Positions 1 to 64,000 of a stretch of DNA of 64,000 nt are shown here, one piece after another. The position numbers were made by a program, and so were the translations under genes. The stretch lies in assembly GCA_943788245.1 (NCBI GenBank), contig CALSPN010000012.1:28552-92551 (forward strand), written 5' to 3'. The notes below the pieces were generated by a model. It had not been told where the DNA came from. It searched no databases and worked only from the letters and a program-made list of their open reading frames with translations. Source of the stretch: an uncultured Verrucomicrobiae bacterium. Lineage in GTDB: Bacteria > Verrucomicrobiota > Verrucomicrobiia > Limisphaerales > AAA164-E04. Numbering within the stretch: position 1 is the first letter of the stretch; the number at the start of each line of letters is the position of its first letter.

Positions 1-2
1 CA

Positions 3-1026
3 TTGTTTGGTGATCAATCACTACTGCAGCAGACCGTTGAGCGTGTGCTGCCTCTTGCACCCATTGAAAACATTCTAATCATCACCAATCATGCACAAGC
101 CGCAGCGGTCAGGAAGCAACTACCCTGTTTACCCAGGCAGAATGTGATCGCTGAACCTTGTGGCAGGGACACATGTGCCGCGATTGTCCTGGGAGCTGCC
201 ATTGTCGAGCAAAGGAATCCTTGCGGAGTCATGGCAGTTTTACCTGCAGACCATCTTATTCAGGATCAAAAAAAAATTCCAGCGTGTCTTAATTGATTGC
301 TTTCAACTTGCTGACAAAGAGGAACAGCTGGTGACGATTGGAATTCAGCCGACACAGCCCGCGACGAGCTATGGTTACATCAAGGAGGGTGGTAAACTCG
401 AGGCGGCGCAAAGAGCAATCAAGGGGAAAACAAAATTCAATAAGGTGGATCGATTTGTGGAAAAACCCAATGCGGCGAAAGCGCGGCGGTTTCTCAAATC
501 TGGTCAATACCGTTGGAATGCGGGGATGTTTGTTTGGTCTGTTCAAACACTGATGCATGCCTTTCAAACGCACCTGCCCGAGATGGTCGAAGCGTTTGAA
601 AGTTGGAAACAGGTTGCTGGGAGTGCAAAGAAACTGGCAGCTCAACTCGAGGAAGACTACCCTAATGTCACACGCATTTCCATCGACTATGCCTTGATGG
701 AAAAAGCTTCCAACACGGTGGTTGCTAGCGGGGTTTTCGATTGGGATGATCTCGGTTCATGGACTGCACTTGAACGGCATTTGAAGTCAGACGGCGAGGG
801 GAACTGTTCCAAGGCCTCACTCGTGCAAGTGGATTCAAGCAACAACATCATCTTTGATGCACGTAAAGGAAGGAAGCAACAGGCCATAGCCCTTGTGGGT
901 ATGGAGGATTGCATTGTCGTTCAAACAGATGATGCCTGCATGGTTGCATCGAAATCACACGGCCAACAAATCAAAGCCCTGGTTCAAAAACTTGCGGCTG
1001 ATCCCGTATTCAGGCATTTGACCTGA
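3..1026 (+). pseudogene. manC: Mannose-1-phosphate guanylyltransferase (GDP-mannose pyrophosphorylase); N-terminus cut by window edge; one frame break
   Basis: ORF 3..296 (frame 3) and the ORF ending at 1026 (frame 1) join colinearly into one nucleotidyltransferase. Motifs: EPCGRDTCAAIVLGA, VLPADHLI, GIQPTQPATSYGYIKEG, RWNAGMFVW, DWDDLGSW. The frame changes inside the A9 run 268-276; A8 would read ...HLIQDQKKFQRVLIDCF... without interruption. Confidence 0.8.
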
Positions 1027-1046
1027 TCGAGCCTTGTCGAAGGAGT

Positions 1047-1562
1047 TCAGGGTTGTGTCTTCCTGGAAGAAACACACCCTTCTTCCGGTGGCAAGTCTTT
1101 CAATAGTTCAGTCGCCGTTGCATGGAAGCCCGGAAACGAAAAATCGGGTTCAATTTCAGCAAGAGGTGCCAGAACAAAGGATCTAAGATGCGCGCGCGGG
1201 TGGGGTAAGGTGAGAAACGGTGAGTCCATCCTGATGGAGCCCAGGCAAATCAGGTCAATGTCGATCACACGAGGCTCATTGATCACGCCCGACCGTTCGC
1301 GGCCCAGGTCATTCTCGATCGCCAGTAGTTTCCTGAGGAAATCCTCGGGCCTTGTATCAATGGGTACTTCGAATGACATTGCTGCGTTCAAAAAACAGGG
1401 GGATCCCTCAGGGCAATCCACTGGCTCTGTTTTCCAGAGAGAGGATCTCGATACGGCACCTTGCGTCAAGCATTCCAACGCCAGAAAAGCCTGTTGGATG
1501 ATTCCCTCTGAATCGCCCAGATTTGAGCCCAAAGCAATCAGTGCTTTGTGAGGGTTTTTCAT
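1047..1562 (-). CDS. folK: 2-amino-4-hydroxy-6-hydroxymethyldihydropteridine diphosphokinase (HPPK)
   Basis: Intact 171-aa ORF with ALGSNLGD near the N-terminus, then GRERSGVINEPRVIDIDLI and LTLPHPR, the characteristic HPPK motifs. It lies 16 nt downstream of dapB on the same strand. Confidence 0.9.
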   Translation of the reverse strand: MKNPHKALIALGSNLGDSEGIIQQAFLALECLTQGAVSRSSLWKTEPVDCPEGSPCFLNAAMSFEVPIDTRPEDFLRKLLAIENDLGRERSGVINEPRVIDIDLICLGSIRMDSPFLTLPHPRAHLRSFVLAPLAEIEPDFSFPGFHATATELLKDLPPEEGCVSSRKTQP

Positions 1563-1577
1563 GGGTTTGTCATTCGT

Positions 1578-2312
1578 TCAAGTGAGACCCAATACATCCT
1601 GCATGGAGTAAAGGCCCGGTGATTGATTCACAGCCCAGCCAGCAGCCCTCAGTGCACCATTTGCAAAAGTATCACGGCTCGAGGCTTTGTGTGTCAGCTC
1701 GACTCGTTCGCCCTGATTGGCAAATACGACGGTGTGATCTCCCACGACATCGCCGCCTCTCATGGAATGCATGCCGATTTCTTCCTTGCTGCGGGCGCCT
1801 ACGATACCCTCGCGCCCATGGCGGATGACTTCATCCAATTGAGCCTTCCTTACTTCAGCAAGGATCTCTGCAAGCGTGGCAGCGGTTCCGCTGGGAGCAT
1901 CTCGCTTCATGCGATGATGCATTTCAATCACTTCCAGATCAAAATCTGGTCCCAGGATTTCCGTGGCCTTTCGAGTGAGCCAGAAGAGGGTGTTCACACC
2001 AGTGGAATAATTGGAAGCCCAGACCATCGGTATGCGCGAGGACTGTCTTTTGATGGCTTCCTTATCATCCTCCGAGTGTCCGGTAGTGCCTATGATCAGA
2101 GCTTTGCCAGCTTCAGCGCATATTTCCGCAAACTCACGAGTCGCTTCATAAAAGCTGAAATCGATGACGGCATCTGCCTGATCAAGAATGCTTGAAAGGT
2201 CGTCACCCATGTCAATTTTCCCGACGACGTTCAATGCGGAATGCTCCTTTGCGCAACGTATGAGTGCTTCGCCCATGCGACCATTGGCGCCTGTGATGAT
2301 GATGTTTGTCAT
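1578..2312 (-). CDS. dapB: 4-hydroxy-tetrahydrodipicolinate reductase
   Basis: Intact 244-aa ORF with an N-terminal Rossmann motif ITGANGRMG, GTTG, and the DapB signature EMHHRMKRDAPSGTA. Confidence 0.9.
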   Translation of the reverse strand: MTNIIITGANGRMGEALIRCAKEHSALNVVGKIDMGDDLSSILDQADAVIDFSFYEATREFAEICAEAGKALIIGTTGHSEDDKEAIKRQSSRIPMVWASNYSTGVNTLFWLTRKATEILGPDFDLEVIEMHHRMKRDAPSGTAATLAEILAEVRKAQLDEVIRHGREGIVGARSKEEIGMHSMRGGDVVGDHTVVFANQGERVELTHKASSRDTFANGALRAAGWAVNQSPGLYSMQDVLGLT

Positions 2313-2458
2313 TGTATTGAAATGGATTGAAATTATTTATCCACCACTGAGTTCAATGGAGGGGTTTCTCTTTTCTAAATTCGCTCTATCTCAGCTTGTC
2401 AGTCCCTGAGTGGGGGCGTATTGTTTGCAGATCCACTGATATTATGCAAATCAATGAA

Positions 2459-3808
2459 ATGAGAAAAATAGGTTCAAATCCTCGGTCCATCAACGTTCGC
2501 CTGCGCATGGGAATGTTGTCAGGACTTTCCTGCATCGTCTTTGCCTGCTCTTTCCTTAACTCCGTTCGAGCAGAAATGCCTGCAGTCAAACTTAAATTAT
2601 TTGCGGAGGGGTTCACCTCGCCCATTGCGCTAACGCCTTTGAATGATGGCAAGGGAACCTTACTGTTGGCGGATCAAGTGGGTTTAGTTCATATGGTCAC
2701 CGCTTCTGGTATCGTGCGCGGTCAACCTTTTCTTTCCTTAGTACATCGTATTGCGAAATTAAATATGGGTTTTGAAGAACGTGGTTTGTTGGGGATCGCT
2801 GCTCATCCAGATTTTAAGGAAAATGGCAAAATATATGTCTATTACTCAGCACCCTTGAGAACAAGTGCACCTGCAGACTGGAATCATACTTCGCGGATTT
2901 CTGAATTTACCATCATGGAAGGCGACGCAGACCGTGTGGATGTGGATTCTGAAAAAGTGCTGATTTCGATCGATCAACCTTATTTCAATCATAATGGCGG
3001 ATCCCTCGCGTTTGGTCCTAAGGATGGGTATTTACATATCGCAGTGGGTGATGGTGGAAATGCCAATGGACGGGGCATTGGGCATTCTGAAATCGGGAAT
3101 AGTCAGGATCTCTCCAACATGCTTGGTAAAATTCTGCGCATTGATGTGGATCAAGGGGACTTGTATGGCATCCCCGCCGACAATCCATTTCAAGGTGCCA
3201 ATATAAAATCAGAGATATATGCCATAGGGCTGAGGAACCCTTGGCGCATAAGTTTCGATCGTGGGGGCGATCATGCATTGTTTGCTGCTGATATCGGGCA
3301 AAATCTATATGAGGAGGTCAATATTATCGATAGAGGTGGAAACTACGGCTGGAATGTGCGCGAGGGATTCCATTGTTTCAATCCTGAAAAACCTACGGAA
3401 ACTCCCGAGGCGTGTCCTGAAAAGGATGTTCGAGGACAACTTTTTACCAACCCTATTTTAGAATATAAAAACGTGAAAGCGTTTCGCAATGATCCTGATG
3501 CCTACGGTATCAGTATTACTGGAGGTTACGTGTATCGAGGTGAATCCATTGACGCCCTGGTTGGCAAGTATATTTTTGCCGATTGGTCTCGCAACTGGGC
3601 AGTGCCTGATGGCGTTCTTCTGGCTGGGTCAAAAAGCGACAAAGGTCAGTGGAGCCTGGAGGCTTTGGAATTGGATGGAGAGAAGAAAGTAGGCTCATAT
3701 ATCGTTGCTTTTGGCGAGGACATGAAAGGGGAACTCTACGTGCTCACAAATGCCAGCAACGGGCTCATGAATCGAAAAGGAAAGATCTACAAAATCGTGG
3801 CAAAATGA
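2459..3808 (+). CDS. PQQ-dependent sugar (glucose/sorbosone) dehydrogenase family beta-propeller, secreted
   Basis: ORF 2396..3808. The ATG at 2459 (MRKIG...) gives a signal peptide ...CSFLNSVRA/E. Family motifs: ERGLLGIAAHPDF, DQPYFNHNGGSLAFGPKDGYLHIAVGDGG, GLRNPWRISFD, GGNYGWN. The start codon is uncertain (2396, 2444, 2459 or 2507). Confidence 0.8.
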   Translation: MRKIGSNPRSINVRLRMGMLSGLSCIVFACSFLNSVRAEMPAVKLKLFAEGFTSPIALTPLNDGKGTLLLADQVGLVHMVTASGIVRGQPFLSLVHRIAKLNMGFEERGLLGIAAHPDFKENGKIYVYYSAPLRTSAPADWNHTSRISEFTIMEGDADRVDVDSEKVLISIDQPYFNHNGGSLAFGPKDGYLHIAVGDGGNANGRGIGHSEIGNSQDLSNMLGKILRIDVDQGDLYGIPADNPFQGANIKSEIYAIGLRNPWRISFDRGGDHALFAADIGQNLYEEVNIIDRGGNYGWNVREGFHCFNPEKPTETPEACPEKDVRGQLFTNPILEYKNVKAFRNDPDAYGISITGGYVYRGESIDALVGKYIFADWSRNWAVPDGVLLAGSKSDKGQWSLEALELDGEKKVGSYIVAFGEDMKGELYVLTNASNGLMNRKGKIYKIVAK

Positions 3809-3841
3809 ATGTGGCTATTTTGGCTTAACATCGGTTCAAAC

Positions 3842-3876
3842 AAAAGCCCCGCAGGAGAGAAACCTGCGGGGCTTTT
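3842..3876. terminator. Bidirectional intrinsic terminator between convergent genes
   Basis: Perfect 14-bp stem AAAAGCCCCGCAGG / CCTGCGGGGCTTTT with a 7-nt loop, an A-tract on one side and a T-tract on the other. It sits between the 3' ends of 2459..3808 (+) and 3924..4748 (-). Confidence 0.85.
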
Positions 3877-3923
3877 GTTTGCCTTGAATTTAATTCGGAA
3901 TAACAGTAATCAGAGATTTTGAG

Positions 3924-4748
3924 TCAGTCGGCCGTGATTATGAAAATTGAAGTGTTAGTTCGCCAGATCGATTCAGTAGCCCACTGATTGATCGGCTGAA
4001 AGGAGTTACCAAATTTAAGCGCTCGAACGCTTCCGTCAGCATATCCGTATACGGATGATCCGGCTTTTTTGGATGCCAATGCTGAACCATGCCGGCCATG
4101 TTCCACTTCACGTATGTCATTACCAAACCCTTCAAGGAAGTCCATGTAGAGGGCGGCTGTATTCTCCTTTTTTTCACCAAAAACTATTGTGTCAGACGGT
4201 TGCTTGATCGATGAATCGTTAAAGGACTTTCCCGTAATGGCATCAAGTTTGTAATTCCGTTGCATTCTGGCAAGATAGTGATCGTTCCACCCATTCAAAA
4301 GGTATGATCTGGTCACCGAATCTGCAAGATTCGCCTGATCACCGACCATCTTGTTTTTCCTGTCAGAAGGGCAGAGCAATAGATTTGTGGATTGAATATG
4401 ACTGTAGAGCATCCCCGGCCAGCTTGGTGCAACATCACCGTTCAGCTCGGTCATTCCATCCGTCCTCCCTGGGAAATTACCTTTGGAGTCATCTCTGTAA
4501 AGCTGCGTAGCAAGAGTTAACTGCTTGATTTGCCCGAGGCATTTTATTTTCTGGGCTGTGGATTTGGCCTTACTCAGGGCAGGCAAAAGCATCCCAGCAA
4601 GAATGGCTATAATTGCAATCACAACGAGTAGTTCTATCAACGTAAAACCTCGTGTTTTACGAAAAAGAACTACTTGATCCCTTAACTGCTTTAAACCAGA
4701 ACCACCAACAACATCCTCAGTAGTGAGGGAACGTCTAAATACATCCAT
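3924..4748 (-). CDS. Prepilin-type N-terminal cleavage/methylation domain protein (DUF1559-like pseudopilin)
   Basis: ORF 3924..4814. Pilin-like N-terminus RGFTLIELLVVIAIIAILAGMLLPAL and a C-terminal ...YGYADGSV motif as in the H-X9-DG/DUF1559 proteins abundant in PVC bacteria. The ATG at 4748 (MDVF...) is the nearest plausible start; the longer extension looks spurious. Confidence 0.8.
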   Translation of the reverse strand: MDVFRRSLTTEDVVGGSGLKQLRDQVVLFRKTRGFTLIELLVVIAIIAILAGMLLPALSKAKSTAQKIKCLGQIKQLTLATQLYRDDSKGNFPGRTDGMTELNGDVAPSWPGMLYSHIQSTNLLLCPSDRKNKMVGDQANLADSVTRSYLLNGWNDHYLARMQRNYKLDAITGKSFNDSSIKQPSDTIVFGEKKENTAALYMDFLEGFGNDIREVEHGRHGSALASKKAGSSVYGYADGSVRALKFGNSFQPINQWATESIWRTNTSIFIITAD

Positions 4749-4972
4749 ACAAATTATTAAAAAAGCTAAATAACATATCATTAAACGGAATATTCGCAAA
4801 AAAAAGTTAGCCAATGTTCCTTTCGATATGATTTGAGAGGAAGGTCCCTTCGTGCATCGAAAACTGGATTACTTATTTTGAGAATACGCAAGTTACATGC
4901 CTTTGAGCAGTTTGCGTGCCTTTATCAGGACTTGGGGAGTAGCGTTGTGGTGAATCGTCGTAAGATTTACCC

Positions 4973-5875
4973 TCAGTTGGGTTTGTGTTCTAGCTTATTC
5001 ATGATTTTTACGCTCACTTCATCGGTGATGGCCAGGGAGTCTGGCGGGATACTTTGCGTCAAAAACACGTTGGCGCCAATGGTGCTTCTGGCACCAACAA
5101 TAGTGTCCCCGCCCATTACCGTGGCGTTGGCATAAAGCGTGACTTTATCTTCAATGGTTGGGTGTCTTTTAACACCTCGAAGAGATTGGCCGCCCTTGAG
5201 TGAGCGTCCAATCAGGGCCACTCCCTGGTACATCTTGACATGGTTGCCAATGACGCTGGTCTCTCCGACCACAGTGCCTGTACCATGATCGATAAAAAAG
5301 TGAGAACCGATACGTGCTCCCGGGTGAAGATCGATTCCTGTTCGGGAATGAGCCCATTCGGTCATAATACGCGGTATGAGAGGGATTTTTCTCTGGAATA
5401 TCTCATGAGCCAGACGCTGGACTGCGATGGCTTCCACGAAAGGGTAGGCTACGATTATCTCGTTTTTATTGAGTGCTGCAGGATCGCCATTGTAAGCAGA
5501 TTCGACATCTGTCTGCAAAAGTTCCCTTAGATCGGGAAGCTTTTCAAGCAATTGGCCAGTCATTTCGTGCGCGCAGTGCCTGATCTCATCAGGTTTGACG
5601 CCTTCGGGTGGGCTATGCAGCAGGCTTTTGTAAACTTCATCCTCAAGTCGTCCGAAGACATTGTCCATGAGATTAGCGGTTTCGATACGTAACTCACATG
5701 AATGAATCAAGTGGTCATCAAAATACCCGGGGAACAAAAGCCTCAAGAGGTCTCGGGTGATTTCGGCTATTGTTGATTTGGATGGCAAATTGACACCATC
5801 CAGATGGTTGATACCACCGAGATTGGCATAAGAGGCCAACAAATCATCAGTCAATTTTTTGATCAATTCATTCAC
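4973..5875 (-). CDS. cysE: Serine O-acetyltransferase (long, EpsC-type N-terminus)
   Basis: Intact 300-aa ORF. The hexapeptide-repeat region DLHPGARIGSHFFIDHGTGTVVGETSVIGNHVKMYQGVALIG matches the serine acetyltransferase active-site region. Confidence 0.85.
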   Translation of the reverse strand: MNELIKKLTDDLLASYANLGGINHLDGVNLPSKSTIAEITRDLLRLLFPGYFDDHLIHSCELRIETANLMDNVFGRLEDEVYKSLLHSPPEGVKPDEIRHCAHEMTGQLLEKLPDLRELLQTDVESAYNGDPAALNKNEIIVAYPFVEAIAVQRLAHEIFQRKIPLIPRIMTEWAHSRTGIDLHPGARIGSHFFIDHGTGTVVGETSVIGNHVKMYQGVALIGRSLKGGQSLRGVKRHPTIEDKVTLYANATVMGGDTIVGARSTIGANVFLTQSIPPDSLAITDEVSVKIMNKLEHKPN

Positions 5876-5938
5876 GTGAAGAACATAAGCTCAGAATTTC
5901 GAACCAGCAAGCTGAGGCTTTGAAGCGCACGGCTGATT

Positions 5939-8056
5939 TCAAGGAGCAATCAATCGGAAAAGCATGAGAGGTTCCTCCTTGGAGAAGGTCGCGAAATTGA
6001 CAAAAGTGCGTCGATAAGTTGTCCACTCTTCATCCTCAAAGCGACTTTTGAATTGAATTCGATGTTCACTCAATGCTCTCGGCCAAGTTAAAAATATTTC
6101 ATCACCTACATCAAAAATGTTCAACTGAGGACGTTCTTCGCTTCCGTCCTCAAAAATCAGCAATGACATCTGGTTGGAATTATAAACAGGGTATGCCGAA
6201 TAAGATTCATTCACTCGCAATGGAAAGACATTTCTGAACTCACCCAGAAGAAGACTGCTTTCCAAAATAGGAATTGTTTCACCGTGTTGAGGTTTCCAGT
6301 CTTCGTGGAAGTGAACAACCAGATCACCTTGAGCAACCAAGATATTTCCTGCGTGGATGCTTGGTTTTGTCGTTCCCTCTTCAGAATGGGGAATTGCGAC
6401 ATGTAACTGATTAGAAGGGCCGAGTTCGACAGTATCGCTGACATACAAACTAGTATCAGAAGACCGTAAATCCAGGCGCCCGAAAGACTGCAGGTTGCCA
6501 TTAATGCTCAGTTGCCCATCCAATACGGCCTTATGAACCTTCAAGCTTGGCGTATTTAGAGTGCTGCTATCGGATAATAATTGCCCGTCGTTCAATTTTA
6601 ATCCGCCTCGAATGGTAACCCTGCCTTTGGGGAATTTGACAGTTCCACTGCTTTCTACATTCCAATCGAGAATCACGTTGTCCCCTGCATCGGTGATCTC
6701 TAGTAGCCCATCGTTCAGGATTTGTGGATATGCTTTTGGCATGAAGGCAGTCGAACGTACGTTGCCTTGAATGGTAAAAATGCTGTCAATTTTGTTGACG
6801 ATAACCGCTTTTTCAAAAGTGATCAAATCACCTGCCGACCAGAGTAGTTCGCCGGAATTAACGAACAAACGGTTGCCGAGGACTCGTGGTTCGCTGGTTT
6901 GATCGACCCGCGCCATTTCTGTTCTCCGGAGATTATGAAGCATACCTTCCCCTCCAATGGAAGTGCCATTGGCCCAAAGAAAATAATCCTGCACAATGAT
7001 CGGGTCTTTACCAAGAATTTGTCCCTTCTCAGTGAGTAATAGATTTTGTGGAGTTACCGATTCCTCCGAATTGAAGTAGACTTTTCCCTTTTGGACCGAC
7101 AGGGTTTGGCCTATGTCGACAAGATCTGTCTCTGGGTGAAAAACAGACTCTTTCCCTGACAAGATTGTGTTCTGTTTGACCGAATATTTTCCTCGAATTT
7201 CTGCAGGGTGCAAAGGCGATGAAAAGTGAACCTCATTCAGGCTGGTAATGGATGCATTCTGAGTGCTTTTAAATGCGTGCGCGAATTCCAGTAAGGTGTC
7301 CTCGCTTGCTGCAATCAGTGATTCATTGCTTGCTGGACCTTCAAATTTCAAGTTCCCGCTCAGCAGATAAGTCTGCCCTGCATTGAAAAATTCGCAGCCA
7401 ATCAATGTGGTGCCCGTCGATTCCTGTTTATAAAAGGTGCCGAGATTACGGAATTGGCCGTGAGGTCGGCTATCATCTGAAAGCCAACTCCCATCGAAGT
7501 CTGTTCTGAAAACAGCATTTTCCAAATTGTTGAACATGCCCCCGGTTCCAGAACGAACGTCGCCGGATAACCATTCAGCTTCCCTTGCGTTAATGATGTT
7601 AAAACCTCGCAAGGTTTTGCTGCCGCTGGTCATTGTCACTTTTTGAGGGGCTATTAATTGCCCATTTCCTCCGGTGAATCCACCCCCGCGCCAAAGGAAT
7701 TGATCCTCTGCAGTGAGGGTTGCGTTCCCTTGAACAAAACCAGCCGCCAGTTCAAGGTTGACGACTTCGATGTCGATGCTCAATTGGATTGTTGGCGATG
7801 CGTCCAATGCGATCGAGACGTTGAACTCGTCTTGACTGTCATTGTTAGGGAAGGGGAGGAAACCAAAGGTGTTCCATCTGTTAACATCCGTCCATGCGCC
7901 CGACGCTGCGCTGATCCATGCTGCATCGAAAGGCTGCGCGCGCAAATCTGGGATTGGTAAGGAAAATAAATAGCAAATTACAGCAATCAGGGAACAATTC
8001 TGAAAACCGCTTTTTCCGTGATTTTTGAATGAGGAGATTTGCATGAGCCCGTTCAT
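5939..8056 (-). CDS. Secreted repeat protein of unknown function (beta-helix / autotransporter-associated beta-strand-repeat-like)
   Basis: Uninterrupted 705-aa ORF with a signal-like N-terminus (...ICYLFSLPIPDLRA/QP) followed by W..ASGAWTDVNRWN. It is G/N/S/T-rich and has two related modules (FLWRGGGFTGGNGQL... and FLWANGTSIGGEGML...). I recognised no catalytic motif. Confidence 0.55.
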   Translation of the reverse strand: MNGLMQISSFKNHGKSGFQNCSLIAVICYLFSLPIPDLRAQPFDAAWISAASGAWTDVNRWNTFGFLPFPNNDSQDEFNVSIALDASPTIQLSIDIEVVNLELAAGFVQGNATLTAEDQFLWRGGGFTGGNGQLIAPQKVTMTSGSKTLRGFNIINAREAEWLSGDVRSGTGGMFNNLENAVFRTDFDGSWLSDDSRPHGQFRNLGTFYKQESTGTTLIGCEFFNAGQTYLLSGNLKFEGPASNESLIAASEDTLLEFAHAFKSTQNASITSLNEVHFSSPLHPAEIRGKYSVKQNTILSGKESVFHPETDLVDIGQTLSVQKGKVYFNSEESVTPQNLLLTEKGQILGKDPIIVQDYFLWANGTSIGGEGMLHNLRRTEMARVDQTSEPRVLGNRLFVNSGELLWSAGDLITFEKAVIVNKIDSIFTIQGNVRSTAFMPKAYPQILNDGLLEITDAGDNVILDWNVESSGTVKFPKGRVTIRGGLKLNDGQLLSDSSTLNTPSLKVHKAVLDGQLSINGNLQSFGRLDLRSSDTSLYVSDTVELGPSNQLHVAIPHSEEGTTKPSIHAGNILVAQGDLVVHFHEDWKPQHGETIPILESSLLLGEFRNVFPLRVNESYSAYPVYNSNQMSLLIFEDGSEERPQLNIFDVGDEIFLTWPRALSEHRIQFKSRFEDEEWTTYRRTFVNFATFSKEEPLMLFRLIAP

Positions 8057-8074
8057 TATGTAATGAAATTGATT

Positions 8075-8635
8075 TTAATTGGTAGAAAGGTCATCGGGAG
8101 AATCAGCCAGCATGCGTTCTTCCCAACCCTGTTGATGCATGATGTGTCGCCACAGATTATTGGCATCAAGATCAAAAAGCAGCTTCCGTGAGGCAGGTTG
8201 TATCATCCAGGATCCACTATCGATTTCATCCTCCAACTGGCCAGAACTCCATCCCGAATAACCTGAATAAAGCCTGATTCCACGATGAGGTGAAAAAGAC
8301 TTGCTCAGCTCAATCAATTGTTCAAATGAGTGTCCCAGCGAAACATCTGGAATAATTTGCTCTTCATCAATAAATGAGTCGGTAATTAAAAAACTGAGAG
8401 CTCCAGGTTGCACAGGTCCGCCTACTTGCACGGACATTTCTTCATATTGTTCAGGAATGACTTCCGAACTCAGTTCCTGAATCGTATGGCCTGTAGGGCG
8501 GTTTATCATCAAACCAAATGCACCTTCAGGGTCATGTTGGCATACGAAAACCACAGCTCTATGAAAAAAGGAACCGTTGAGTTTTCCTCCGTCCAATAAA
8601 AACTGACCTTTGAGAGATTTAAATGCCCCGCCCAT
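8075..8635 (-). CDS. YqgE/AlgH family protein (UPF0301)
   Basis: Intact 186-aa ORF. FHRAVVFVCQHDPEGAFGLMINRP, GGPVQP and YSGYSGWSSGQLEDEI..GSW are typical of the family. Confidence 0.85.
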   Translation of the reverse strand: MGGAFKSLKGQFLLDGGKLNGSFFHRAVVFVCQHDPEGAFGLMINRPTGHTIQELSSEVIPEQYEEMSVQVGGPVQPGALSFLITDSFIDEEQIIPDVSLGHSFEQLIELSKSFSPHRGIRLYSGYSGWSSGQLEDEIDSGSWMIQPASRKLLFDLDANNLWRHIMHQQGWEERMLADSPDDLSTN

Positions 8636-8697
8636 GTTTCTAACAAACGGTTATCAGTCTCTTGTCAATATAGCAATACTGTTGTAAACACGATTCT

Positions 8698-8907
8698 ATG
8701 AAAAACGGAGATAAACCCTACCCTCGCCATACTCACAAGCCAGCACGCTTGGAGGAAACCAAACGCTCAAAAAGTAACTGGCAGAAAAAAACAGTCTGGG
8801 TTGCCCTGATTTGCAGTTTTGTTTTTCTTGCTTTGAACGGAACCGCTTGCAAGTCCAAATCCGGTAGTCGCGAGTTTATTCCAGGCAAGGGGTGGATGGA
8901 AAACTAA
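8698..8907 (+). CDS. Small membrane-anchored/lipoprotein-like hypothetical protein
   Basis: 69-aa ORF ending 19 nt upstream of the FmdB-like gene. It has a basic N-terminus and one hydrophobic span VWVALICSFVFLALNGTAC (lipobox-like). I recognised no homolog. Confidence 0.35.
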   Translation: MKNGDKPYPRHTHKPARLEETKRSKSNWQKKTVWVALICSFVFLALNGTACKSKSGSREFIPGKGWMEN

Positions 8908-8926
8908 ACACACAAAAGATCATAAG

Positions 8927-9142
8927 ATGCCTATCTACGAATTTAAATGCGGTAATTGCAAAAAGGATCACGAAATGCTCGTTCGCTCGCACGATTGGTC
9001 AGGCACTCCTTGCCCCGCTTGCGGGGCGAACCAGTTGCAAAAGAAACTCAGTGTGTTTGCGGCTTCCAGCTCTGAATCCGAAGCCGCTCCTCCTTGTTCA
9101 GGAATCCCTTCTGCCTGCGGGCGATGCAGCATGGATGATTGA
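8927..9142 (+). CDS. FmdB-family zinc-ribbon protein
   Basis: 71-aa ORF beginning MPIYEFKCGNC...CPACG (two CxxC pairs), with a low-complexity acidic/Ser tail as in FmdB-type putative regulatory proteins. Confidence 0.8.
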   Translation: MPIYEFKCGNCKKDHEMLVRSHDWSGTPCPACGANQLQKKLSVFAASSSESEAAPPCSGIPSACGRCSMDD

Positions 9143-10014
9143 CTCGGGCTTCAATGGGTTTTGATGACCGCTTGGTTGATGATCCAGGGTTCAAGATATT
9201 AATTCCTAACAATTTTTCTGCATCAAGAAACAATAATCAACATTTGATGCATGCCTGTATTCCTTGTAAGGCTCGATTTCTGAACCGCTCGCCTGATGAT
9301 CGGTTTCATTATGCCCTTTTAAACTTCGACTTTCGATGGTTTGATCGAAAGCACTGGTAGCGTGTATGTTCATTCATTCTGTGCTTAATTTTTTTCATCA
9401 TGGAGAAGGCTAGCGTCAAGTTTATTTGCTTGATCCCTGATGATAAGGATGAAAGGGGCTCAGACTCAGGTCCGAAATCAATGCAATGGATAGCATTTTA
9501 GTCACTCAGAGGGATTATTGCTGCTGCAGGCAACCTCATTATGGTTTCGTTGAGAGGCTTCCAAGCTACTGCTCAATGCCGGTTTACCAAAGTAAATCTA
9601 TTCCTGTTGTTGTTCCTTCAACTCCAGATTTACCTGAGCTTTCGCTGGTTCTCATCGGTAAAGTGCCCTTGAAGCCTTGTTCACAGGCTTGATTTGGATA
9701 CTACGATTTCTTCCTGCATTGAATTTATGCTGCAAACAACATAGGATCAGTGGTTTAGAGGAAATTGTAATTCAATTTGTTTTGTTGATTATTTTCCATC
9801 TGTCCTGTTTTCTGTTTGGTAAAATATGTAAGGTCCACCATTCCAACTAGATAACCTGTTCGTTGATTGTTGGAGGCTTGACTTGTCCGATTTTCTTTGG
9901 TTTTCTTTCCGACCCTTTGGCCCGAGCCAAATGGGGATTCAAAAAAGCCATTGCGTGGCTACTGGCTTGAAAGTAAGGTTTAGCGTCTTTTAGAAGAGTA
10001 ACAGTATTTCGCCT

Positions 10015-13000
10015 ATGTTCCCTAGAGTTACTAACTCCCTTTATAATTCGAAAATTTGAGCACGATGCCTGTGGTGTAGGCTTCGTTGCTAACACCAATG
10101 GAAAGAAAGAGCGTCGTATTCTTTGACTACGCTCTTGAAGCTCTATGTAACCTTGCACATCGAGGTGCGCTAGACGCCGACGCTAAAACTGGTGACGGTG
10201 CGGGTGTAATGATTCAGATTCCGCAGCCCATTTTTTCAGGCCGAGGCTGCAGTGGTCGCTGGCTTGGACTCTGTCACCGAGGCAGTCGCCGTTGGTTTTG
10301 TTTTCCTGCCATCAGACAGTGATCAGCAGGTTTCACAGGCAGTTGAGATACTGCAGAGCGCGACCGAGGAATTCGGTATGAAAGTCTTTGGTTGGCGGGA
10401 TGTGCCCGGTCAATCCGAAGTGTCTTGGGGACAAAGCCCGTTCTACGATGCCATTCATGAAACAGATCCTTGTGGGTAGAGGAGATGGATGGGACGACAA
10501 TAATTTTGAACGTCATTTGTTCCTGGCTCGTAAAGTCGCTGGGCAACGGGCTAGAGAAAAAGGAATTGAGGATTTTTACATTACCTCATTCTCCTCACAG
10601 ACCGTCGTCTACAAAGGTTTATTCAATGCCCCGCAATTAGGGCAGTATTACCAAGATTTGCAAAGTCCACTGTTTGAGACTTCACTGGCTGTTTTCCATC
10701 AGCGTTACAGCACAAACACTTTTCCTACCTGGCGCTTGGCTCATCCCTACAGAACGTTAGCTCACAACGGTGAAATCAACACTTTGCTAGGCAACAAAAA
10801 CTGGACCCGAGCGCGTGAGCAAGAAATCACTTCACCCATTTGGGGGGATAACATTGAGCATTTGAGACAGATCATTCAGCCCGAAAGTTCTGATTCAGCA
10901 GCATTGGACAATGCACTCGAGATCCTCCGCTTAAGTGGGCGTAACATATTGCACAGTGTTTTGATGCTTGCCCCCGAAGCATGGGAGAAAATGGATGACC
11001 TTGATCCCGAAATGAGAGCGTTCTATCGCTACCATGCCTGTTTGAACGAACCATGGGATGGTCCAGCGGCAGTCGTCTTCACCGATGGTCGCTATGTCGG
11101 TGCAACGCTTGATCGCAATGGCCTGCGTCCAGCGCGTTATAAACTGTATAAAGATGGACTCATTGTCTTTGGTAGCGAGGCTGGCATGGTTGAATTAGAC
11201 GATGCAGACATCCAGAACAAAGGACGCTTGGGACCCGGTAAAATCATGGCAATTGACACTCTGGAAGGTCGATTGATGGGGAATGACGAGGTGAAGCGGT
11301 CTGTGGCTTCTCAGCAACCATATGGTCAATGGTGCGATGAAAACATGGTTTATTTGCGTGACCATGCTAAGCCTATCCAGCCAGTTGAAAAAACCCATCA
11401 ATCTGTTGGATTTAACCTTGCAGCAGATCGCCTTTGGTTGGGATTCAGAAGAATTGAAGCTGATCTTCAAACCAATGATCACCACGGGGGGCCGAGGCCA
11501 TTGGCTCAATGGGAGACGATACGCCCTTGGCGATCTTGAGTAAGAAACCTCGATTACTTTACTCTTATTTCAAGCAATTGTTTGCCCAGGTAACAAATCC
11601 TGCCATCGATAGCATTCGGGAAAAGGTAGTGATGTCGCTCTCGACCTGCATGGGGCACCGTCGCTCATGGCTGGAGGAGTCCCCCAAGCATGCCAGTCTC
11701 TTGCGCATAGATACTCCTTTTCTACTGGAATACGAATTGGCGGCTCTGGCCAACATGGACCATCCGGATGTGAACGCACACACCATCGGTTGTCATTTTC
11801 CTGCTTCCGGCAATACACAAGCCTTAGTTGATAGCCTGCGTAGCGTGTGTCACCAAGCATCCGAAGTCGTGGAAAATGGCTGTTCTGTAATCATTCTCAG
11901 TGACCGCGGAACGAATGAAGAAAAAGTACCCATTCCCATGCTACTTGCTGTTGGGGCAGTGCATCATCATTTGATCAGGGAGGGCAAACGACTCAAAGCC
12001 TCCATAGTCTGTGAGACCGGAGAAGCTCGTGATGTCCATCATTTTGCTTGTTTAGTCGGATTTGGTGCCTCTGCTGTCAATCCTTACGTGGCCATAGATT
12101 TAATTCGTGAATGGGCTGAAGAAGGTGAATTGGAAGGTGTAGATATTGATCAAGCCATCGCCAATTACCGTACATCCATAGAAAACGGGATGCTCAAAAT
12201 CATGGCTAAAATGGGGATATCAACCATGAGCAGTTATCGTGGTGCCCAAGTCTTTGAAGCGGTTGGAATTTCCGATGAAGTGATAGATGAATGCTTCTAT
12301 GGAACCACCTCTCAGATTGGTGGAATTACCTTTGAGCATATTGCATCGGATGCAATTCGCCGTCATCAACAAGGCTTCGGAGACCCTGAATCGGCCACAC
12401 TCGACGAGGGGGGGCATTATAAAGTCCTTCCTGGTGAGCGCGGGGAATTCCATGCTTTCAACAAGAAAGTGGTGCAGACCATGCACAAATTCCTTCGAAG
12501 CGGTGAGCGCGATGCATTTTTGACTTATTTGGAAACGGCTGAGAAACGTGATCCAGTCAACCTGCGAGATCTCTTCCAGTTAAAGCCTGATATCACGCCC
12601 ATTTCGCTGGAACAGGTAGAACCCATCGATTCCATTCGAATGAGGTTCACAACTGCTGCAATGAGCATGGGAGCACTTTCGCCTGAAGCCCACGAATGCT
12701 TGGCCATTGCCATGAATCGTATTGGAGGTAAGTCTAATTCGGGAGAGGGGGGCGAAGATGCCGAGCGATTTAATTTACGAGAAAACGGCGACAACGCATC
12801 TTCAGCCATCAAACAGGTTGCTTCAGGTCGATTTGGGGTAACACCCGAATACCTTGCAAGCGCTCAAGAGATCGAAATCAAAGTTTCGCAGGGAGCAAAA
12901 CCCGGTGAAGGAGGGCAGTTACCTGGGCATAAAGTAACGCCGTTGATTGCAACCTTGCGGCACAGTACACCCCGGAGTTCCTTTGATTTCTCCGCCTCCT

Positions 13001-14537
13001 CATCATGATATCTACAGTATCGAAGATTTAGCCCAGTTGATATATGACCTGAAGCAGGTAAATCCACGAGCAAAGGTGTGTGTGAAACTTGTAGCTTGTG
13101 CGGGGCGTTGGCACTATCGCGGCGGGAGTAGCAAAGGCCTTTGCCGATGTGATTCTGATCAGTGGCAATGATGGCGGTACGGGTGCCTCACCTCAGAGCT
13201 CCATCAAAAATGCTGGAGTTCCCTTTGAGCTGGGGCTTGCGGAAGCGCAGCAAACATTGATGCTCAATGATCTTCGTTCAAGGGTTATCTTGAGGACGGA
13301 TGGAGGATTAAAGACCGGATCAGACATTGTCATGGGCGCGTTGCTTGGTGCCGAGGAGTTCAATTTCGGTACTGCAGCTTTAATTGCAGCTGGATGTGCC
13401 ATGTTCAGAGTGTGTCACCTGAATACTTGTCCTGTTGGAGTTGCGACGCAAAGAGACGATCTACGCCTTAAATTCCGCGGTAAACCAGAAAATGTGGTGG
13501 CCTTCTTTGACCAGGTAGCACAAGAGGTCCGCGAAATCATGGCTTCTCTGGGAATTCGTAAATTCAATGATCTGGTAGGTCGAACAGATTTTCTCGAAGT
13601 CCGCCCTGTAGATCAATTTGATGAGCGTATCCAGTCCAAGGCAGGATCTCTGAACCTTGAAAAGCTGCTGTGGCAAGCCGACGAATCTGGTTCCATGCCG
13701 CGCATTCACACGCGTGAACGCAACGAGCGGTTTGGAGATAGTCCGTTGGATGACCGTATTGTAAATGAACGCAAAGCATGCCCTCAAAGGTTTGGGCAGC
13801 ATGAAGTTGAAGTATAAAATCAACAATGTTTGTCGCAACATAGGAACACGTGTTTCAGGCATTATTGGATATACCTACGGAGACACAGGTCTTCCGGCAG
13901 GCTCGATTGATCTAACGCTCACAGGCAGTGCCGGACAGGGCTTTGGCACCTTCCTTGCCAAAGGCTTGATTCTAAGACTTCTGGGAGAAGCCAATGATTA
14001 TGTGGGCAAGGGGATGAATGGTGGAGACATCATCGTACGCCCGCAAGATGGAGTTCTCTTTGATTCCTCGCAGAATGTGATTCTTGGCAATACTTGTCTT
14101 TATGGTGCCACTGGTGGGCGTTTGTTTGCTGCAGGTACCGCTGGTGAACGTTTTTGTGTGCGTAACTCCGGCGCTGTTGCCGTCGTTGAGGGTGTAGGCG
14201 ATCACGGGTGTGAGTATATGACTGGAGGCAAAGCTGTTATTCTCGGTGATACAGGACGTAATTTTGCGGCTGGTATGAGCGGTGGTGTTGCCTATGTCCA
14301 TGACATAGAAAACCGGATTTCCAAAGAATCTGAACAGCTTCCATGGTGGATATTGAACGGCTCGAAAGTGCGGAAGAGATACACATGCTGAAATCCCTTG
14401 TTCAGGAGCATTTCGATCATACTGGATCATCCAAGGGTGCCGGTTTATTGCAGAACTGGGCAGAGGAAGTGTCTCGGTTCTGGAAAATCATACCTCATCC
14501 GCCAGAGGCGAAGCCCCGCCTCCAAGCCTGTGCATGA
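10015..14537 (+). pseudogene. gltB: Glutamate synthase (GOGAT) large subunit, reading frame broken at least 10 times
   Basis: ATG 10015 (MFPRVTNSLYNSK) plus ORF pieces 10086..10322, 10252..10479, 10388..11539, 11322..11543, 11509..13008, 12947..13171, 13098..13817, 13765..14391 and 14343..14537 concatenate colinearly into GltB. Amidotransferase domain: FEHDACGVGFVA, HRGALDADAKTGDGAG, FHQRYSTNTFPTW, LAHNGEINT. FMN domain: [57 protein letters not shown]. The C-terminal GXGXG domain is also present. No gltD follows. Confidence 0.9.
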
Positions 14538-14610
14538 ATTAAATCAGGAAAAAGCGATTCCAGCGCCTACAGGTAGTTTCTAAGGATTCGATCTCCAAAT
14601 GATATGAACA

Positions 14611-14639
14611 AAAAAGCGGATCAATGATCCGCTTTTTTA
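14611..14639 (+). terminator. Intrinsic terminator after gltB
   Basis: Stem GCGGATC (14616-14622) / GATCCGC (14626-14632) with a 3-nt loop, followed by T6 (14633-14638) and preceded by an A-tract. Confidence 0.75.
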
Positions 14640-14834
14640 TTTGTTCGAATGGAAAAAATTATCTCTAAAATGAATATCTTCTAAATGCTTCAGTCTAAGG
14701 TGTTAGATGGTGATGATTTTGGGTGTAACTTATTGGGGGTTTTACCATATGATCACTCGCTATCGGTGTTCAGGTGTGTTCTTGAAATGATTTTGGTTAG
14801 ATCTGGAACAATCTAGTGACTTCAAAACACGCCT

Positions 14835-14860
14835 CAGGGCCATCCGTCAGGGTGGCCCTG
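14835..14860 (-). terminator. Candidate stem-loop terminator downstream of the kinase-like gene
   Basis: 8-bp GC-rich stem CAGGGCCA / TGGCCCTG with a 10-nt loop, about 100 nt downstream of the minus-strand gene 14959..15840. On the minus strand it is followed by ..GTGTTTTG, a weak U-tract. Confidence 0.3.
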
Positions 14861-14958
14861 ATTCATTTGTTAATCGATACTTCGAAGAGCTGCTTTCAAA
14901 TGCTGCCTTGCTTGCCAAATGCCTTTGAATGAGTCTGACTTTGCTTTCATCCTTCGGC

Positions 14959-15840
14959 TCAAGATATCAAATCGCCCAGTTCCCAACTGATAGCTGGGAA
15001 AAGCGTTTGGAGTAACAACTCAATACGAATGAGTGGCGCAACCAGTCGCACGCGCACAGCCAGCAATGGATCTTTGCCTGGAACAGAATCCTGTTCATTG
15101 AGAAATGGTTCGAGGTACTCGTCTTTTGCAAGAAAATCAGGCTGCGAGAAGAAACGCGCAATCATGCAAGCGGGATCTCCCCAGCGAGCCTGATCGAAAT
15201 CACAAAAGCAAATACTGTGCTCGGGGGTAATGATGGTATTGTGAAACGTGAATTCTCCTGGCGTAATCCAGGCCATGTGATCTTTTAGACTAACATTCGG
15301 ATCAAGTCCTCCCGTGCTGCAAGCCGTCAGACAATGTTGAATGATTTGCTGCCACCCGGCATTTAATTCATCTTCCCAAAAGCTTACCAGGGGTTGCACT
15401 TCCCTCAACGAGTCAGGAATGCCTTGAAGAATGAAAGTGTTGATGGCATCCAGAAGGCTGGATACGGAGGATTCACGAAGGGGAATACCCCGGCAACTGC
15501 TTGGCTTCTTCAAGATCACGATTCTGGTTGATTCGAGCCAGAAACCCTCCACAGAAAATGGCACGCGCGTAGGTTGACCTCGTCGGAGCGAATGGCTCGT
15601 CCATGCAAGAGACTGATGACCGCTGAGTCGTTTATCCATATCCCATCCCAAAGCAAAGGGGTTATCATGAATATTTGCCGCCTTAAGGAATTGATAGAAA
15701 CGTTGCTCGGTTTGACAGGGGTCTGTCTCTTCTACCGAAACAGGAGGGTACCATTTAAGTGCATAATCGAGCCCTTCGTGATGCAATTTAAAAATACGTT
15801 TAAGAGCGCTGCCGGGCATGGGCGAGATTAAAGGGGCCAT
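14959..15840 (-). CDS. Phosphotransferase (APH/choline-kinase-like) family protein
   Basis: Intact 293-aa ORF with YALKWY (candidate nucleotide-binding Lys) and FHNTIITPEHSICFCDFDQARWGDPACMIARFF. The latter resembles the catalytic loop plus DFD/metal-binding segment of the aminoglycoside/choline kinase fold. Confidence 0.6.
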   Translation of the reverse strand: MAPLISPMPGSALKRIFKLHHEGLDYALKWYPPVSVEETDPCQTEQRFYQFLKAANIHDNPFALGWDMDKRLSGHQSLAWTSHSLRRGQPTRVPFSVEGFWLESTRIVILKKPSSCRGIPLRESSVSSLLDAINTFILQGIPDSLREVQPLVSFWEDELNAGWQQIIQHCLTACSTGGLDPNVSLKDHMAWITPGEFTFHNTIITPEHSICFCDFDQARWGDPACMIARFFSQPDFLAKDEYLEPFLNEQDSVPGKDPLLAVRVRLVAPLIRIELLLQTLFPAISWELGDLIS

Positions 15841-16288
15841 CGCCTATACTTAGTGAATTTAAAAGCGGTGAGGCAAGTTCTTGAATCGTTCTCGGGTCCA
15901 TTTGTTTCCAAGATGCGGTTCTCAATGGCACTCGTCAAGCAGCTACAAGGCGGAAATATCAGCAATATATTTTCACTTCGGTATGGGGCCGAACAGATAG
16001 TAGCAATTCACATGTTTGGATTCATTGTTTTGATGGGGTATGGGGATTACACTTTTTTAGAGTGATCTGATCAGTTGACTGGCTTGTTTTCACCTGGGCG
16101 ACTTCGAATCAAATTTTTCGTAATACCAATTGTTTTCCATTCATAAATTATGACATCAAACATGCAGGATCCTGATTACTGTGATTAAACAGTAAACCGT
16201 CTAATATTGATTCTTGCTGCATCAAACTACTTTATACTGGGTATATGATGAACGATGTTCCAAAATTTCCTCTTTGTGATAACAAATA

Positions 16289-16694
16289 ATGGAAATGACA
16301 TTTTCTAAATCCCAATCATTGTGCATTGATTGTGGCCTTTGTTGTGGTGGATTGGTTTTTGAGGATGTGGAACTTCGTGATGCAGAGGAAGCCTTGACGA
16401 TGGAATCCCTCGGTCTGGCGGTTGAAGAAGAGGAGGATGGTTTCTTTTTGGTTCAACCTTGTCGTGCTTTAAACGGTAACGCAATGTCGTGTTTACGAGC
16501 ATCGGCCTGAATGCTGTCGACGTTTCGAATGTCTGCTACTTAAAGATTATCAGCAAGGGACCAAATCAAAAGCTGAAGCTCTTGATTTAATCGAAGAAGT
16601 GCGGGATAAAATGAAGTCTGCAGACAAGGAACCTGCGAGACGAGTAATAAGAAAAACATTTTTTAGGCTGGCTGGACTGAGGCCTTTAATATGA
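16289..16694 (+). pseudogene. YkgJ-family cysteine-cluster protein (UPF0153), one frame break
   Basis: N-terminal CIDCGLCCGG and, after a +1 shift at AA 16483-16484, CRVYEHRPECCRRFEC. Together these form the YkgJ CxxCxxCC...C..Y..RP..C..F.C pattern. Confidence 0.7.
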
Positions 16695-16865
16695 TTTAGT
16701 TCAGGTGATGCGCCACTGCTTCCTGATTGAACTTTGCATGCTCTTGGGAATTGTTCTAGTATTCCTCAACCAATTCATCTCAGATCATGACTTTCTCACA
16801 ATATTCTCTAACGAACCGCCTGCAGCAACACAGGTGCATTTTATTTTTTTCATGCACCATGCTTT

Positions 16866-17641
16866 TTGCTTTTTGCCATTGAAATTTTGACAGCCGACAC
16901 TCAGGGAAAATTTGATCGTAGGCCCAAAAGCCTGGGGTCCGTGTTGGTTTTTTCCGGAACCGGTTGGTATAGACATCCTGAAGTTCCAGCCTTGAGCGGT
17001 TGGCTTGCGCGTTTGGATGAAGATCTGCAGATGCAGGTGGATGTATCGGAAAATCCGGCTGATCTTGTTAATGTCCTAAACAATTATCAGGTGCTGGTTC
17101 TCAATAATTGCACGGAAATGACGGCCTTATTCAATGAGAGTCAAAGAATGGCGGTTCAAAAATGGCATGCGTCTGGAGGGGTATCGTTGCCCTTCATGCT
17201 GCGTTAGTGCGTCAAACAAACTGGGAATGGTTCAATCAATTGGCGGGATGTGATTTTGACAGCGATTCTGAATATCTCGAGGCCCGAGTCATGGTCGATC
17301 CGGATGCGATGCAATCATCCATCCGTTCAAGGGCTATGGACCCCAGTTTGCCTATAAAGCTGATTGGACGAACCATGATCGATCGGTAACTGGGCTGCCG
17401 GGATTCCGGGTGATTACTCCGCGTGGATGAATCAACCTTTGAACCCGTTCGTGAATATTTCCAAAGCCGCGGCGGCAAAGGCCATGGGAAAGGATCACCC
17501 CATTGCCTGGTGCCACACCAATGGCGGAGGGACGTTTTTTCTACACGGAACTCGGCCATGATGTTCAGTTCACTCGAAACTGACCGTTTGGTAGGCAGCA
17601 CCTTCTCCGAAGCGATTCGCTGGGCTGCTGGCAATCGTTGA
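16866..17641 (+). pseudogene. ThuA-like (trehalose-utilisation domain) protein, several frame breaks
   Basis: Pieces 16866..17207, 17162..17389 and 17423..17641 plus unlisted short frames. Motifs: VLVFSGTGWYRHPE, YQVLVLNNCT, WHASGG/GIVALHAA, DHPIAWCHTNGGGTFFYTELGHD (read across frames) and EAIRWAAG. These are colinear with ThuA domain proteins. Confidence 0.65.
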
Positions 17642-18048
17642 ACGCATACACACAGTGAGTCACCCCAAGGTCTTGTGCTGTAATAATGGAATTAGCCTGG
17701 AGTGAAAGCTGTAACCCGTGATTTTGCGCAGCAATGTCATGATGCTCGGACAAACATAGCGTGGGTGAATTGGAGTTTGCATGAGTTCAATCACGCACTA
17801 GGTTGCTTTCATGGAATTCGTTTTCATGATTGCGATGAATTTGGCGTTTGTCCTGTCCAGAAATAGTGTTGTTTCTTGGGGGTCTTCATTCAGCCATTTT
17901 GCAGAGTATACACTTCTTAGCCATTGTGAATCCAATTATTTACGCATATGCTATTAGTCCTGTTTGCTGTCGATTGAGTCATTTCTGGTCTCAGGCTTTC
18001 GTTCTTGGGCAGGAAAATACAACTCAGCACTCAAGAGGCTCGCTCAAG

Positions 18049-20665
18049 ATGAGGGGCTCCTTGCTCTTTACAACTTTTGTGAGCCTGCTGGTCCTGCTGG
18101 TGCGGGACCAGTCGGGAAGCCGAGATTCCGACCCATCTGCGCATCCGGTCCATGCGAGGTGTTCGGAGGCTGGGCAACGCGATCTGAAGTTAACGGGGTT
18201 CGACTCGATTGCTTTCCGAGCGAGCCTCCGACGTCCCTGATTCAAGGCCATTCAAGATTCGGGCAGCTTCACGATCGAAGCTTGGATCACCCCGGCAAGC
18301 ACCCATTCTCAAGGGGCCCGCGCGCATTGTCACTTTATCGAGGAACGGCAGCGAACGGAACTTCACTTTAGGTCAAGATGGGGACGAAATACGACGTCCG
18401 CTGTCGCAGTAGTCAAACTGATAGAAACGGCCTGCCCTCCCTGTCTTCCGAACCAGACTCCCTCTCAACCGGCTTTAACGCATCTCGTGTTTCACTTTGG
18501 GAGCCTGATCATGTATCCCGCATCTTTATGTCAACGGTCGATTTGAACAGTGAAGGTACACGTTCCCGGAGTGCCTTGAGCGCCTGGAAGAACAACGTTC
18601 AACTGGCATTGGGCAACGAAGTTTCGGGCATGATCGGCAATGGAAAGGCACCTTTCATATGGTTGCTTTGTATGATCGGGATTTGTCAGAGAAGGAGATT
18701 ACTCGTCATTTCCAGGCGGGGGCGAATGCAGAGGATTCTGAAACTGCAAAATTGGTAAGCCCATCACCCAAAGCAGTCTTTTTTGAAGAGCACATTGCAC
18801 CGATGATTTCAGAGCATTGCCTGGAATGTCATGACACCCATAATCAAAAGGGGAAACTGGATCTTTCATGGAAAGAGGCTGCCTTCAAGGGAGGGAAGCA
18901 TGGAAAAGTTATTGTTCCTGGTAAACCGGAGGAAAGTGAATTTTGGTTATCTGTTCATCATGATGAAATGCCAGAGGAGCGCACCTTGTTAACGAGTGAA
19001 GAAAAGGCGTTAATCAAGCAATGGATTCAAGATGGCGCCACCTGGTCCCTTGATCACATCGATCCCGGTTCTTATACTCCCATCAAAGTCGGATGCTGCC
19101 TCCAACTGGGTGCGGACGATTGACTGTTGTCCGAATACATTCGAACAGTGAAGAACGCGGTCGGTGTCGACATCAGCTGAGGACGCTCACGATCCTCCTT
19201 CCTCGTTGATCTGCGTGCTGACGGCTTCAGTAACACCGCTTACAACCTCAATGTTGATCTGAAGCACGTCAATGCCTATGCCCAACTGGCCGAAAAAATT
19301 GTGCAGCGAATGGATGTCGCCTCCTTTGCTAGGAACGGTTTGTCAAGAACTCTCAAATTTACCGACAAGGAAATGGGGGCGTTGATTCAGAGTCCATGGG
19401 TAAGTGGATTCTCAGAGGGCCCAGTCAATGAACACGAGTTGTTTGCCTACCGAGGCATCACGACCTGCAGTCGCTGCTGCTGGGAGGAACTTATCATGAG
19501 GCCGTGGCATTGGTCATCGAAGCCATGTTGCAGTCGCCTCAGATTTATTTACCGTGTCGAAAATCATGTCGGAGATGGCACCGTGTGGCCTGTTGGTGAA
19601 CTCATGAGCTGGCCAACCGGATTAGCTTTATCCTCTGGGGATCGGCGCACCTGACGAAGGCTATTGATTCAGGCTGCTGATGAAGGAGTGCTGTATCAGT
19701 GACGAGCTATTAGACACAAGCAGGCCGGACGCATGCTTGCTGACGATAGAGCCCTTCAGCGGTCGCTTGAATTTGCCAGTGAATGGTTGAACCTCAGCCG
19801 GCTTGCCAACATGCAGCCCAATGCGGATCGATTTCCGGAGTGGGACTCCCGCGCTGGCTGCAAGACATGCGTGAAGGAATCTTTGGCTTTTTTCCGTGAA
19901 CTTGTATGGGAGCAGGGCAGGCCCTTTGAAGGACCTTTTCAACGCGCGGTTCACCTATGTCACCCCGCGCCTGGCGGCGCATTACGGTTTGCCTGCGCAC
20001 ATATGGTTGATTCCAGCCGATAACGGCTATTCAAAAAGTCAAGCTGACTCCCGAAACTAGACGGGCGGGGATATTGACGCAAGGTAGCAGTGTCCTCACG
20101 GTGGGAGGCGATGACGGGGCTTCCATGGTGGCGAGAGGGATTGTTCATGCTGCACGAAGTGCTCAGGGGTGTGGTCAAAGACCCTCCTCCATGCGTTGAC
20201 GTGGTTCCCGTTCCGACCGAAGCTGGCTTGACTCAGCGTGGCATTGCCATTCAGCGTATCGACAACGCCTTGTGCGGCGGTTGCCATAAAAAGTTCGAGC
20301 CATTGGCGTTTGGTTTGGAAAAGTTTGATGGCCTCGGTTCGTTTGCATCAGGCAGATGAGCACGGAAATAGTGTTGCGAGAGGATGGCCGCATTCGGATT
20401 CCGGGGCAACCCGAAGCGACGGAATATGAATACGTGCCTTCAGCTGGTTGATTTTCTGGCCGGTAATGAGCGCGTGCAGGAAACGGTCACATGGAAAGTG
20501 GTTCAATTCGCATTGGGGCGACCTTTAACAGCTTTTGATGCAAATGACGTTCAGCGCATTCATGCACAAATGCGCGCTAACGGAGGAACGTGGGATGCCT
20601 TGATCAAGGCGGTTGTTCTCAGTGATCTGGTAAGAAATATCAAAACGGAGATAATCAATGAATGA
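18049..20665 (+). pseudogene. LamG + planctomycete cytochrome c (PSCyt1) + DUF1587/1592/1595/1588/1585-type protein, heavily fragmented
   Basis: Signal-like MRGSLLFTTFVSLLVLL. LamG-like segments (FTIEAWITPA, RNFTLGQDGDE, VALYDRDLSEKEI). PSCyt1 motif FFEEHIAPMISEHCLECHDTHNQKGKLDL...PGKPEESEFW...MPE. Later pieces RAGILTQGSVLT, CGGCHKKFEPLAFGLEKFDGLG and ...NDVQRIHAQMRANGGTWDALIKAVVLSDL match the DUF1588/DUF1585 ends. The longest ORF is only 154 aa. Confidence 0.7.
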
Positions 20666-22085
20666 GCAAACAATAAGCCGACGAGCGGCCCTCAGAGGCT
20701 TGGGAACGATTAGCATCGGACTTCCTTTTCTGGAAGAAATGTGCGTGTCAAAGGTAATCTTGCCGCTCCTGAGAACCCTGTCCCTCTGAGGGCGTTTAAC
20801 CTTTTCTTCGGTTTGGGGATCCCTGCGCCTCTGCAAGCAGGAAGGGTTTGAGGGGGTGCTGGAACCTTTGAAGCCATTGAGTGACAAGCTGCTCATCATG
20901 CGTAGGGTGGACCAGGTGCGCTGTGATCAATCTGGGATCAATGCTCATTTCGACGGCGCCTCTGGTGCTTTCACGGCTGAACCTCCCCAAGGTGAAGCTA
21001 AGGCGGGTGGTCCATCCATTGATCAATTAGTGCGCAAACACCATTACCCAGACGGGCAACCCGCTGGTGTGGCTCCTACAGTTGTGGCTGGCACATTTTT
21101 CAGACGGAGCCGAGTCAGTCGCTATGTTCATAGTTACAACCAAGATGGAACCGTAGCTGCGACCATGCAAGAACGTCCGAAGGATCTGTTTGATCGACTG
21201 TTTGGTGCCATCGAATTTGGTGATTCAACCGATGCCCGCCAAATGCACTTGAAGCGCAGCGTATTGGATTCTGTTGTTGAACAATACAAATTTTACAAGG
21301 GGGGGCGTTCTCCTCTTGGTAAAACTTCACGCGCCAAAATTGCCGATCACCTGGATCGTATCCGTGAATTCGAGCAGCGCGCTTTCTCATTGGACAGCGA
21401 AACTGGAGAGGGGCCAAGGCGGCCAACACGCTCCGAAATCCTTCATGGTGGATTGGCTGACCCGGGAGGGGAGGGGATTGATATTAGTCTGGATGAGCTA
21501 ACCACTGAATGGCGCCTGATGGCGGATCTTTATGCCAGTGGGATTCAGATGGACAAAGTCCGCTTCGGTGCATTGACTTTTTTGGCAGCAGGTGAGCGTA
21601 TTCGATTGACGGGAGATTATCTTTATAATGGTGAAAAACGATACACGTTTGATGATTCCAGACGATTGAAAGCGGGAGGTTCGCAAGGGTGCAGTCATGA
21701 ATGGTGGCATCAATTCAATGAACGTAAATCCAACGAAGCATTACGCGCACACGCACACATGAAAATGCGGGAATTGGCCTATTTTCTTGGTCGTCTTGAT
21801 GAGCAAGGCACGATTGAAGCGAACGGGAAAACCATTCTCGATAATGCGTTGATTACCATTTCCACAGAATCTGGCGATGGGCGCCACAATGATGTGAAGC
21901 GCGAATTGTCTGGTGTTTTTCACGCGATGAGTGGAGCGAATGGACGGTTCAAGACCGGACAAATCCTTGACCTGAAATCTGAAGGTCTGGATGTTTACAA
22001 TACCATTCTAGATGGCATGGGAGTCGCCCAGGAAATGGGTCCGGTGGATCGCGATCACAAGCCTGTCGATGCCATCAGAGCCTAG
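20658..22085 (+). pseudogene. DUF1552 domain protein with twin-arginine signal, two frame breaks near the 5' end
   Basis: ATG 20658 overlaps the stop of the upstream gene. It starts MNEQTISRRAALRGLGTISIGLPFLEEM (Tat-like). The frame changes near 20750 and near 20850, then a 409-aa ORF 20856..22085 follows. This is the usual partner of DUF1592-type genes in PVC genomes. Confidence 0.8.
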
Positions 22086-22366
22086 GACCTGAAGCAAACA
22101 AACCAATCAGCTGCATGATCCGTGTTCCGAATGCAGGCACATCATGTCAGCCTAACGAACCTTCGGATGCATGGGGCTAGTCGATCAGAGGCCCTTCAAC
22201 AGCGCTTAAAGCCTCATTGGCATGGTTGCCTGCTGGGACACCAAAGGGAACAAAGCTTTGGTTACACTTGTCTAGCCAGAATGTCCATCGTTAGTAAGTG
22301 TCGATGTTTCAATGATTGTAAGCTTGTAAACAGATCCTTTTTTTGGCACTGACTGGCCTTCAATCA

Positions 22367-23224
22367 TGAGCGAAATATACTGGAACGGGGAATATAAGAA
22401 AAAAAATGAGGCGATCGATTCCTCCTGATGATCGGGGCTTTTTGTTTGGGGATGGAGTCTACGAGGTTGTTCGCATTTACAGAGGGCGCTGTTTTGAAAT
22501 GTCAGCTCACGAACATCGTTTGCTGCAAAGTGCCTCTGGCATTGGAATAAAGATTAGTTGATTTCAAGGGCATGACTTGAAGTCGCTGAGAATTTACTCA
22601 GAAGGAATACCTTGCCGAATGGTGATGGGATTCTGTATTACCAAATCACCAGAGGCACGGCACCTCGCAAACATTTTTTTCCTGGGGAAGAGGTTCCAGC
22701 CGAATCATTATGCCTATGTGCAACCTTTGCCTGTCACTGACTTTAAAGAGCGACCAGGTGCCTCAGTTGTCACACTGCCTGATCGACGGTGGTTGGAATG
22801 TCATATTAAATCAATTGCCCTCCTTGGCAGCGTGCTGGCGGCACAACAAGCCAAAGAGCAAGGTGCCGTTGAAGCAGTGCTTCATCGTGATTCAGTAGTC
22901 ACTGAGGGCTCCCACACCAACGTGTTCGCTGTGGTTGATGGGGTTCTGAGAACACATCCAGCGAACCATCTGGTGCTCAATGGAATAACCCGGCGTATAG
23001 TGCTTGAGATTGACCCGAAAAGACGGGGTTCCGCATATGAAGAGACTTCATTGAGCCTCTCGGAATTAAAAAGTGCCAGTGAGGTTTTTCTCACTGGCAC
23101 GACGGTGGAAATATGGCCCGTTACACTATTGGATGGCAAACCAGTTGGCAATGGTCAAACCGGTCCAATCACCCAAGGTTTACAATCATTATTTGATCGG
23201 GGTAATGCTGATCGATTGACTTAA
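22367..23224 (+). pseudogene. Class IV aminotransferase (D-amino-acid transaminase-like), at least 3 frame breaks
   Basis: MSEIYWNGEY..., then DRGFLFGDGVYEVVRIYRG in the +1 frame after the A8 run 22400-22407, then ILYYQITRGTAPR in another frame. ORF 22577..23224 follows with DRRWLECHIKSIALLGSVLAAQQAKEQGAVEAVL, EGSHTNVF and NGITR. Confidence 0.75.
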
Positions 23225-24188
23225 TCGGTGTTACCTATGGAGTGTTTCAAATAACGATAAAGATCACTGTCAGTTGAGAGAATCATCGTAGTTTCCGGAT
23301 CAATGACCTCCTCATAGGTTTCGAGTGTTTTTACGAATTCATAAAAATCGACTGATTGCTTTGATTGGTTGTAAGCAGAGGCGTAGATTTCGGTGGCTCT
23401 CGCGTCCGCATCACCCTGGATTTTCTGAATTTCTTTGTAGGCTTCAGACTCGATTTCTTGAAGGTCGCGCTCCTTGTTTCCGATGATGCGTGCAGCTTCG
23501 CCTTCTCCCTCCGAGCGAAATCGTTCTGCAATTTGCTGGCGTTCACTGATCATACGCTCGTAGATCCTTTTACGCACGGTTTCGTTGTAGTTGATACGCT
23601 TGAAACGAATATCCAGCAATTCAATCCCAAAATCCTTGAGTTTCTCGCCTGCCAACGCGAAAATCTCTTTCTCGATCAAGCCTCGTCCCTTTCGAGATTT
23701 TGTATAAAACACCCACATTTCCGGGAGCGTCTGACAACACTTCATCAACGACAGGCTCCCGATCCTTGGTGGTACGAACAATTTCAATGAGTTCGTGTTT
23801 GGCAATGGCATTGCGGGTTTCACTGCCCAGGATATCGTTCAAGCGTGATTGAGCGCTTCTTTCATCGCGTAATCGCAGAAAGTATTGTTTGGCATCTTGA
23901 ATCCTCCAACGTGCAAAGGTATCCACCAGGATATATGTTTTATCCTTGGTTGGCATTTCGTTGGGTTTGCCGTCCCATGCCAGAAATCTGTTGTCGATTT
24001 GATTCACTTCCTGAATGAAAGGAATCTTGAAGTGGAGACCAGATTTTGTGATAGGATCGCCGACCGGTTTGCCGAATTGAGTGATAAGAACCTGTTCGGT
24101 CTCATGGATTGTATATGCGGCGTTGTACACCACAAATATCGCGATGATTGACGAGTAAGGATATGAATGAACCTGCTGCTTTTTGCAT
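23221..24188 (-). pseudogene. hflC: Protease modulator HflC (SPFH/band 7), two frame breaks
   Basis: ATG at 24188 (MQKAAGSF...), then ORFs 23621..24133 and 23221..23823. Motifs: VYNAAYTIHETEQVLITQFGKPVG, FLAWDGKPNEMPTKDK, IRFKRINYNETVRKRIYERMISERQQIAERFRSEGEGEAARIIG. It starts 15 nt after the hflK stop. Confidence 0.8.
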
Positions 24189-24202
24189 GATGAAATCTTT
24201 GT

Positions 24203-25186
24203 TTATTTATTGTCAGGGGCGATTTGGAGCAGCGGTAGGATCTGCTTTGCATCGGAATCCAGGATGATTTTCTTACCCATTTTCGGAATGATGGATCGCA
24301 TGGTTTCGAGATGTAAGTCGACGCTTGGTCACCTCCGGAGCTTTCAGGAATTCAGTGAACAATGCCGTAAACTTGGTAGCGTCACCTTCTGCTTCGTTGA
24401 CTCGCTTCAGTGCGTAGCCCTCCGCCGACCGGATTTTCTGATCCGCCTCACCACGCGCTCTTGGAACTACTTTGTTGTATTCGCCATTTGCCTGATTAAT
24501 AAGCTGCTCTCGCTGTTGTTGTGCCTGGTTTACTTCGTTGAAAGAGGGTTGAACTGGAGGGGGAGGGTTGACGTCCTTGAGTTGAACCTGATCGATACTG
24601 AGGCCCATTTTATAATTGTCGACCAATTCCTGCATCCGTCTGGAGTGCCACGACCTCAATTTCCTGACGTCCTACCGTGATGACCTCATCAACCGTACGA
24701 TCTCCGACGACCTCACGCATGACAGATTCAGAAACCGCACGCAAGGTGCTCTCCGGTTCCTTGACCTGAAACAGGAATTGCTTTGGATTGTTGACTCTAA
24801 ATTGAACGATCCATTCCACGGAAGCTGCGTTCAAGTCACCGGTGACCATGCTTTTCTCCCTGCTTTGCTCGGAGGATGACGTGTATTGGTAAGGGTTGGT
24901 GGCATCTCGGGGTACTGACTCCAAACTCCTGTTTCAACTGCCGTCTAACCGGAACGATTTGCACGGTATCAATACCGAAAGGCAATTTGAACTTCAGACC
25001 CGGCTCGACCGTCTTGATATACTTTCCGAAACGGAGGACAACACCTTGTGATTCCGCCTGTACCGTGTAGAACGCTGTTAATAACGCGATCACCGCGAGG
25101 ACTGCAATGAGCCCCATGATAATTGCCCTGAACTGGCTTTTTTGGTCGTTGAAGTTGGCTTCAAAGACCTTTTTGATCTGACTCAT
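24203..25186 (-). pseudogene. hflK: Protease modulator HflK (SPFH/band 7), three frame breaks
   Basis: ORFs 24836..25186, 24610..24924 and 24273..24659, plus a last piece ending at TAA 24203-24205. N-terminal TM then GVVLRFGKYIKTVEPGLKFKLPFGID. Later motifs: REVVGDRTVDEVIT, VQLKDVNPPPPVQPSFNEVNQAQQ, KAPEVTKRRLY. Confidence 0.8.
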
Positions 25187-28100
25187 TTCTAATAATTACT
25201 TGAAATTGCTGTTTTTGGGAATCGCCGCCTGATTCCAGATAAGCCAGCAGGTCCAGGATCTCATCTTTAGTCAAAACCTGAATAAGTCCCTCTGGCATGG
25301 GGGACAAGGTTGAGTTTTCTCTGGACTGGATATCCGAAATCTTGATGGACGTCCTCACTGCTGAATAAGGGTTTTGAAGAATCTCTATGGACTCCTCTGT
25401 TTCACCCACGATACGCCCTACATACTGTTCGTCATCCTTGGTGTTGATCTTTTCATATACATACTGCTCTGAAAGGACTTTCGAGGGATGGATGATCGAA
25501 TCAAGAATATCCTGTCGTTGAGAATCGACTGCTGATAGCTGTCAAATCTGGGCCAACAGAGCCGCCGCTCATCCCCGAATCGATGACAAGCGCCACATTG
25601 TGCAGCTTCATAGGCTAATCGGCCCTGCTCAAAATTCCGGCCTTTTTTGACATTGTCTCAGAGAATGGCATGATATCATCCATGCTCCAATCCGTAAATT
25701 TACTTCGAGTCAAGATGGGGTTGGGGGGCTGGTCCTTGACGACTGATTGCCCTCCATCAAGGATATCGCTCAGAGCGGTCCTTTCCTCTTTCGACAACGT
25801 TGCCTCAGCATCTTTTTTGATATTGGCGATGAATTTGTTGAAACTGGCTCCCATGGAAACGGTGCGTCCAACCTCGGAAAACCAGGTGAGCAAATCAGCA
25901 GGGTGCTGCACACTTTTGAAATTTTGATTGAACCAGCTGAAATATCGCCTTCTCTGATCCAGTGACCAACCTTGACCTACATTTCTCAAAGTGAAAACAT
26001 AATGTAGCTGGTCCTCGATGTACTTCGAGCTTTCAATCAGTTTGAGAGTTTCAGTGATTGTGTCTGGGACGTTCAAATAAGCAGCGATCTTGGATAATTC
26101 CTTGTTGACAGTTTGGCTTTTGCTTGGGAAATAGACGACCTACAGCTTCCGTTACAGCCTCAGCAATGTCATTGTCTGGCCGCCCCATTCGAATGAATGA
26201 TAATTGAAGGATTCGCAGAACCTGCATTTGCTGCTCTTCAGGTAAATCTGTTGAATTAATTTCCCCAAGTTTCATCAAAAGTGGATTCTGCCACTCTTGA
26301 CCGCCCTTTCTCGCGAGTGCCATTAAGCCCGTCAAGCTACCTTGAATACTCTGTTCATCGATAACTCTTTCTGCCCAGTACTGGACGGGTTGGCTCTCAA
26401 TGGCAATTCGGGCAGCATATCGAATCCAACGGTCATGGCTTCTCAAATGCGGCCATGAAAACGTGATGCACTCCGAATCAATTCGACCGTGATAGGATTC
26501 AAGTTTCCTTCTCAGCAGGCGTGCGTCCGCTTCTTCCTCCGATACATAGGACGCCTCATCCGTTGATTCGTCCCCTTGATAAGTAACGCGATAAAGTCCG
26601 GACTGAGTGCCCCTTCCTCCAACGGTAAAATAGAGAGCTCCGTCAGGGCCAATTTCCATGTCGGAAACATTCAATGGTTTGCCTTTGACAAATGTTTCTT
26701 TAGAACCGAAATAACTAGCTCCATCCGGCATCAGGTGGACTGCCAAAATCCGTCCATACGACCAGTCCATCACATAAAGAGCCTTCTGGTATTTTGCTGG
26801 GAATTTGGTTCCATAACCAAAGCAAACTCCCGTGGGTGATCCTATACCAATGTCTGCGGTCGCAGGTAAACTGTCCTCAAAATAGGAAGGCCACTTACTG
26901 GTGCCGGAGCGCCATCCGTATTCCCCTCCGATGACAGAGTGAATGACACGCGTTGGTCGATACCATGGAGTACCCCAATCCCATTCCATGTCACTATCAA
27001 ACGTAAACATTTCACCATCGGCATTGAAGTCGAAGTCATATGCGTTTCTGTATCCAGCCAGCAACAACTCCCATGTTTTACCTTCCGCATCGGTTCGGAC
27101 AATATAGCCGCCCGGAGCCATGACGCCAGTGGCGTGACCATTGCCATCCCATTGGCGTGGCAGCAGATGATCCTCCTTGTAATTTTGGTGAGGTGAGTTT
27201 TCGTCCACTCCCTCTGGAACTCGGGTGTGGTTACCGTTCATCATGTAAATCATGCCATCTGGGCCCAGCCTCAATCCATGATAGCCATGCTCGCCTTCAC
27301 CTCGAATTGCCTTCAGGAACTGGGTTTCATCGTCAGTCCAGCGGTCGTCCTTATTGGTATCAACCCAACGATACAAGCCTGTGCCTTTCGGCCCGTGACC
27401 GTTGATATACAGACTGTCATGGGCATGGAGAAGCCCCATGGCGTGACGCACCTTGGTCGTTGTGAATGCCTCTACCTTGGGTGAGTTTGAGTCGATGTTG
27501 GTGATGCGCAAAAGGGGATCATTGTCAGATTGAGGAGAAATGATGGCGCGTCCTTTGTCGTCAAATGTCATCGCAACCCAGGAACCTTGTCCTGCTTGGG
27601 ATGAGAGAACGAGGTCTATTTTGAATCCTTTGGGGACTTCCAGGGATTCCGCTTTGGTGCCCTTTCCAGATTCAAACACGTTCCCCCAGGGCTGATCACC
27701 CAGTTTTGCGACAAAGGATGCCCGGGACCATTTGGAATCGTCAAATTCAAGATGCATCCACCCTTCTTCAGTTTCCAATGAGCTGACCCAATTTACGCTG
27801 GATTCGAGGGTAGGACTGGGGCCTTCACGACGTTTGATTTTAAGTCGGGCCATCAAACCGCCTGGACCTCCTTGATTAGTGGCTTTAATGGCAATTACAT
27901 TCCGACCCTGCTTTAATTTTGCCGATAAATCTGCAAAAACAGGTCGTTCCCAATTACGGCTGGTGCCAATGCGTTCTCCGTTGAGGTAAGCGATTCCAGT
28001 ATTATCTACGGAGAGGGCAAATTCCGCACTTTCCCAGCCACCGGCCAAGGTGAATTCATAGCGAAAAAATCTGGGGTCAGAGGATGAGCTCGGATCAGTG

Positions 28101-28201
28101 TCATCAGGATTCCAGATCCATGAACCTGCCAGCGAAGTGCTGTGCGAGCAGATCAATGCCAGAAGGCCAATGGAAAGAGCGCTGTAAAAGCTACGTTTCA
28201 T
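25161..28201 (-). pseudogene. PVC-type heme-binding (CxxCH) 'membrane-bound dehydrogenase' domain protein with HEAT-like repeats; C-terminal third frame-broken
   Basis: ORF 26051..28363; the likely start is ATG 28201 (MKRSFYSALSIGLLALICSHSTSLAG signal). Domains in order: N-terminal beta-sandwich, then a propeller region (LYFTVGGRGTQSGLYRV), then helical repeats. Pieces 25615..26076 and 25161..25409 follow. The heme motif AAQCGACHRFGDE is readable at 25583-25597 in a further frame. The tail is ...MPEGLIQVLTKDEILDLLAYLESGG. Confidence 0.7.
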
Positions 28202-28349
28202 ATGTTTGATGCCAAATTCACAATAGAGGACATTGATTTGAACATAGTTAAGAAGTCTCGCAAGGAGTTTCTTGCGTGGAAAACATGAGCTGGAGGTAAA
28301 ATGATTCATTTGACAGGGGATTTTCTTGATGGGCGGGGTCGAACTCTTT

Positions 28350-28726
28350 TTATCGTTGCCCATCTAGTCGCTCGATGCGCGTGTTTATCGGATCAACATG
28401 CATGTATCGATCCATCGGGTGTGATCGAACCGGGTTTTCCCATGTTATGTGAACGCCTCCATTGAGGCGTGTGAGCTTGGTCGTTTTTGTCAGATAGAGA
28501 CTCACCATACCAGCCCCTTCTTTTGGTGCCTTTGGCTTTGGTGACATTCGTAACAGTCCTGAGCCAAAACAGGACGAATGCGGCTCTCAAAAAAATCGAT
28601 ATTGCTGGAGTTATGCTCTGATGCCAGCGTAACCGAATCAAGGCCAAGGAATCCGGAGGCTGCTATCAACAAGTATAAAATCATGGGTTCATATATTCTC
28701 ATGAGAGAACATTTGTAAAATGCCAC
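28350..28726 (-). pseudogene. Small planctomycete-cytochrome-c (PSCyt1) domain gene or remnant, frame-broken
   Basis: Signal/TM MILYLLIAASGFLG, then FFESRIRPVLAQDCYECH (PSCyt1 signature). The expected K.GGLRLD...GG..GPA..PG continuation is spread over two further frames (ORFs 28393..28647 and 28350..28547). Confidence 0.45.
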
Positions 28727-28915
28727 TTTTCCACGCTTTGGGCAATATGCTAAATGAAATGCCTTTGTTCAGCGTGCATTTTCAATAAAAGCAAAAGTTA
28801 GCGGACCATTTATTCATGGAAGGAAATACGACCCTGTTTATTTATTTACGCTGATGGTAAACAAGAAGGGCTTGGGAATTTTTCAAAATTACATGGTAAA
28901 AAGGCAGGGATTGTT

Positions 28916-31900
28916 TCAGGTCATTTCAATCGTTTGATTCACCGCAAGAAAATGAAGCCACTTGTGAGTGACTGGGCGTTGGTAAATTCTTTGCAGAGCC
29001 TGTGCATAGAGCTCGATTTGAGGCCGATATTGATCCAGTTTTCCCGAAAGGCCTTGTGGTTCAATCTGGTCTGTTTTGTAGTCGAGAATTTGAATGGATT
29101 CGTTCCTCAGGATGGCGACATCCACAATACCCTGGATGATCACGAACTCATGTGATACTTCTTTTTCAATCTGGTGAGCGAGTCCGAGTGCTTTCAGCTC
29201 CGATAATTCAAAGCGCGCTGTGAAAGGTAATTCTCGGTGAAGCTGTGTGCGGTGTGTCCGTATACTCTGACCGATATCCGAATGCCAGAAAGCGGCAATC
29301 GATGATAGATTCAAGGCGTCATTGGCGCGCGGATCGAGATGCCCTGAATCGATCATCTGATCTCTTTGCTCAGCCAAGACATCCATTGTCATGTCATTAT
29401 CTAAATCCAGCCACTGAAGAAAATGATGATGGATCGTTCCTTTCTCACCGGGGGACAGGCCATCAGGTATGGGTTTTTCCCCAACTTTTCCCTTGATGCT
29501 GCGTTCATCAAACCATGAAGCCGATTCTGTTTCATGAATTTCAATCTGATGTTTCTTTCGAAGCATTGTTACCGTCGCCTTGGCCGGATGGTGCGATGCA
29601 TCAGGGTTTGGATATTGCCAGCCTGATATGTTCAACCAACGGTTGATCCAGGTGGGTTTACCATATGCTTCTTCGTCGTCAATCACAGGATCATGCTCTG
29701 GTTCGGAATCCTGTGTTTGGGCTTCCGAGTGTATGTGCCAATCCACACCGCGGTTGGAACCTTTGGGTTTTAACCACCACTCGGAATCCTTCCAGTATCG
29801 AGTCATCCATGGGAACAACCAGTCCATGGCGCATCGGGCATGTGTGGTTCGAATTTCTTGATGTGTCTCTTCAGAAAGTTGACTCCACTTTTTCATCTTC
29901 TGCTCTGAGGTAGACGCTACCAGAACAAGGAGATCTTTCGCTCTTGTGAAAGCGACGTAAAGGAGTCGCAATTCTTCCTGAAGGTTCTCAGCTTTGCGAC
30001 GGCGACGGCAGATCCATAAAGGAAGGCTTGGGTAGCGGGGTTTTTCGCCGGGTGGCTGAATCATTCCGGCAAGTCCAAGGGATTCATCCAACATCCAGGT
30101 TTGCTGTACATCCTGAAAATTGAAGGTACTTCCAAGGCCAGTCACTGCTACGACTGGAAATTCCAGACCTTTGCTTTTGTGGATGCTCATCAATTGCACC
30201 GTTTGTCCATCGTCTGCCGTGCCTAAATCAAATTCGGTCTCGGATGCGCGTTTGTTTTCAATGTATTGAAGGAAGCGACTCAGTCCCTTTTGTTGATAAT
30301 GATCAAACTGACGCGCCATGCGCAGTAATTGCTGCACATGCATGATAGCCTCTTTGCCTTCTGTTTCACTGGCGGATAGACTTTCCATGTAAAGGGTGTC
30401 ATTCAAAATACATTCCAACCTGCGGCTTAGGTTGAGCTGCCGTCCTGATTGGCGCCATTGATGAAACTGTTGTAGAAAATGCTGTGCCCTCTGCTTGGCG
30501 GACTGAGCTTCTGGATCTTGTTTCAAGTCATCTGGCAGCAAGGTTTCCAGCGGCTGATCGCTGAATTGATTCAAGGCTTTCCAGAAATTGGCCTTTTTCG
30601 CTCCGATACGAATGAGCGCGAGTTGATTGTTGGATAGACCTGCCAGGGGCGATCGCAGGACCGCGATCAGCGGAATGTCCTGACGAGGGTTATCGAGAAG
30701 CATCAGGAGCGACAAAAGGTCTGTGATCTCACTGCGTTCTAACATCCCGCTTCGCGGGACTTGCAAAGGGACACCAAGCTGTGAAAAAATCCGTGAGTAA
30801 GCATCTGCCTTGGACCGCACTGAACGCATCAAAATGGCCATGTCGCTCCATCTGACCTTGCGAAGAGACTGGGTTTTCGAATCGAGGACCAAATGCCCGC
30901 TTTCACTCAATTTTTTCAATCGTAATCCAATGGCCCAGGCTTCTTTCTCCGTGTTGGACAGATCCACTTCATTTGCCTGGGAAGCGTCCGTTTCCTGACG
31001 GGATACTTCACTCAGGAGGAAATGGCATTCCACAGAGCTGCTGTTTGACTCAAGCGTTTCAGCCCGGTTGTCAGGATCTCCGAAAAGCAGGTGAGCTCGT
31101 TCATCAAATCCTTGATTCGATGCCATGAGTTCACTGAAGCAGTCATTGACGAATGTCAAAATACCGGGACGACTACGGAAGTTTTCTTGTAAATAAACGA
31201 CTTGTCTTGGCTCCTCCTCATTGGGTTGATTCCAGGTCTTTTCGTAATCGTTAAAGAATTGGGGCTTAGCCAAACGAAAACTGTAGATGCTCTGCTTGAC
31301 ATCACCCACCAGAAAACGGTTTGCCCTGCCGGCATTACCAGAAATCGACGCCAGTATGCAATCCTGAGCTGCATTGATATCCTGATACTCATCGACATAG
31401 ACGTGCTTGAATTGTCTCTGGATACTTTCGGCCAGATCGGTTGCTTGTTTTGTTTTTCGATCCCAGAGCAGGGTAAGCGCAGACTGTTCCAGATCGGTGA
31501 AATCCAACCCCCCGCGCTCAAGTTTCTTCGCTTTGAAACGTGCCGAAAATGCGCGTGTTAACTCCAATAATGTGCGGGCCCGTTCTCGATACCAGTTCCA
31601 ATCTTCTTTGAGTGGATTATTCCCAGAGTCTTCCGATGGAGATAGCGTGGCAAGGAAAGCTGCGTCATCGAGTAATTTTCCCATAGGCTCCCGATGCTTT
31701 GTTTTACAACCCCTGGGCCAATGATCCTTATGATCTCGGTGAGCTAATTCTTCTAAACAATCGCTCAGTGACTCCAGAGACGGATCGCTTGCGTTGAAGG
31801 TTTTGAGAATCTTCAGGCAGACTATGGCATTTGTGTTTTCTTCCGGAAGATGGCTCAGGTCTGATATCCACTCCTTTGACCATGACTGCACTTCTTCGAC

Positions 31901-32530
31901 GAGCCATTGGTACCATTGTCCCGGGGATTCAAGAATCAGCCTCTGGCTTTGATCAAGTAGCCACCCATCGGGATCCACCATGGCACAGCTGTAGCGATGG
32001 ATCTTGAGGATCCATTCCCGAAGGCCTTTGTCCCATCCGTTTTCAAATTCAGCCACATATCGGCGCACTGATTCTGATAATTCATCCGTGCCGTCGTAAT
32101 GTTGATCGAGCAATTCATCGAGTGTTTGTTGCTCAAGACTCGAGACTTCCTCTGTTTCCAGAACGCGTGCCTGTGGATCCAGGACAAGCAAATGAAAATG
32201 CTGTCGGATCAGGTTGAGGCAAAATGAATGCAACGTCCCTATGGATGCTGCATCAATCTGTGCCAGTTTTTCCTGCAAGTCAGCGTTTTGCGGATCATTT
32301 TCAAGGGCTTGCTCCAGTCTGTCAGCGATACGTTCCTTCATTTCCGTTGCAGCTGCCTCGGTGAAGGTGACCATCAAAATTTCCAGAAGCGTGGTTTTCT
32401 CCTCTGGATCAATCAACTGCTTCATACAGCGGTCGATCAAAGTGCGTGTTTTACCCGTGCCCGCTCCTGCAACTACCAGGATATTTCCCTTGGCGTGTAT
32501 CGCTTTTTTCTGTGCCGGTGTGTGTTTCAT
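28916..32530 (-). CDS. addA: Helicase-nuclease AddA (UvrD/Rep helicase with C-terminal PD-(D/E)XK nuclease)
   Basis: Intact 1204-aa ORF. Walker A VVAGAGTGKTRTL, VDEYQDIN, helicase motifs (LQENFRSRPGIL, MSIHKSKGLEFPVV, LLYVAFTRAK) and a C-terminal nuclease GIVDVAIL...ILDYKTD. Its ATG overlaps the addB stop (ATGA at 32527-32530). Confidence 0.85.
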   Translation of the reverse strand: MKHTPAQKKAIHAKGNILVVAGAGTGKTRTLIDRCMKQLIDPEEKTTLLEILMVTFTEAAATEMKERIADRLEQALENDPQNADLQEKLAQIDAASIGTLHSFCLNLIRQHFHLLVLDPQARVLETEEVSSLEQQTLDELLDQHYDGTDELSESVRRYVAEFENGWDKGLREWILKIHRYSCAMVDPDGWLLDQSQRLILESPGQWYQWLVEEVQSWSKEWISDLSHLPEENTNAIVCLKILKTFNASDPSLESLSDCLEELAHRDHKDHWPRGCKTKHREPMGKLLDDAAFLATLSPSEDSGNNPLKEDWNWYRERARTLLELTRAFSARFKAKKLERGGLDFTDLEQSALTLLWDRKTKQATDLAESIQRQFKHVYVDEYQDINAAQDCILASISGNAGRANRFLVGDVKQSIYSFRLAKPQFFNDYEKTWNQPNEEEPRQVVYLQENFRSRPGILTFVNDCFSELMASNQGFDERAHLLFGDPDNRAETLESNSSSVECHFLLSEVSRQETDASQANEVDLSNTEKEAWAIGLRLKKLSESGHLVLDSKTQSLRKVRWSDMAILMRSVRSKADAYSRIFSQLGVPLQVPRSGMLERSEITDLLSLLMLLDNPRQDIPLIAVLRSPLAGLSNNQLALIRIGAKKANFWKALNQFSDQPLETLLPDDLKQDPEAQSAKQRAQHFLQQFHQWRQSGRQLNLSRRLECILNDTLYMESLSASETEGKEAIMHVQQLLRMARQFDHYQQKGLSRFLQYIENKRASETEFDLGTADDGQTVQLMSIHKSKGLEFPVVAVTGLGSTFNFQDVQQTWMLDESLGLAGMIQPPGEKPRYPSLPLWICRRRRKAENLQEELRLLYVAFTRAKDLLVLVASTSEQKMKKWSQLSEETHQEIRTTHARCAMDWLFPWMTRYWKDSEWWLKPKGSNRGVDWHIHSEAQTQDSEPEHDPVIDDEEAYGKPTWINRWLNISGWQYPNPDASHHPAKATVTMLRKKHQIEIHETESASWFDERSIKGKVGEKPIPDGLSPGEKGTIHHHFLQWLDLDNDMTMDVLAEQRDQMIDSGHLDPRANDALNLSSIAAFWHSDIGQSIRTHRTQLHRELPFTARFELSELKALGLAHQIEKEVSHEFVIIQGIVDVAILRNESIQILDYKTDQIEPQGLSGKLDQYRPQIELYAQALQRIYQRPVTHKWLHFLAVNQTIEMT

Positions 32531-35500
32531 GCTCCTTTCCCATCATTGGATTCACCATAGCAGGCAGGTTCAAGCTGACGCCACTGTTGCGTCCAGGGAT
32601 CAATGCGGCAAACCGATGCGTAATCACATTTTTGGCATGGAGTCTGTTGGCTTTGCTGATAAGGAGCAATACTTAGATCGCCCTCAAAAATACGTTGTCC
32701 AAATTCCTTCAGTAGATCTCGAGTGCGCTGCAAGAAATGATCGAATTTAGCAGGCGACATGACGTGCCAATTTGTCTTGCGAGGGGCCCCATTTTTGTTG
32801 AGCTGGTATTGGAACTGTTCGCCTCTGGTTGCGCCTTCTCGTTGATCCATGGCATCGAGTGCACTTATATCAAAGCAACCTACATGCTGGTATGCCTTAC
32901 GCATGGAATCGATCGATGTATCCGGATTCAAGGCTTCCTTGCGCGAACTTTTCCCCTCGTGCTTTGCACGCAGTGTAGTGAAGAAGGCCCCGGCGGGTTG
33001 GATGTTTTTTGCCTCCATAGATGCTCCAACGCCAGATTGTCTAAGGACATTCAAATAAACAGGCAATTGAAGCTGCACTCCGTTCCAACTCAGGATTTCA
33101 TCCGGTTTCTTTTTTCCGGATTTGTAATCAATCACAATGGCCCATGATGACTGGCCTTCTCGGGCACAAAGATCGACACGATCAATGATTCCATTGAACA
33201 CCATTTTGGTATCATCGGAGAGTTGGATTTCCCACGCTGGAATCTGAGGTTCTTTTCCTCCAAAGGCGACCTCCACGCCGACGGGCTCAAAAGTATAATG
33301 CGACATCCACTCGACAATGACAGCAACGAAAGTTCCGAGTGCCTGACTCAGTGCGCTTGCCGTGACACGGTTGACAGGCTTGTCTTCCATCAAGCCCTCG
33401 TGGAAATCCTTCATGGTCTGTGAAGTGATTTGCTCCATGAGTTCCCGTGCCTGGGAGGGAGTCAGGTCGTGCCAACGCAATCCTTCATCTTCCAGAGCCA
33501 TATGGAACGCCTCCAACGCGGCATGTTGAAAACTACCCAATCTTCTTGCATCCAGTTCAAATGCCATGCGTTCTTCAGTTTTGAGACCGGATTGAACGAA
33601 AAAGCGAAAAGGACATTCGGCAAAGGCTTCGATCCGGCTTACGGAAGTGTAGAGCGTAGGGCTGGTTCTGGATTCTGAATACAGGTGACGTGCAATGACA
33701 CCGTTCAGTGGTTGATTTGTCGGTTTACCTGTGTGCTGACTGATCGATGACAGGGTAATCCTTGAATCCATGTTTGGAAGTATTTGGCTTAGGACGGCCT
33801 CGGACTGTCCTTTTTTCCATGTCCAAAATTCGGGCGAAATGAGTAATTCTCTTTCATGGAGAGCGGCCGACAGGTCAATGCGCTCGTTGAATGAATGAAT
33901 CTTTAATTGAGGGAAGATCCGTTTGACGTGCTGAATAAACACCGAAGGTCCCTGTGCTTTGCCTTCACTGGTGTTGAGAGCATAACTCAATGTGAGATGT
34001 TCGGTGGCACGTGTACATCCGATATATCCCAAAAAGCGTTCCGTTGCCAATTGAGTGCGGTAGCGTGATCCTATGTGAACCCCGGCATTCTCGAGCTGCA
34101 GTCTCTCAAGTTCATCAAATACCATTGGAGCCGTGGGTTTCGCAGGGAAAACGGATTCGTTGAGCCCCATCAGATAAGTGGATTTCAGATCAGGATTCCT
34201 TGATCGGTCGATGGCTCCTACAAGTACCTGATCGATAGCTGGCGGAATCACGCCGACGGTCAAGTTGTTGAGGCCCGCGTCGACAATGGGGATCCATTCG
34301 CGTATCGGAAGCGGTGTTTCAGCAAATGCCAGTTCAAAGTTCAATAGCCAAGCCTCCAGCACCTCTAACACTCGAATGTGAAATCCATCCTGGATGTTGG
34401 ATTTTGGCGAATTGAAGGCTGATTCATCCCATGTCTCAAGTCGATATTCGATATTCAAGGTCTTCCAGAGTTTTCGAAAAGCGGCGGCCAGTTGGATGCC
34501 GTTCCAGGGAAGTGGCATTTTTGTCCCACTGTCATGGTCGCTTTTTCCGAGAAAGTTTTTGATGGGTTTCAGTAGTTTTCGACGAATAGGTTCAAATCGG
34601 TTGACCAGTTCCTCAGGCCCTTTAAGGGGATTCCACCATCGCAGACCGCGCCATCCTCTTTCTATGGCTGCGTTTTCCAGATCATCGATCTCGGCCTCGA
34701 TCAAATCAGTCAGTCCAGTTTTCAGGTAGGTGAACCAATCGTCATGTGTCCAGCCAAAGGCAGGTAGGCGAAGCACGCAGCGCGTGAGCTCAACCAAGGG
34801 GTGATGAGCGACTGATTCTCTATGATCAATGAAACAAGGGATGCCATATCGGTCAAAAGTATGTCGAATGATTTCCTGATATGCCGGCAGGGAGCGAACG
34901 AGCACTGCCGTCTGGTTGAAACGCATTCCTTCTTCCCGTATTTGCCTTAGAATTCTTCGGGCGACATAGATCGATTCGGCTTCCGGTGATTGACATGCGG
35001 CCATCTCGATTGCGGTCGTATGATTTCCGTCAGGCGCTTCACTGAGCGAGAGTTCCATTTGAGATATTGGATTCAATGATCCCTCATCAACCGGCGTGGC
35101 ATCCATCGCCATCGGGCGGGTCCATTTTGATTCCAGCCACTTCAGCATATGGTTCTGTTGAAAGCGTCCATGCTTGCTGGATCTTTTTATGACAGTTCGA
35201 TCAAGCTTGATAGAATCCAATGAACCCGAAAGCGTGCGTGCATTGCCGTATGGTTTGATGGACTGGGAGCCAAATGGAAAATATTTCCCTTTTTATCTTC
35301 AGGGAACGAATCGGCGCAGAATGCAAGGACGGTTTTGTTGCTCAATGGCGCGAGAAGAGTCAGCAAGTTCAGTTCCTGAGGTGTGAGAGATGCAAACCCA
35401 TCCATCCATAGCCCCCCGAGTTGAAACACGGGAATGTTTGTGTTCAATTCCCTTGAAGATCGAAGGGCCATCCGCAGCTAAATCCAGCAAATGGTCGGGA

Positions 35501-36062
35501 TCATGCAGTTTCTTCAATTGGATCCACGATTGGGTATTCTTGAAATAAGATGCCGATGTCGTGCAATTTATGGCGTGCTCGTGCTGGGAGTTTGTCTGAT
35601 GATGACAGGTCGAGGATTTTTTGAGGTGAGACCCTGCTTTTGTTGAAACTCTCTTATCACTCGGCTCAATTCCTGCGCCAGGCCTGGTAATTTTGGGTTT
35701 GAGAGCATGAAAAATTCTCAGTCGTTCCTTGATCTGGTTCAGGAGTGAACGAAGAACCATCACCCGACCTTCTTCCGACAGGATGCTTTTTATGCTGGTT
35801 TGACACTCTGATAAGATAAATTCTGCCAGTCGATCATAGGACAGGATCTGGAGGCGCGTGTAGCCATGCAGGTCTGGATCCTGCAGCAGCGCATGTTCCA
35901 TTTGAAAGGTTGCCTGCTTTGGGGGCAAGCAGGAGTAATGGGGATCCCTGCGGGCGTGCCTTGAGTTCTGTGCGAATCTCCTCCAGACAAGCATGTGTCT
36001 TGCCGCTACCAGCCGGACCGAGTGAGCAATTGGACGCTTCGTTTTTTATTTTGTCCGGACAT
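32527..36062 (-). pseudogene. addB: Helicase-nuclease subunit AddB (RecB-family nuclease with Fe-S cysteines); 5' 0.9 kb frame-broken
   Basis: ATG 36062, then Walker A SLGPAGSGKTHACLEEI in the +1 frame, then APKQATFQMEHALL in the next frame (ORF 35299..35994), then ORF 35187..35471, then a clean 897-aa ORF 32527..35220. The clean ORF has the C-terminal nuclease (VIDYKSGKK) and the cysteine set AECPF...CQKCDYASVC typical of the AddB 4Fe-4S cluster. Confidence 0.8.
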
Positions 36063-36204
36063 GGGCGTTCTGAGTTGGCCGGTTTATTGTCTGTTTCAGG
36101 TTAATTTTCAAATTTCCAGCAAACCAGTTGATCCGGGCTTCGCGCAATAAAATGTCCGATTGGAATACGCGGGGAAGCCCCTGACTCCAGATGGCAAAAT
36201 CTGC

Positions 36205-37389
36205 TTACGCGCAATAGACCTTAAATTGAGTTGGATCCGCGCCAGCCATGATCAGTTCCCCTGATTCCAGCATGATGAAAAGTTGCTGATTGACTCGGAT
36301 CACAGAGCCGGCCCCCAGATTTTTTTCCGTCCATTGCACTTTGCCTGTCGAAGCCTCGATGCAGCGAAATTCGGGTCCAAATTCCTGGCGCCCATGAAAT
36401 CCATACAAGTATCCATCCAGGTAAACACAAGTGGCGTAATGATTGGACATTTGCCGATCCCCCGTCCATTTCGGCTGCAATGAACCATTCGAGATTTTCA
36501 GTAGATTTCCACCGACACCGTAGCCGGCTGACAAGAACAAGCCTTCAGGTAATACCAAAGGAGTTGCCGCGTTGACCGAAGCGTTCATACTCGAGCGCAA
36601 GGGGCGTGAAAAACGAAGTTTGCCATCGTCTGGATTGATTCCGTGAATGCTTTCTCGCGTCCATGCCCAGAGTATGGGCGGACTTGCGCGCTTATCGAGG
36701 ACCGGCGATGCATACCCGGCAGAGTCGGATGTGGCTTTCCATTGAACCTGTCCAGTGGCTCGATTCAGCGCGATGACGCCAGCATTGAGTTTGCCACCAA
36801 TGATGTAAATGACGGAATCTTCATAAACCAAAGGAGATGGGGCTCTCCCAAAAAAACCTTTATCCGTATCCCACTTTTCTCGCGCATTGACTTCCCAGAT
36901 GCGCTGGCCGTTTGTTGCGTTTACGGATGTCAGGATTCCATCCGCACTCATCAGGTAAATGGCTTCCTCATGAAGGCAAGGAGTGGCACGTGGACCTGGA
37001 TCGAATCCGAAATCATCCCGATACTGGGTTTTGTGTTGATACTTCCATACCTCTTTCCCCGTTTTGAGGTCCATGCAATCCATGACGCTTTGATCATTCT
37101 TTCGATGGTATAGATAGAGTCGGGAACCCTGCACGATCGGGCCGCTGAATCCGCTTCCGATTTCCAGACGCCAGAGTCTTTCCGGAGGGCTTGTTTTCCA
37201 GTCCTTGACCGAAGATTCGTCGGTGGCAACGCCGTTACGATGAGGGCCAAGAAACTGCGGCCAGTCAGCCGCATGTAGCAGAATAGCGGAATCCGGCGAA
37301 ACCAAGGCAGAAATGCAAAGAAGAACGCATAAATTGCGGTTAAATGCAGTTTTAAAGGGCAAAGACATCCGAGGAATTAGACCCTTCAA
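36205..37389 (-). CDS. PQQ-like (BamB-type) beta-propeller repeat protein, secreted
   Basis: Intact 394-aa ORF with a signal peptide (...LLCISALVSPDSAILLHA/ADWPQFLGPHRNGV). It has repeated W/G-containing blades typical of PQQ-binding-like propellers. Confidence 0.75.
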   Translation of the reverse strand: MKGLIPRMSLPFKTAFNRNLCVLLCISALVSPDSAILLHAADWPQFLGPHRNGVATDESSVKDWKTSPPERLWRLEIGSGFSGPIVQGSRLYLYHRKNDQSVMDCMDLKTGKEVWKYQHKTQYRDDFGFDPGPRATPCLHEEAIYLMSADGILTSVNATNGQRIWEVNAREKWDTDKGFFGRAPSPLVYEDSVIYIIGGKLNAGVIALNRATGQVQWKATSDSAGYASPVLDKRASPPILWAWTRESIHGINPDDGKLRFSRPLRSSMNASVNAATPLVLPEGLFLSAGYGVGGNLLKISNGSLQPKWTGDRQMSNHYATCVYLDGYLYGFHGRQEFGPEFRCIEASTGKVQWTEKNLGAGSVIRVNQQLFIMLESGELIMAGADPTQFKVYCA

Positions 37390-37486
37390 TCACTCGTATA
37401 AAAAGAAAAAATGATTGAAACATATGACGAAAATCATCGTCCTAGAGGTTGGCATGACGAAATCAATCGTCAACATAACCCCCGGC

Positions 37487-37880
37487 ATGGCCAAGAAATC
37501 AACAGTTCCAAAACTTACTAAGGCCGGATTTAAGATATTCAGCGTAATATGGGATCGGCAGTCAGGCACTGTACGAGAAGTACTTAACCATCTGAAACAG
37601 TTTGAAGATATTGGCTACACTACTGTTCTGAAAGTCATGTAAATCATGACTTAAAAAGGGCTGCTCAAGCGAAATGCCCAAGTTAAGCCTCAACTCTACA
37701 CTGCGGTGATTCCTCAAGAGAAAAATCAGGGAGTTCTGTTGAATGATTTGCTTGATCGCGCTTTCAAGGGAGCAACAGGCTCAATGGTCTTACAATTACT
37801 TTCCACAAAAAATGGGTTCATCAGAAGAGTTGCGTCAAATTCGGGAAATGATCGATACGCTGGAGAATCAAAAACAATGA
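37487..37880 (+). pseudogene. BlaI/MecI/CopY-family winged-helix repressor with two in-frame TAA codons and one frame break
   Basis: MAKKSTVPKLTKAGFKIFSVIWDRQSGTVREVLNHL..GYTTVLKVM*IMT*KGLLKR...FKGATGSMVLQLL, then after the A6 run 37807-37812 the +1 frame gives MGSSEELRQIREMIDTLENQKQ*. The stops are at 37640-37642 and 37652-37654. The gene end overlaps the next ATG (ATGA 37877-37880). Confidence 0.75.
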
Positions 37881-38555
37881 TGAACTCAGAAACTGATCTG
37901 TTTTTTGCAATGGGTGGCGGAGTGCTTCATTTGCTATGCCGGGGGACTGTGATCGGGCCAAATGCCGCCCTGTTGATTCGGCGATTGAGTAAATCATCTG
38001 GCGAATCCAGATATGCCTTTGCACTTGGTTCGCCAGTAATTTGTTTGATTGTCTTTTTAATTTTTTTGGGGATCAGTTAACAAAGTGCCAAATACAAGTG
38101 ATGGCTGATTGCACTTCCTACTCTGATTCCTAGTGTGAAAAATGACTCAGGCAACAAGTAGCAAATTGTTGCAAGGATATGGGCGATTGGAGTTGGACTT
38201 TCGATTCCTCGATTTGCCTTTCACTGGCTTTGGTCACAGCGTTTAAGAACAAGAATGGTCGCCAATTCCGAACGGAGGTGGTTGGACATTTTTGATGAAC
38301 TGAAAACTCAAATGCGCATTTCCAGCGCCGGTGTTTTTGATGATAACTACAAACCGGACCTCCACTTTAGCAATTTCGATGGAGAGCTCATGTCTTTGAG
38401 TGAAACGGATGGCGCACCTACACTCATCCGAGTCGCACAGCTTGGGGCAGGAATTAATGGACCTTAAATCGGTTCATGAGTCAGGTGGCATTGACCCTGA
38501 TGAATACGAACTTCAGAGGCGAAAACTATTCGTGGACGAAAAACAATCCGAATAA
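37877..38555 (+). pseudogene. Remnant of a BlaR1/M56-type sensor gene with a SHOCT-like C-terminal tail (tentative)
   Basis: It begins MMNSETDLFFAMGGGVLHLLCRGTVIG....LSKSSGESRYAFALGS, resembling the first TM helices of BlaR1-like proteins. Later ERRWLDIFDELKTQMRIS. I found no HExxH. The last frame reads ELMDLKSVHESGGIDPDEYELQRRKLF..* (SHOCT-like). At about 680 nt it is far shorter than an intact M56 sensor. Confidence 0.3.
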
Positions 38556-38738
38556 GGAACTTTTTGTTGTTATTTTAACAACATTCGCTCATGTACATCA
38601 GGTGAATCTGAGTGTTTTTTATTTACCGATTTCTTTTCAGGCCACACTCAAACACCACTGGTAGTCCTTCCTCTATTAACTACTTTACACAATACTGTAT
38701 GGGTGTTACGGTACACCAAATTTTAAAACGTCAAAAAC

Positions 38739-39188
38739 ATGAAACCACTGTTTTATCAAATTGATCCACATTCTGGTCTACCGGTGTATCGTCAAGTCAT
38801 GGATCAGACGAAGCATTACATTGCTTCCGGGGCTCTGGTTACAGGAGACCAGCTTCCTTCCATTCGTGACCTTGCCACTCGTCTTTCGGTTAATCCGGCG
38901 ACTATTGTCAAAGCCTATAATGAGCTTCAGAACGAAGGGGTCATGGAAAATTAAACAAGGCAAAGGAGCTTTTGTTTCTCAATGGATTACCTGAAAAGGA
39001 AATCCCGAGTCGCCGCTTGCAGGTGAGCCGGATTGCTCGACAACTGGCCGTGGAATCTCAACAGCTTGGCATGCCGTTGGATGAGACCATGGGGATTGCT
39101 TGAAGATCAATGGATTGCATTGGGGAATGAGCAAATGCTAACTCAGAAAAAGAAATCATCTGCTTCCAAAGCTGCCAGAAAAGTATGA
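38739..39188 (+). pseudogene. GntR-family (YtrA-like, short) transcriptional regulator, frame-broken
   Basis: MKPLFYQIDPHSGLPVYRQVMDQTKHYIASGALVTGDQLPSIRDLATRLSVNPATIVKAYNELQNEGV is a GntR winged-helix domain. It continues ..KQGKGAFVS in the +1 frame (ORF 38761..38994). The C-terminal part is spread over further frames and the end coordinate is approximate. Confidence 0.7.
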
Positions 39189-40154
39189 GTGATCTTGTTT
39201 CCATAGAGTCGGCCAATCTGACCAAATCCTTTGCACCCGGGCGGGGTGGCCGTGAGCAGTCTTGATCTGAGGATCGCCCCTGGAACGGTGTATGGTTTGT
39301 TAGGCCGCAATGGAGCAGGAAAATCGACCGCACTCCGGCTTTTCATGGGCTTGTTAAGACCCGATCAGGGCTTTGCAAGGATACTGGGGCATGATCTATG
39401 GCAAGCGGATCGTTCCCTGAGATCCCGCATCGGCTACGTTGCACAAAGGCAGCTATTACCAGGGGAGAATGAGTCTCGAAGATTTGGGGCGATATGTTGG
39501 ACGGTTTCATGAAGATTGGGACCATCAAAAATGGCATTTGCTCGTTAAACGCTGGGCGATGGATTTTGAAGGTGGCCATTGGAAGGATGTCTGGCGGAGA
39601 GCAGAGAAAGGCCGCTCTGTTACTCGCCATCCACGCCATGCACACAGGTGCTTATTCTTGACGAACCTGCGGCGGGATTGGACTCCGTGGCGCGTCGGGA
39701 GTTTACTGGATTTGCTCATAGAAATGATTCAATTGCGTCCTGAGGACCACCTTGTTGAATCAGTACGCATCATATTGGGGATCTTGCCCGCATTGCTCAG
39801 GAAGTCGGGATAATGGACCGGGGTCGACTGCTGAGGACAGCTCAATTGGATGATTTGCAGGAGCGCATGAAAAAAGTACAAGTGGTGTTTCCTGGAAATG
39901 AAGCTCCTGCCGGATTCAAGTTGCCCGGGATGATTCGTATGAAATCAGTGGGCCCGGTTGTCACGGCTGTGTGTGAACTGGATTCAGTTCATTCACTTGA
40001 GCAATGGCGCCTGCAATCTCAATTAAGAGTCCAAACATTTCCTTTGAGCCTGGAAGAAATTTTTTTGGAGCTATTTGAAAATACGCAAGGGCGATCCGAG
40101 GTCGATGAGGCTTCGAGGGGTCGCGAAAAAATATTTGGAGGAACTTACGAATAA
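39185..40154 (+). pseudogene. ABC transporter ATP-binding protein, about 7 frame breaks
   Basis: MSDLVSIESANLTKSF, Walker A GLLGRNGAGKST (ORF 39231..39512), signature MSGGEQRKAALL, Walker B VLILDEPAAGLD and H-loop LLISTHHIGDLARIAQEVGIMDRGRLL. Each is in a successive frame (2,3,1,2,3,1,2,3), ending with ORF 39813..40154. Confidence 0.8.
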
Positions 40155-40155
40155 G

Positions 40156-43100
40156 ATGATTAAATGTATGAACTATACTGATATGAATAGATCACTTTTA
40201 AAGTGGCTGTTTACGCAGATTTTCTGGGTTTGCCTTTTATCGATTGGAATCCTGAATGCACAGCAATCGCAGTTGGTGCGCCCGCACATCATCGATATTA
40301 AAATTACTCAGGATGAAGTGCTGGTGCGTGCTTTTGTTCCGGAAGGCTACAAACAGGTTTTCGTGGAAGGGAAACCTCGCTTTGAAGTAGGAGCATGGGT
40401 GCCGCGTGCTGTCATTTACACTGAAGGAAAAAAGGGGGAATACGAATTCCGGTTGAGTGTGTCAGAAAAAATTGAATGGCTTCGCATACGCGCAGAAAGT
40501 GAAATACCTTTACCTGTGTCTGCATTTCTTGGGGAATCAGATTTTGCGGGACCCGTGGCCAGTGATGAAAATGTTCTATTTGATGCAATGCCCGTGGCTA
40601 CACCTGATCGAGAGGGCGATTTGACCGAAGGTGCCGGGGGCGAAAAAAGAGAAGTGGTTGAATCCGATATATGGAGACTGGAAGGTGATCGCATGTATTT
40701 CTTCAATCAATATCGAGGTCTGCAGATTGTTGATTTGTCCAACGTGGATCAGCCTCAATTGATGGGAGAAATGGAACTGCCTGCTGCAGGGGAACAGATG
40801 TATCTAGTTGATGCAGGTCATGCCGTTCTTCTTGCACGCAACAGCTGTTCCTATTGGAGTGGTGATGCGGAGAGTCGATTGGTGATTGTGGATGTCTCCG
40901 GAACGGAACCTACAGAAATTGCCAGTGTTCCTGTTGAAGGCCGTATCCAGGATAGTCGTTTGGTTGGGTACTGCTCTGTATGTGACAGCTCAGGTTTATC
41001 GTCATCGAACGGAAAGCGAAGGAGCTGCGGATGAGGAGATCTGGGAGTGGGGGGTCTCAAGTTGTTTCATATGATTTGAGCCATCCCGCATTTCCCGTTG
41101 AGATGGATTCCATCTGGGTGCCGGGTTACCAGAACGTCATCCAGGCAACCTCCGAGTTCCTGTTTGTTTCAACTCAGGGATCTTTCAGGCGAGATCGAGG
41201 ACGATCAACGCTCAAGATAATTGATATCGGTCAGGCAGATGGTGCCATGACAGAATTAAGTGAAATTCGTCCAGCCGGACGCATACTTGATAAATTCAAA
41301 ATCAATATGCATGGTAAAATCCTGCGGGTCATCAGCGAATTACCGATACGCCCACTTCAGACCGATTTGGAAACCTTTGATCTTACCAACCCAAAACGAC
41401 CTTTCAAATTGGGGTCAGTCACTCTTGGGAAAAACGAGAGTCTGCACGCCACTCGGTTCGACGGGGACAAAGCTTACATAGTGACCTTTTTCAGGATTGA
41501 TCCATTGTGGGTGGTTGATTTGTCCGACCCTGCCAACCCGACTATTTCAGGAGAGTTGGAAGTCCCGGGATGGTCCACCTACATTCAGCCCCTGGGGGAC
41601 CAGTTGCTGAGCATCGGGATCGATAATGTCAAAGGTTGGCGCGTGTCGGTTTCTTTGTTCGATGTTGCAGATCCAGCCAAGCCCGGACTGCTGAGCCGGG
41701 TTCCCATTGGTACCCATCACAGTTGGAGTGAAGCCAACCATGATGAAAAAGCCTTCGGTTGGATTGAAGAGGCAGGCCTGATCCTGGTCCCTTTCCAATC
41801 GTATGAAGAAAGTGGCTCGACGGCGGGTGTGCAGTTAATCGATCTCAATGGTGATACGCTTCAGAAACGGGGAGTCATTGAACATACTGTTGCTCCCAGA
41901 CGATCGGCTTTGAAAGAGGACGTGATCCTTTCTTTGTCAGGGCGGAGTTTGATGTCAGTGGATGCGACTGATCGTGATCGACCAGAGCTGGTCTCCGAGT
42001 TGACCTTGTCCTGGCGCGTGGATGAGGTGTTTTCGGTAGGAGATCATGTGCTCCAATTGACCAAAGGTTCGCAATGGAATGGCGAGAATGCCGCCTTGCG
42101 TCTGGGGGAAGCGGACCGGGATTTTCAATTTCTGACTGAGTTGGATCTGGGGTCCATGCCTGTGGTGGGAACTGCCATGCGAGGCGAAACCCTTTTTATT
42201 GCCCAGACATCGACAACGAGTGTTCCTGTACCGGTTGCAGAGGGAGAAAAACCGGGGCCTGAAACGTATTCTTTTGTAATGAGTGCTGTGGACCTCAGTC
42301 GATTGCCTGACTTACAGTTACTCTCTTCTCAGGAAATTCAACTGGAGAACCCTGTTTTCGGTTCGGACCTTCAAGCATTGTGGATAACCGATGATCACCT
42401 GGTATGGCAATCCTCGCAAGATTATTGGTTTTGGGGGAATGATGTTATCTTTGATGGCCCCGCTCGAGGTATTGCGGATATTGGTTTCTGGCCGGGAGGA
42501 TTCTCAGGTTCACGATTTTTAGCCTTTGATACAGATAGTGCGGATGGTCTGCGATTTCTCTCGGATTTTGATCTGGCAGTCGAAAATGTCTGGAACTTTT
42601 CAGATGGCCACGCGGTTGGTGGGAAAATTTATATAAGCTATCAAAAAAGTGAATTAGACGAACCTGGTCCAGACCGTCCCGAAGAGCTTGTGATTAAAGG
42701 GCGATGGATACAGAAAAACTACCTTGCTGTGGTTGATTATGCTGACCCCATTCACCCAACCCAGCGGCCAGCGGTCAATATCCCCGGTTCACTTGCTGGG
42801 GTTTCTCATGGAGGAGATGTTATTTTCACCAAGGGGATGCACTACGATGAGGAAACACTGGTGACCAACAACCGTGAATGGCTTGATGCATTGGCTTATG
42901 ATGGTGTTGCTGCGCATTTAATGGATTCCATTGCCTACTCCAGCCAGTGGCCACATCTGGCTGAAGTTACCCAGCAAGGTTACGTAATCGCTGGTCAGAT
43001 TCAGGAGGATAAGAAAGATGATGATCATTCTCTCGCTGACAACGTATTCGGACTTTACACCCTCAGTAGCTGGTTTCTCAATGATGAAGGCAACTTTGAG

Positions 43101-44132
43101 CGCCAGGATCCTCTCTGGAATTTACCATTTGGTGCTTCAGAACTAAAGTTGATTGACGATCAACTTTTATTGAGGCAGGGGCAAGAAGTCTGGGGTTTCA
43201 ATATTGAGGAGAGTGGAGCATTACAACTTCAATCTATTTATGAACCATTTGGTTGCTACTGGTTCAATCTTTCAGGAACAGTGGTTGATAAAGGAGACCA
43301 CTTGTGGATCCCTGCGTCTGATTATGGCGCTGACAGGCTGAGTCCTGCCAGCCCGGGCCGTCCATTGGTAAGGGTTTCGGGAGGAACTTTTTTTGGCGAA
43401 TGTGAAGGCTATTGTAAGACGTCCATCCATGTCGAACCAACGCGCACGACTTTTACTGCCAGTGCCTTGGATCAGTCTGTGCCCACATACCGACAATACG
43501 CCTATGGTGCAAATAACTGGTCCAGTATAGCTGATACGGTTGACTGGAATGCTTTTTCTGAATTGCCAGAAATTGTCGGATGTCCTGACTGTGCCGATGG
43601 AGGAGGGGAATGGATTGAAGTCAATGTGGCAGGTGAATCACATCGTGTAACTTTTGAAAACGGTGTAAACATAGACGCGATTCAGCCGCTGATTGAACGC
43701 ATTCGGTCCTTGCGTGGTGATTTCAAAATTCCTGAACCAAAAATTGATTCTGTTCATTACATACGGATTGAATCCGATTGTGAAGATCTCTGCCGACGCA
43801 GGATAAACATCAATCAATCAACCTCCCGCTGGACCTTTTCAGACCCTCTGGGCCAGTTGAGAGCAAAAAATTATTCGGAACGCACACCAACTTTGGACTG
43901 GGATCGCCTTGACAGTCTGATTGACTGGCGGGTGGTCCAGGACTTGGCATCCCGGGAATTGGCCATCTGTTACTCCTGTCCAGGTACAGAATGGATCGAG
44001 ATCACGGGGGGGAATCAAATCCATGTGATACCGGCATGGTTTGAAGAAGTCTCCGATTTGAAAGAGTTCCTTCTTTCGACGCTGAATAAATACCAAATTA
44101 AACTTGAGCCTGAAGGGGTTCCCGAAGAGTAA
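40156..44132 (+). pseudogene. Large secreted beta-propeller-domain protein (Beta_propel/PF09826-like) with a tandem C-terminal 4-Cys domain; two frame breaks at 40966-41054
   Basis: Signal MNRSLLKWLFTQIFWVCLLSIGILNA/QQ. REVVESDIWRLEGDRMYFFNQYRGLQIVDLSNVDQP and later SLHATRFDGDKAYIVTFFRIDPLWVVDLSDPANP, WSTYIQPLGDQLLSIG, HHSWSEANHDEKAF are typical of the family. ORF 40075..41034 joins via ORF 40886..41074 to the clean 1033-aa ORF 41031..44132. Confidence 0.7.
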
Positions 44133-44227
44133 ATGAAACGGGTTTGATTTTAAAATACCAAACTAAACACACTGCATCATCTGGCCCCCCTTTTGTATGT
44201 ACTAATCATTCGAGGGAGCGGATCGAT

Positions 44228-44908
44228 GTGTTTCATGCTGCCTTCACGCTGGTGGAATTACTCACCGTTTTGGCCATTGTCGGGATATTGGCGACATTAC
44301 TCATGAGTACGCTTTCAATTGCGAAAAAGAAATCACGAGTAGCAACTTCAACTTCCAACCTGCGTCAAATTGCAATCGCATTTACGCTCTATCAGGATGA
44401 TCATGCCCATCGTCCATTGACTTGGGACAGGTTATTATCATCGGGTTATCTAGGCAGTGAGCGAATCCTTAAGTGCCCTGAAGACAGACAGGGGAATTGG
44501 GGGAATCTGGTCCAACCGGATATGACCGGAAACGTTGCCACCAATCAGCACTCGTATTTGTATCCTTTGCCCTGGGATGACTGGGCTTGGAATCGCATTG
44601 TGAGATCCGGTGCGCATGCGGGGCTCGCCGCATGCCAGCTACATGGTATGGGAAGGCCTGATCCTGATGCACCCTCCATGCTCGATTTTGAAGGACTGGT
44701 GCTGCGTGCTCAATTAGACGGAGCCGTGGTGCGTCGCGAAGTTTACTGGAGGGCAGGGATGGATGTGCCGCTGGAAACAGCAGCTGCCGGTATGCGGGAT
44801 GAAAGTTTAATACCCCCAGATCCGCCCTCCGATGCTGCAAGTCGAATTCTGTTTACGTCGGACTTTCCCTGGTCCTTGTTCATGGATGAATCCCTTGAAC
44901 AACCCTGA
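44228..44908 (+). CDS. Prepilin-type N-terminal cleavage/methylation domain protein (pseudopilin-like)
   Basis: ORF 44144..44908 (TTG). The in-frame GTG at 44228 is preceded by GAGGGAG (44212-44218) and gives a short leader MFHAA/FTLVELLTVLAIVGILATLLMS, the class-III signal pattern. Confidence 0.7.
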   Translation: MFHAAFTLVELLTVLAIVGILATLLMSTLSIAKKKSRVATSTSNLRQIAIAFTLYQDDHAHRPLTWDRLLSSGYLGSERILKCPEDRQGNWGNLVQPDMTGNVATNQHSYLYPLPWDDWAWNRIVRSGAHAGLAACQLHGMGRPDPDAPSMLDFEGLVLRAQLDGAVVRREVYWRAGMDVPLETAAAGMRDESLIPPDPPSDAASRILFTSDFPWSLFMDESLEQP

Positions 44909-44920
44909 ATTTTTCTGCGA

Positions 44921-45727
44921 ATGACATTCAAAACACAAAGGTCATGGATGCGTGGTCTGCTTTGGGCAGAATGGTTTGCTCACAGCCGACTGCTTCTGTC
45001 TTTCCTTCTTCTCTGGCTGGGGGCTGCCTGGATTGTTCCTTTGTTTACTCATCCTGGCTGGATCATGGTGATTTCCTTTCTGTATGCACTTGTGGCGGGC
45101 CCTTCTTATGGTGGATCCGATGCGGTGGACGATTGTGAGGAGTTCACTTTTTCTTTGCCTGCAACGAGATCAGATCGTTTCCTGGCAAGGCTGGCTGTAT
45201 CGGGTTTCACCTTGATGATGTTTGTGGGCCTAGATTTTCTGGTGCTGGGTATGGATTGGCAATCCACTTTGAAACGATTCTTCCTGGACGCTGGCCTCTT
45301 GGAACCTGCTCCGGAATTGAAGCCGGGACTCCTTTACGGTTTGGTGATGGCACTGCCCATCAATGTCTTTTGTATTTCTTTTGTAGTCTCCAGTGTCGTG
45401 CGTCGTCGGTTTATTGTGTTTACCTCATGGTTCTGGAGTCTGGTATTGGCGCTGGGAACCCTCTACCTCGGTGTGATTGCAGAGGAGTGGTGGTGGCATG
45501 AGGTGAATGGATATTTCAGTTTGCCCATGCTGTTGTTTGGTTCAGTCATTATTTTGAAGCTGGGCCATGGGCTCTATCGCCATAAAGAGGTTGGGGACTA
45601 TGGGGCCCCCGTGAATCTTCCATCTGGATTCTTGGGCTGGGTGATCATGTGGCTTGTGGCCTTGATCCTTCTGGTGCTGATGGCGGGTTCGCTGTTGAAA
45701 AAGTTTCCCCAATTTTTCAACACTTAG
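44921..45727 (+). CDS. Polytopic membrane protein, probable ABC-2-type permease partner of the upstream ATPase
   Basis: Intact 268-aa ORF with 6-7 hydrophobic spans. An extracytoplasmic loop ..GGSDAVDDCEEFTFSLPATRSDRFLARL resembles the E..gT.EfL.slP.sR motif of ABC-2 permeases in GntR-ABC operons. The assignment is by context and pattern only. Confidence 0.5.
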   Translation: MTFKTQRSWMRGLLWAEWFAHSRLLLSFLLLWLGAAWIVPLFTHPGWIMVISFLYALVAGPSYGGSDAVDDCEEFTFSLPATRSDRFLARLAVSGFTLMMFVGLDFLVLGMDWQSTLKRFFLDAGLLEPAPELKPGLLYGLVMALPINVFCISFVVSSVVRRRFIVFTSWFWSLVLALGTLYLGVIAEEWWWHEVNGYFSLPMLLFGSVIILKLGHGLYRHKEVGDYGAPVNLPSGFLGWVIMWLVALILLVLMAGSLLKKFPQFFNT

Positions 45728-45737
45728 CTCCATCCAC

Positions 45738-47108
45738 TCAAGATTTAGGATCTGTATTCGTCTCTGATATCGCTCGACGAAGCTTGGGGATATCAGAGTC
45801 AAGAAGGCCCTCCAATTTCCGGATGGATCGGGACATCGAGAAGAAATTGGGGATATCCTTGGGCTTGAGAATCGTGAAAGTCTTCTGAGCTGTTTCCTTA
45901 AGCCCTGACCACATTACATTCAGATCGGTTCGATCTTGAAGCGCCAGTTCGTTACGGAAGGTATCCGCAAACAATTGATCGAGAGTTTCGTAATCTTTGA
46001 GGTTTTCAGAGAATATTTTCAGTAATCGCCTTCCCCAAAACCAGGTGCAAATCGCAATTGTTGTTATCGTGGCTCCCACTCCGGTAGCTATTTCCCATCC
46101 AGGCCAAATCTGAAAGGCGCCCCAGGCCGAGACACCAGCTGATGCAATCAAACCTCCGGAGATAGCCATCCACTTCACTTGAATTTTCCGGTAATCAAGG
46201 CTGATCGTGTTGCAGAGTCGAGCATGCATGGACAGACGTCGTCCGGCATGGATCAAATCGCTGACGACATTGTCGGCTCGCCGGGTTGGGGTACGCCGGA
46301 CTTCTTCAATGACTTCTTTCCTGGATATATCGAAGTCTTTTAAAGGGATCCCAGGCATCCCGTGTTCACTGACGGATTTACGATGCTCAGGAAGGTAAAT
46401 ATTGAAGATATGCGGGATATCCTTTGTGCGTATGGCCTTTGAGAGATTCCAGCTCAGCGTGCCATAGGTGCGAGCAAAATCCCGGATATTCTGAAACAAA
46501 TCCACTTTGTTGAGAATAATCAGTAATTTGTATTCCAGACCAGCCAGCGTCTGCGTCAAAATACTGATAGTCTCTGCAGTGGTGCCCGGCTTGTCCGGAT
46601 CGAAGAAAAAGAGAATCAAATCCGCTTTCTCCGCAAAGAAACGAACGCCGGAGGCAAAGTCATACTCACGGGTATTGGCTGCTCCGATGGCATCAATCAT
46701 TCCCGGACTGTCAACCAGTGCAAATGATTTCAATAGTGGGTTGGGCAAGGTTTTCAGCTTCAATCGCGACAAGAATGCTGGGCCCAGATGATTCAGGTTT
46801 TTCAGAGGTAGGGAAGGGTGGGACGTAATGGTTTGCCCATCAAATGTGTCTCTCTGATCGCCATGACACAATATGGTGAAACCGTCATCCGTAGGAGCCA
46901 GTCCGGTTTTTTGGACGTCGGTTTCGAGCAAGTGATTGATAAAAGACGATTTACCTGAAGAATGATTTCCCAGAAACAAAACGTTCGGTAATCCAGGAGG
47001 TTCCTTTGCCCTGACCGGTAGTTCGAAAGCCAGTTTTTCGGCTAAAGGCCTCAGGTCGCGATCATAAATCTCAATCGCTTTTTTACTGATTACTCTCTCC
47101 ACACTCAT
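45738..47108 (-). CDS. Dynamin-superfamily NTPase, EHD-like G domain, with C-terminal transmembrane hairpin
   Basis: Intact 456-aa ORF. G1 GNHSSGKSSFINHLL, PTDDGFT, G3 LVDSPGM, REYDF....FAEKADLILFFFDPDKP, G4 LNKVD, then YGTLSWNLSKA and PTRRADNVVSDLIHAGRRLSMHARL. These are colinear with eukaryotic EHD ATPase motifs. Two hydrophobic helices follow (WMAISGGLIASAGVSAWGAF, IATGVGATITTIAICTWFWG). Confidence 0.7.
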   Translation of the reverse strand: MSVERVISKKAIEIYDRDLRPLAEKLAFELPVRAKEPPGLPNVLFLGNHSSGKSSFINHLLETDVQKTGLAPTDDGFTILCHGDQRDTFDGQTITSHPSLPLKNLNHLGPAFLSRLKLKTLPNPLLKSFALVDSPGMIDAIGAANTREYDFASGVRFFAEKADLILFFFDPDKPGTTAETISILTQTLAGLEYKLLIILNKVDLFQNIRDFARTYGTLSWNLSKAIRTKDIPHIFNIYLPEHRKSVSEHGMPGIPLKDFDISRKEVIEEVRRTPTRRADNVVSDLIHAGRRLSMHARLCNTISLDYRKIQVKWMAISGGLIASAGVSAWGAFQIWPGWEIATGVGATITTIAICTWFWGRRLLKIFSENLKDYETLDQLFADTFRNELALQDRTDLNVMWSGLKETAQKTFTILKPKDIPNFFSMSRSIRKLEGLLDSDIPKLRRAISETNTDPKS

Positions 47109-47144
47109 TGAGTCCCTTAAAAAGTATTGTCTGCAGGCTGAGTT

Positions 47145-48083
47145 TTATTTCAAGCGTACGGTGGCCTCCACAGGATAATGATCCGACGGGAATCTTCCAG
47201 TCTCCTGAGTGTAATTGATCGCTGCATTGAGTGTTACAAAGTCATTGGAGTGAAGTATCCAGTCAATGCGCTTTCCTTTGCGATGACCGTTCCATCTTGA
47301 GAAGGAAGCTTCCTGATCATTCGGCGTTGGGTGGATGGCCCGATAGGTATCGACCAGTGGTTCGCCGTTGAAACCTTCGGCTTTGCAGAGGGCGGCGTAA
47401 GGAGCACCTTCTTCGGTAGTATTGAAGTCACCTGTCAGGATGACTGGATACTCATTCATGATCTCCTCAGCTCGGCGGCGGATCAATTTGGCTGACTCCA
47501 GACGTGCCTCTTTCCCTCTGTGATCGAAATGTGTATTGGCAAACACGAATTCTTTTCCTGAGGGAGATTTCAAATCGCGTAACATGACCCAGGACAACAT
47601 GCGGGTCAAAGAGGAATCCCAACTAATACTTCCAGGGATTTCAGGCGTTTCACTCAACCAGAAGTGACCGGAGTCCAACATTTCGAAACGATCTGTTTTC
47701 CACATCAAGGGTACATACTCTCCCTTTTCAGTTCCGGCATCGCGTCCAATGCCATGAAAACCATAGCCATCAAGGTTAGCTTTTAAAATATCTACCTGAA
47801 ATTTCAGGGCTTCCTGATAGCCAATCAAGTCAGGGTTGTAGTTTTTGATCGTTTCGAGAACGAGGTAGTCCCTGTGTTTCCAACTGTTTTCTCCATCATT
47901 GGCGGCTCCGTAACGGATATTAAAACTCATCACTTTGACTGGCGCATGCCGATCGGCCGCTTCGACCTTGGATTGAACGCTGAATGTGCCTGCTACCATG
48001 ATTGCGGCCAGGCTGAAAATCTTGATCAGTGGATTTATGGTTGGTGTTCGCATAACGCAAAAGACTTTTGAGTAAATTCTCAA
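47145..48083 (-). CDS. Endonuclease/exonuclease/phosphatase (EEP) family protein, secreted
   Basis: Intact 312-aa ORF with signal ...AAIMVAGTFSVQSKVEA/AD. Motifs: VMSFNIRYG, GYQEA, THFDHRG, GDFN, SDHYPV. Its stop codon lies 36 nt upstream of the GTPase gene's start codon, on the same strand. Confidence 0.8.
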   Translation of the reverse strand: MRIYSKVFCVMRTPTINPLIKIFSLAAIMVAGTFSVQSKVEAADRHAPVKVMSFNIRYGAANDGENSWKHRDYLVLETIKNYNPDLIGYQEALKFQVDILKANLDGYGFHGIGRDAGTEKGEYVPLMWKTDRFEMLDSGHFWLSETPEIPGSISWDSSLTRMLSWVMLRDLKSPSGKEFVFANTHFDHRGKEARLESAKLIRRRAEEIMNEYPVILTGDFNTTEEGAPYAALCKAEGFNGEPLVDTYRAIHPTPNDQEASFSRWNGHRKGKRIDWILHSNDFVTLNAAINYTQETGRFPSDHYPVEATVRLK

Positions 48084-48120
48084 AAAGGCAATGGTAAAAA
48101 TGTGTGATCACTTGACTACA

Positions 48121-48154
48121 ATAAAAAGCCACCCAATCCCGGAGGATTGGGTGG
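48121..48154 (-). terminator. Intrinsic terminator after amtB
   Basis: Perfect 11-bp stem CCACCCAATCC (48129-48139) / GGATTGGGTGG (48144-48154) with a 4-nt loop, followed on the minus strand by CTTTTTAT. It lies 40 nt downstream of the amtB stop. Confidence 0.85.
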
Positions 48155-48192
48155 TGTGCCATTTTCTCATCAAGCAGGATTCGGATGGTAGA

Positions 48193-49599
48193 TCAATAAT
48201 CTACAGCAGGCTGAAAGTTTGGATAACCGGATATACCGTGCTCTCCGACGTCCAGACCCTCTTCCTCTTCCTGTTCAGTTACTCGCAACCCTAATACCAT
48301 TTTCAATATACCAAAAACAATGAAGGTGAATACAAAGGCAAAAGCGGATATGGCCACTGTGCCGATCAACTGGATGACGAAATTTGCGCCTCCGAAAATG
48401 CCGACAGCGAGCGTTCCCCAGATGCCACACACACCGTGTACGGATATCGCTCCCACTGGGTCGTCAATCTTGATTTTGTCAAAGAAAACGACAGATAGAA
48501 CAACAAGAACGCCTGCAATGGCTCCAGTGATTACAGCTGCCCAGGGTGGAATCACATCTGCTCCAGCAGTGATACCGACCAATCCTGCAAGCAGACCATT
48601 CAAAGCCATGGAAAGGTCAGGTTTTTTGAGGAATACCCAGGAGAACAGTGCTGCAGCCAAACCGCCTGCACAACCAGCCATTGCAGTGGTTACAAACACA
48701 AGTGAAACACCCGCAGGATCTGCACTCAAAACAGATCCGCCGTTAAATCCAAACCATCCGAGAAAGAGCATGAATACCCCTATGGTAGCTAGCGGCATAC
48801 TGTGGCCGAGAATAGGCTTGATCTGTCCATTGACATATTTACCGCGTCGAGCACCCAGCAACAACACAGCTGCCAGGGCAGCAAATCCGCCGAAAGCATG
48901 TACTAATGTTGAACCGGCAAAATCAGCGAATCCCATTTCCGACAACCATCCGCCGCCCCAGTGCCATGATCCGGTTATAGGATACCCAATCATGACTAAA
49001 ACAGTTGCTCCAATCATGAAACTTCCCAACTTGATACGCTCAGCAACAGCACCGGATACGATTGTAGCAGCCGTTGCTGCAAACATGGCCTGGAAAATAA
49101 AATCAGACCAGTAAGTGTAATCAGCATATTGATTTGTCAAGTTGGCGACCGAGTCTGCTCCCTCGGCAAATCCGTTGGGTATCGGACTACCCATTGCAAG
49201 GAATCCTGTTATGGTCCACGCATCCCCTGGATACATGGATATGAACCCCCACATAGCGTAAGAGAGGACGCCCATCGAAATGATGAAAACATTTTTGAAC
49301 AAAATATTCACTGTGTTCTTCTGGCGTGTGAGCCCACTCTCCAGAGTGGCGAAGCCTAAATGCATGATAAATACCAGAGCTGCGGATAAAAGGATCCACA
49401 GATTATCCACCATGAACTTGGGATATGCTACTGGCATCGACTGGAATTCTTCAACGGTTGTAAAAGCCGGGGCTTCTTCTGCTGTTTCCTCGACTGCGGT
49501 TTCGGCAACAGCGATGGCTTCCTCTGCGCCATTCATTTCCAGGGTAACAAAACTCATGAATGTGAGTAGTAGTGTAAGGAGTGTGATTTTTTTGGTCAT
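48193..49599 (-). CDS. amtB: Ammonium transporter
   Basis: Intact 468-aa ORF with an N-terminal signal and 11 TM-like spans. Amt signatures: FATLESGL.RQKN, AFADFAGSTLVHAFGGFAALA, GWFGFNGGS, DDPVGAISVHGVCGIWGTLAVG. It is immediately downstream of glnK. Confidence 0.9.
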   Translation of the reverse strand: MTKKITLLTLLLTFMSFVTLEMNGAEEAIAVAETAVEETAEEAPAFTTVEEFQSMPVAYPKFMVDNLWILLSAALVFIMHLGFATLESGLTRQKNTVNILFKNVFIISMGVLSYAMWGFISMYPGDAWTITGFLAMGSPIPNGFAEGADSVANLTNQYADYTYWSDFIFQAMFAATAATIVSGAVAERIKLGSFMIGATVLVMIGYPITGSWHWGGGWLSEMGFADFAGSTLVHAFGGFAALAAVLLLGARRGKYVNGQIKPILGHSMPLATIGVFMLFLGWFGFNGGSVLSADPAGVSLVFVTTAMAGCAGGLAAALFSWVFLKKPDLSMALNGLLAGLVGITAGADVIPPWAAVITGAIAGVLVVLSVVFFDKIKIDDPVGAISVHGVCGIWGTLAVGIFGGANFVIQLIGTVAISAFAFVFTFIVFGILKMVLGLRVTEQEEEEGLDVGEHGISGYPNFQPAVDY

Positions 49600-49656
49600 A
49601 ATAAAATTATCAGGGTTTCAAGTAGCTGAGTTTCTGAATGTTTTCTGATGAAGGGA

Positions 49657-50118
<462 letters not shown>

Positions 50119-50288
50119 CTATTGTTTTTGCTGGGTGATCACAAAGATACAAGGCTGACGTGATCAAGAATCAACAGTTATTAAGATTTTATACACTGTT
50201 CAAATAACAAACGGATTCGCTGTCTTTATTTAGTCTGATAGGGAATAGGGATGAAACATTCAGATTCCAAGGTTGAACTCAAACGGAC

Positions 50289-51566
50289 ATGTCCTTAAGG
50301 TTCGCGCCATTCCATATGAAGAATTTTTGTGCTCATAGATTGCTCCATTGGTGGTTTCGGACGGGTGTTGCAATGTTTGTAATGTGTGGACATTTTTCTC
50401 CCTCAAATGCACAAGTGTCTCCACGGCAGATTGAGATCGGGGTGATTCCGGGTGGGCTGAGATACAATGTGACGGAATTTGAAGCTGCCGTTGGAGAATT
50501 CATTGAGCTCACATTGGACAACAATGGTTTAATCCCTCACAACTGGTTGCTTGTTCAACCAGGGAAACTGCAAGATGTGATCAATGCTGCCGTCGCTTTG
50601 GGAGGCATCGGATTGAGTAAAGATTTTATCCCTCAAACACCAGACATCCTGCAACGCATAGCATTGGTTCAACCCGGCAAAAGCATTTCGATTCAATTCA
50701 AAGTTCCCGAAAAAACTGGAGATTACCCATATGTTTGCACCTTTCCTGGGCACTCGAATCTCATGCGAGGTGTGATGAAAGTGGTGGGTAAGTCTGAGAA
50801 GGTATCCGCTCCCTTGACTGAAACAAGTTCAAGACGACTTGCCTTGGACGCGTTAGCCAGATCAAAAGTTCAGCCATTCCCAGAGGGAACACGGGAAAAA
50901 CCCTACATCATCCGCACCTTCATGCCTGAACCTGGCCTTAACCCTGAAGTGCTCGCCAATCATGACCGCGGATATGTCGCTGCCAATTACAATCCCGGCC
51001 AGGGCAAAGACGTTCCTGGAATTGTCCTGACAGACCAGGGATTGCCTGCCGCCATCGGGGTTCACTTTGGTGAGCCTTTATCCATATGCTGGGACACGGT
51101 TGAATGTCGATTGATGTATGCATGGAATGGAGGTTTTCTGGATATGAGCCATTATTGGGGAAAGGGAGCCGGTGGAAGTCGGAAAGGATTTGATTACGTT
51201 TCTCGTTTGATCGGGAAAATTCAATTCAAGACTCAAGGAACACATCCCCTGAATGCCAATTATCGTGGGGATACAATCCCTCCTGTACCTCGGTATCGAG
51301 GGTATAAGCTGTTCAATGGGACACCAGAATTCATCTATACATTCGGACATTACACCGTATATGAACGTGTCACTCCATCCGGGAATAAGGCGGTGCAATT
51401 CGATTACTCCATTAGGGACATGCAGAACGACTCGCTGATAAGATTCGGCTTGGATCCAGCGATACGTCCAAGCGTGGAATCATCCATCGGACATTGGGAG
51501 GGCAACGAATTACTCCTCACCGCAGAGGAAGCCAGAAAATTTCAATTGGTCCTGCGTTACGATTGA
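50289..51566 (+). CDS. Azurin-like cupredoxin domain protein with a C-terminal domain of unknown function
   Basis: Intact 425-aa ORF with a signal-like N-terminus. Type-1 copper ligand pattern ...IPHNW...GDYPYVCTFPGHSNLMRGVMKV (H, C, H, M as in azurin CTFPGHxxxM). The roughly 250-aa C-terminal part has no motif I recognise. The start is possibly ATG 50316. Confidence 0.7.
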   Translation: MSLRFAPFHMKNFCAHRLLHWWFRTGVAMFVMCGHFSPSNAQVSPRQIEIGVIPGGLRYNVTEFEAAVGEFIELTLDNNGLIPHNWLLVQPGKLQDVINAAVALGGIGLSKDFIPQTPDILQRIALVQPGKSISIQFKVPEKTGDYPYVCTFPGHSNLMRGVMKVVGKSEKVSAPLTETSSRRLALDALARSKVQPFPEGTREKPYIIRTFMPEPGLNPEVLANHDRGYVAANYNPGQGKDVPGIVLTDQGLPAAIGVHFGEPLSICWDTVECRLMYAWNGGFLDMSHYWGKGAGGSRKGFDYVSRLIGKIQFKTQGTHPLNANYRGDTIPPVPRYRGYKLFNGTPEFIYTFGHYTVYERVTPSGNKAVQFDYSIRDMQNDSLIRFGLDPAIRPSVESSIGHWEGNELLLTAEEARKFQLVLRYD

Positions 51567-51599
51567 ACATGAGTTGCAAAATCTTGGGAAAAAGGCTTC

Positions 51600-53114
51600 A
51601 TGAAAATTCAAAAAGTTCTCAACATTTTTAGTCAGGCTTTAGCAGGTTTCGCCCTTGTGCTGCCTTATGTTGGTCAATCCGTTGAAATGCCACCCGAGTA
51701 TTATGAGGTGCAGGAAATCCCTTTGCCTGTCGGAGTGGCTCCTGAGATTGGCGGATTGAAATTCAACAGCAAAGGCGAACTCATCGTATTGACACGACGG
51801 TCAGGGATCCTGATTGCCAAACCTCATCAGGATCCCAATCAATTTCAATGGCGGACATTTACAGATCATAGTTTGCATAACCCCATGGGGATTCTCGTGG
51901 AATCGGATCATCAATTTCTGATTCCCCAGATGGCGGAGTTGACACGGATTGTCGACACTGATCGGGACGGCACAGCGGACTTGTTTGAAGCGGTCAGTAC
52001 GGAGTGGGGGGTCAGCGGGAACTATCACGAGACCAATGCCGGACCGATTCCTGATGGCGAAGGTAATTGGTTCGTTGCTATTGGGACAGCGTCTCACAAT
52101 GGCCCCACCTTTGATTACGTGCGAGGCGAATTCTCCAGAACGGGGCGTCGAGGGCGAAATTATTCCGCAGTAAAAGATAAAGGTTGGGTGGTGAAAGTGA
52201 CTTCTGATGGCAGCATCATTCCCTGGGCGAGTGGTTTTCGAGCGAACAATGGAATCGGGATGAGTCCTTCAGGGGATCTTTGGGTCACCGATAATCAAGG
52301 GGATTGGCGTGGGACATCTCCCATCTATCATGTTGAAAAAGGTCGTTTTTACGGACATCCATCCAGCTTGGTTTGGGATGCATCTTTTTTCCCAAAGAAT
52401 GGGGATCCATTGGAATTTGGGGTGGATCGATTAAATCAGTTAAGAACACCTGCGGCCATTCAACTACCCCATGGATTGGTATGTAACTCTCCTTCCGAAC
52501 CGGTGTTTGACGCAACCAACGGTAAGTTTGGTCCCTTCAAAGGCCAAATGATGGTGGGAGACATTGCTGGTCAACGTATCATTCGTGTCATGCCAGAGAA
52601 GGTAAGAGGCGTTTATCAAGGTGCATGTGCTTTTCTGATCGAAAATTCTGGATTACGTGGTGGTAATAACCGGTTGACCTTCAGTCCCGAGGGAAATGCT
52701 CTTTATGTGGGGCAAACCTACCGTGGATGGGGGGCTCCTGCTGAAGGGTTACAGCGCATTGTCTGGACCGGTGTCACACCTCTTGAGGTTCGACAAATGA
52801 GTTTAACGCCAGGTGGGTTTGATCTTACATTTACTAAACCAATCGATGCGAATGCAGCCAATGATCCCGATCGATATCAGATCCAAAGTTATCGCTACAG
52901 CTACGGACACAAATACGGAAGTCCTCAATTAGACAGGAAAGTTCATTTTTCAAAACGAGTGAATGTCTCTGAAGACAAGTTTACGGTTTCTTTGAAACTG
53001 GATCAGGTTGAAGCAGGAAAGGTATATCAAATAGATCTGGTCAACTTGTTTTCATCCGATGGATTACCCATCATCAATCCCATGGTTTGTTACACTGTGA
53101 ATCAATTGCGCTGA
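51600..53114 (+). CDS. Secreted beta-propeller protein (glucose/sorbosone-dehydrogenase-like / PVC membrane-bound dehydrogenase N-terminal type)
   Basis: Intact 504-aa ORF with signal ...LAGFALVLPYVGQSVE. Motifs: NPMGILVESD, TDRDGTADLFE, FRANNGIGMSPSGDLWVTDNQGDW, FYGHPSS, NRLTFSPEGNALYVGQTYRGWG. It lies 33 nt after the cupredoxin gene. Confidence 0.65.
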   Translation: MKIQKVLNIFSQALAGFALVLPYVGQSVEMPPEYYEVQEIPLPVGVAPEIGGLKFNSKGELIVLTRRSGILIAKPHQDPNQFQWRTFTDHSLHNPMGILVESDHQFLIPQMAELTRIVDTDRDGTADLFEAVSTEWGVSGNYHETNAGPIPDGEGNWFVAIGTASHNGPTFDYVRGEFSRTGRRGRNYSAVKDKGWVVKVTSDGSIIPWASGFRANNGIGMSPSGDLWVTDNQGDWRGTSPIYHVEKGRFYGHPSSLVWDASFFPKNGDPLEFGVDRLNQLRTPAAIQLPHGLVCNSPSEPVFDATNGKFGPFKGQMMVGDIAGQRIIRVMPEKVRGVYQGACAFLIENSGLRGGNNRLTFSPEGNALYVGQTYRGWGAPAEGLQRIVWTGVTPLEVRQMSLTPGGFDLTFTKPIDANAANDPDRYQIQSYRYSYGHKYGSPQLDRKVHFSKRVNVSEDKFTVSLKLDQVEAGKVYQIDLVNLFSSDGLPIINPMVCYTVNQLR

Positions 53115-53144
53115 GCTCATTTAATAGATCATTAGAAATTTTTC

Positions 53145-54581
53145 ATGAACGAAACCACATATCAAGAAGCTCCGAAAGACTGGAAAGGGATCGCAAAACA
53201 ACTGGGCCCCGGTCTGATCATTTCAGCAAACATCGTCGGTTCAGGAGAACTGATTGTCACAACCAAAGTTGGGGCAGATGTTGGCTTCATCCTTTTATGG
53301 TTCATCATTCTCGGCTGCATTGTGAAGGTGTTTTTACAGGTTGAACTGGGCAGGTATGCCTTGACCCACGGAAAAACGACCCTTCAAGCCATGGATGCGG
53401 TGCCGGGTCCCAGATTTTCATTCATATGGCGATGGCTGAATCTTAGGGCGGAAGGGTCATGGCTGGTCTGGTGTTGGATCATCATGTTCATTGCGACCTT
53501 CTTTCAGGTGTCAGGGATGGTGGGGGGCATAGCGGGTGTCTTTCAAACGGGAGCCCCTGCGATATCCGTGCCCCCGGCATGGTATGTTGATGCTCAGAAC
53601 GGACTCTCTGCCGAGGCAATAGGTGCCCAGTGGCAAAATTTATTGAATACCGGTTGGGCATTGCTGATTACTGGCTCTTGTGCAGCTTTATTAATTGTTG
53701 GTCGATACCGTTTCATTGAACGCTTCTCCACCACGATGGTGGCCGCTTTCACCCTTTTTACCATCTTTGCTGTCTTCTCACTTTACACCACAGAATATGG
53801 GATCACTGCGGGGCAGATTGCCGAGGGATTGAAGTTTGAACTGCCAGATAAGTTTACGACTGCCTTTGCGGCCTTCGGCGTCATTGGGGTCGGGGCAGCT
53901 GAACTGATTTATTACCCCTACTGGTGTTTGGAAAAAGGTTATGCGCGCTATGTCGGCCCTAAAGAAGATACCCCTGAATGGGAATCGCGAGCTCAGGGGT
54001 GGATGAATGTGTTGAGATGGGATGCATGGATTTCCATGGTCATTTACACAGGTGCAACTGTGGCCTTCTATTTGCTTGGGGCAGCCATACTCCATGGAAA
54101 GGGCTTGGAAGTGACGAACGATGATCTGATCCCCACGCTTTCGAATTTGTATCGAGAGTCTTTCGGTATACCCGGGCTGTGGATTTTTCTCGTGGGAGCT
54201 TTGGCCGTTCTATACTCCACGGTCTTTATTTCAACGGCCTCCAATGCGCGTCTCTCCGCGGATCTATGGCTTCTTTTCACAAAGCACGCAAAGGGCAAGG
54301 GAGTGGATAGAGCCACCTTGACAAAGCGTGCTTGCGTGTTGATTCCCGCGCTTTACTTCATTTTCTACGTGTCCGTTGGTAAACCGTTGACTCTGGTGTT
54401 CATCGGCGCTCTAGCTCAGGCATTGATCCTACCCTTTCTGTGTTTTGCAGCAATCTACTTCCATTATTATCAAACGCATGCGGCACTTTTACCCGGCAAG
54501 TTCTGGGTGGTCTTGTTGTGGGTTTCGAGTTTTCTGATGGCTGCAGTGGGTTTTTACCAGCTCTTTGAAAAGCTTAAGTAA
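53145..54581 (+). CDS. Nramp-fold transporter, divergent (canonical DPGN and MPH metal-site motifs not present)
   Basis: Intact 478-aa ORF, about 11 TM. The N-terminal GPGLIISANIVGSGELIVTTKVGADVGFILLWFIILGCIVKVFLQVELGRYAL is colinear with the Nramp TM1-TM2 pattern GPG....y.DPGN......Ga..gy.LLW. GSGE replaces DPGN, and GVGAAELIYYPYW sits where A..MPHN is expected. Confidence 0.7.
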   Translation: MNETTYQEAPKDWKGIAKQLGPGLIISANIVGSGELIVTTKVGADVGFILLWFIILGCIVKVFLQVELGRYALTHGKTTLQAMDAVPGPRFSFIWRWLNLRAEGSWLVWCWIIMFIATFFQVSGMVGGIAGVFQTGAPAISVPPAWYVDAQNGLSAEAIGAQWQNLLNTGWALLITGSCAALLIVGRYRFIERFSTTMVAAFTLFTIFAVFSLYTTEYGITAGQIAEGLKFELPDKFTTAFAAFGVIGVGAAELIYYPYWCLEKGYARYVGPKEDTPEWESRAQGWMNVLRWDAWISMVIYTGATVAFYLLGAAILHGKGLEVTNDDLIPTLSNLYRESFGIPGLWIFLVGALAVLYSTVFISTASNARLSADLWLLFTKHAKGKGVDRATLTKRACVLIPALYFIFYVSVGKPLTLVFIGALAQALILPFLCFAAIYFHYYQTHAALLPGKFWVVLLWVSSFLMAAVGFYQLFEKLK

Positions 54582-54830
54582 ATATTTCAGGGTTATCATT
54601 TGAGTCTGGATTTCCGGCGGTCAAACTGTGGAAATTGTCCTGTTGACACCTTGATGATACTTGTTACGAAATCACTCTTCCTGAAAGATCAAAGCAACTT
54701 CAGGCTTAGCGGTAATCCCATCGTTACCAAGCCTCAGCATGCATCCTGGAACAATCAATCGATGGTAAATTAAATAACTTATGCCAGACAGCTTGCCCTT
54801 CTCGACGGGCTTTGGCAGAGTGGCCATCAG

Positions 54831-56003
54831 ATGCGGTTATTAATCAGGGAATGGACAGAAGCGATTGAGACGTTGGTGTTGGAGGTCATCTCCGGCCATC
54901 GTCGTGATCGTAAGGCAACGGTCATTCGTGGTGGCTTGTTCTGTTTGTCCATGGTCTTTAAGGTTATTATCAAGCTCCGTCACGCACTCTATGCTGTGCG
55001 CATCCTCAGAGACTCCACTTTGGGAGTGCAGGTTATTGCCATTGGGAATCTGACCGTAGGTGGCACTGGGAAAACCCCAGTGGTTGAAAAATTTGCCAGA
55101 GAACTGCAGGATGCTGGAAGGAAGGTAGCCATTCTCTCCCGGGGCTATCGCTCGAAACCACGTCCATTTCATGAACGATTGCTCAACAAGATACTCCTGA
55201 GACAAGATATCACGCCGCCCAAAGTTGTCTCCAATGGCGAAGCTTTGCTTTTAGATTCGGAAACATCTGGGGATGAACCTTACATGCTTGCTGCGAATCT
55301 TCGTGATGTAGTAGTCCTGGTGGACAAGGATCGTGTGAAAAGCGGGCGTTATGCGATTGAAAAGTTTGGTTGTGATACCCTCTTGCTCGACGACGGATTT
55401 CAATATTGGAAACTCAAGGGGAGACGACACGATGTGGTTTTGATTGACTATCAGAATCCGTTTGGAAATGGGAACTTACTTCCCAGAGGTACTCTGCGCG
55501 AACCAACTTCTCATCTGGCGCGTGCTCAAACTATTTTCATCACGAAAATAGATGGACCAACGGATCAACTCAGGCAACAAATCCAAGAATTAAACCCCAA
55601 GGCTGGGGTGATTGAATGTGTACATAATCCACTTTTTTTTGAAGATCTTTTTACGGGTGAACAATTGCCTTTGGAATTTGTGAGGCATCGACGCCTGGCA
55701 ACTATCAGTGGTATTGCCCAACCTGAAAGTTTCGAACAGAGCCTGATTCGCCTGGGGAACCAAGTGGTTTACCAGCGTCGTTTTGCTGATCATCATCGAT
55801 ACAGTCAGCAAGAGGTGCTGGATGTGATTAATCGTGGTGTGCGCCGCAAGGCTGAAATGCTGATAACTACCCAAAAAGATGCTGTGCGATTTCCAAAGCT
55901 GGACCGTCGAGATCTTCCAATTTACTTCATGCGAGTGGAAATCAAAATCATGAAGGGTGCCAATGATTTCCGGGATTGCGTCAAGAAAATTTGTTTTCAT
56001 TAA
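54831..56003 (+). CDS. lpxK: Tetraacyldisaccharide 4'-kinase
   Basis: Intact 390-aa ORF with IGNLTVGGTGKTPVVEKFARELQDAGRKVAILSRGYRS (P-loop), GDEPYML and LLDDGFQ, as in LpxK. Confidence 0.85.
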   Translation: MRLLIREWTEAIETLVLEVISGHRRDRKATVIRGGLFCLSMVFKVIIKLRHALYAVRILRDSTLGVQVIAIGNLTVGGTGKTPVVEKFARELQDAGRKVAILSRGYRSKPRPFHERLLNKILLRQDITPPKVVSNGEALLLDSETSGDEPYMLAANLRDVVVLVDKDRVKSGRYAIEKFGCDTLLLDDGFQYWKLKGRRHDVVLIDYQNPFGNGNLLPRGTLREPTSHLARAQTIFITKIDGPTDQLRQQIQELNPKAGVIECVHNPLFFEDLFTGEQLPLEFVRHRRLATISGIAQPESFEQSLIRLGNQVVYQRRFADHHRYSQQEVLDVINRGVRRKAEMLITTQKDAVRFPKLDRRDLPIYFMRVEIKIMKGANDFRDCVKKICFH

Positions 56004-56006
56004 CTC

Positions 56007-56925
56007 ATGGATCGATTGCTGAACCATTTGCTATATCTAGCTGGCCGAACCTTTGTTTGGGTAGTTCAGCTTTTCCCGTTGAGATTTGTAGCGTGGACCG
56101 GGCGTATGGCTGGGCTGCTGGCCTTTTTACTTGGATTGGCGTCATCGAAGAGTCGCTGTCGGTCAGTTGGATTGCTTTCTCAAGCATACGGGCAGAAAGG
56201 GGGATTCTGTCAAAATGGGCAGAGAACATTTTCAACGTTTGGGAGAGAATTATCTTTCTGCAGTAAAAACATCGGGCATGAGGTCTGAAGCATTGGAAAA
56301 GCATATCGAATTCAGAGGCATCGATCTTTTTGAAAAGCCCGTGACACCGGATTCCCCTGGTGAATGGAAAAATGGTTGGATCATTGCCATTGGTCATTTT
56401 GGGAATTTTGAACTTTATGCGCGTAGTCTGAGTAGTCTCAACGGACGCGTCGGGGCAGCAACCTACCGTGGATTGAATCAGCCAGGATTGAATCGGCTTC
56501 TGCATGAGCTTCGAGCCAGTTCAGGTGTTCGTTTTTTTGATCGCCGTAAAGAAGTAAAGGCTTTGAGGAAACTCATGACCGATGGTTCTGTTGTGCTTGG
56601 TCTGCTTGCTGACCAGTCTGCTGGAAGTGGGATGCTTTTGGATTTCCTTGGCGATAAATGCCTCTGCTCGACGGCACCTGCTATTTTTTCACAACGTTAT
56701 CATTGTCGCCTGGCCACAGGGATATGTTACCGCACTGGCCCTGCAAAATGGGTCGTTGAGTTTGAAAAGGAGATACCAACGTTTTCGAACGGTTCCAAAC
56801 GATCGGTTGAAGAGGTGACTGAAGATGTGAATACTGCTTTCGAAAAGGCCATTTACAAGGATCCGCTAAATTGGTTCTGGGTGCATGACAGATGGAAGCG
56901 TTTCAAGAAAAAACGCAAGCGTTGA
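56007..56925 (+). pseudogene. Lipid A biosynthesis (LpxL/HtrB-type) lysophospholipid acyltransferase, one frame break
   Basis: MDRLLNHLLYLAGRTFVWVVQLFPLRFVAWTGRMAGLLAFLLGL, then after GG 56138-56139 the +1 frame continues RHRRVAVGQLDCF...GHFGNFELYAR (HX4E-type acyltransferase motif)...NWFWVHDRWK. It starts 4 nt after the lpxK stop. Confidence 0.7.
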
Positions 56926-57059
56926 CTCAGATAGCTCTTAACCAGCCTTGAGACTCTGGGGCTTGCAGCACCAAAGGCGACCTTCAAGATAGGTCAAGTT
57001 GATGAAATCGATTTATTGAGGGGTATTCATTTCCAGGTTCAAAATGGAGGTGCAATTCA

Positions 57060-59474
57060 TCAATTCTGAGGAAGCGGCCAGTTCAAGTGCTTGTGGAGAA
57101 ATTCGAAAGTTCCTTTGCCATTGATGGTATGAGGTCCAGGAAACCACTCAATTTCACAACGATCTCCCATTCCTAATTTTGCCTGGTACAAATGCCTGAC
57201 TTTGGCAAATTCATAAGCGACACGTTCATCCGGGGCTACTCCATCGAAGTGGCCGCGTTCAACCATGAATGGACGTGGTGCGATAAGGGCTGCCATCTCC
57301 GAATAATTAAAAGTACTGCCCCAAATTAAATTCAAAAATCTCATATTCGCCTGACCATACATAACTGTAAGGGGTCACAGTGGATGCATTTTTCCATACC
57401 CAGTCATTGAAATCAGCAGAGCAGATGGATAGGCAATAATCTTTCACGAGAGCTGGAATCCTCATTGCTGATTTCCCTCCGTAGGACAAACCGTAAAATG
57501 CCATACGCTCGGCATCAACATTCGGTAATGTTTTCAACCAATTGAGGATTTGCTGATGCTGAGGAACAATGATCGAAAAAAGAGTTTTTTTCAATGGGTA
57601 TGCTTTGCGCTGCAAAGTCCTGAATCTATCTTGAAAAATGTAAAGATTTTGCGGTGAAAATGTAATGAAACCCCGAGATGCGAGTTTGGATGCGAAATCA
57701 TGGTAAGCCTGATGATCGCCCTGCACGATATCTCGGGGCCGCCCTTCCAATCCATGTTGACAAACCACCACAGGACGCTTTTCTCCCTTCTTGAGGTCGT
57801 TGGGCAAGCACAGGATACCGTAGGCAATCACATCTTCGAATACATCCAGTACGACCTCGTAGCCTGTCCAGTTCTCACCTTCGTATGTTTGACGTGTGCG
57901 TGGGTTCATTGGGAGCAACGGATCATTGAAGTGGCCAATGATTTCATCTCTGTAAAGATCCCGGTAAGGCTCAATCGTTTCCTCGAAGGAGCTGATAGAG
58001 GAAGTGTTCAGGGATTTCATGAATTCCTTCCTGATATATGGACTCCTCACGAGCGTCTGTTGTGTATGTCTGTCCCATGCCGCGATGAGTCTTTGCTGAC
58101 GGGCTTCAAACACAGTCGTATCTGGAATGGAAGGGGTAATGGGCTTGCTGGGACCAGGTTTTAACCCGAGTCTGAGATTATCAAGAAAAACTTCTAAAGC
58201 GGGTTCGCTGCCAAAAGGCAATCCGCTTCCGAGAATGAGCCGGATGGGGATTTCTTCAACATAAGAGGCGAGGAGCTGGCGAGCCCTCTGTACTTCAGTG
58301 TAGACTTCCCCCGGGTCTGGACCGGCAAGTTTTGCAGGAGCTCCGCCTTTTCCAGGAAGGTCTGCGACTGGCCCAGGGGCTGCCTCAATGACCAGTGAAC
58401 GTGGCACGATGAGTGTGGCAAGTTCTGCATCTCCAAATTGTTCAAGCAGTCCAAAAATGTTTCTCGAAATGGGCTGTTCCCAGATGTTTTCCCGTGGACC
58501 AAAATAACCGCTCACTCCCACCGTGTTTATCCTGGGATCAAGGGCTCCTGCATAGAGAGCAATCATTCCTCCTTCACCGTATCCCATGACGCCGATTCTG
58601 CGACGTTCAGGGCCTTGGTGAGACTCAATCCAATCGACTAGACTCAACACGGTCTGCACTTCGTAGCCGGCAATATGGCGGCCCATTTCGTAAGCCGAGC
58701 GATACAGGTATTCTCGTTGCGATAATTCCGAACCCCATCCACCATATTCGGATTGTCTGCGTGTCATTTTTCGAGAAATCAAATCAGGTATGATGACTCG
58801 ACATCCAGATTCTGCCAAGCGTCTGGCAAACTGGCTTTCGGGAGCAATGCCTGGTGCCAGTCCAGCAAGTTGCTCTGGTGTTTGATCTGCGTCGGGAAGA
58901 GCTATGACATGCGCTGCCGTGTAAGAAGGAATCGTGTGGTGCACGCTCCTTGTAAGCACGCCGTGAACTTCGGTGTGCAACTCTGTATTTCAGTTTGCCG
59001 GAAAGTCAACAGGTTGGGAACCAGCATGAGGCCCTCAGCGACAACGTCTCCTACGACAGGCCACTTTATTTTATAGGCATCAAAAGCCCCTGTTTTCATG
59101 TAAACAGGGGATTTTTCATTTATTTCCAAATCATATTTAGGATGCGTGAAGGCAACACGCTGATCTTTCAACCCAAGCAGGCCTGCGAGTTTTGCACGAT
59201 TAACTTGAATGGACTTCTGATAAGCTTCGGCCGAGGAAAAATCGCGTGACCAGTGTTGTTTCCTTGCCTTGACCGATTCTTTCAGTTTTTTCAGTAGAAA
59301 ACGGTCTACTCCGCTTACCAGCGTCGATGCAATGTCCCCTTCGATCGTCAGTTCACGGGTCTCAGGAATAGTCGAAGGTTCGTGGTTTTGAGCAGAGGTC
59401 AATGGAATACCACTGACAAGCGTTCCAGTAATCAGGAAGGCCGTGACGTGCATGAAATGGAATGGGCTGATCAT
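57060..59474 (-). pseudogene. Large secreted alpha/beta-hydrolase (dienelactone hydrolase / acetyl-xylan-esterase-like, two hydrolase-like halves), 2-3 frame breaks
   Basis: ORFs 58902..59474 (signal MISPFHFMHVTAFLITGTLVSGIPLTSA), 57307..58980 and 57060..57362. GVMGYGEGGMIALY and AFYGLSYGGKSAM are nucleophile-elbow-like G-x-S/E-x-G motifs. C-terminal ...ERGHFDGVAP...FPGPHTING. Confidence 0.6.
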
Positions 59475-59803
59475 GGGCTTTTTTTCTTCCCCTCTTATCC
59501 CATGTCAGAAGGAGGGACGCAACCTTTTAGGGAATTCCCTGTAATTCAGATCGGGGTTTTTCTCTTCCTTCTTTTATTTGGCCCATGTGATCTGTCCTGC
59601 ACTAAAAGCATATGCAACCACTCAGCGTCATGCACATTTAAGGTAAGGGCTGTTAAAAAATTAAACGGAATATGGATTACTTCCTGTGTTTCAATAATGT
59701 CGCGAGGGTGTTTTTATATGGTGCCGTAATCATTGAATCATACTACGGAAAATTGCCTTTGAGATTGACATTTAATTTCTTCATTGAGGATAGTTTTCCA
59801 TCC

Positions 59804-62395
59804 ATGAATTTTCTCGGTCTCTTTCCATTCATATCGTCGACGCCATCCTTGGCTCTGCTCGCCATTTTAATAAGTGGTTCCATCAGTCAGAGCATGGCTG
59901 AACCATTTGATCCTGCCATGCATCAAAAACATGCCCGTACTTATTCTCCCGAGGAAAGTATGGGCATGATTGATCTGGCGCCCGGTTATCGATTGGAATT
60001 GGTTGCTGCAGAACCCTTGATTGAGGAACCTGCGACGATGGCCTGGGATGGTGATGGTAAACTGTATGTCGCGGAGCTGAATACCTACATGCAGGAAATC
60101 GATGGGAAGAATCAACATGACCCTGTTTGTCGCGTCGTTTTATTGGAGGATACCGACAACGATGGCCGTATGGACAAAAGGTCGGTCTTTGTCGATGGGC
60201 TCAAATTGCCGCGTATGATTCAACCTTTGGATGATCGAGTGATCATTCGTGAAACAGACACTTTTGATCTTCATGCTTACAGGGATACCAATGGAGATGG
60301 CGTGGCTGACGAGAAGCAACGGGTTTATGAAGGCGGTCCACGAGGTGGTAATCTGGAGCATCAACCAAGTGGTCTGGAGTGGAACGTGGACAACTGGATG
60401 TATGTCACCTACACCGACCGGCGCTATCGCTGGGCAGGTGATCATATCGAATCAGAAAAAATTCCCGGCGGATCTGGTCAATGGGGTGTGACTCATGATG
60501 ATGTTGGAAGGAATTTTTACTCCACTGCAGGTGGTGAAAATCCTGCCATGCATTTCCAGATTCCCATGGTTTATGGAAAACTTACCTTGTCGGGTGAACA
60601 AGCTCCTGGTTTTCGCGAGGTGTTTCCGCTGGTGCAGATTCCTGATGTGCAGGGTGGTCGCGGACGTTTTCGAAAGGATACTCTGACCTTGAATCGTTTC
60701 ACTGGCTGCGCTGGTCAACATATTTATCGCGGGGATCGTCTTCCTTCGGATTTCTATGGAGATTATATCATTCCAGAACCCGTGGGTCGTCTGGTGCGTC
60801 GAGCTAAGGTGGTTTATGAAAATGGCAAGAGAATCGTTAAAAATGCCACCCCTGGAACCGAGTTCCTGCGTTCAAGAGATGCAAACTTTCGCCCAGTCCA
60901 TGCATCGACTGGACCCGATGGCTGTCTTTACATCCTGGACATGTATCGAGGGATCATTCAGGAAGGAAATTGGGTGAGACCGGGATCCTATCTGCGAGAT
61001 GTGGTTGAGAATTACGGTTTGGATAAGAATATTGGAAGAGGTAGAATTTATCGCCTCGTTCATGAATCGACGGAGCGAGGTCCGAGCCCCAGACTGATCC
61101 ATGCACCCGCCCCGGAGCTGGTATCCCATTTATCCCATCCTAACGGTTGGTGGCGAGATACGGCACAGAAACTGTTGGTTGTTCGCGGTGATCGATCTAT
61201 TTCAAATGATCTTGGTTCCGTTGCAAGGAATGCACCCAATCCTCTTGGCCGTCTTCATGCATTGTGGACGCTTGATGGACTGGGGGCTTCTTGACACAAC
61301 ATTGCTCCTTGATAAGCTGGAGGATGACGATGGGCGAGTGCGGGCGGCCGCCGTCCGAATCCTCGAACCACAATTGACGTCTGGAGATGAAAGTGTTGCC
61401 CGGGCAGTGTTTGCGCTTGTTGATGATCCAGATATGCAAGTGACCACTCAGTTGCTCTTGTCCGCGGCGCAAACGGGTGCTCCCGGCAGTGAGGCTATGC
61501 TAGAACATTTGACGGCGCGCCATGAGGGGAATCCAAATATCAGGAGCATTTTGAATCATGTTCAATCTCAGCAGGCGATCGCCAGGAAGCGTCGGCTCGA
61601 AAACGAATTCCTCGCCAAGGGTCGTAATAATTTTGAAATAGCCTGTATGCCATGTCACGGCATGGACGGAAAAGGTACACCGGCACCGGGAACCAACATG
61701 ACTCTTGGAGCTCCGATTGCCGGTTCACCTCGAGTGACTGGAAGGATGGACATTCCCATCAAAATCATGCTCAAGGGAATGACAGGCGAATTAGATGGAC
61801 GAACATTTCCTGGACCGATGTTGCCTCTGGAATCATTTGATGATGAATGGATTGCTTCAACCTTGACTTATATCCGAAGTCATTGGGGGAACAAAGCACC
61901 CATGGTGACAGCTGAAGATGTGGCAGCTGTTCGTTCCCAGATAAAAGATCGTGAAGTCATGTGGGATTCTTCTGAAATCCTTTCCATGGTTCCAGTGCCT
62001 TCCAAACAAATGCGGCAATGGCGCTTTACCTCCAGCCATAAAACAAAAGAGATTAAATCAGCCATCGACGGAAACCCAAACTCCCGCTGGGATACTGGAG
62101 CGGTTCAAGTGCCTGGTATGTGGCTTGCGTTTGATATGGGGCAGGAACATGAGTTGACCTCAGTGGTTCTGGACAGTCGTCGTTCAAAGCAGGATTATCC
62201 CCGTCAATACAGCGTAGAAATTTCTGACGATGGTGAACATTGGAGTAAAACCCATTGCAGAAGGCTATGGGCAGAGTCCGATACTGCAGATTGTCCTGCC
62301 TCCCACAAAGGCGCGCCATGTCCGGATAAGCCAGCATGGAAGTGCTTCCGGAAAATTTCTGGTCCATCCACGAACTGGAAGTTTATACGAAATGA
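59804..62395 (+). pseudogene. PVC-type heme-binding (CxxCH) membrane-bound-dehydrogenase domain protein with HEAT repeats and an F5/8 type C (discoidin) end; three frame breaks
   Basis: ATG 59804 gives signal MNFLGLFPFISSTPSLALLAILISGSISQSMA/EP. LVAAEPLIEEPATMAWDGDGKLYVAEL and DTDNDGRMD. HEAT-like RVRAAAVRILEP after G5 61282-61286. Cytochrome c motif ACMPCHGMDGKG. Discoidin-like AIDGNPNSRWDTG...YSVEISDDGEHWSK. The last 50 aa are recovered by +1 shifts at 62247-62250 and 62356-62358, ending ...WSIHELEVYTK* at 62395. Confidence 0.7.
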
Positions 62396-62527
62396 TCCAT
62401 GTTTGAAAGATACTCTGAGAGCTATCAAATGGCTCCTGAAGCTGCCACGCGCGGCGAGCAGGGTTTCTATAGTTCCATCTCATTAAAAAATGGGTTAGCG
62501 CGTATGGCACGTTTGGCATGCGGGAGG

Positions 62528-64000
62528 TTCATTTTCTTTCAGCCAATGATTTAATGAAAGATGCCGTCATCAGGATGGATATCATGAGCATGGGAACGGA
62601 GACGACTACCGAGATGGTCTGCAGTCCCACCAGCACTTGTGATTGCCCGCCGATGGACAGTATGGACAGTGGCAGGATTCCCAGCGTGATAGCCCATAGA
62701 ACCCGATGCCAGCGAGCCGGATCCTGGTTTTTACGGATGGACCGGGTGGCAGCAAGTGCCAGAGTGTAAGATGCCGAATCGTATGTGGTGGCGGCAAAAC
62801 TGATGCATAACAGAAAGAAAAAGAGGGAGAATCCATTGCCCCAGAGGTAGGGAAGTCATGACCTGTACCACCGCCGCATGCCGGTTTTCGTTGAATGTTT
62901 TTGATAATTTCGACGCCTTGTTGATGCTCGAGGATGGATGCGTATCCTCCGAAGATGATAAAGCAAAGCATGCAGCCAAGTGTGCCGTAGCCCCAGAACC
63001 CCCCCATATCAATTGTCCGAGGGTTCTACCTCCGGATATTTTAGAGATGAACATGCCCACGAACGGGCCGATGGCAATCCACCTTGCCCAATAAAAAACG
63101 GTCCAGCTTTCAGTGAACGCGCCGTTTTTACCAGGGTAATAAAATGCCGCTCATCGCAGGAAATTGTCTTATCATGAAGGTGATGCTTTCGAAGCCTTGC
63201 TTTGTGATCGCAAGGGTAGGCCCCCGAAAAAATAAACCACTCCAAGAATGGCGAACATGAGTACCCAGATTGCAATTGGAAAGCCGCTTGATCCCTCTGT
63301 CCAGTCGCGAAGGATACTGACAGGGGCAATCAGGGTGATAATCAGAACTATGGATCCGATTGTGAAACCCGAACGACGGCTCCAGCCCAAAAAAGGTCTT
63401 GAATGATTCGGTGATCAAAGGGGTTGTCAGACCCAGTCCAGTACTGGCTGAACCTATCAATCCAATCATGAACATCGCATTGAACCAGCCTTCCCGGCCA
63501 ACGGTAAACAGCTGCTTTGAGAATGGGCGCACACGCATTCGCGAGACTGGGTGAGGATTCTTTTCGAACGTAATAAGCATGACTGAAACATACTGCTGAC
63601 AGAGCATAGAAGGCCCCAGCCGATGAGCCCCCAGTGGAACATCCCCGTAACTCATGGCCCATTGGTGTGCTTCAGTGGATTTTGGTTCAATATCAAAAGG
63701 GGGGGTGAGATAATAATCAATCCACTCAATCGTTCCCCAATAGAGCAGGGCGGTTCCAATGCCGGTCGAAAAAAGGCATGCCAGCCCACGTCAATCCAGA
63801 ATATCGGGGTGGCTCGCCCTTGGGCCCCAGTTGGATGTTGCGATAAGGACTCAAGAGGCCAGTCCAATGAGGAACAGTATGGTGACAATACCGAATCCGA
63901 TGTAAATCCACCCTAATCGCTGTGTAAGGAACTGAAATGCAATCTCGATGCTCCTGTTACCTCTTTCAGGAAAAAGAAACAATAAAACCGACAAAAGTAA
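62528..64000 (-). pseudogene. BCCT-family (betaine/carnitine/choline) transporter, many frame breaks, 5' end at or beyond the window edge
   Basis: Fragments read across frames: WIYIGFGIVTILFLIGLA, PEFS-like ..GEPP.., WAGMPF/..IGTALLYWGTIEW, the BCCT signature region [36 protein letters not shown], and the C-terminal ...LQTISVVVSVPMLMISILMTASFIKSLAERK* (stop 62528-62530). Confidence 0.7.

Follow-up and report, generated by a model that had tools for sequence, protein, structure and literature searches.

The window analysed here, a 64-kb stretch of DNA from an uncultured Verrucomicrobiae bacterium, contains 41 genes, and its deposited sequence truly contains frame breaks, nearly all of them in one direction. 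Its population is one of marine Verrucomicrobiota with at least two co-occurring strains, named here strain A (L054/L016 type) and strain B (L046 type). The window was compared with 52 related loci, many of them 99.5–99.99% identical to it, from Illumina metagenome assemblies, JGI contigs, NCBI genomes and Logan assemblies; across 18.7–28.2 kb the strain-A comparator is one NCBI contig only (L054). The private status of each event was judged against the nearest comparators, backed by 3–16 others at every site. Private insertions were counted by clustered net offset; counting by exact alignment column gives only 59 (gap placement varies between comparators). AddA scans of genome and metagenome contig collections returned only relatives at 93–97%, which were used for polarity and not for substitution counts. 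Rfam and tRNA scans of the 64-kb window gave no match. The features of the window are as follows.

268–276, plus strand: A9 run in manC, a gene for surface-sugar precursor synthesis; A8 in all comparators, and one A shorter in 6 of 6 near-identical loci. By per-kb counts it is the sole private indel within the first 10 kb, which are otherwise error-free.
10054–17299: plain, homopolymer-enriched patch of 23 +1 insertions in sequence that is otherwise purely strain A; gltB (12), APH (6), a CxxCxxCC gene (2), an intergenic spacer (2) and the start of ThuA.
17180: the only private 1-nt deletion; GGGG in the window against GGTGG or GGCGG in 7 of 7 near-identical loci.
17300–26300: mosaic zone, where strains A and B are blended site by site; its 110 private insertions comprise 95 single and 15 multi-base ones. 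It runs from the end of ThuA through PSCyt/PSD, DUF1552, the class IV aminotransferase, hflC and hflK to the 3' end of a DUF7133 heme-binding gene.
26301–35224: stretch free of private indels; it contains addA, the 3' three quarters of addB and the bulk of the heme-binding gene.
35225–41054: plain patch of 25 insertions with 0–3 substitutions per kb; 5' 884 nt of addB (10), a PQQ propeller (2), a blaI-like gene (1), gntR (3), an ABC ATPase (7) and the first 1 kb of a beta-propeller gene (2).
41055–56122: 15 kb that likewise lack private indels; over 11.8 kb, the window and locus L015 differ by a single mismatch.
56123–58982: plain patch of 7 insertions; an acyltransferase (1) and a hydrolase (6, five of them within 58925–58982).
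61291–63857: plain patch of 22 insertions, denser toward the window end; 3' end of a discoidin/DUF7133 gene (3), a spacer (2) and a BCCT transporter (17).

In total, 188 insertions versus one deletion are private to the window, a +1 bias even stronger than that claimed in the original prediction from the sequence. At least one event is present in 22 of the 41 genes. The insertions add 206 bases, and their number far exceeds the 35–40 events first estimated; that count had overlooked the PSCyt/PSD gene (17839–20662), which by itself holds 72 events, and was exact for the ABC ATPase (7), hflK (3) and hflC (2). As proposed, most events are single-base (171 of 188), but the statement that no multi-nucleotide indel occurs was wrong: 16 insertions are of 2 nt (e.g. 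TG at 17581 and AA at 20756) and one, GGG at 17878, is of 3 nt, the longest private indel. In the whole window, 47 of the 171 single insertions lie in runs of at least 3. The runs listed as break points all exist where they had been placed, apart from an A8 run that is off by one (22399–22406). Among the 17 sites resolved by hand, 11 proved exact and six had to be shifted by 2–20 nt onto another base. For the latter, the true event is a C at 10229 instead of the T6 run at 10231–36 (gltB), AA at 16478–79 instead of AA at 16483–84 (ykgJ-like gene), 22414–17 instead of A8 at 22400–07 (aminotransferase), a G at 36022 instead of T6 at 36042–47 (addB), a C at 56123 instead of GG at 56138–39 (acyltransferase) and a T at 61291 instead of G5 at 61282–86 (PVC heme protein). 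Three sites had been taken for -1 changes. That at 17178–17181 in the ThuA-like gene is a true 1-nt loss, at 17180, but not the contraction of a run, the comparators having an interrupting T or C. The site at 20750 in the DUF1552 gene is actually a +2 (the AA at 20756), and that near 14338 in gltB corresponds to two +1 events, at 14314 and 14340.

Beyond alignment-placement shifts, the 188 events are absent from all comparators, except for an insertion (CC) at 25511 that is common to the window and L049. When the inserted bases are removed, each broken gene regains the length of its orthologue, and because deleting the insertions restores all genes, no nonsense mutations or other lesions are left in them. 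The window shows 610 differences from the nearest comparator, of which only 50 match no other comparator; 18 of these 50 fall where strain-B loci offer no aligned sequence.

The mosaic zone between 17.3 and 26.3 kb holds 110 of the 188 private events. At its 867 A/B-variable sites, the window has the A allele 414 times, the B allele 452 times and neither of them once. The sequence switches between the two strains 350 times, with a median tract of 2 variable sites (3 bp) and a mean span of 14.6 bp; independent draws at each site would give a similar number of switches, 432. This 9-kb stretch matches no real strain. Sequencing miscalls were considered for the excess of substitutions at 17–21 kb and were ruled out, the bases being strain-B alleles. 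Among the single insertions of the zone that could be resolved, 51 of 69 are tandem alleles of an adjacent SNP, versus 10.4% in simulations (P=1.6e-35); of the insertions elsewhere in the window, 1 of 67 is of this kind. Because the insertions are built from the alleles of the two strains, the mosaic and the insertions can be regarded as one process. Homopolymers are depleted in this class, as only 5 of the 95 single insertions are in runs of at least 3 (16.4 expected), and for 72 of the 95 no neighbouring base is identical. The homopolymer context described earlier thus does not apply within the zone, but it does outside, where 42 of 76 single insertions (55%) lie in such runs and 13 (17%) are expected (P<0.00025).

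Could the zone be a genuine A/B recombinant, with the insertions alone being erroneous? All but one of its variable sites match A or B, its flanks are clean A, as expected of a recombinant, and a longer pure-B tract of 394 bp is present at 18649–19042. However, tracts of bacterial homologous recombination typically measure hundreds to thousands of bases, and 350 switches in 9 kb, with tracts of two sites and a number near that for independent draws, are far from such a pattern. The insertions themselves, moreover, are made of the alleles of both strains. A genuine recombinant is, in our opinion, very unlikely.

The 78 events outside the mosaic zone are simple +1 insertions and form a plain class. 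An identical base adjoins 60 of the 76 single ones, and 21% adjoin none. Bins of 1 kb with 8–10 such insertions carry 0–2 substitutions. In the patch at 10054–17299, substitutions versus strain A number 0–4 per kb, and the strain-A allele is found at 336 of the 340 A/B-variable sites in 12448–17299. The possibility that the plain insertions are tandem alleles of another known strain was rejected, since only the one insertion in 67 mentioned above fits. It is conceivable that a few of the run extensions are real slippage variants within the population (phase variation) that were captured by the assembler, the change from A8 to A9 in manC being the best candidate; we consider this improbable.

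The distribution of the events bears on whether genes are truly being lost. Events are strongly clustered, with a dispersion index of 11.4 and 34 empty kb bins versus 3.4 by Poisson. Real gene decay would mean that the strain is shedding genes, for instance upon a change of lifestyle, through genuine frameshift mutations. That more than half of the genes are affected, some repeatedly (12 events in gltB and 72 in PSCyt/PSD), superficially resembles old pseudogenes. However, the kb-sized patches cut across gene borders and intergenic DNA is equally affected (7.0% of events versus 7.3% of bases). Lesions are only partial in addB, the heme-binding gene, the beta-propeller gene and DUF1552; in addB, all 10 events are in the 5' 884 nt (P=9e-7). 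The core genes gltB, addB, hflK and hflC are broken in the window, yet their copies are intact in 99.9%-identical assemblies. In addition, the deletion bias is missing, none of the indels exceeds 3 nt, private substitutions are almost nil (the 50 of 610 differences unmatched elsewhere), and genes freed of their insertions contain no nonsense mutations. Gene decay is extremely unlikely, and an artefact is indicated instead because the extra bases (~190) are carried by no other assembly of the same population, bar the one insertion shared with L049. The original prediction had also preferred an artefact over natural decay, and that preference is borne out by insertions that are missing from independent assemblies, patchy, almost without private substitutions and not accompanied by nonsense mutations.

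Slippage yields gains and losses alike, and loss of mismatch repair also raises transitions. That the breaks stem from a true mutator lineage dominated by slippage, in which short runs would grow after, for instance, a loss of mismatch repair, is hardly credible. In its favour are the 55% of single plain insertions that extend runs and the effect on the longest run of the window (manC, A8 to A9). Against it, no run has contracted (the one deletion falls outside runs), affected patches have 0–2 substitutions per kb although transitions should rise, the homopolymers of the 27–35 kb and 42–56 kb stretches are unaffected, and one fifth of the plain insertions adjoin no identical base. The loss of mismatch repair that had been offered as a fallback is thus unsupported by these one-way, patchy and substitution-poor events. 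No mismatch-repair gene is on the gene map of the window, which covers 64 kb only.

We conclude that the frame breaks are very probably neither mutations nor gene decay but artefacts of the consensus, which arose when a metagenome with mixed strains was assembled, probably from long reads. Two mechanisms may have operated. For the 110 events at 17.3–26.3 kb, reads from two strains would have been collapsed into a single consensus. From the pattern observed, we infer that the caller picked either allele almost randomly at each variable site. Where both alleles of a SNP were emitted in sequence, a between-strain substitution would become a +1 insertion, and adjacent multi-base differences between the strains would result in +2 or +3. 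The 78 plain events, in patches of 3–7 kb whose sequence otherwise equals strain A, may be read-level insertion errors that survived at low read support; the explanation for the one-way direction of this class is one that we only infer. A consensus error had been proposed in the original prediction, and this part stands; homopolymer miscalling, its suggested source, covers the minority class only, and flow chemistry is not indicated.

Sibling assemblies provide further information. L033 and L049, two 'contig_N' assemblies of the same ENA series, also carry split genes; L049 additionally switches between strains, being an A/B chimera too. The insertion shared at 25511 is in our view explained by a common strain pair and pipeline, although it might also be taken as independent support for that insertion. 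A cluster of 10 'insertions' in L033 (window 38.6–38.8 kb) was examined as the same error; it overlaps indel alleles of L001/L002 and was left uncounted, since it probably represents a genuine, divergent allele of the intergenic DNA. Logan contigs of runs ERR9769277 and ERR9769281 match the window without its insertions. According to their descriptions, the sibling runs ERR9769275, -76 and -80 are marine PacBio HiFi data. Judging from these sibling assemblies and runs, the source technology is most likely long-read, i.e. PacBio HiFi with a Flye-type assembler. For PacBio HiFi bloom metagenomes assembled with Flye, 'a higher number of frameshifts' was reported in the PacBio data (PMC10877868). 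In the nanoMDBG paper (PMC13087279), truncated proteins are treated as insertion-deletion errors, and the collapsing of strains is an acknowledged limitation of assemblers for long-read metagenomes. No published statement of an insertion-only bias of a Flye-type assembler was found.

The biological value of these breaks is low, as the window tells nothing of mutation or gene loss in the organism. In practice they matter moderately: about 0.3% of the bases in a public genome record are inserted, and 22 of the 41 genes of the window would be called pseudogenes or appear fragmented in protein databases. Several fragments of the broken genes are already in a protein collection. Tandem-allele +1 insertions at between-strain SNPs offer a simple and easily checked sign that a metagenome assembly contains consensus errors from collapsed strains.

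Several known systems can be compared with the window. The window resembles the pseudogene-rich genomes of recently host-restricted bacteria in having many adjacent genes that are each broken several times. Those genomes, however, show a deletional bias and mixed indel sizes, whereas the window has no deletion bias, no nonsense mutations and no excess of substitutions; its lesions cut across gene borders, and relatives that are 99.9% identical lack them. With slippage at contingency loci and in mismatch-repair-deficient mutators the window shares some runs of A, C, G or T extended by one, including manC from A8 to A9. It differs in that its events are one-way, patchy and without transitions, half of them being outside runs. 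The indel and frameshift errors of long-read (meta)genome assemblies, whose truncated proteins are measured with IDEEL-type tests and corrected with tools such as proovframe, are alike in splitting genes by 1 nt, in the homopolymer enrichment seen in the plain class and, probably, in their dependence on local read support. Here, by contrast, the events are nearly pure insertions (188 to 1), of which no such description was found, and more than half of them are strain SNPs written as tandem alleles instead of read noise. Finally, as in the collapsed-strain consensus, one contig stands for two co-occurring strains and the consensus flips site by site. Such a collapse is usually described as mixed SNP calls, and the window additionally gains frameshifts by emitting both alleles.

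The window comes from a marine population of Verrucomicrobiota whose public records carry the labels Pedosphaera sp., Limisphaerales or Verrucomicrobiota bacterium. Its GC content is 46–50%, and tRNA and Rfam scans of it gave no match. It was compared with 52 usable related loci, including species-level relatives (L001, L002, L026, L027, L029 and L030; 93–97% DNA identity) and independent assemblies of the same population (ENA Illumina scaffolds, single-run Logan assemblies, JGI contigs and NCBI genomes; 99.5–99.99% identical).

Comparator loci and the part of the window that they cover
L016–L025, same population: 1–18.7 kb
Strain-A contig L054 and eight strain-B contigs L046–L053: 10.5–27.7 kb
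L032–L039, same population: 28.2–48.5 kb
L006–L015, same population: 38.2–59.6 kb
L040–L045, same population: 49.7–64 kb

The genes broken in the window are intact across all comparators listed.

Lengths of the intact proteins in the comparators
gltB: 1518 aa
addB: 1174 aa
Beta-propeller gene: 1320–1341 aa
ABC ATPase: 320 aa
hflC: 321 aa
hflK: 303–326 aa
DUF1552: 474 aa
Discoidin/DUF7133 protein: 906 aa

The comparators show some variation of their own. The spacer at 38560–38780, around a 62-aa ORF (38476–38664) that is not called in L033, L035 and L036, is hypervariable, with several small-indel alleles in L001, L002 and L033. A 20-nt indel at 38040 is common to L033, L035 and L036. L034 lacks 12 nt (CAAGTATCCATC) at 36406 in the PQQ beta-propeller gene, an in-frame length polymorphism. 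Between nramp and lpxK (54667–54668), near-identical assemblies are polymorphic, one group having 11 bases more than the window and the other one base less. In the NCBI contig L008 (GCA_028033835.1), an inverted junction lies within the ABC ATPase gene (window 39129–40337) and an extra G in a G6 run (window 53528) splits the Nramp gene (337 and 148 aa); this contig is thus not free of assembly or amplification errors itself.

To call private events, the window was aligned to the nearest comparator for each stretch and agreement of the other comparators was required. This gave 188 insertions totalling 206 bases (171 of 1 nt, 16 of 2 nt and one of 3 nt) and a single deletion, at 17180. The +1 bias of the original prediction is therefore real and much stronger than claimed, and the runs that it listed are present where it placed them. 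Its total of 35–40 events was about five times too low, mainly because the PSCyt/PSD gene (72 events) had been left unresolved, and its statement that no multi-nucleotide indel exists was wrong. Eleven of its 17 hand-resolved sites were exact, the other six being displaced by 2–20 nt to another base, and two of the three sites with firm coordinates read as -1 are actually +2. Every broken gene regains the length of its orthologues once the insertions are removed and the one lost base is restored, which means that the genes carry no nonsense mutation and no further lesion. Several ORFs of the window are on public record, by exact sequence, from one contig of 92,972 bp deposited at NCBI and ENA; they include truncated ORFs of 770 aa (relatives 999–1053), 540 aa (relatives 906) and 409 aa (relatives 474), so the frame breaks are present in the deposited sequence. 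Truncated broken-gene products, such as fragments of 770, 540, 409 and 387 aa, form separate entries in a public protein collection.

The events are spread very unevenly along the window (dispersion index 11.4).

Private events along the window
1–10 kb: one event in total
10–17 kb: 1–5 per kb
17–21 kb: 15–33 per kb
21–22 kb: 0 per kb
22–27 kb: 1–7 per kb
27–35 kb: 0 per kb
35–42 kb: 1–10 per kb
42–56 kb: 0 per kb
56–59 kb: 1–5 per kb
59–61 kb: 0 per kb
61–64 kb: 1–13 per kb

These patches ignore genes. In addB, all 10 events are confined to the 5' 884 nt (P=9e-7). Damage is restricted to one end in each of five further genes (heme-binding, beta-propeller, DUF1552, hydrolase and discoidin), and the share of events in intergenic DNA (7.0%) is close to its share of bases (7.3%). 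The number and context of the events (72 in one gene, in random contexts) exclude programmed frameshifting.

Outside a mosaic zone at 17.3–26.3 kb, all 78 events form a plain class. Only one of 67 fits a known strain allele, and the background is nearly identical to strain A (0–2 substitutions per kb at 8–10 insertions per kb). Runs of 3 or more are extended in 55% of cases versus 17% expected (P<0.00025), and 79% adjoin an identical base. The homopolymer signature of the original prediction thus holds for this class, to which 15 of its 17 hand-resolved sites belong, hence the general impression; in the mosaic zone homopolymers are instead depleted (5% in runs of 3 or more versus 17% expected). 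The manC change from A8 to A9, a lone event within 10 clean kilobases, might reflect genuine phase variation, though the probability of this is low. A small cluster of 11 substitutions at 58900–59600, matching no comparator and adjoining five insertions at 58925–58982, may stem from an unsampled third strain.

The mosaic zone contains 110 insertions. Strain assignment was scored at sites that differ between strain A (L054) and strain B (L046). Upstream of ~17.3 kb the window is called pure A (336 of 340 variable sites), and after 26.3 kb it is mostly A again (58 of 69). Within the zone it carries the A allele at 414 sites, the B allele at 452 and neither at one. A genuine A/B recombinant is contradicted here, as the 350 switches approach the 432 expected under independent per-site draws and strain tracts have a median length of 2 variable sites (3 bp). 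At each site, in effect, a separate choice was made between the two strains. Among its resolvable single insertions, 51 of 69 set the two alleles of a neighbouring A/B SNP side by side, versus 10.4% for simulated random insertions (P=1.6e-35); at 25511, for example, strain A reads ATATCCTTAG, strain B ATATCTGTCG and the window ATATCCTGTCG. An identical adjoining base is missing for 76% of the insertions in the zone. It also holds 15 of the 17 insertions of 2–3 nt, which arise from multi-base strain differences. Strain merging and the insertions of this zone are mechanically linked. Window 15500–21000 is also a strain-variable island relative to L046–L053: in the strain-B contigs the APH-like and CxxCxxCC genes are separated by an additional Laminin_G_3 gene (652 aa), and the PSCyt/PSD gene (937 aa in strain B, 889 aa in strain A) has only ~71% DNA identity between strains in its 5' part, flanking genes differing by 4–8%.

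Beyond alignment-placement shifts, no event is common to the window and any comparator, except the 25511 insertion, also found in L049. In the run series most like the window, a Logan contig of ERR9769277 has 1 mismatch in 11.8 kb and none of the window's events, and one of ERR9769281 spans 15 events and has none in common. Real gene decay and a slippage mutator are both contradicted by the tests run here. The consensus-artefact interpretation is supported, since the insertions are private to the window, their patches ignore genes and the mosaic class is tied to strain merging; the frame breaks are not a real biological feature, and the original observation as a whole is partly confirmed.

Two deposited contigs of one ENA series with Flye-style names, ERZ10646082 contig_17426 (L033) and ERZ10645735 contig_14106 (L049), also contain split genes whose Illumina-assembled counterparts are intact. 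L049, a long-read-style contig matching window 17843–32107, is a B-to-A chimera (strain B to ~25.7 kb, strain A from ~26.1 kb), and the 25511 insertion that it has in common with the window is ascribed to one strain pair having been processed by one pipeline in both cases. In L049 the heme-binding gene falls into pieces of 910, 58 and 65 aa. In L033, addB and the ABC ATPase are each split by a +1 run extension particular to that contig (T4 to T5 at window 34673 and G4 to G5 at ~39820, respectively), and one A run is contracted (window 37595). Runs ERR9769275, -76 and -80 are described as marine PacBio HiFi metagenomes (PMC12552423, PMC10794208), and in a study of Flye-assembled PacBio Sequel II HiFi bloom metagenomes the gene caller was changed "due to a higher number of frameshifts" (PMC10877868). 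A SPAdes contig of the same population and ENA series has a coverage of 3.5, so low depth is plausible. Together, these points suggest that the window's contig is from a low-coverage long-read metagenome assembly. The plain patches span 3–7 kb and so are roughly read-sized; few reads would support the contig there, and across the mosaic zone the reads from the two strains would have been polished together. We infer that the insertion-only bias is part of this mechanism; a published description of such a bias was not found in the literature.

The value of this case is as a data-quality warning, and it gives a clear example of strain SNPs turned into frameshifting tandem alleles. To our knowledge there is no biological counterpart in which bases are added 5–10 times faster than substituted, never removed, and only in kb-sized blocks; such an insertion-only pattern in kb blocks is something that a consensus caller can produce.

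Follow-up and report, generated by a model that had tools for sequence, protein, structure and literature searches.

Eukaryotic cells remodel their endosomal, ER and mitochondrial membranes with EHD proteins, sarcalumenin and MfnL, whose bacterial relatives are the natural starting point in a search for the ancestral machine. A gene that seems to encode such a relative lies in the verrucomicrobial DNA analysed here (a stretch of 64 kb, the window), and it raises the question of which branch of the dynamin superfamily its product belongs to, whether the product is a eukaryote-like ATPase of particular significance for PVC bacteria, and whether it works together with the gene directly upstream. 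A previous reading made from the letters alone (the sequence-only reading) had proposed an EHD-type ATPase with a membrane hairpin, notable for its occurrence in the PVC group and apparently co-transcribed with a secreted EEP enzyme. As judged by sequence comparison, the NTPase belongs, as a bacterial representative, to the MfnL / EHD-sarcalumenin-like branch of that superfamily; the feature is real and largely known.

The open reading frame has the coordinates and the length of 456 aa that had been claimed for it. An identical copy of the protein is already deposited in the public databases, and its 90% cluster contains members labelled ‘dynamin family protein’. The gene and the parts of its product are laid out as follows.

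45738..47108 (including the stop codon), minus strand: gene for the MfnL/EHD-like dynamin-superfamily NTPase, 456 aa (ORF list; Dynamin_N, 2.3e-11)
47034..47102, minus strand: predicted N-terminal helix, residues 3-25 (AF2 helix 3-25; aligned to EHD2 19-45)
46359..46988, minus strand: extended G domain, residues about 41-250 (Dynamin_N match; column conservation in 76 members)
46170..46340, minus strand: predicted post-G stalk helices, residues 257-313 (EHD2 alignment to residue 301; AF2 helices 257-271 and 273-334)
46035..46169, minus strand: predicted hydrophobic helical hairpin, residues 314-358 (hydropathy; pLDDT 85-93)
45741..46034, minus strand: predicted C-terminal helical tail, residues 359-456 (AF2 helices; invariant columns)

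Pfam recognizes Dynamin_N in residues 43-201 (2.3e-11) and MMR_HSR1 (3e-7), and even at E<=10 the matches are to generic GTPase/P-loop families, with no EHD-specific family and neither an EH nor an EF-hand domain among them, so that the absence of an EH domain remarked on earlier is borne out. One weak unrelated match, to tRNA-synt_His, appeared at the same threshold. Rfam and tRNA scans of the entire window found nothing.

Among proteins of solved structure, the nearest are the EHDs. Specifically, a phmmer search of the PDB aligns residues 19-313 of mouse EHD2 with residues 5-301 of the NTPase (about 295 residues, 29% identity, E 6e-39, 137 bits), followed by EHD4 (1e-35); the next best PDB sequence has an E of 0.03, and the Campylobacter BDLP 5owv one of 0.1. 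All seven motif pairs that had been proposed as colinear with the EHDs fall within this one ungapped-to-lightly-gapped alignment, which does not stop at G1-G4 but also takes in the N-terminal helix and the first helix of the stalk and, taken as a sequence match, lies far beyond chance. The predicted fold points the same way. When an AF2 model of the monomer (built from a 33-sequence alignment; pLDDT 81, pTM 0.72) is submitted to Foldseek, EHD4/EHD2 structures come first (7sox, 4cid and 2qpt; E 3e-18 to 2e-14, TM 0.57-0.64, with the top match at E 3e-18 and TM 0.64), and IniA, BDLP and mitofusin follow at E 2e-10 or worse with TM 0.34-0.38. Both phmmer and Foldseek find the EHD-type extended G domain and composite helical domain, the N-terminal helix feeding into the latter in the EHD manner according to the model and the EHD2 alignment. 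Sequence searches and predicted fold therefore agree with the earlier placement of the protein nearer to EHDs than to classical BDLPs or Era/EngB-type GTPases.

The same results bear on the suspicion that a generic Era/EngB/Der/YdjA GTPase or a classical BDLP has been taken for EHD-like through shared G motifs. Such a suspicion could draw on database entries that call homologues ‘GTPase Der’, ‘EngB’ or ‘SAR1 family’, and on the MMR_HSR1 match at 3e-7. However, the NCBIfam models for Era, Der and MnmE score only 16-25 bits against cut-offs of 237-307 (Era 25.1 against 237, Der 22.8 against 306.7), BDLP stands at E 0.1 and a TM of about 0.35, and the EHD alignment runs well past the G motifs; with NCBIfam scores, PDB search and fold comparison all refuting it, the probability left to this reading is close to nil. 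Membership of the classical BDLPs and mitofusins was rejected on the PDB and Foldseek values given above and on the lack of a tandem pair, no second dynamin gene being present in any of 80 family loci.

The description ‘EHD-like’ holds in so far as EHD is the closest solved structure, but the closest characterised family is, on sequence similarity, MfnL. The NTPase shares 37% identity over residues 38-445 with PgMfnL of Polarella (E 4e-75; CAE8737761.1, named PgMfnL in bioRxiv 10.1101/2023.06.28.546890), and 34% identity over residues 2-449 with the MfnL of the trypanosomatid Strigomonas culicis (E 5e-84). Both of these alignments take in the hairpin and the tail, and the NTPase thus combines intact G1-G4 motifs, two consecutive C-proximal hydrophobic helices and similarity over the whole length. 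The trypanosomatid MfnL in turn matches EHD2 and EHD4 only when searched against the PDB (E 2e-26). Whether such homologues had been described before was left open in the sequence-only reading; indeed, they are already reported in two places. Schaffer, Iyer, Burroughs and Aravind (2020, PMC7016017) described bacterial two-TM GTPases related to EHD/sarcalumenin and inferred a proteobacterial donor for the eukaryotic proteins. Morel et al. (bioRxiv 10.1101/2023.06.28.546890) listed bacterial MfnL homologues, including Pedosphaera sp. MCH2381658.1, and noted that all prokaryotic members are without a mitochondrial targeting sequence; their preprint never mentions EHD.

The nucleotide that the protein uses is a separate matter. 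Its motifs are G1 GNHSSGKS (47-54), switch I APTDDGFT (71-78), G3 DSPG (133-136) and G4 NKVD (200-203), the last followed by Leu204, and none of the 76 family members departs from the P-loop GNHSSGKS, from DxPG, from Trp220 or from the K and D of NKxD, whose Asn is kept in 72. Trp220, present in all 76, aligns with W238 of EHD2, which we take to be the centre of the EHD-specific dimer interface, so that Trp220 would occupy the equivalent position in what is modelled here as a monomer only. In EHDs, ATP specificity comes from a Met directly after NKxD, which obstructs the amino group of guanine; the G4 Asp is occupied by the tail of the EH domain (PMC5084822). At the position of that Met, the family has Leu (30 of the 76 members), Gln (28), Arg (15), Thr (1) or Val (1), and never Met. 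A Leu follows G4 also in dynamin (TKLDL) and Ras (NKCDL). With the EHD-type Met missing, the use of GTP rather than ATP appears more likely in the bacterial family, as far as one position can indicate; the K141A result obtained with TbMfnL does not discriminate between the two nucleotides (bioRxiv 10.1101/2023.06.28.546890).

This evidence weighs on the designation ‘EHD-type ATPase’ of the sequence-only reading, in which the protein would bind ATP and work like EHD1-4, the hairpin replacing the functions of the EH domain and of lipid binding. The designation has behind it the standing of EHD2 and EHD4 as best solved-structure matches in both sequence and fold, the invariant dimer-interface Trp and a colinear KPF-loop region. 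Against it are the post-G4 Leu in place of the ATP determinant, the closer relationship to MfnL, and a C-terminus in which a hairpin and a helical tail stand where EHDs have a linker with GPF/NPF and an EH domain (no [GN]PF motif occurs in the NTPase sequence). We consider it unlikely, and the word ATPase unsupported.

Beyond the G domain, the segment PTRRADN...HA aligns with EHD helix alpha8, and the predicted helices 273-334 and 338-369 run on from the stalk. The two adjacent hydrophobic helices of the original description are recovered by hydropathy at residues 314-332 and 340-358; they extend the two stalk helices and are joined by a Trp-rich loop, QIWPGWE. A hydrophobic helix pair is found at the same position in every one of the 76 members (mean Kyte-Doolittle values 1.96 and 2.22). 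Lys and Arg are dense on either side of the hairpin (K+R 0.32 ahead of it and 0.29 behind it) and sparse in the loop (0.09), of which 15% is Trp; this pattern lends indirect support to the predicted integral, cytoplasm-facing arrangement. The hairpin of the window clade is only weakly hydrophobic (means of about 1.3-1.5) and could therefore be a monotopic or re-entrant wedge instead of a pair of bilayer-spanning helices. The tail that follows is helical in the model, as had been supposed (helices 338-369, 373-389, 394-413 and 422-452 toward the C-terminus). It has conserved positions at R393-x-D395-L396...W400 and R444/R445, and trypanosomatid and dinoflagellate MfnL can be aligned with it in their own tail regions.

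The family is by no means confined to PVC bacteria. It is found in at least 587 species genomes, among them those of Chromatiaceae, Rhodobacteraceae and Myxococcales, and thus in Proteobacteria and Myxococcota, with one locus labelled Methylomirabilota; an exhaustive phmmer search yields 254 cluster representatives (50% identity) at E<=1e-30, eukaryotic proteins included. Cultured carriers of the gene include Halochromatium roseum DSM 18859 and Rhabdochromatium marinum DSM 5261. EHD2 scores family members of all phyla alike (108-164 bits), slightly higher for planctomycete and gammaproteobacterial members than for the window clade, and in neighbour-joining (NJ) trees it sits on a long branch whose attachment is not resolved. 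The significance that had been seen in a PVC host does not survive this comparison, PVC members being no nearer to EHD than others, and a special PVC-eukaryote affinity was ruled out on the like scores across phyla.

In the NJ tree the proteobacterial sequences group together and other phylum groupings are weakly supported, a pattern that looks more like vertical inheritance than spread on mobile islands. This is of relevance to another proposal, namely that the protein is a dynamin for membrane-damage surveillance or anti-phage defence, similar to DynA or LeoABC, and not a housekeeping membrane shaper. Bacterial dynamins have been linked in the literature to the way cells respond when antibiotics or phage puncture the membrane, and PADLOC gives a weak LeoBC match (7.6e-6). 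That match, however, is confined to the generic G domain, neither a defence-island context nor partner genes were seen, and each of the 80 loci carries a single copy and no tandem pair. A defence system was accordingly set aside as the main reading, and we regard the proposal as very unlikely.

It remains to consider the gene upstream of the NTPase and the sequences that surround it.

47145..48083, minus strand: gene for an EEP-fold phosphoesterase, 312 aa, predicted to be secreted/periplasmic (Exo_endo_phos, 1e-13)
47109..47144, minus strand: intergenic spacer, 36 nt, with a Shine-Dalgarno-like element AAGGGA 6 nt before the ATG
48129..48154, minus strand: intrinsic-terminator-like hairpin, an 11-bp stem then CTTTTTATT (terminator prediction)

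The description of this neighbour as a secreted EEP nuclease/phosphatase stands in part. The EEP fold is present, as is a signal-like stretch of hydrophobic residues near the N-terminus (16-38), after which comes VEA/AD. The closest solved relatives are 3g6s (5e-46), 3mpr and the mannosyl-6-phosphatase BT3783 (4c1r, 6e-38), and by its sequence the protein resembles a sugar phosphatase that is secreted, and not a nuclease. The distance of 36 nt on the same strand between its stop and the NTPase start is exactly as had been given. No terminator is predicted between the two genes, and the hairpin at 48129..48154, which lies between amtB and the EEP gene, would form the upstream edge of a putative EEP-NTPase unit; their co-transcription is therefore plausible.

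A shared transcript could mean a shared function, the NTPase and the secreted phosphoesterase forming a two-gene module that might serve, say, the biogenesis of envelope or vesicles or the export of the enzyme. The arrangement itself speaks for this (shared strand, short gap, no terminator between the genes and a strong one upstream of the pair), as does its persistence: the six closest loci (L001-L006), whose NTPases are 68-98% identical to that of the window, all have the two genes 35-52 nt apart, and two of these loci (L005 and L006) have none of the window's other flanking genes detected. But a survey of 80 loci by tblastn and a purpose-built EEP HMM, covering all ORFs within 4.5 kb, found no EEP gene near the NTPase in roughly 73 other loci, so that the linkage, whose conservation the sequence-only reading had made a condition, is limited to L001-L006 and a family-wide one is ruled out. 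Nor is any other neighbour conserved: after all-against-all clustering of 1906 flanking ORFs, no cluster occurs in more than 13 of the 80 loci, and these clusters are clade-specific. In addition, the two products are predicted to lie on opposite sides of the membrane, and the EEP protein resembles Bacteroides glycan/sugar phosphatases (BT3783), which have no known link to dynamins. A functional module is thus decidedly unlikely, and the EEP gene most likely has no relation to the NTPase gene beyond a transcript that the two would share by chance in the window clade.

Taken as a whole, the explanation that we consider probable is that of an MfnL/EHD-sarcalumenin-like NTPase that is anchored by its hairpin and shapes membranes in a nucleotide-driven manner, the EEP gene being unrelated to it. 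The G domain would sit atop a helical stalk built of the N-terminal helix and the post-G helices, and the two central stalk helices would lead into the hydrophobic hairpin of about 45 residues, at the position of the membrane-inserting alpha8-alpha9 tip of EHDs. The hairpin would be a permanent anchor in the cytoplasmic membrane, and both G domain and C-terminal tail would be cytoplasmic, just as TbMfnL faces the matrix. Binding of nucleotide (GTP more likely than ATP) may then bring about G-domain contacts between anchored dimers, and the oligomer so formed would act on the inner membrane, bending it, branching it or stabilising its curvature, until released by hydrolysis. EHDs are known to oligomerise and to insert their helical tip into the membrane, the insertion site being the alpha8-alpha9 loop (PMC9741607). 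TbMfnL (Tb927.7.2410) is an integral, matrix-facing protein of the inner membrane whose over-expression causes branching that requires the TMs and the G1 lysine, K141; its knock-out/knock-down, however, is reported to leave mitochondrial shape unchanged, which counts against the explanation (bioRxiv 10.1101/2023.06.28.546890). For the bacterial protein, we infer topology, nucleotide preference, oligomerisation and membrane remodelling by analogy, each functional step being an extrapolation. Established directly by the analysis are (i) homology in sequence and in predicted fold, (ii) conservation of G1-G4, the Trp and the hairpin, (iii) the charge pattern and (iv) the taxonomic spread.

The window contributes no new kind of protein, as the bacterial family was already known. 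What the analysis adds is to join two papers (Schaffer 2020; Morel et al.) that have no common citation of the relationship, and to correct three tempting readings, namely a PVC-specific family, an EHD-like ATPase and a functional tie to the EEP gene. A more far-reaching view, which we offer as tentative, is that the two-TM GTPases of Schaffer et al. and the MfnL homologues of Morel et al. are the same proteins and constitute one prokaryotic stock of EHD, sarcalumenin and MfnL. The integral hairpin would then be ancestral to the alpha8-alpha9 tip of EHDs, and the bacterial members would use GTP to shape membranes that are invaginated or internal (in PVC, purple and anammox bacteria), with a marine Pedosphaera-like clade having coupled the gene to a secreted phosphoesterase.

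[quoted passage not shown] They are, however, larger proteins, built with neck-and-trunk or HR1/HR2 bundles and in many cases tandem or fused, whereas the NTPase is the product of one compact gene (about 450 aa), and they are far more distant from it (E 0.1 by sequence, TM about 0.35). EHD1-4 (2qpt, 4cid, 5mtv and 7sox) have the G domain, N-terminal helix and first stalk helix colinear with the NTPase, share the dimer-interface Trp and, as is predicted for the NTPase, carry a membrane-contacting element at the tip of the corresponding helical hairpin. Their tip is peripheral, polybasic and hydrophobic, in contrast to the predicted integral hydrophobic hairpin, and they possess the EH domain, NPF/GPF and post-G4 Met that the NTPase is without, as well as a different C-terminal tail. 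The two-TM family of Schaffer et al., which among bacteria is nearest to EHD and sarcalumenin, fits the NTPase exactly in its description (a TM pair C-terminal to the G domain), sarcalumenin itself being matched by description only; its inferred donor is proteobacterial, whereas the window copy is verrucomicrobial. Finally, in comparison with MfnL, the NTPase lacks a mitochondrial targeting sequence, like all prokaryotic members, and most members have a more hydrophobic hairpin, but the architecture is identical (dynamin G domain, helical region, C-proximal hydrophobic helix pair and helical tail), and the matrix-facing orientation of TbMfnL would correspond to the predicted cytoplasm-facing one of the bacterial protein.

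The sequence-only reading had proposed that the window encodes an EHD-like ATPase of the dynamin superfamily, apparently co-transcribed with an upstream EEP gene, and both open reading frames lie exactly where it had placed them, on the same strand and separated by 36 nt. The features concerned are as follows.

45738..47108, minus strand: ORF, NTPase gene, 456 aa
47145..48083, minus strand: ORF, EEP gene, 312 aa, 36 nt from the NTPase gene
48154..48129, minus strand: intrinsic terminator, T-tailed hairpin with an 11-bp stem, between amtB and the 312-aa gene

When all PDB sequences are searched with phmmer, the best match to the 456-aa protein is EHD2 (E 6e-39, query residues 5-301 against EHD2 19-313), followed by EHD4 (E 1e-35); beyond these two, every PDB sequence has an E of 0.03 or more, the Campylobacter dynamin pair coming in at E 0.1. 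The EHD2 alignment covers the N-terminal helix and G1-G4 and continues into the first stalk helix. Every motif pair listed from the sequence is present in it, and the claimed colinearity past G1-G4 survives proper alignment. Pfam recognises Dynamin_N and MMR_HSR1 only, and no EH domain appears even at E<=10, as had been anticipated. Identity as an Era/Der-type GTPase was rejected, the NCBIfam scores lying approximately ten-fold under the cut-offs. An AlphaFold2 model (33-sequence alignment; pLDDT 81, pTM 0.72) is closest to membrane-bound EHD4 and EHD2 (E 3e-18 to 2e-14, TM 0.57-0.64), with IniA, BDLP and the mitofusins trailing (E>=2e-10, TM about 0.35). Sequence and predicted-fold matches thus uphold an EHD-like protein rather than a generic YdjA/EngB-type or classical BDLP GTPase; the core observation is correct and the finding is real.

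The choice of ATP as substrate is another matter. EHD proteins carry a Met immediately behind NKxD that obstructs the amino group of guanine, and their EH-domain tail occupies the G4 Asp (PMC5084822). Here G4 reads NKVD followed by Leu (residue 204), and in the family alignment this position is Leu (30), Gln (28), Arg (15), Thr (1) or Val (1), and Met in no member. Since both this Met and the EH domain are missing, GTP rather than ATP would be expected, a prediction drawn from one position. Residue 204 divides the family into Leu, Gln and Arg groups, which may correspond to sub-clades that differ in how they handle nucleotides. The Ser of the P-loop, a ligand of the catalytic cation in dynamins (PMC5084822), is conserved as S50, and Trp220, the equivalent of EHD2 W238, is invariant in the family alignment.

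Beyond the G domain, the two hydrophobic segments (314-332 and 340-358) are moderate in the window protein (KD about 1.3-1.5) and more hydrophobic in most relatives (means 1.96 and 2.22, n=76). A helix pair occupies this position in 76 of 76 full-length members, its sequence not being conserved and its loop ranging from 0 to 29 residues. Across family members, the combined Lys and Arg content is 0.32 per residue in the ten residues before the pair and 0.29 in the ten after it, and the loop is Lys/Arg-poor (0.09 per residue) and 15% Trp, a pattern that would be expected of a hairpin with both ends cytoplasmic. In the AlphaFold2 model, helix 273-334 extends without a break from the stalk into the first segment, and helix 338-369 leads back; these continuous stalk helices put the hairpin where EHDs have their alpha8-alpha9 tip, an element that by cryo-ET inserts into the outer leaflet (PMC9741607).

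A G domain with two consecutive C-proximal TM helices defines the MfnL family, described around Trypanosoma brucei TbMfnL, with a Pedosphaera sp. protein among the homologues given (Morel et al., bioRxiv 10.1101/2023.06.28.546890). When the window protein was compared exhaustively by phmmer with 1.84 billion cluster representatives, 1881 of them matched at E<=1e-3 (254 at E<=1e-30), longer eukaryotic proteins among them. A second search, with a dinoflagellate protein from the first, recovered P0379 (CAE8737761.1), the preprint's Polarella 'PgMfnL', which is 37% identical to the window protein over residues 38-445 (E 4e-75). The Strigomonas culicis orthologue (34%, residues 2-449, E 5e-84) aligns through the hairpin and C-terminal tail. 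Identity to EHD2, for comparison, is 29% and limited to the first 300 residues. At the level of sequence, the window protein is directly tied to the MfnL family. An NJ tree built on 281 columns groups the eukaryotic MfnLs in one clade (89% bootstrap) among bacterial groups and gives EHD2 a long branch that it does not place firmly. Because EHD2 and EHD4 are the sole PDB matches of a trypanosomatid MfnL (E 2e-26), MfnL and EHD are related clades. Schaffer et al. (2020), the other paper to have dealt with this family, described EHD and sarcalumenin as of bacterial origin (PMC7016017). The MfnL preprint does not make the MfnL-EHD connection (zero occurrences of 'EHD'), and a 2026 EHD review contains no occurrence of 'prokaryot' and a single use of 'bacteria', for Listeria uptake.

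Three Symbiodinium members of the MfnL family (P0245, P0246 and P0404) are named 'EHD2' or 'EH domain-containing protein 4' in NCBI/UniProt. P0245 and P0246 have no EH domain in precomputed Pfam domains, and P0404, 1140 aa long and joined in its gene model to an ion-transport domain, is probably an artefact of that model. The names look like automatic transfers reflecting MfnL-EHD similarity.

Relatives of the NTPase occur in at least 587 genomes (one genome per GTDB species), and the window is ~98% identical to a marine MAG that bears the label 'Pedosphaera sp. MED719'. The best 80 of these loci include members of Verrucomicrobiota, Planctomycetota (including Kuenenia), Chromatiaceae, Rhodobacteraceae and one Myxococcales MAG. 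In NJ trees of their members, support is good for a proteobacterial clade and weak for a grouping of Verrucomicrobiota (45% bootstrap), and Planctomycetota form no single clade. EHD2 scores are alike across all phyla (108-164 bits). Given this spread and these similar scores, the family is not peculiar to PVC bacteria, and its PVC copies are no nearer to eukaryotes, contrary to the interest first attached to them. In five planctomycete loci (L039, L040, L041, L044 and L047), extending the ORF naively upstream produces proteins of 843-1295 aa, most likely through high-GC over-extension, with N-terminal fusions as the alternative. Public databases already contain the exact protein, and further members of the 90% cluster to which it belongs carry the annotations 'dynamin family protein', 'GTPase' or 'hypothetical protein'. 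The family has already been described in silico, and the value of the finding lies in a bacterial family awaiting experiment, not in novelty.

Upstream of the EEP gene, Pfam identifies amtB and a P-II gene on the same strand. The terminator separates amtB from the 312-aa gene, and none is predicted in the 36 nt between the 312-aa and 456-aa genes, which could share one transcript. The 312-aa product was read as a secreted EEP nuclease/phosphatase; its Exo_endo_phos membership (Pfam) and signal-like N-terminus stand, and a nuclease is less likely. Its nearest solved relatives are the Bacteroides EEP proteins 3g6s (5e-46) and 3mpr, the BT3783 mannosyl-6-phosphatase 4c1r is also close (6e-38), and nocturnin and ExoIII-type enzymes match far more weakly, so that a secreted sugar/glycan phosphatase is the likelier assignment. 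Conservation of the pairing is narrow: the EEP gene lies directly upstream in L001-L006 (spacing 35-52 nt; NTPases 68-98% identical to the window's), and tblastn and HMM searches within 4.5 kb of the NTPase gene found it in none of the other best 80 loci, whose flanking ORFs include no other neighbour conserved family-wide. In L005 and L006 the pair is retained in surroundings where no other flanking gene of the window was detected; a clade-specific EEP-NTPase operon is therefore possible, and a functional link is weakly supported.

The glnK/P-II gene and, after it, amtB occupy 48193-50073 (minus strand), directly upstream of the pair, with the strong terminator (48129-48154) at their end; the listed P-II ORF (138 aa) probably starts at an internal Met, because its Pfam match begins at residue 27, and AmtB carries a signal-like N-terminal extension of ~65 residues ahead of its Pfam domain. 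On the plus strand, 41031-44132 encodes 1033 aa, of which the first 312 align with the C-terminal part of Beta_propel (PF09826, 5.5e-50) and the remaining ~700 have no Pfam match. At 44144-45727 (plus strand), the gene for a 254-aa prepilin-type N-methylation-motif protein (N_methyl 3.5e-4) precedes that for a 268-aa hydrophobic, multi-pass protein without Pfam match; the second gene ends, convergently, 10 nt away from the stop codon of the NTPase gene. Both are kept on the downstream side of the NTPase gene in L001-L003 and L007, and neither was detected in L004-L006. Two neighbouring ORFs at 50289-53114 (plus strand; 425 and 504 aa) have signal-like N-termini and no Pfam match at E<=1e-3.

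Most likely, the protein would be a hairpin-anchored, cytoplasm-facing NTPase that depends on nucleotide to dimerise and oligomerise on the inner membrane, the oligomer bending or branching that membrane. The analysis itself establishes homology, conserved motifs, a conserved hairpin and its charge pattern, whereas topology, nucleotide preference and remodelling activity of the bacterial protein are inferred. This proposal draws on the two known systems. TbMfnL is carbonate-resistant and, being protease-protected in mitoplasts, matrix-facing; its inactivation is reported to leave mitochondrial shape unaltered. Its over-expression causes P-loop-dependent mitochondrial hyper-branching, and deletion of the TM pair abolishes its activity (bioRxiv 10.1101/2023.06.28.546890). 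EHDs, for their part, form filaments (PMC9741607).
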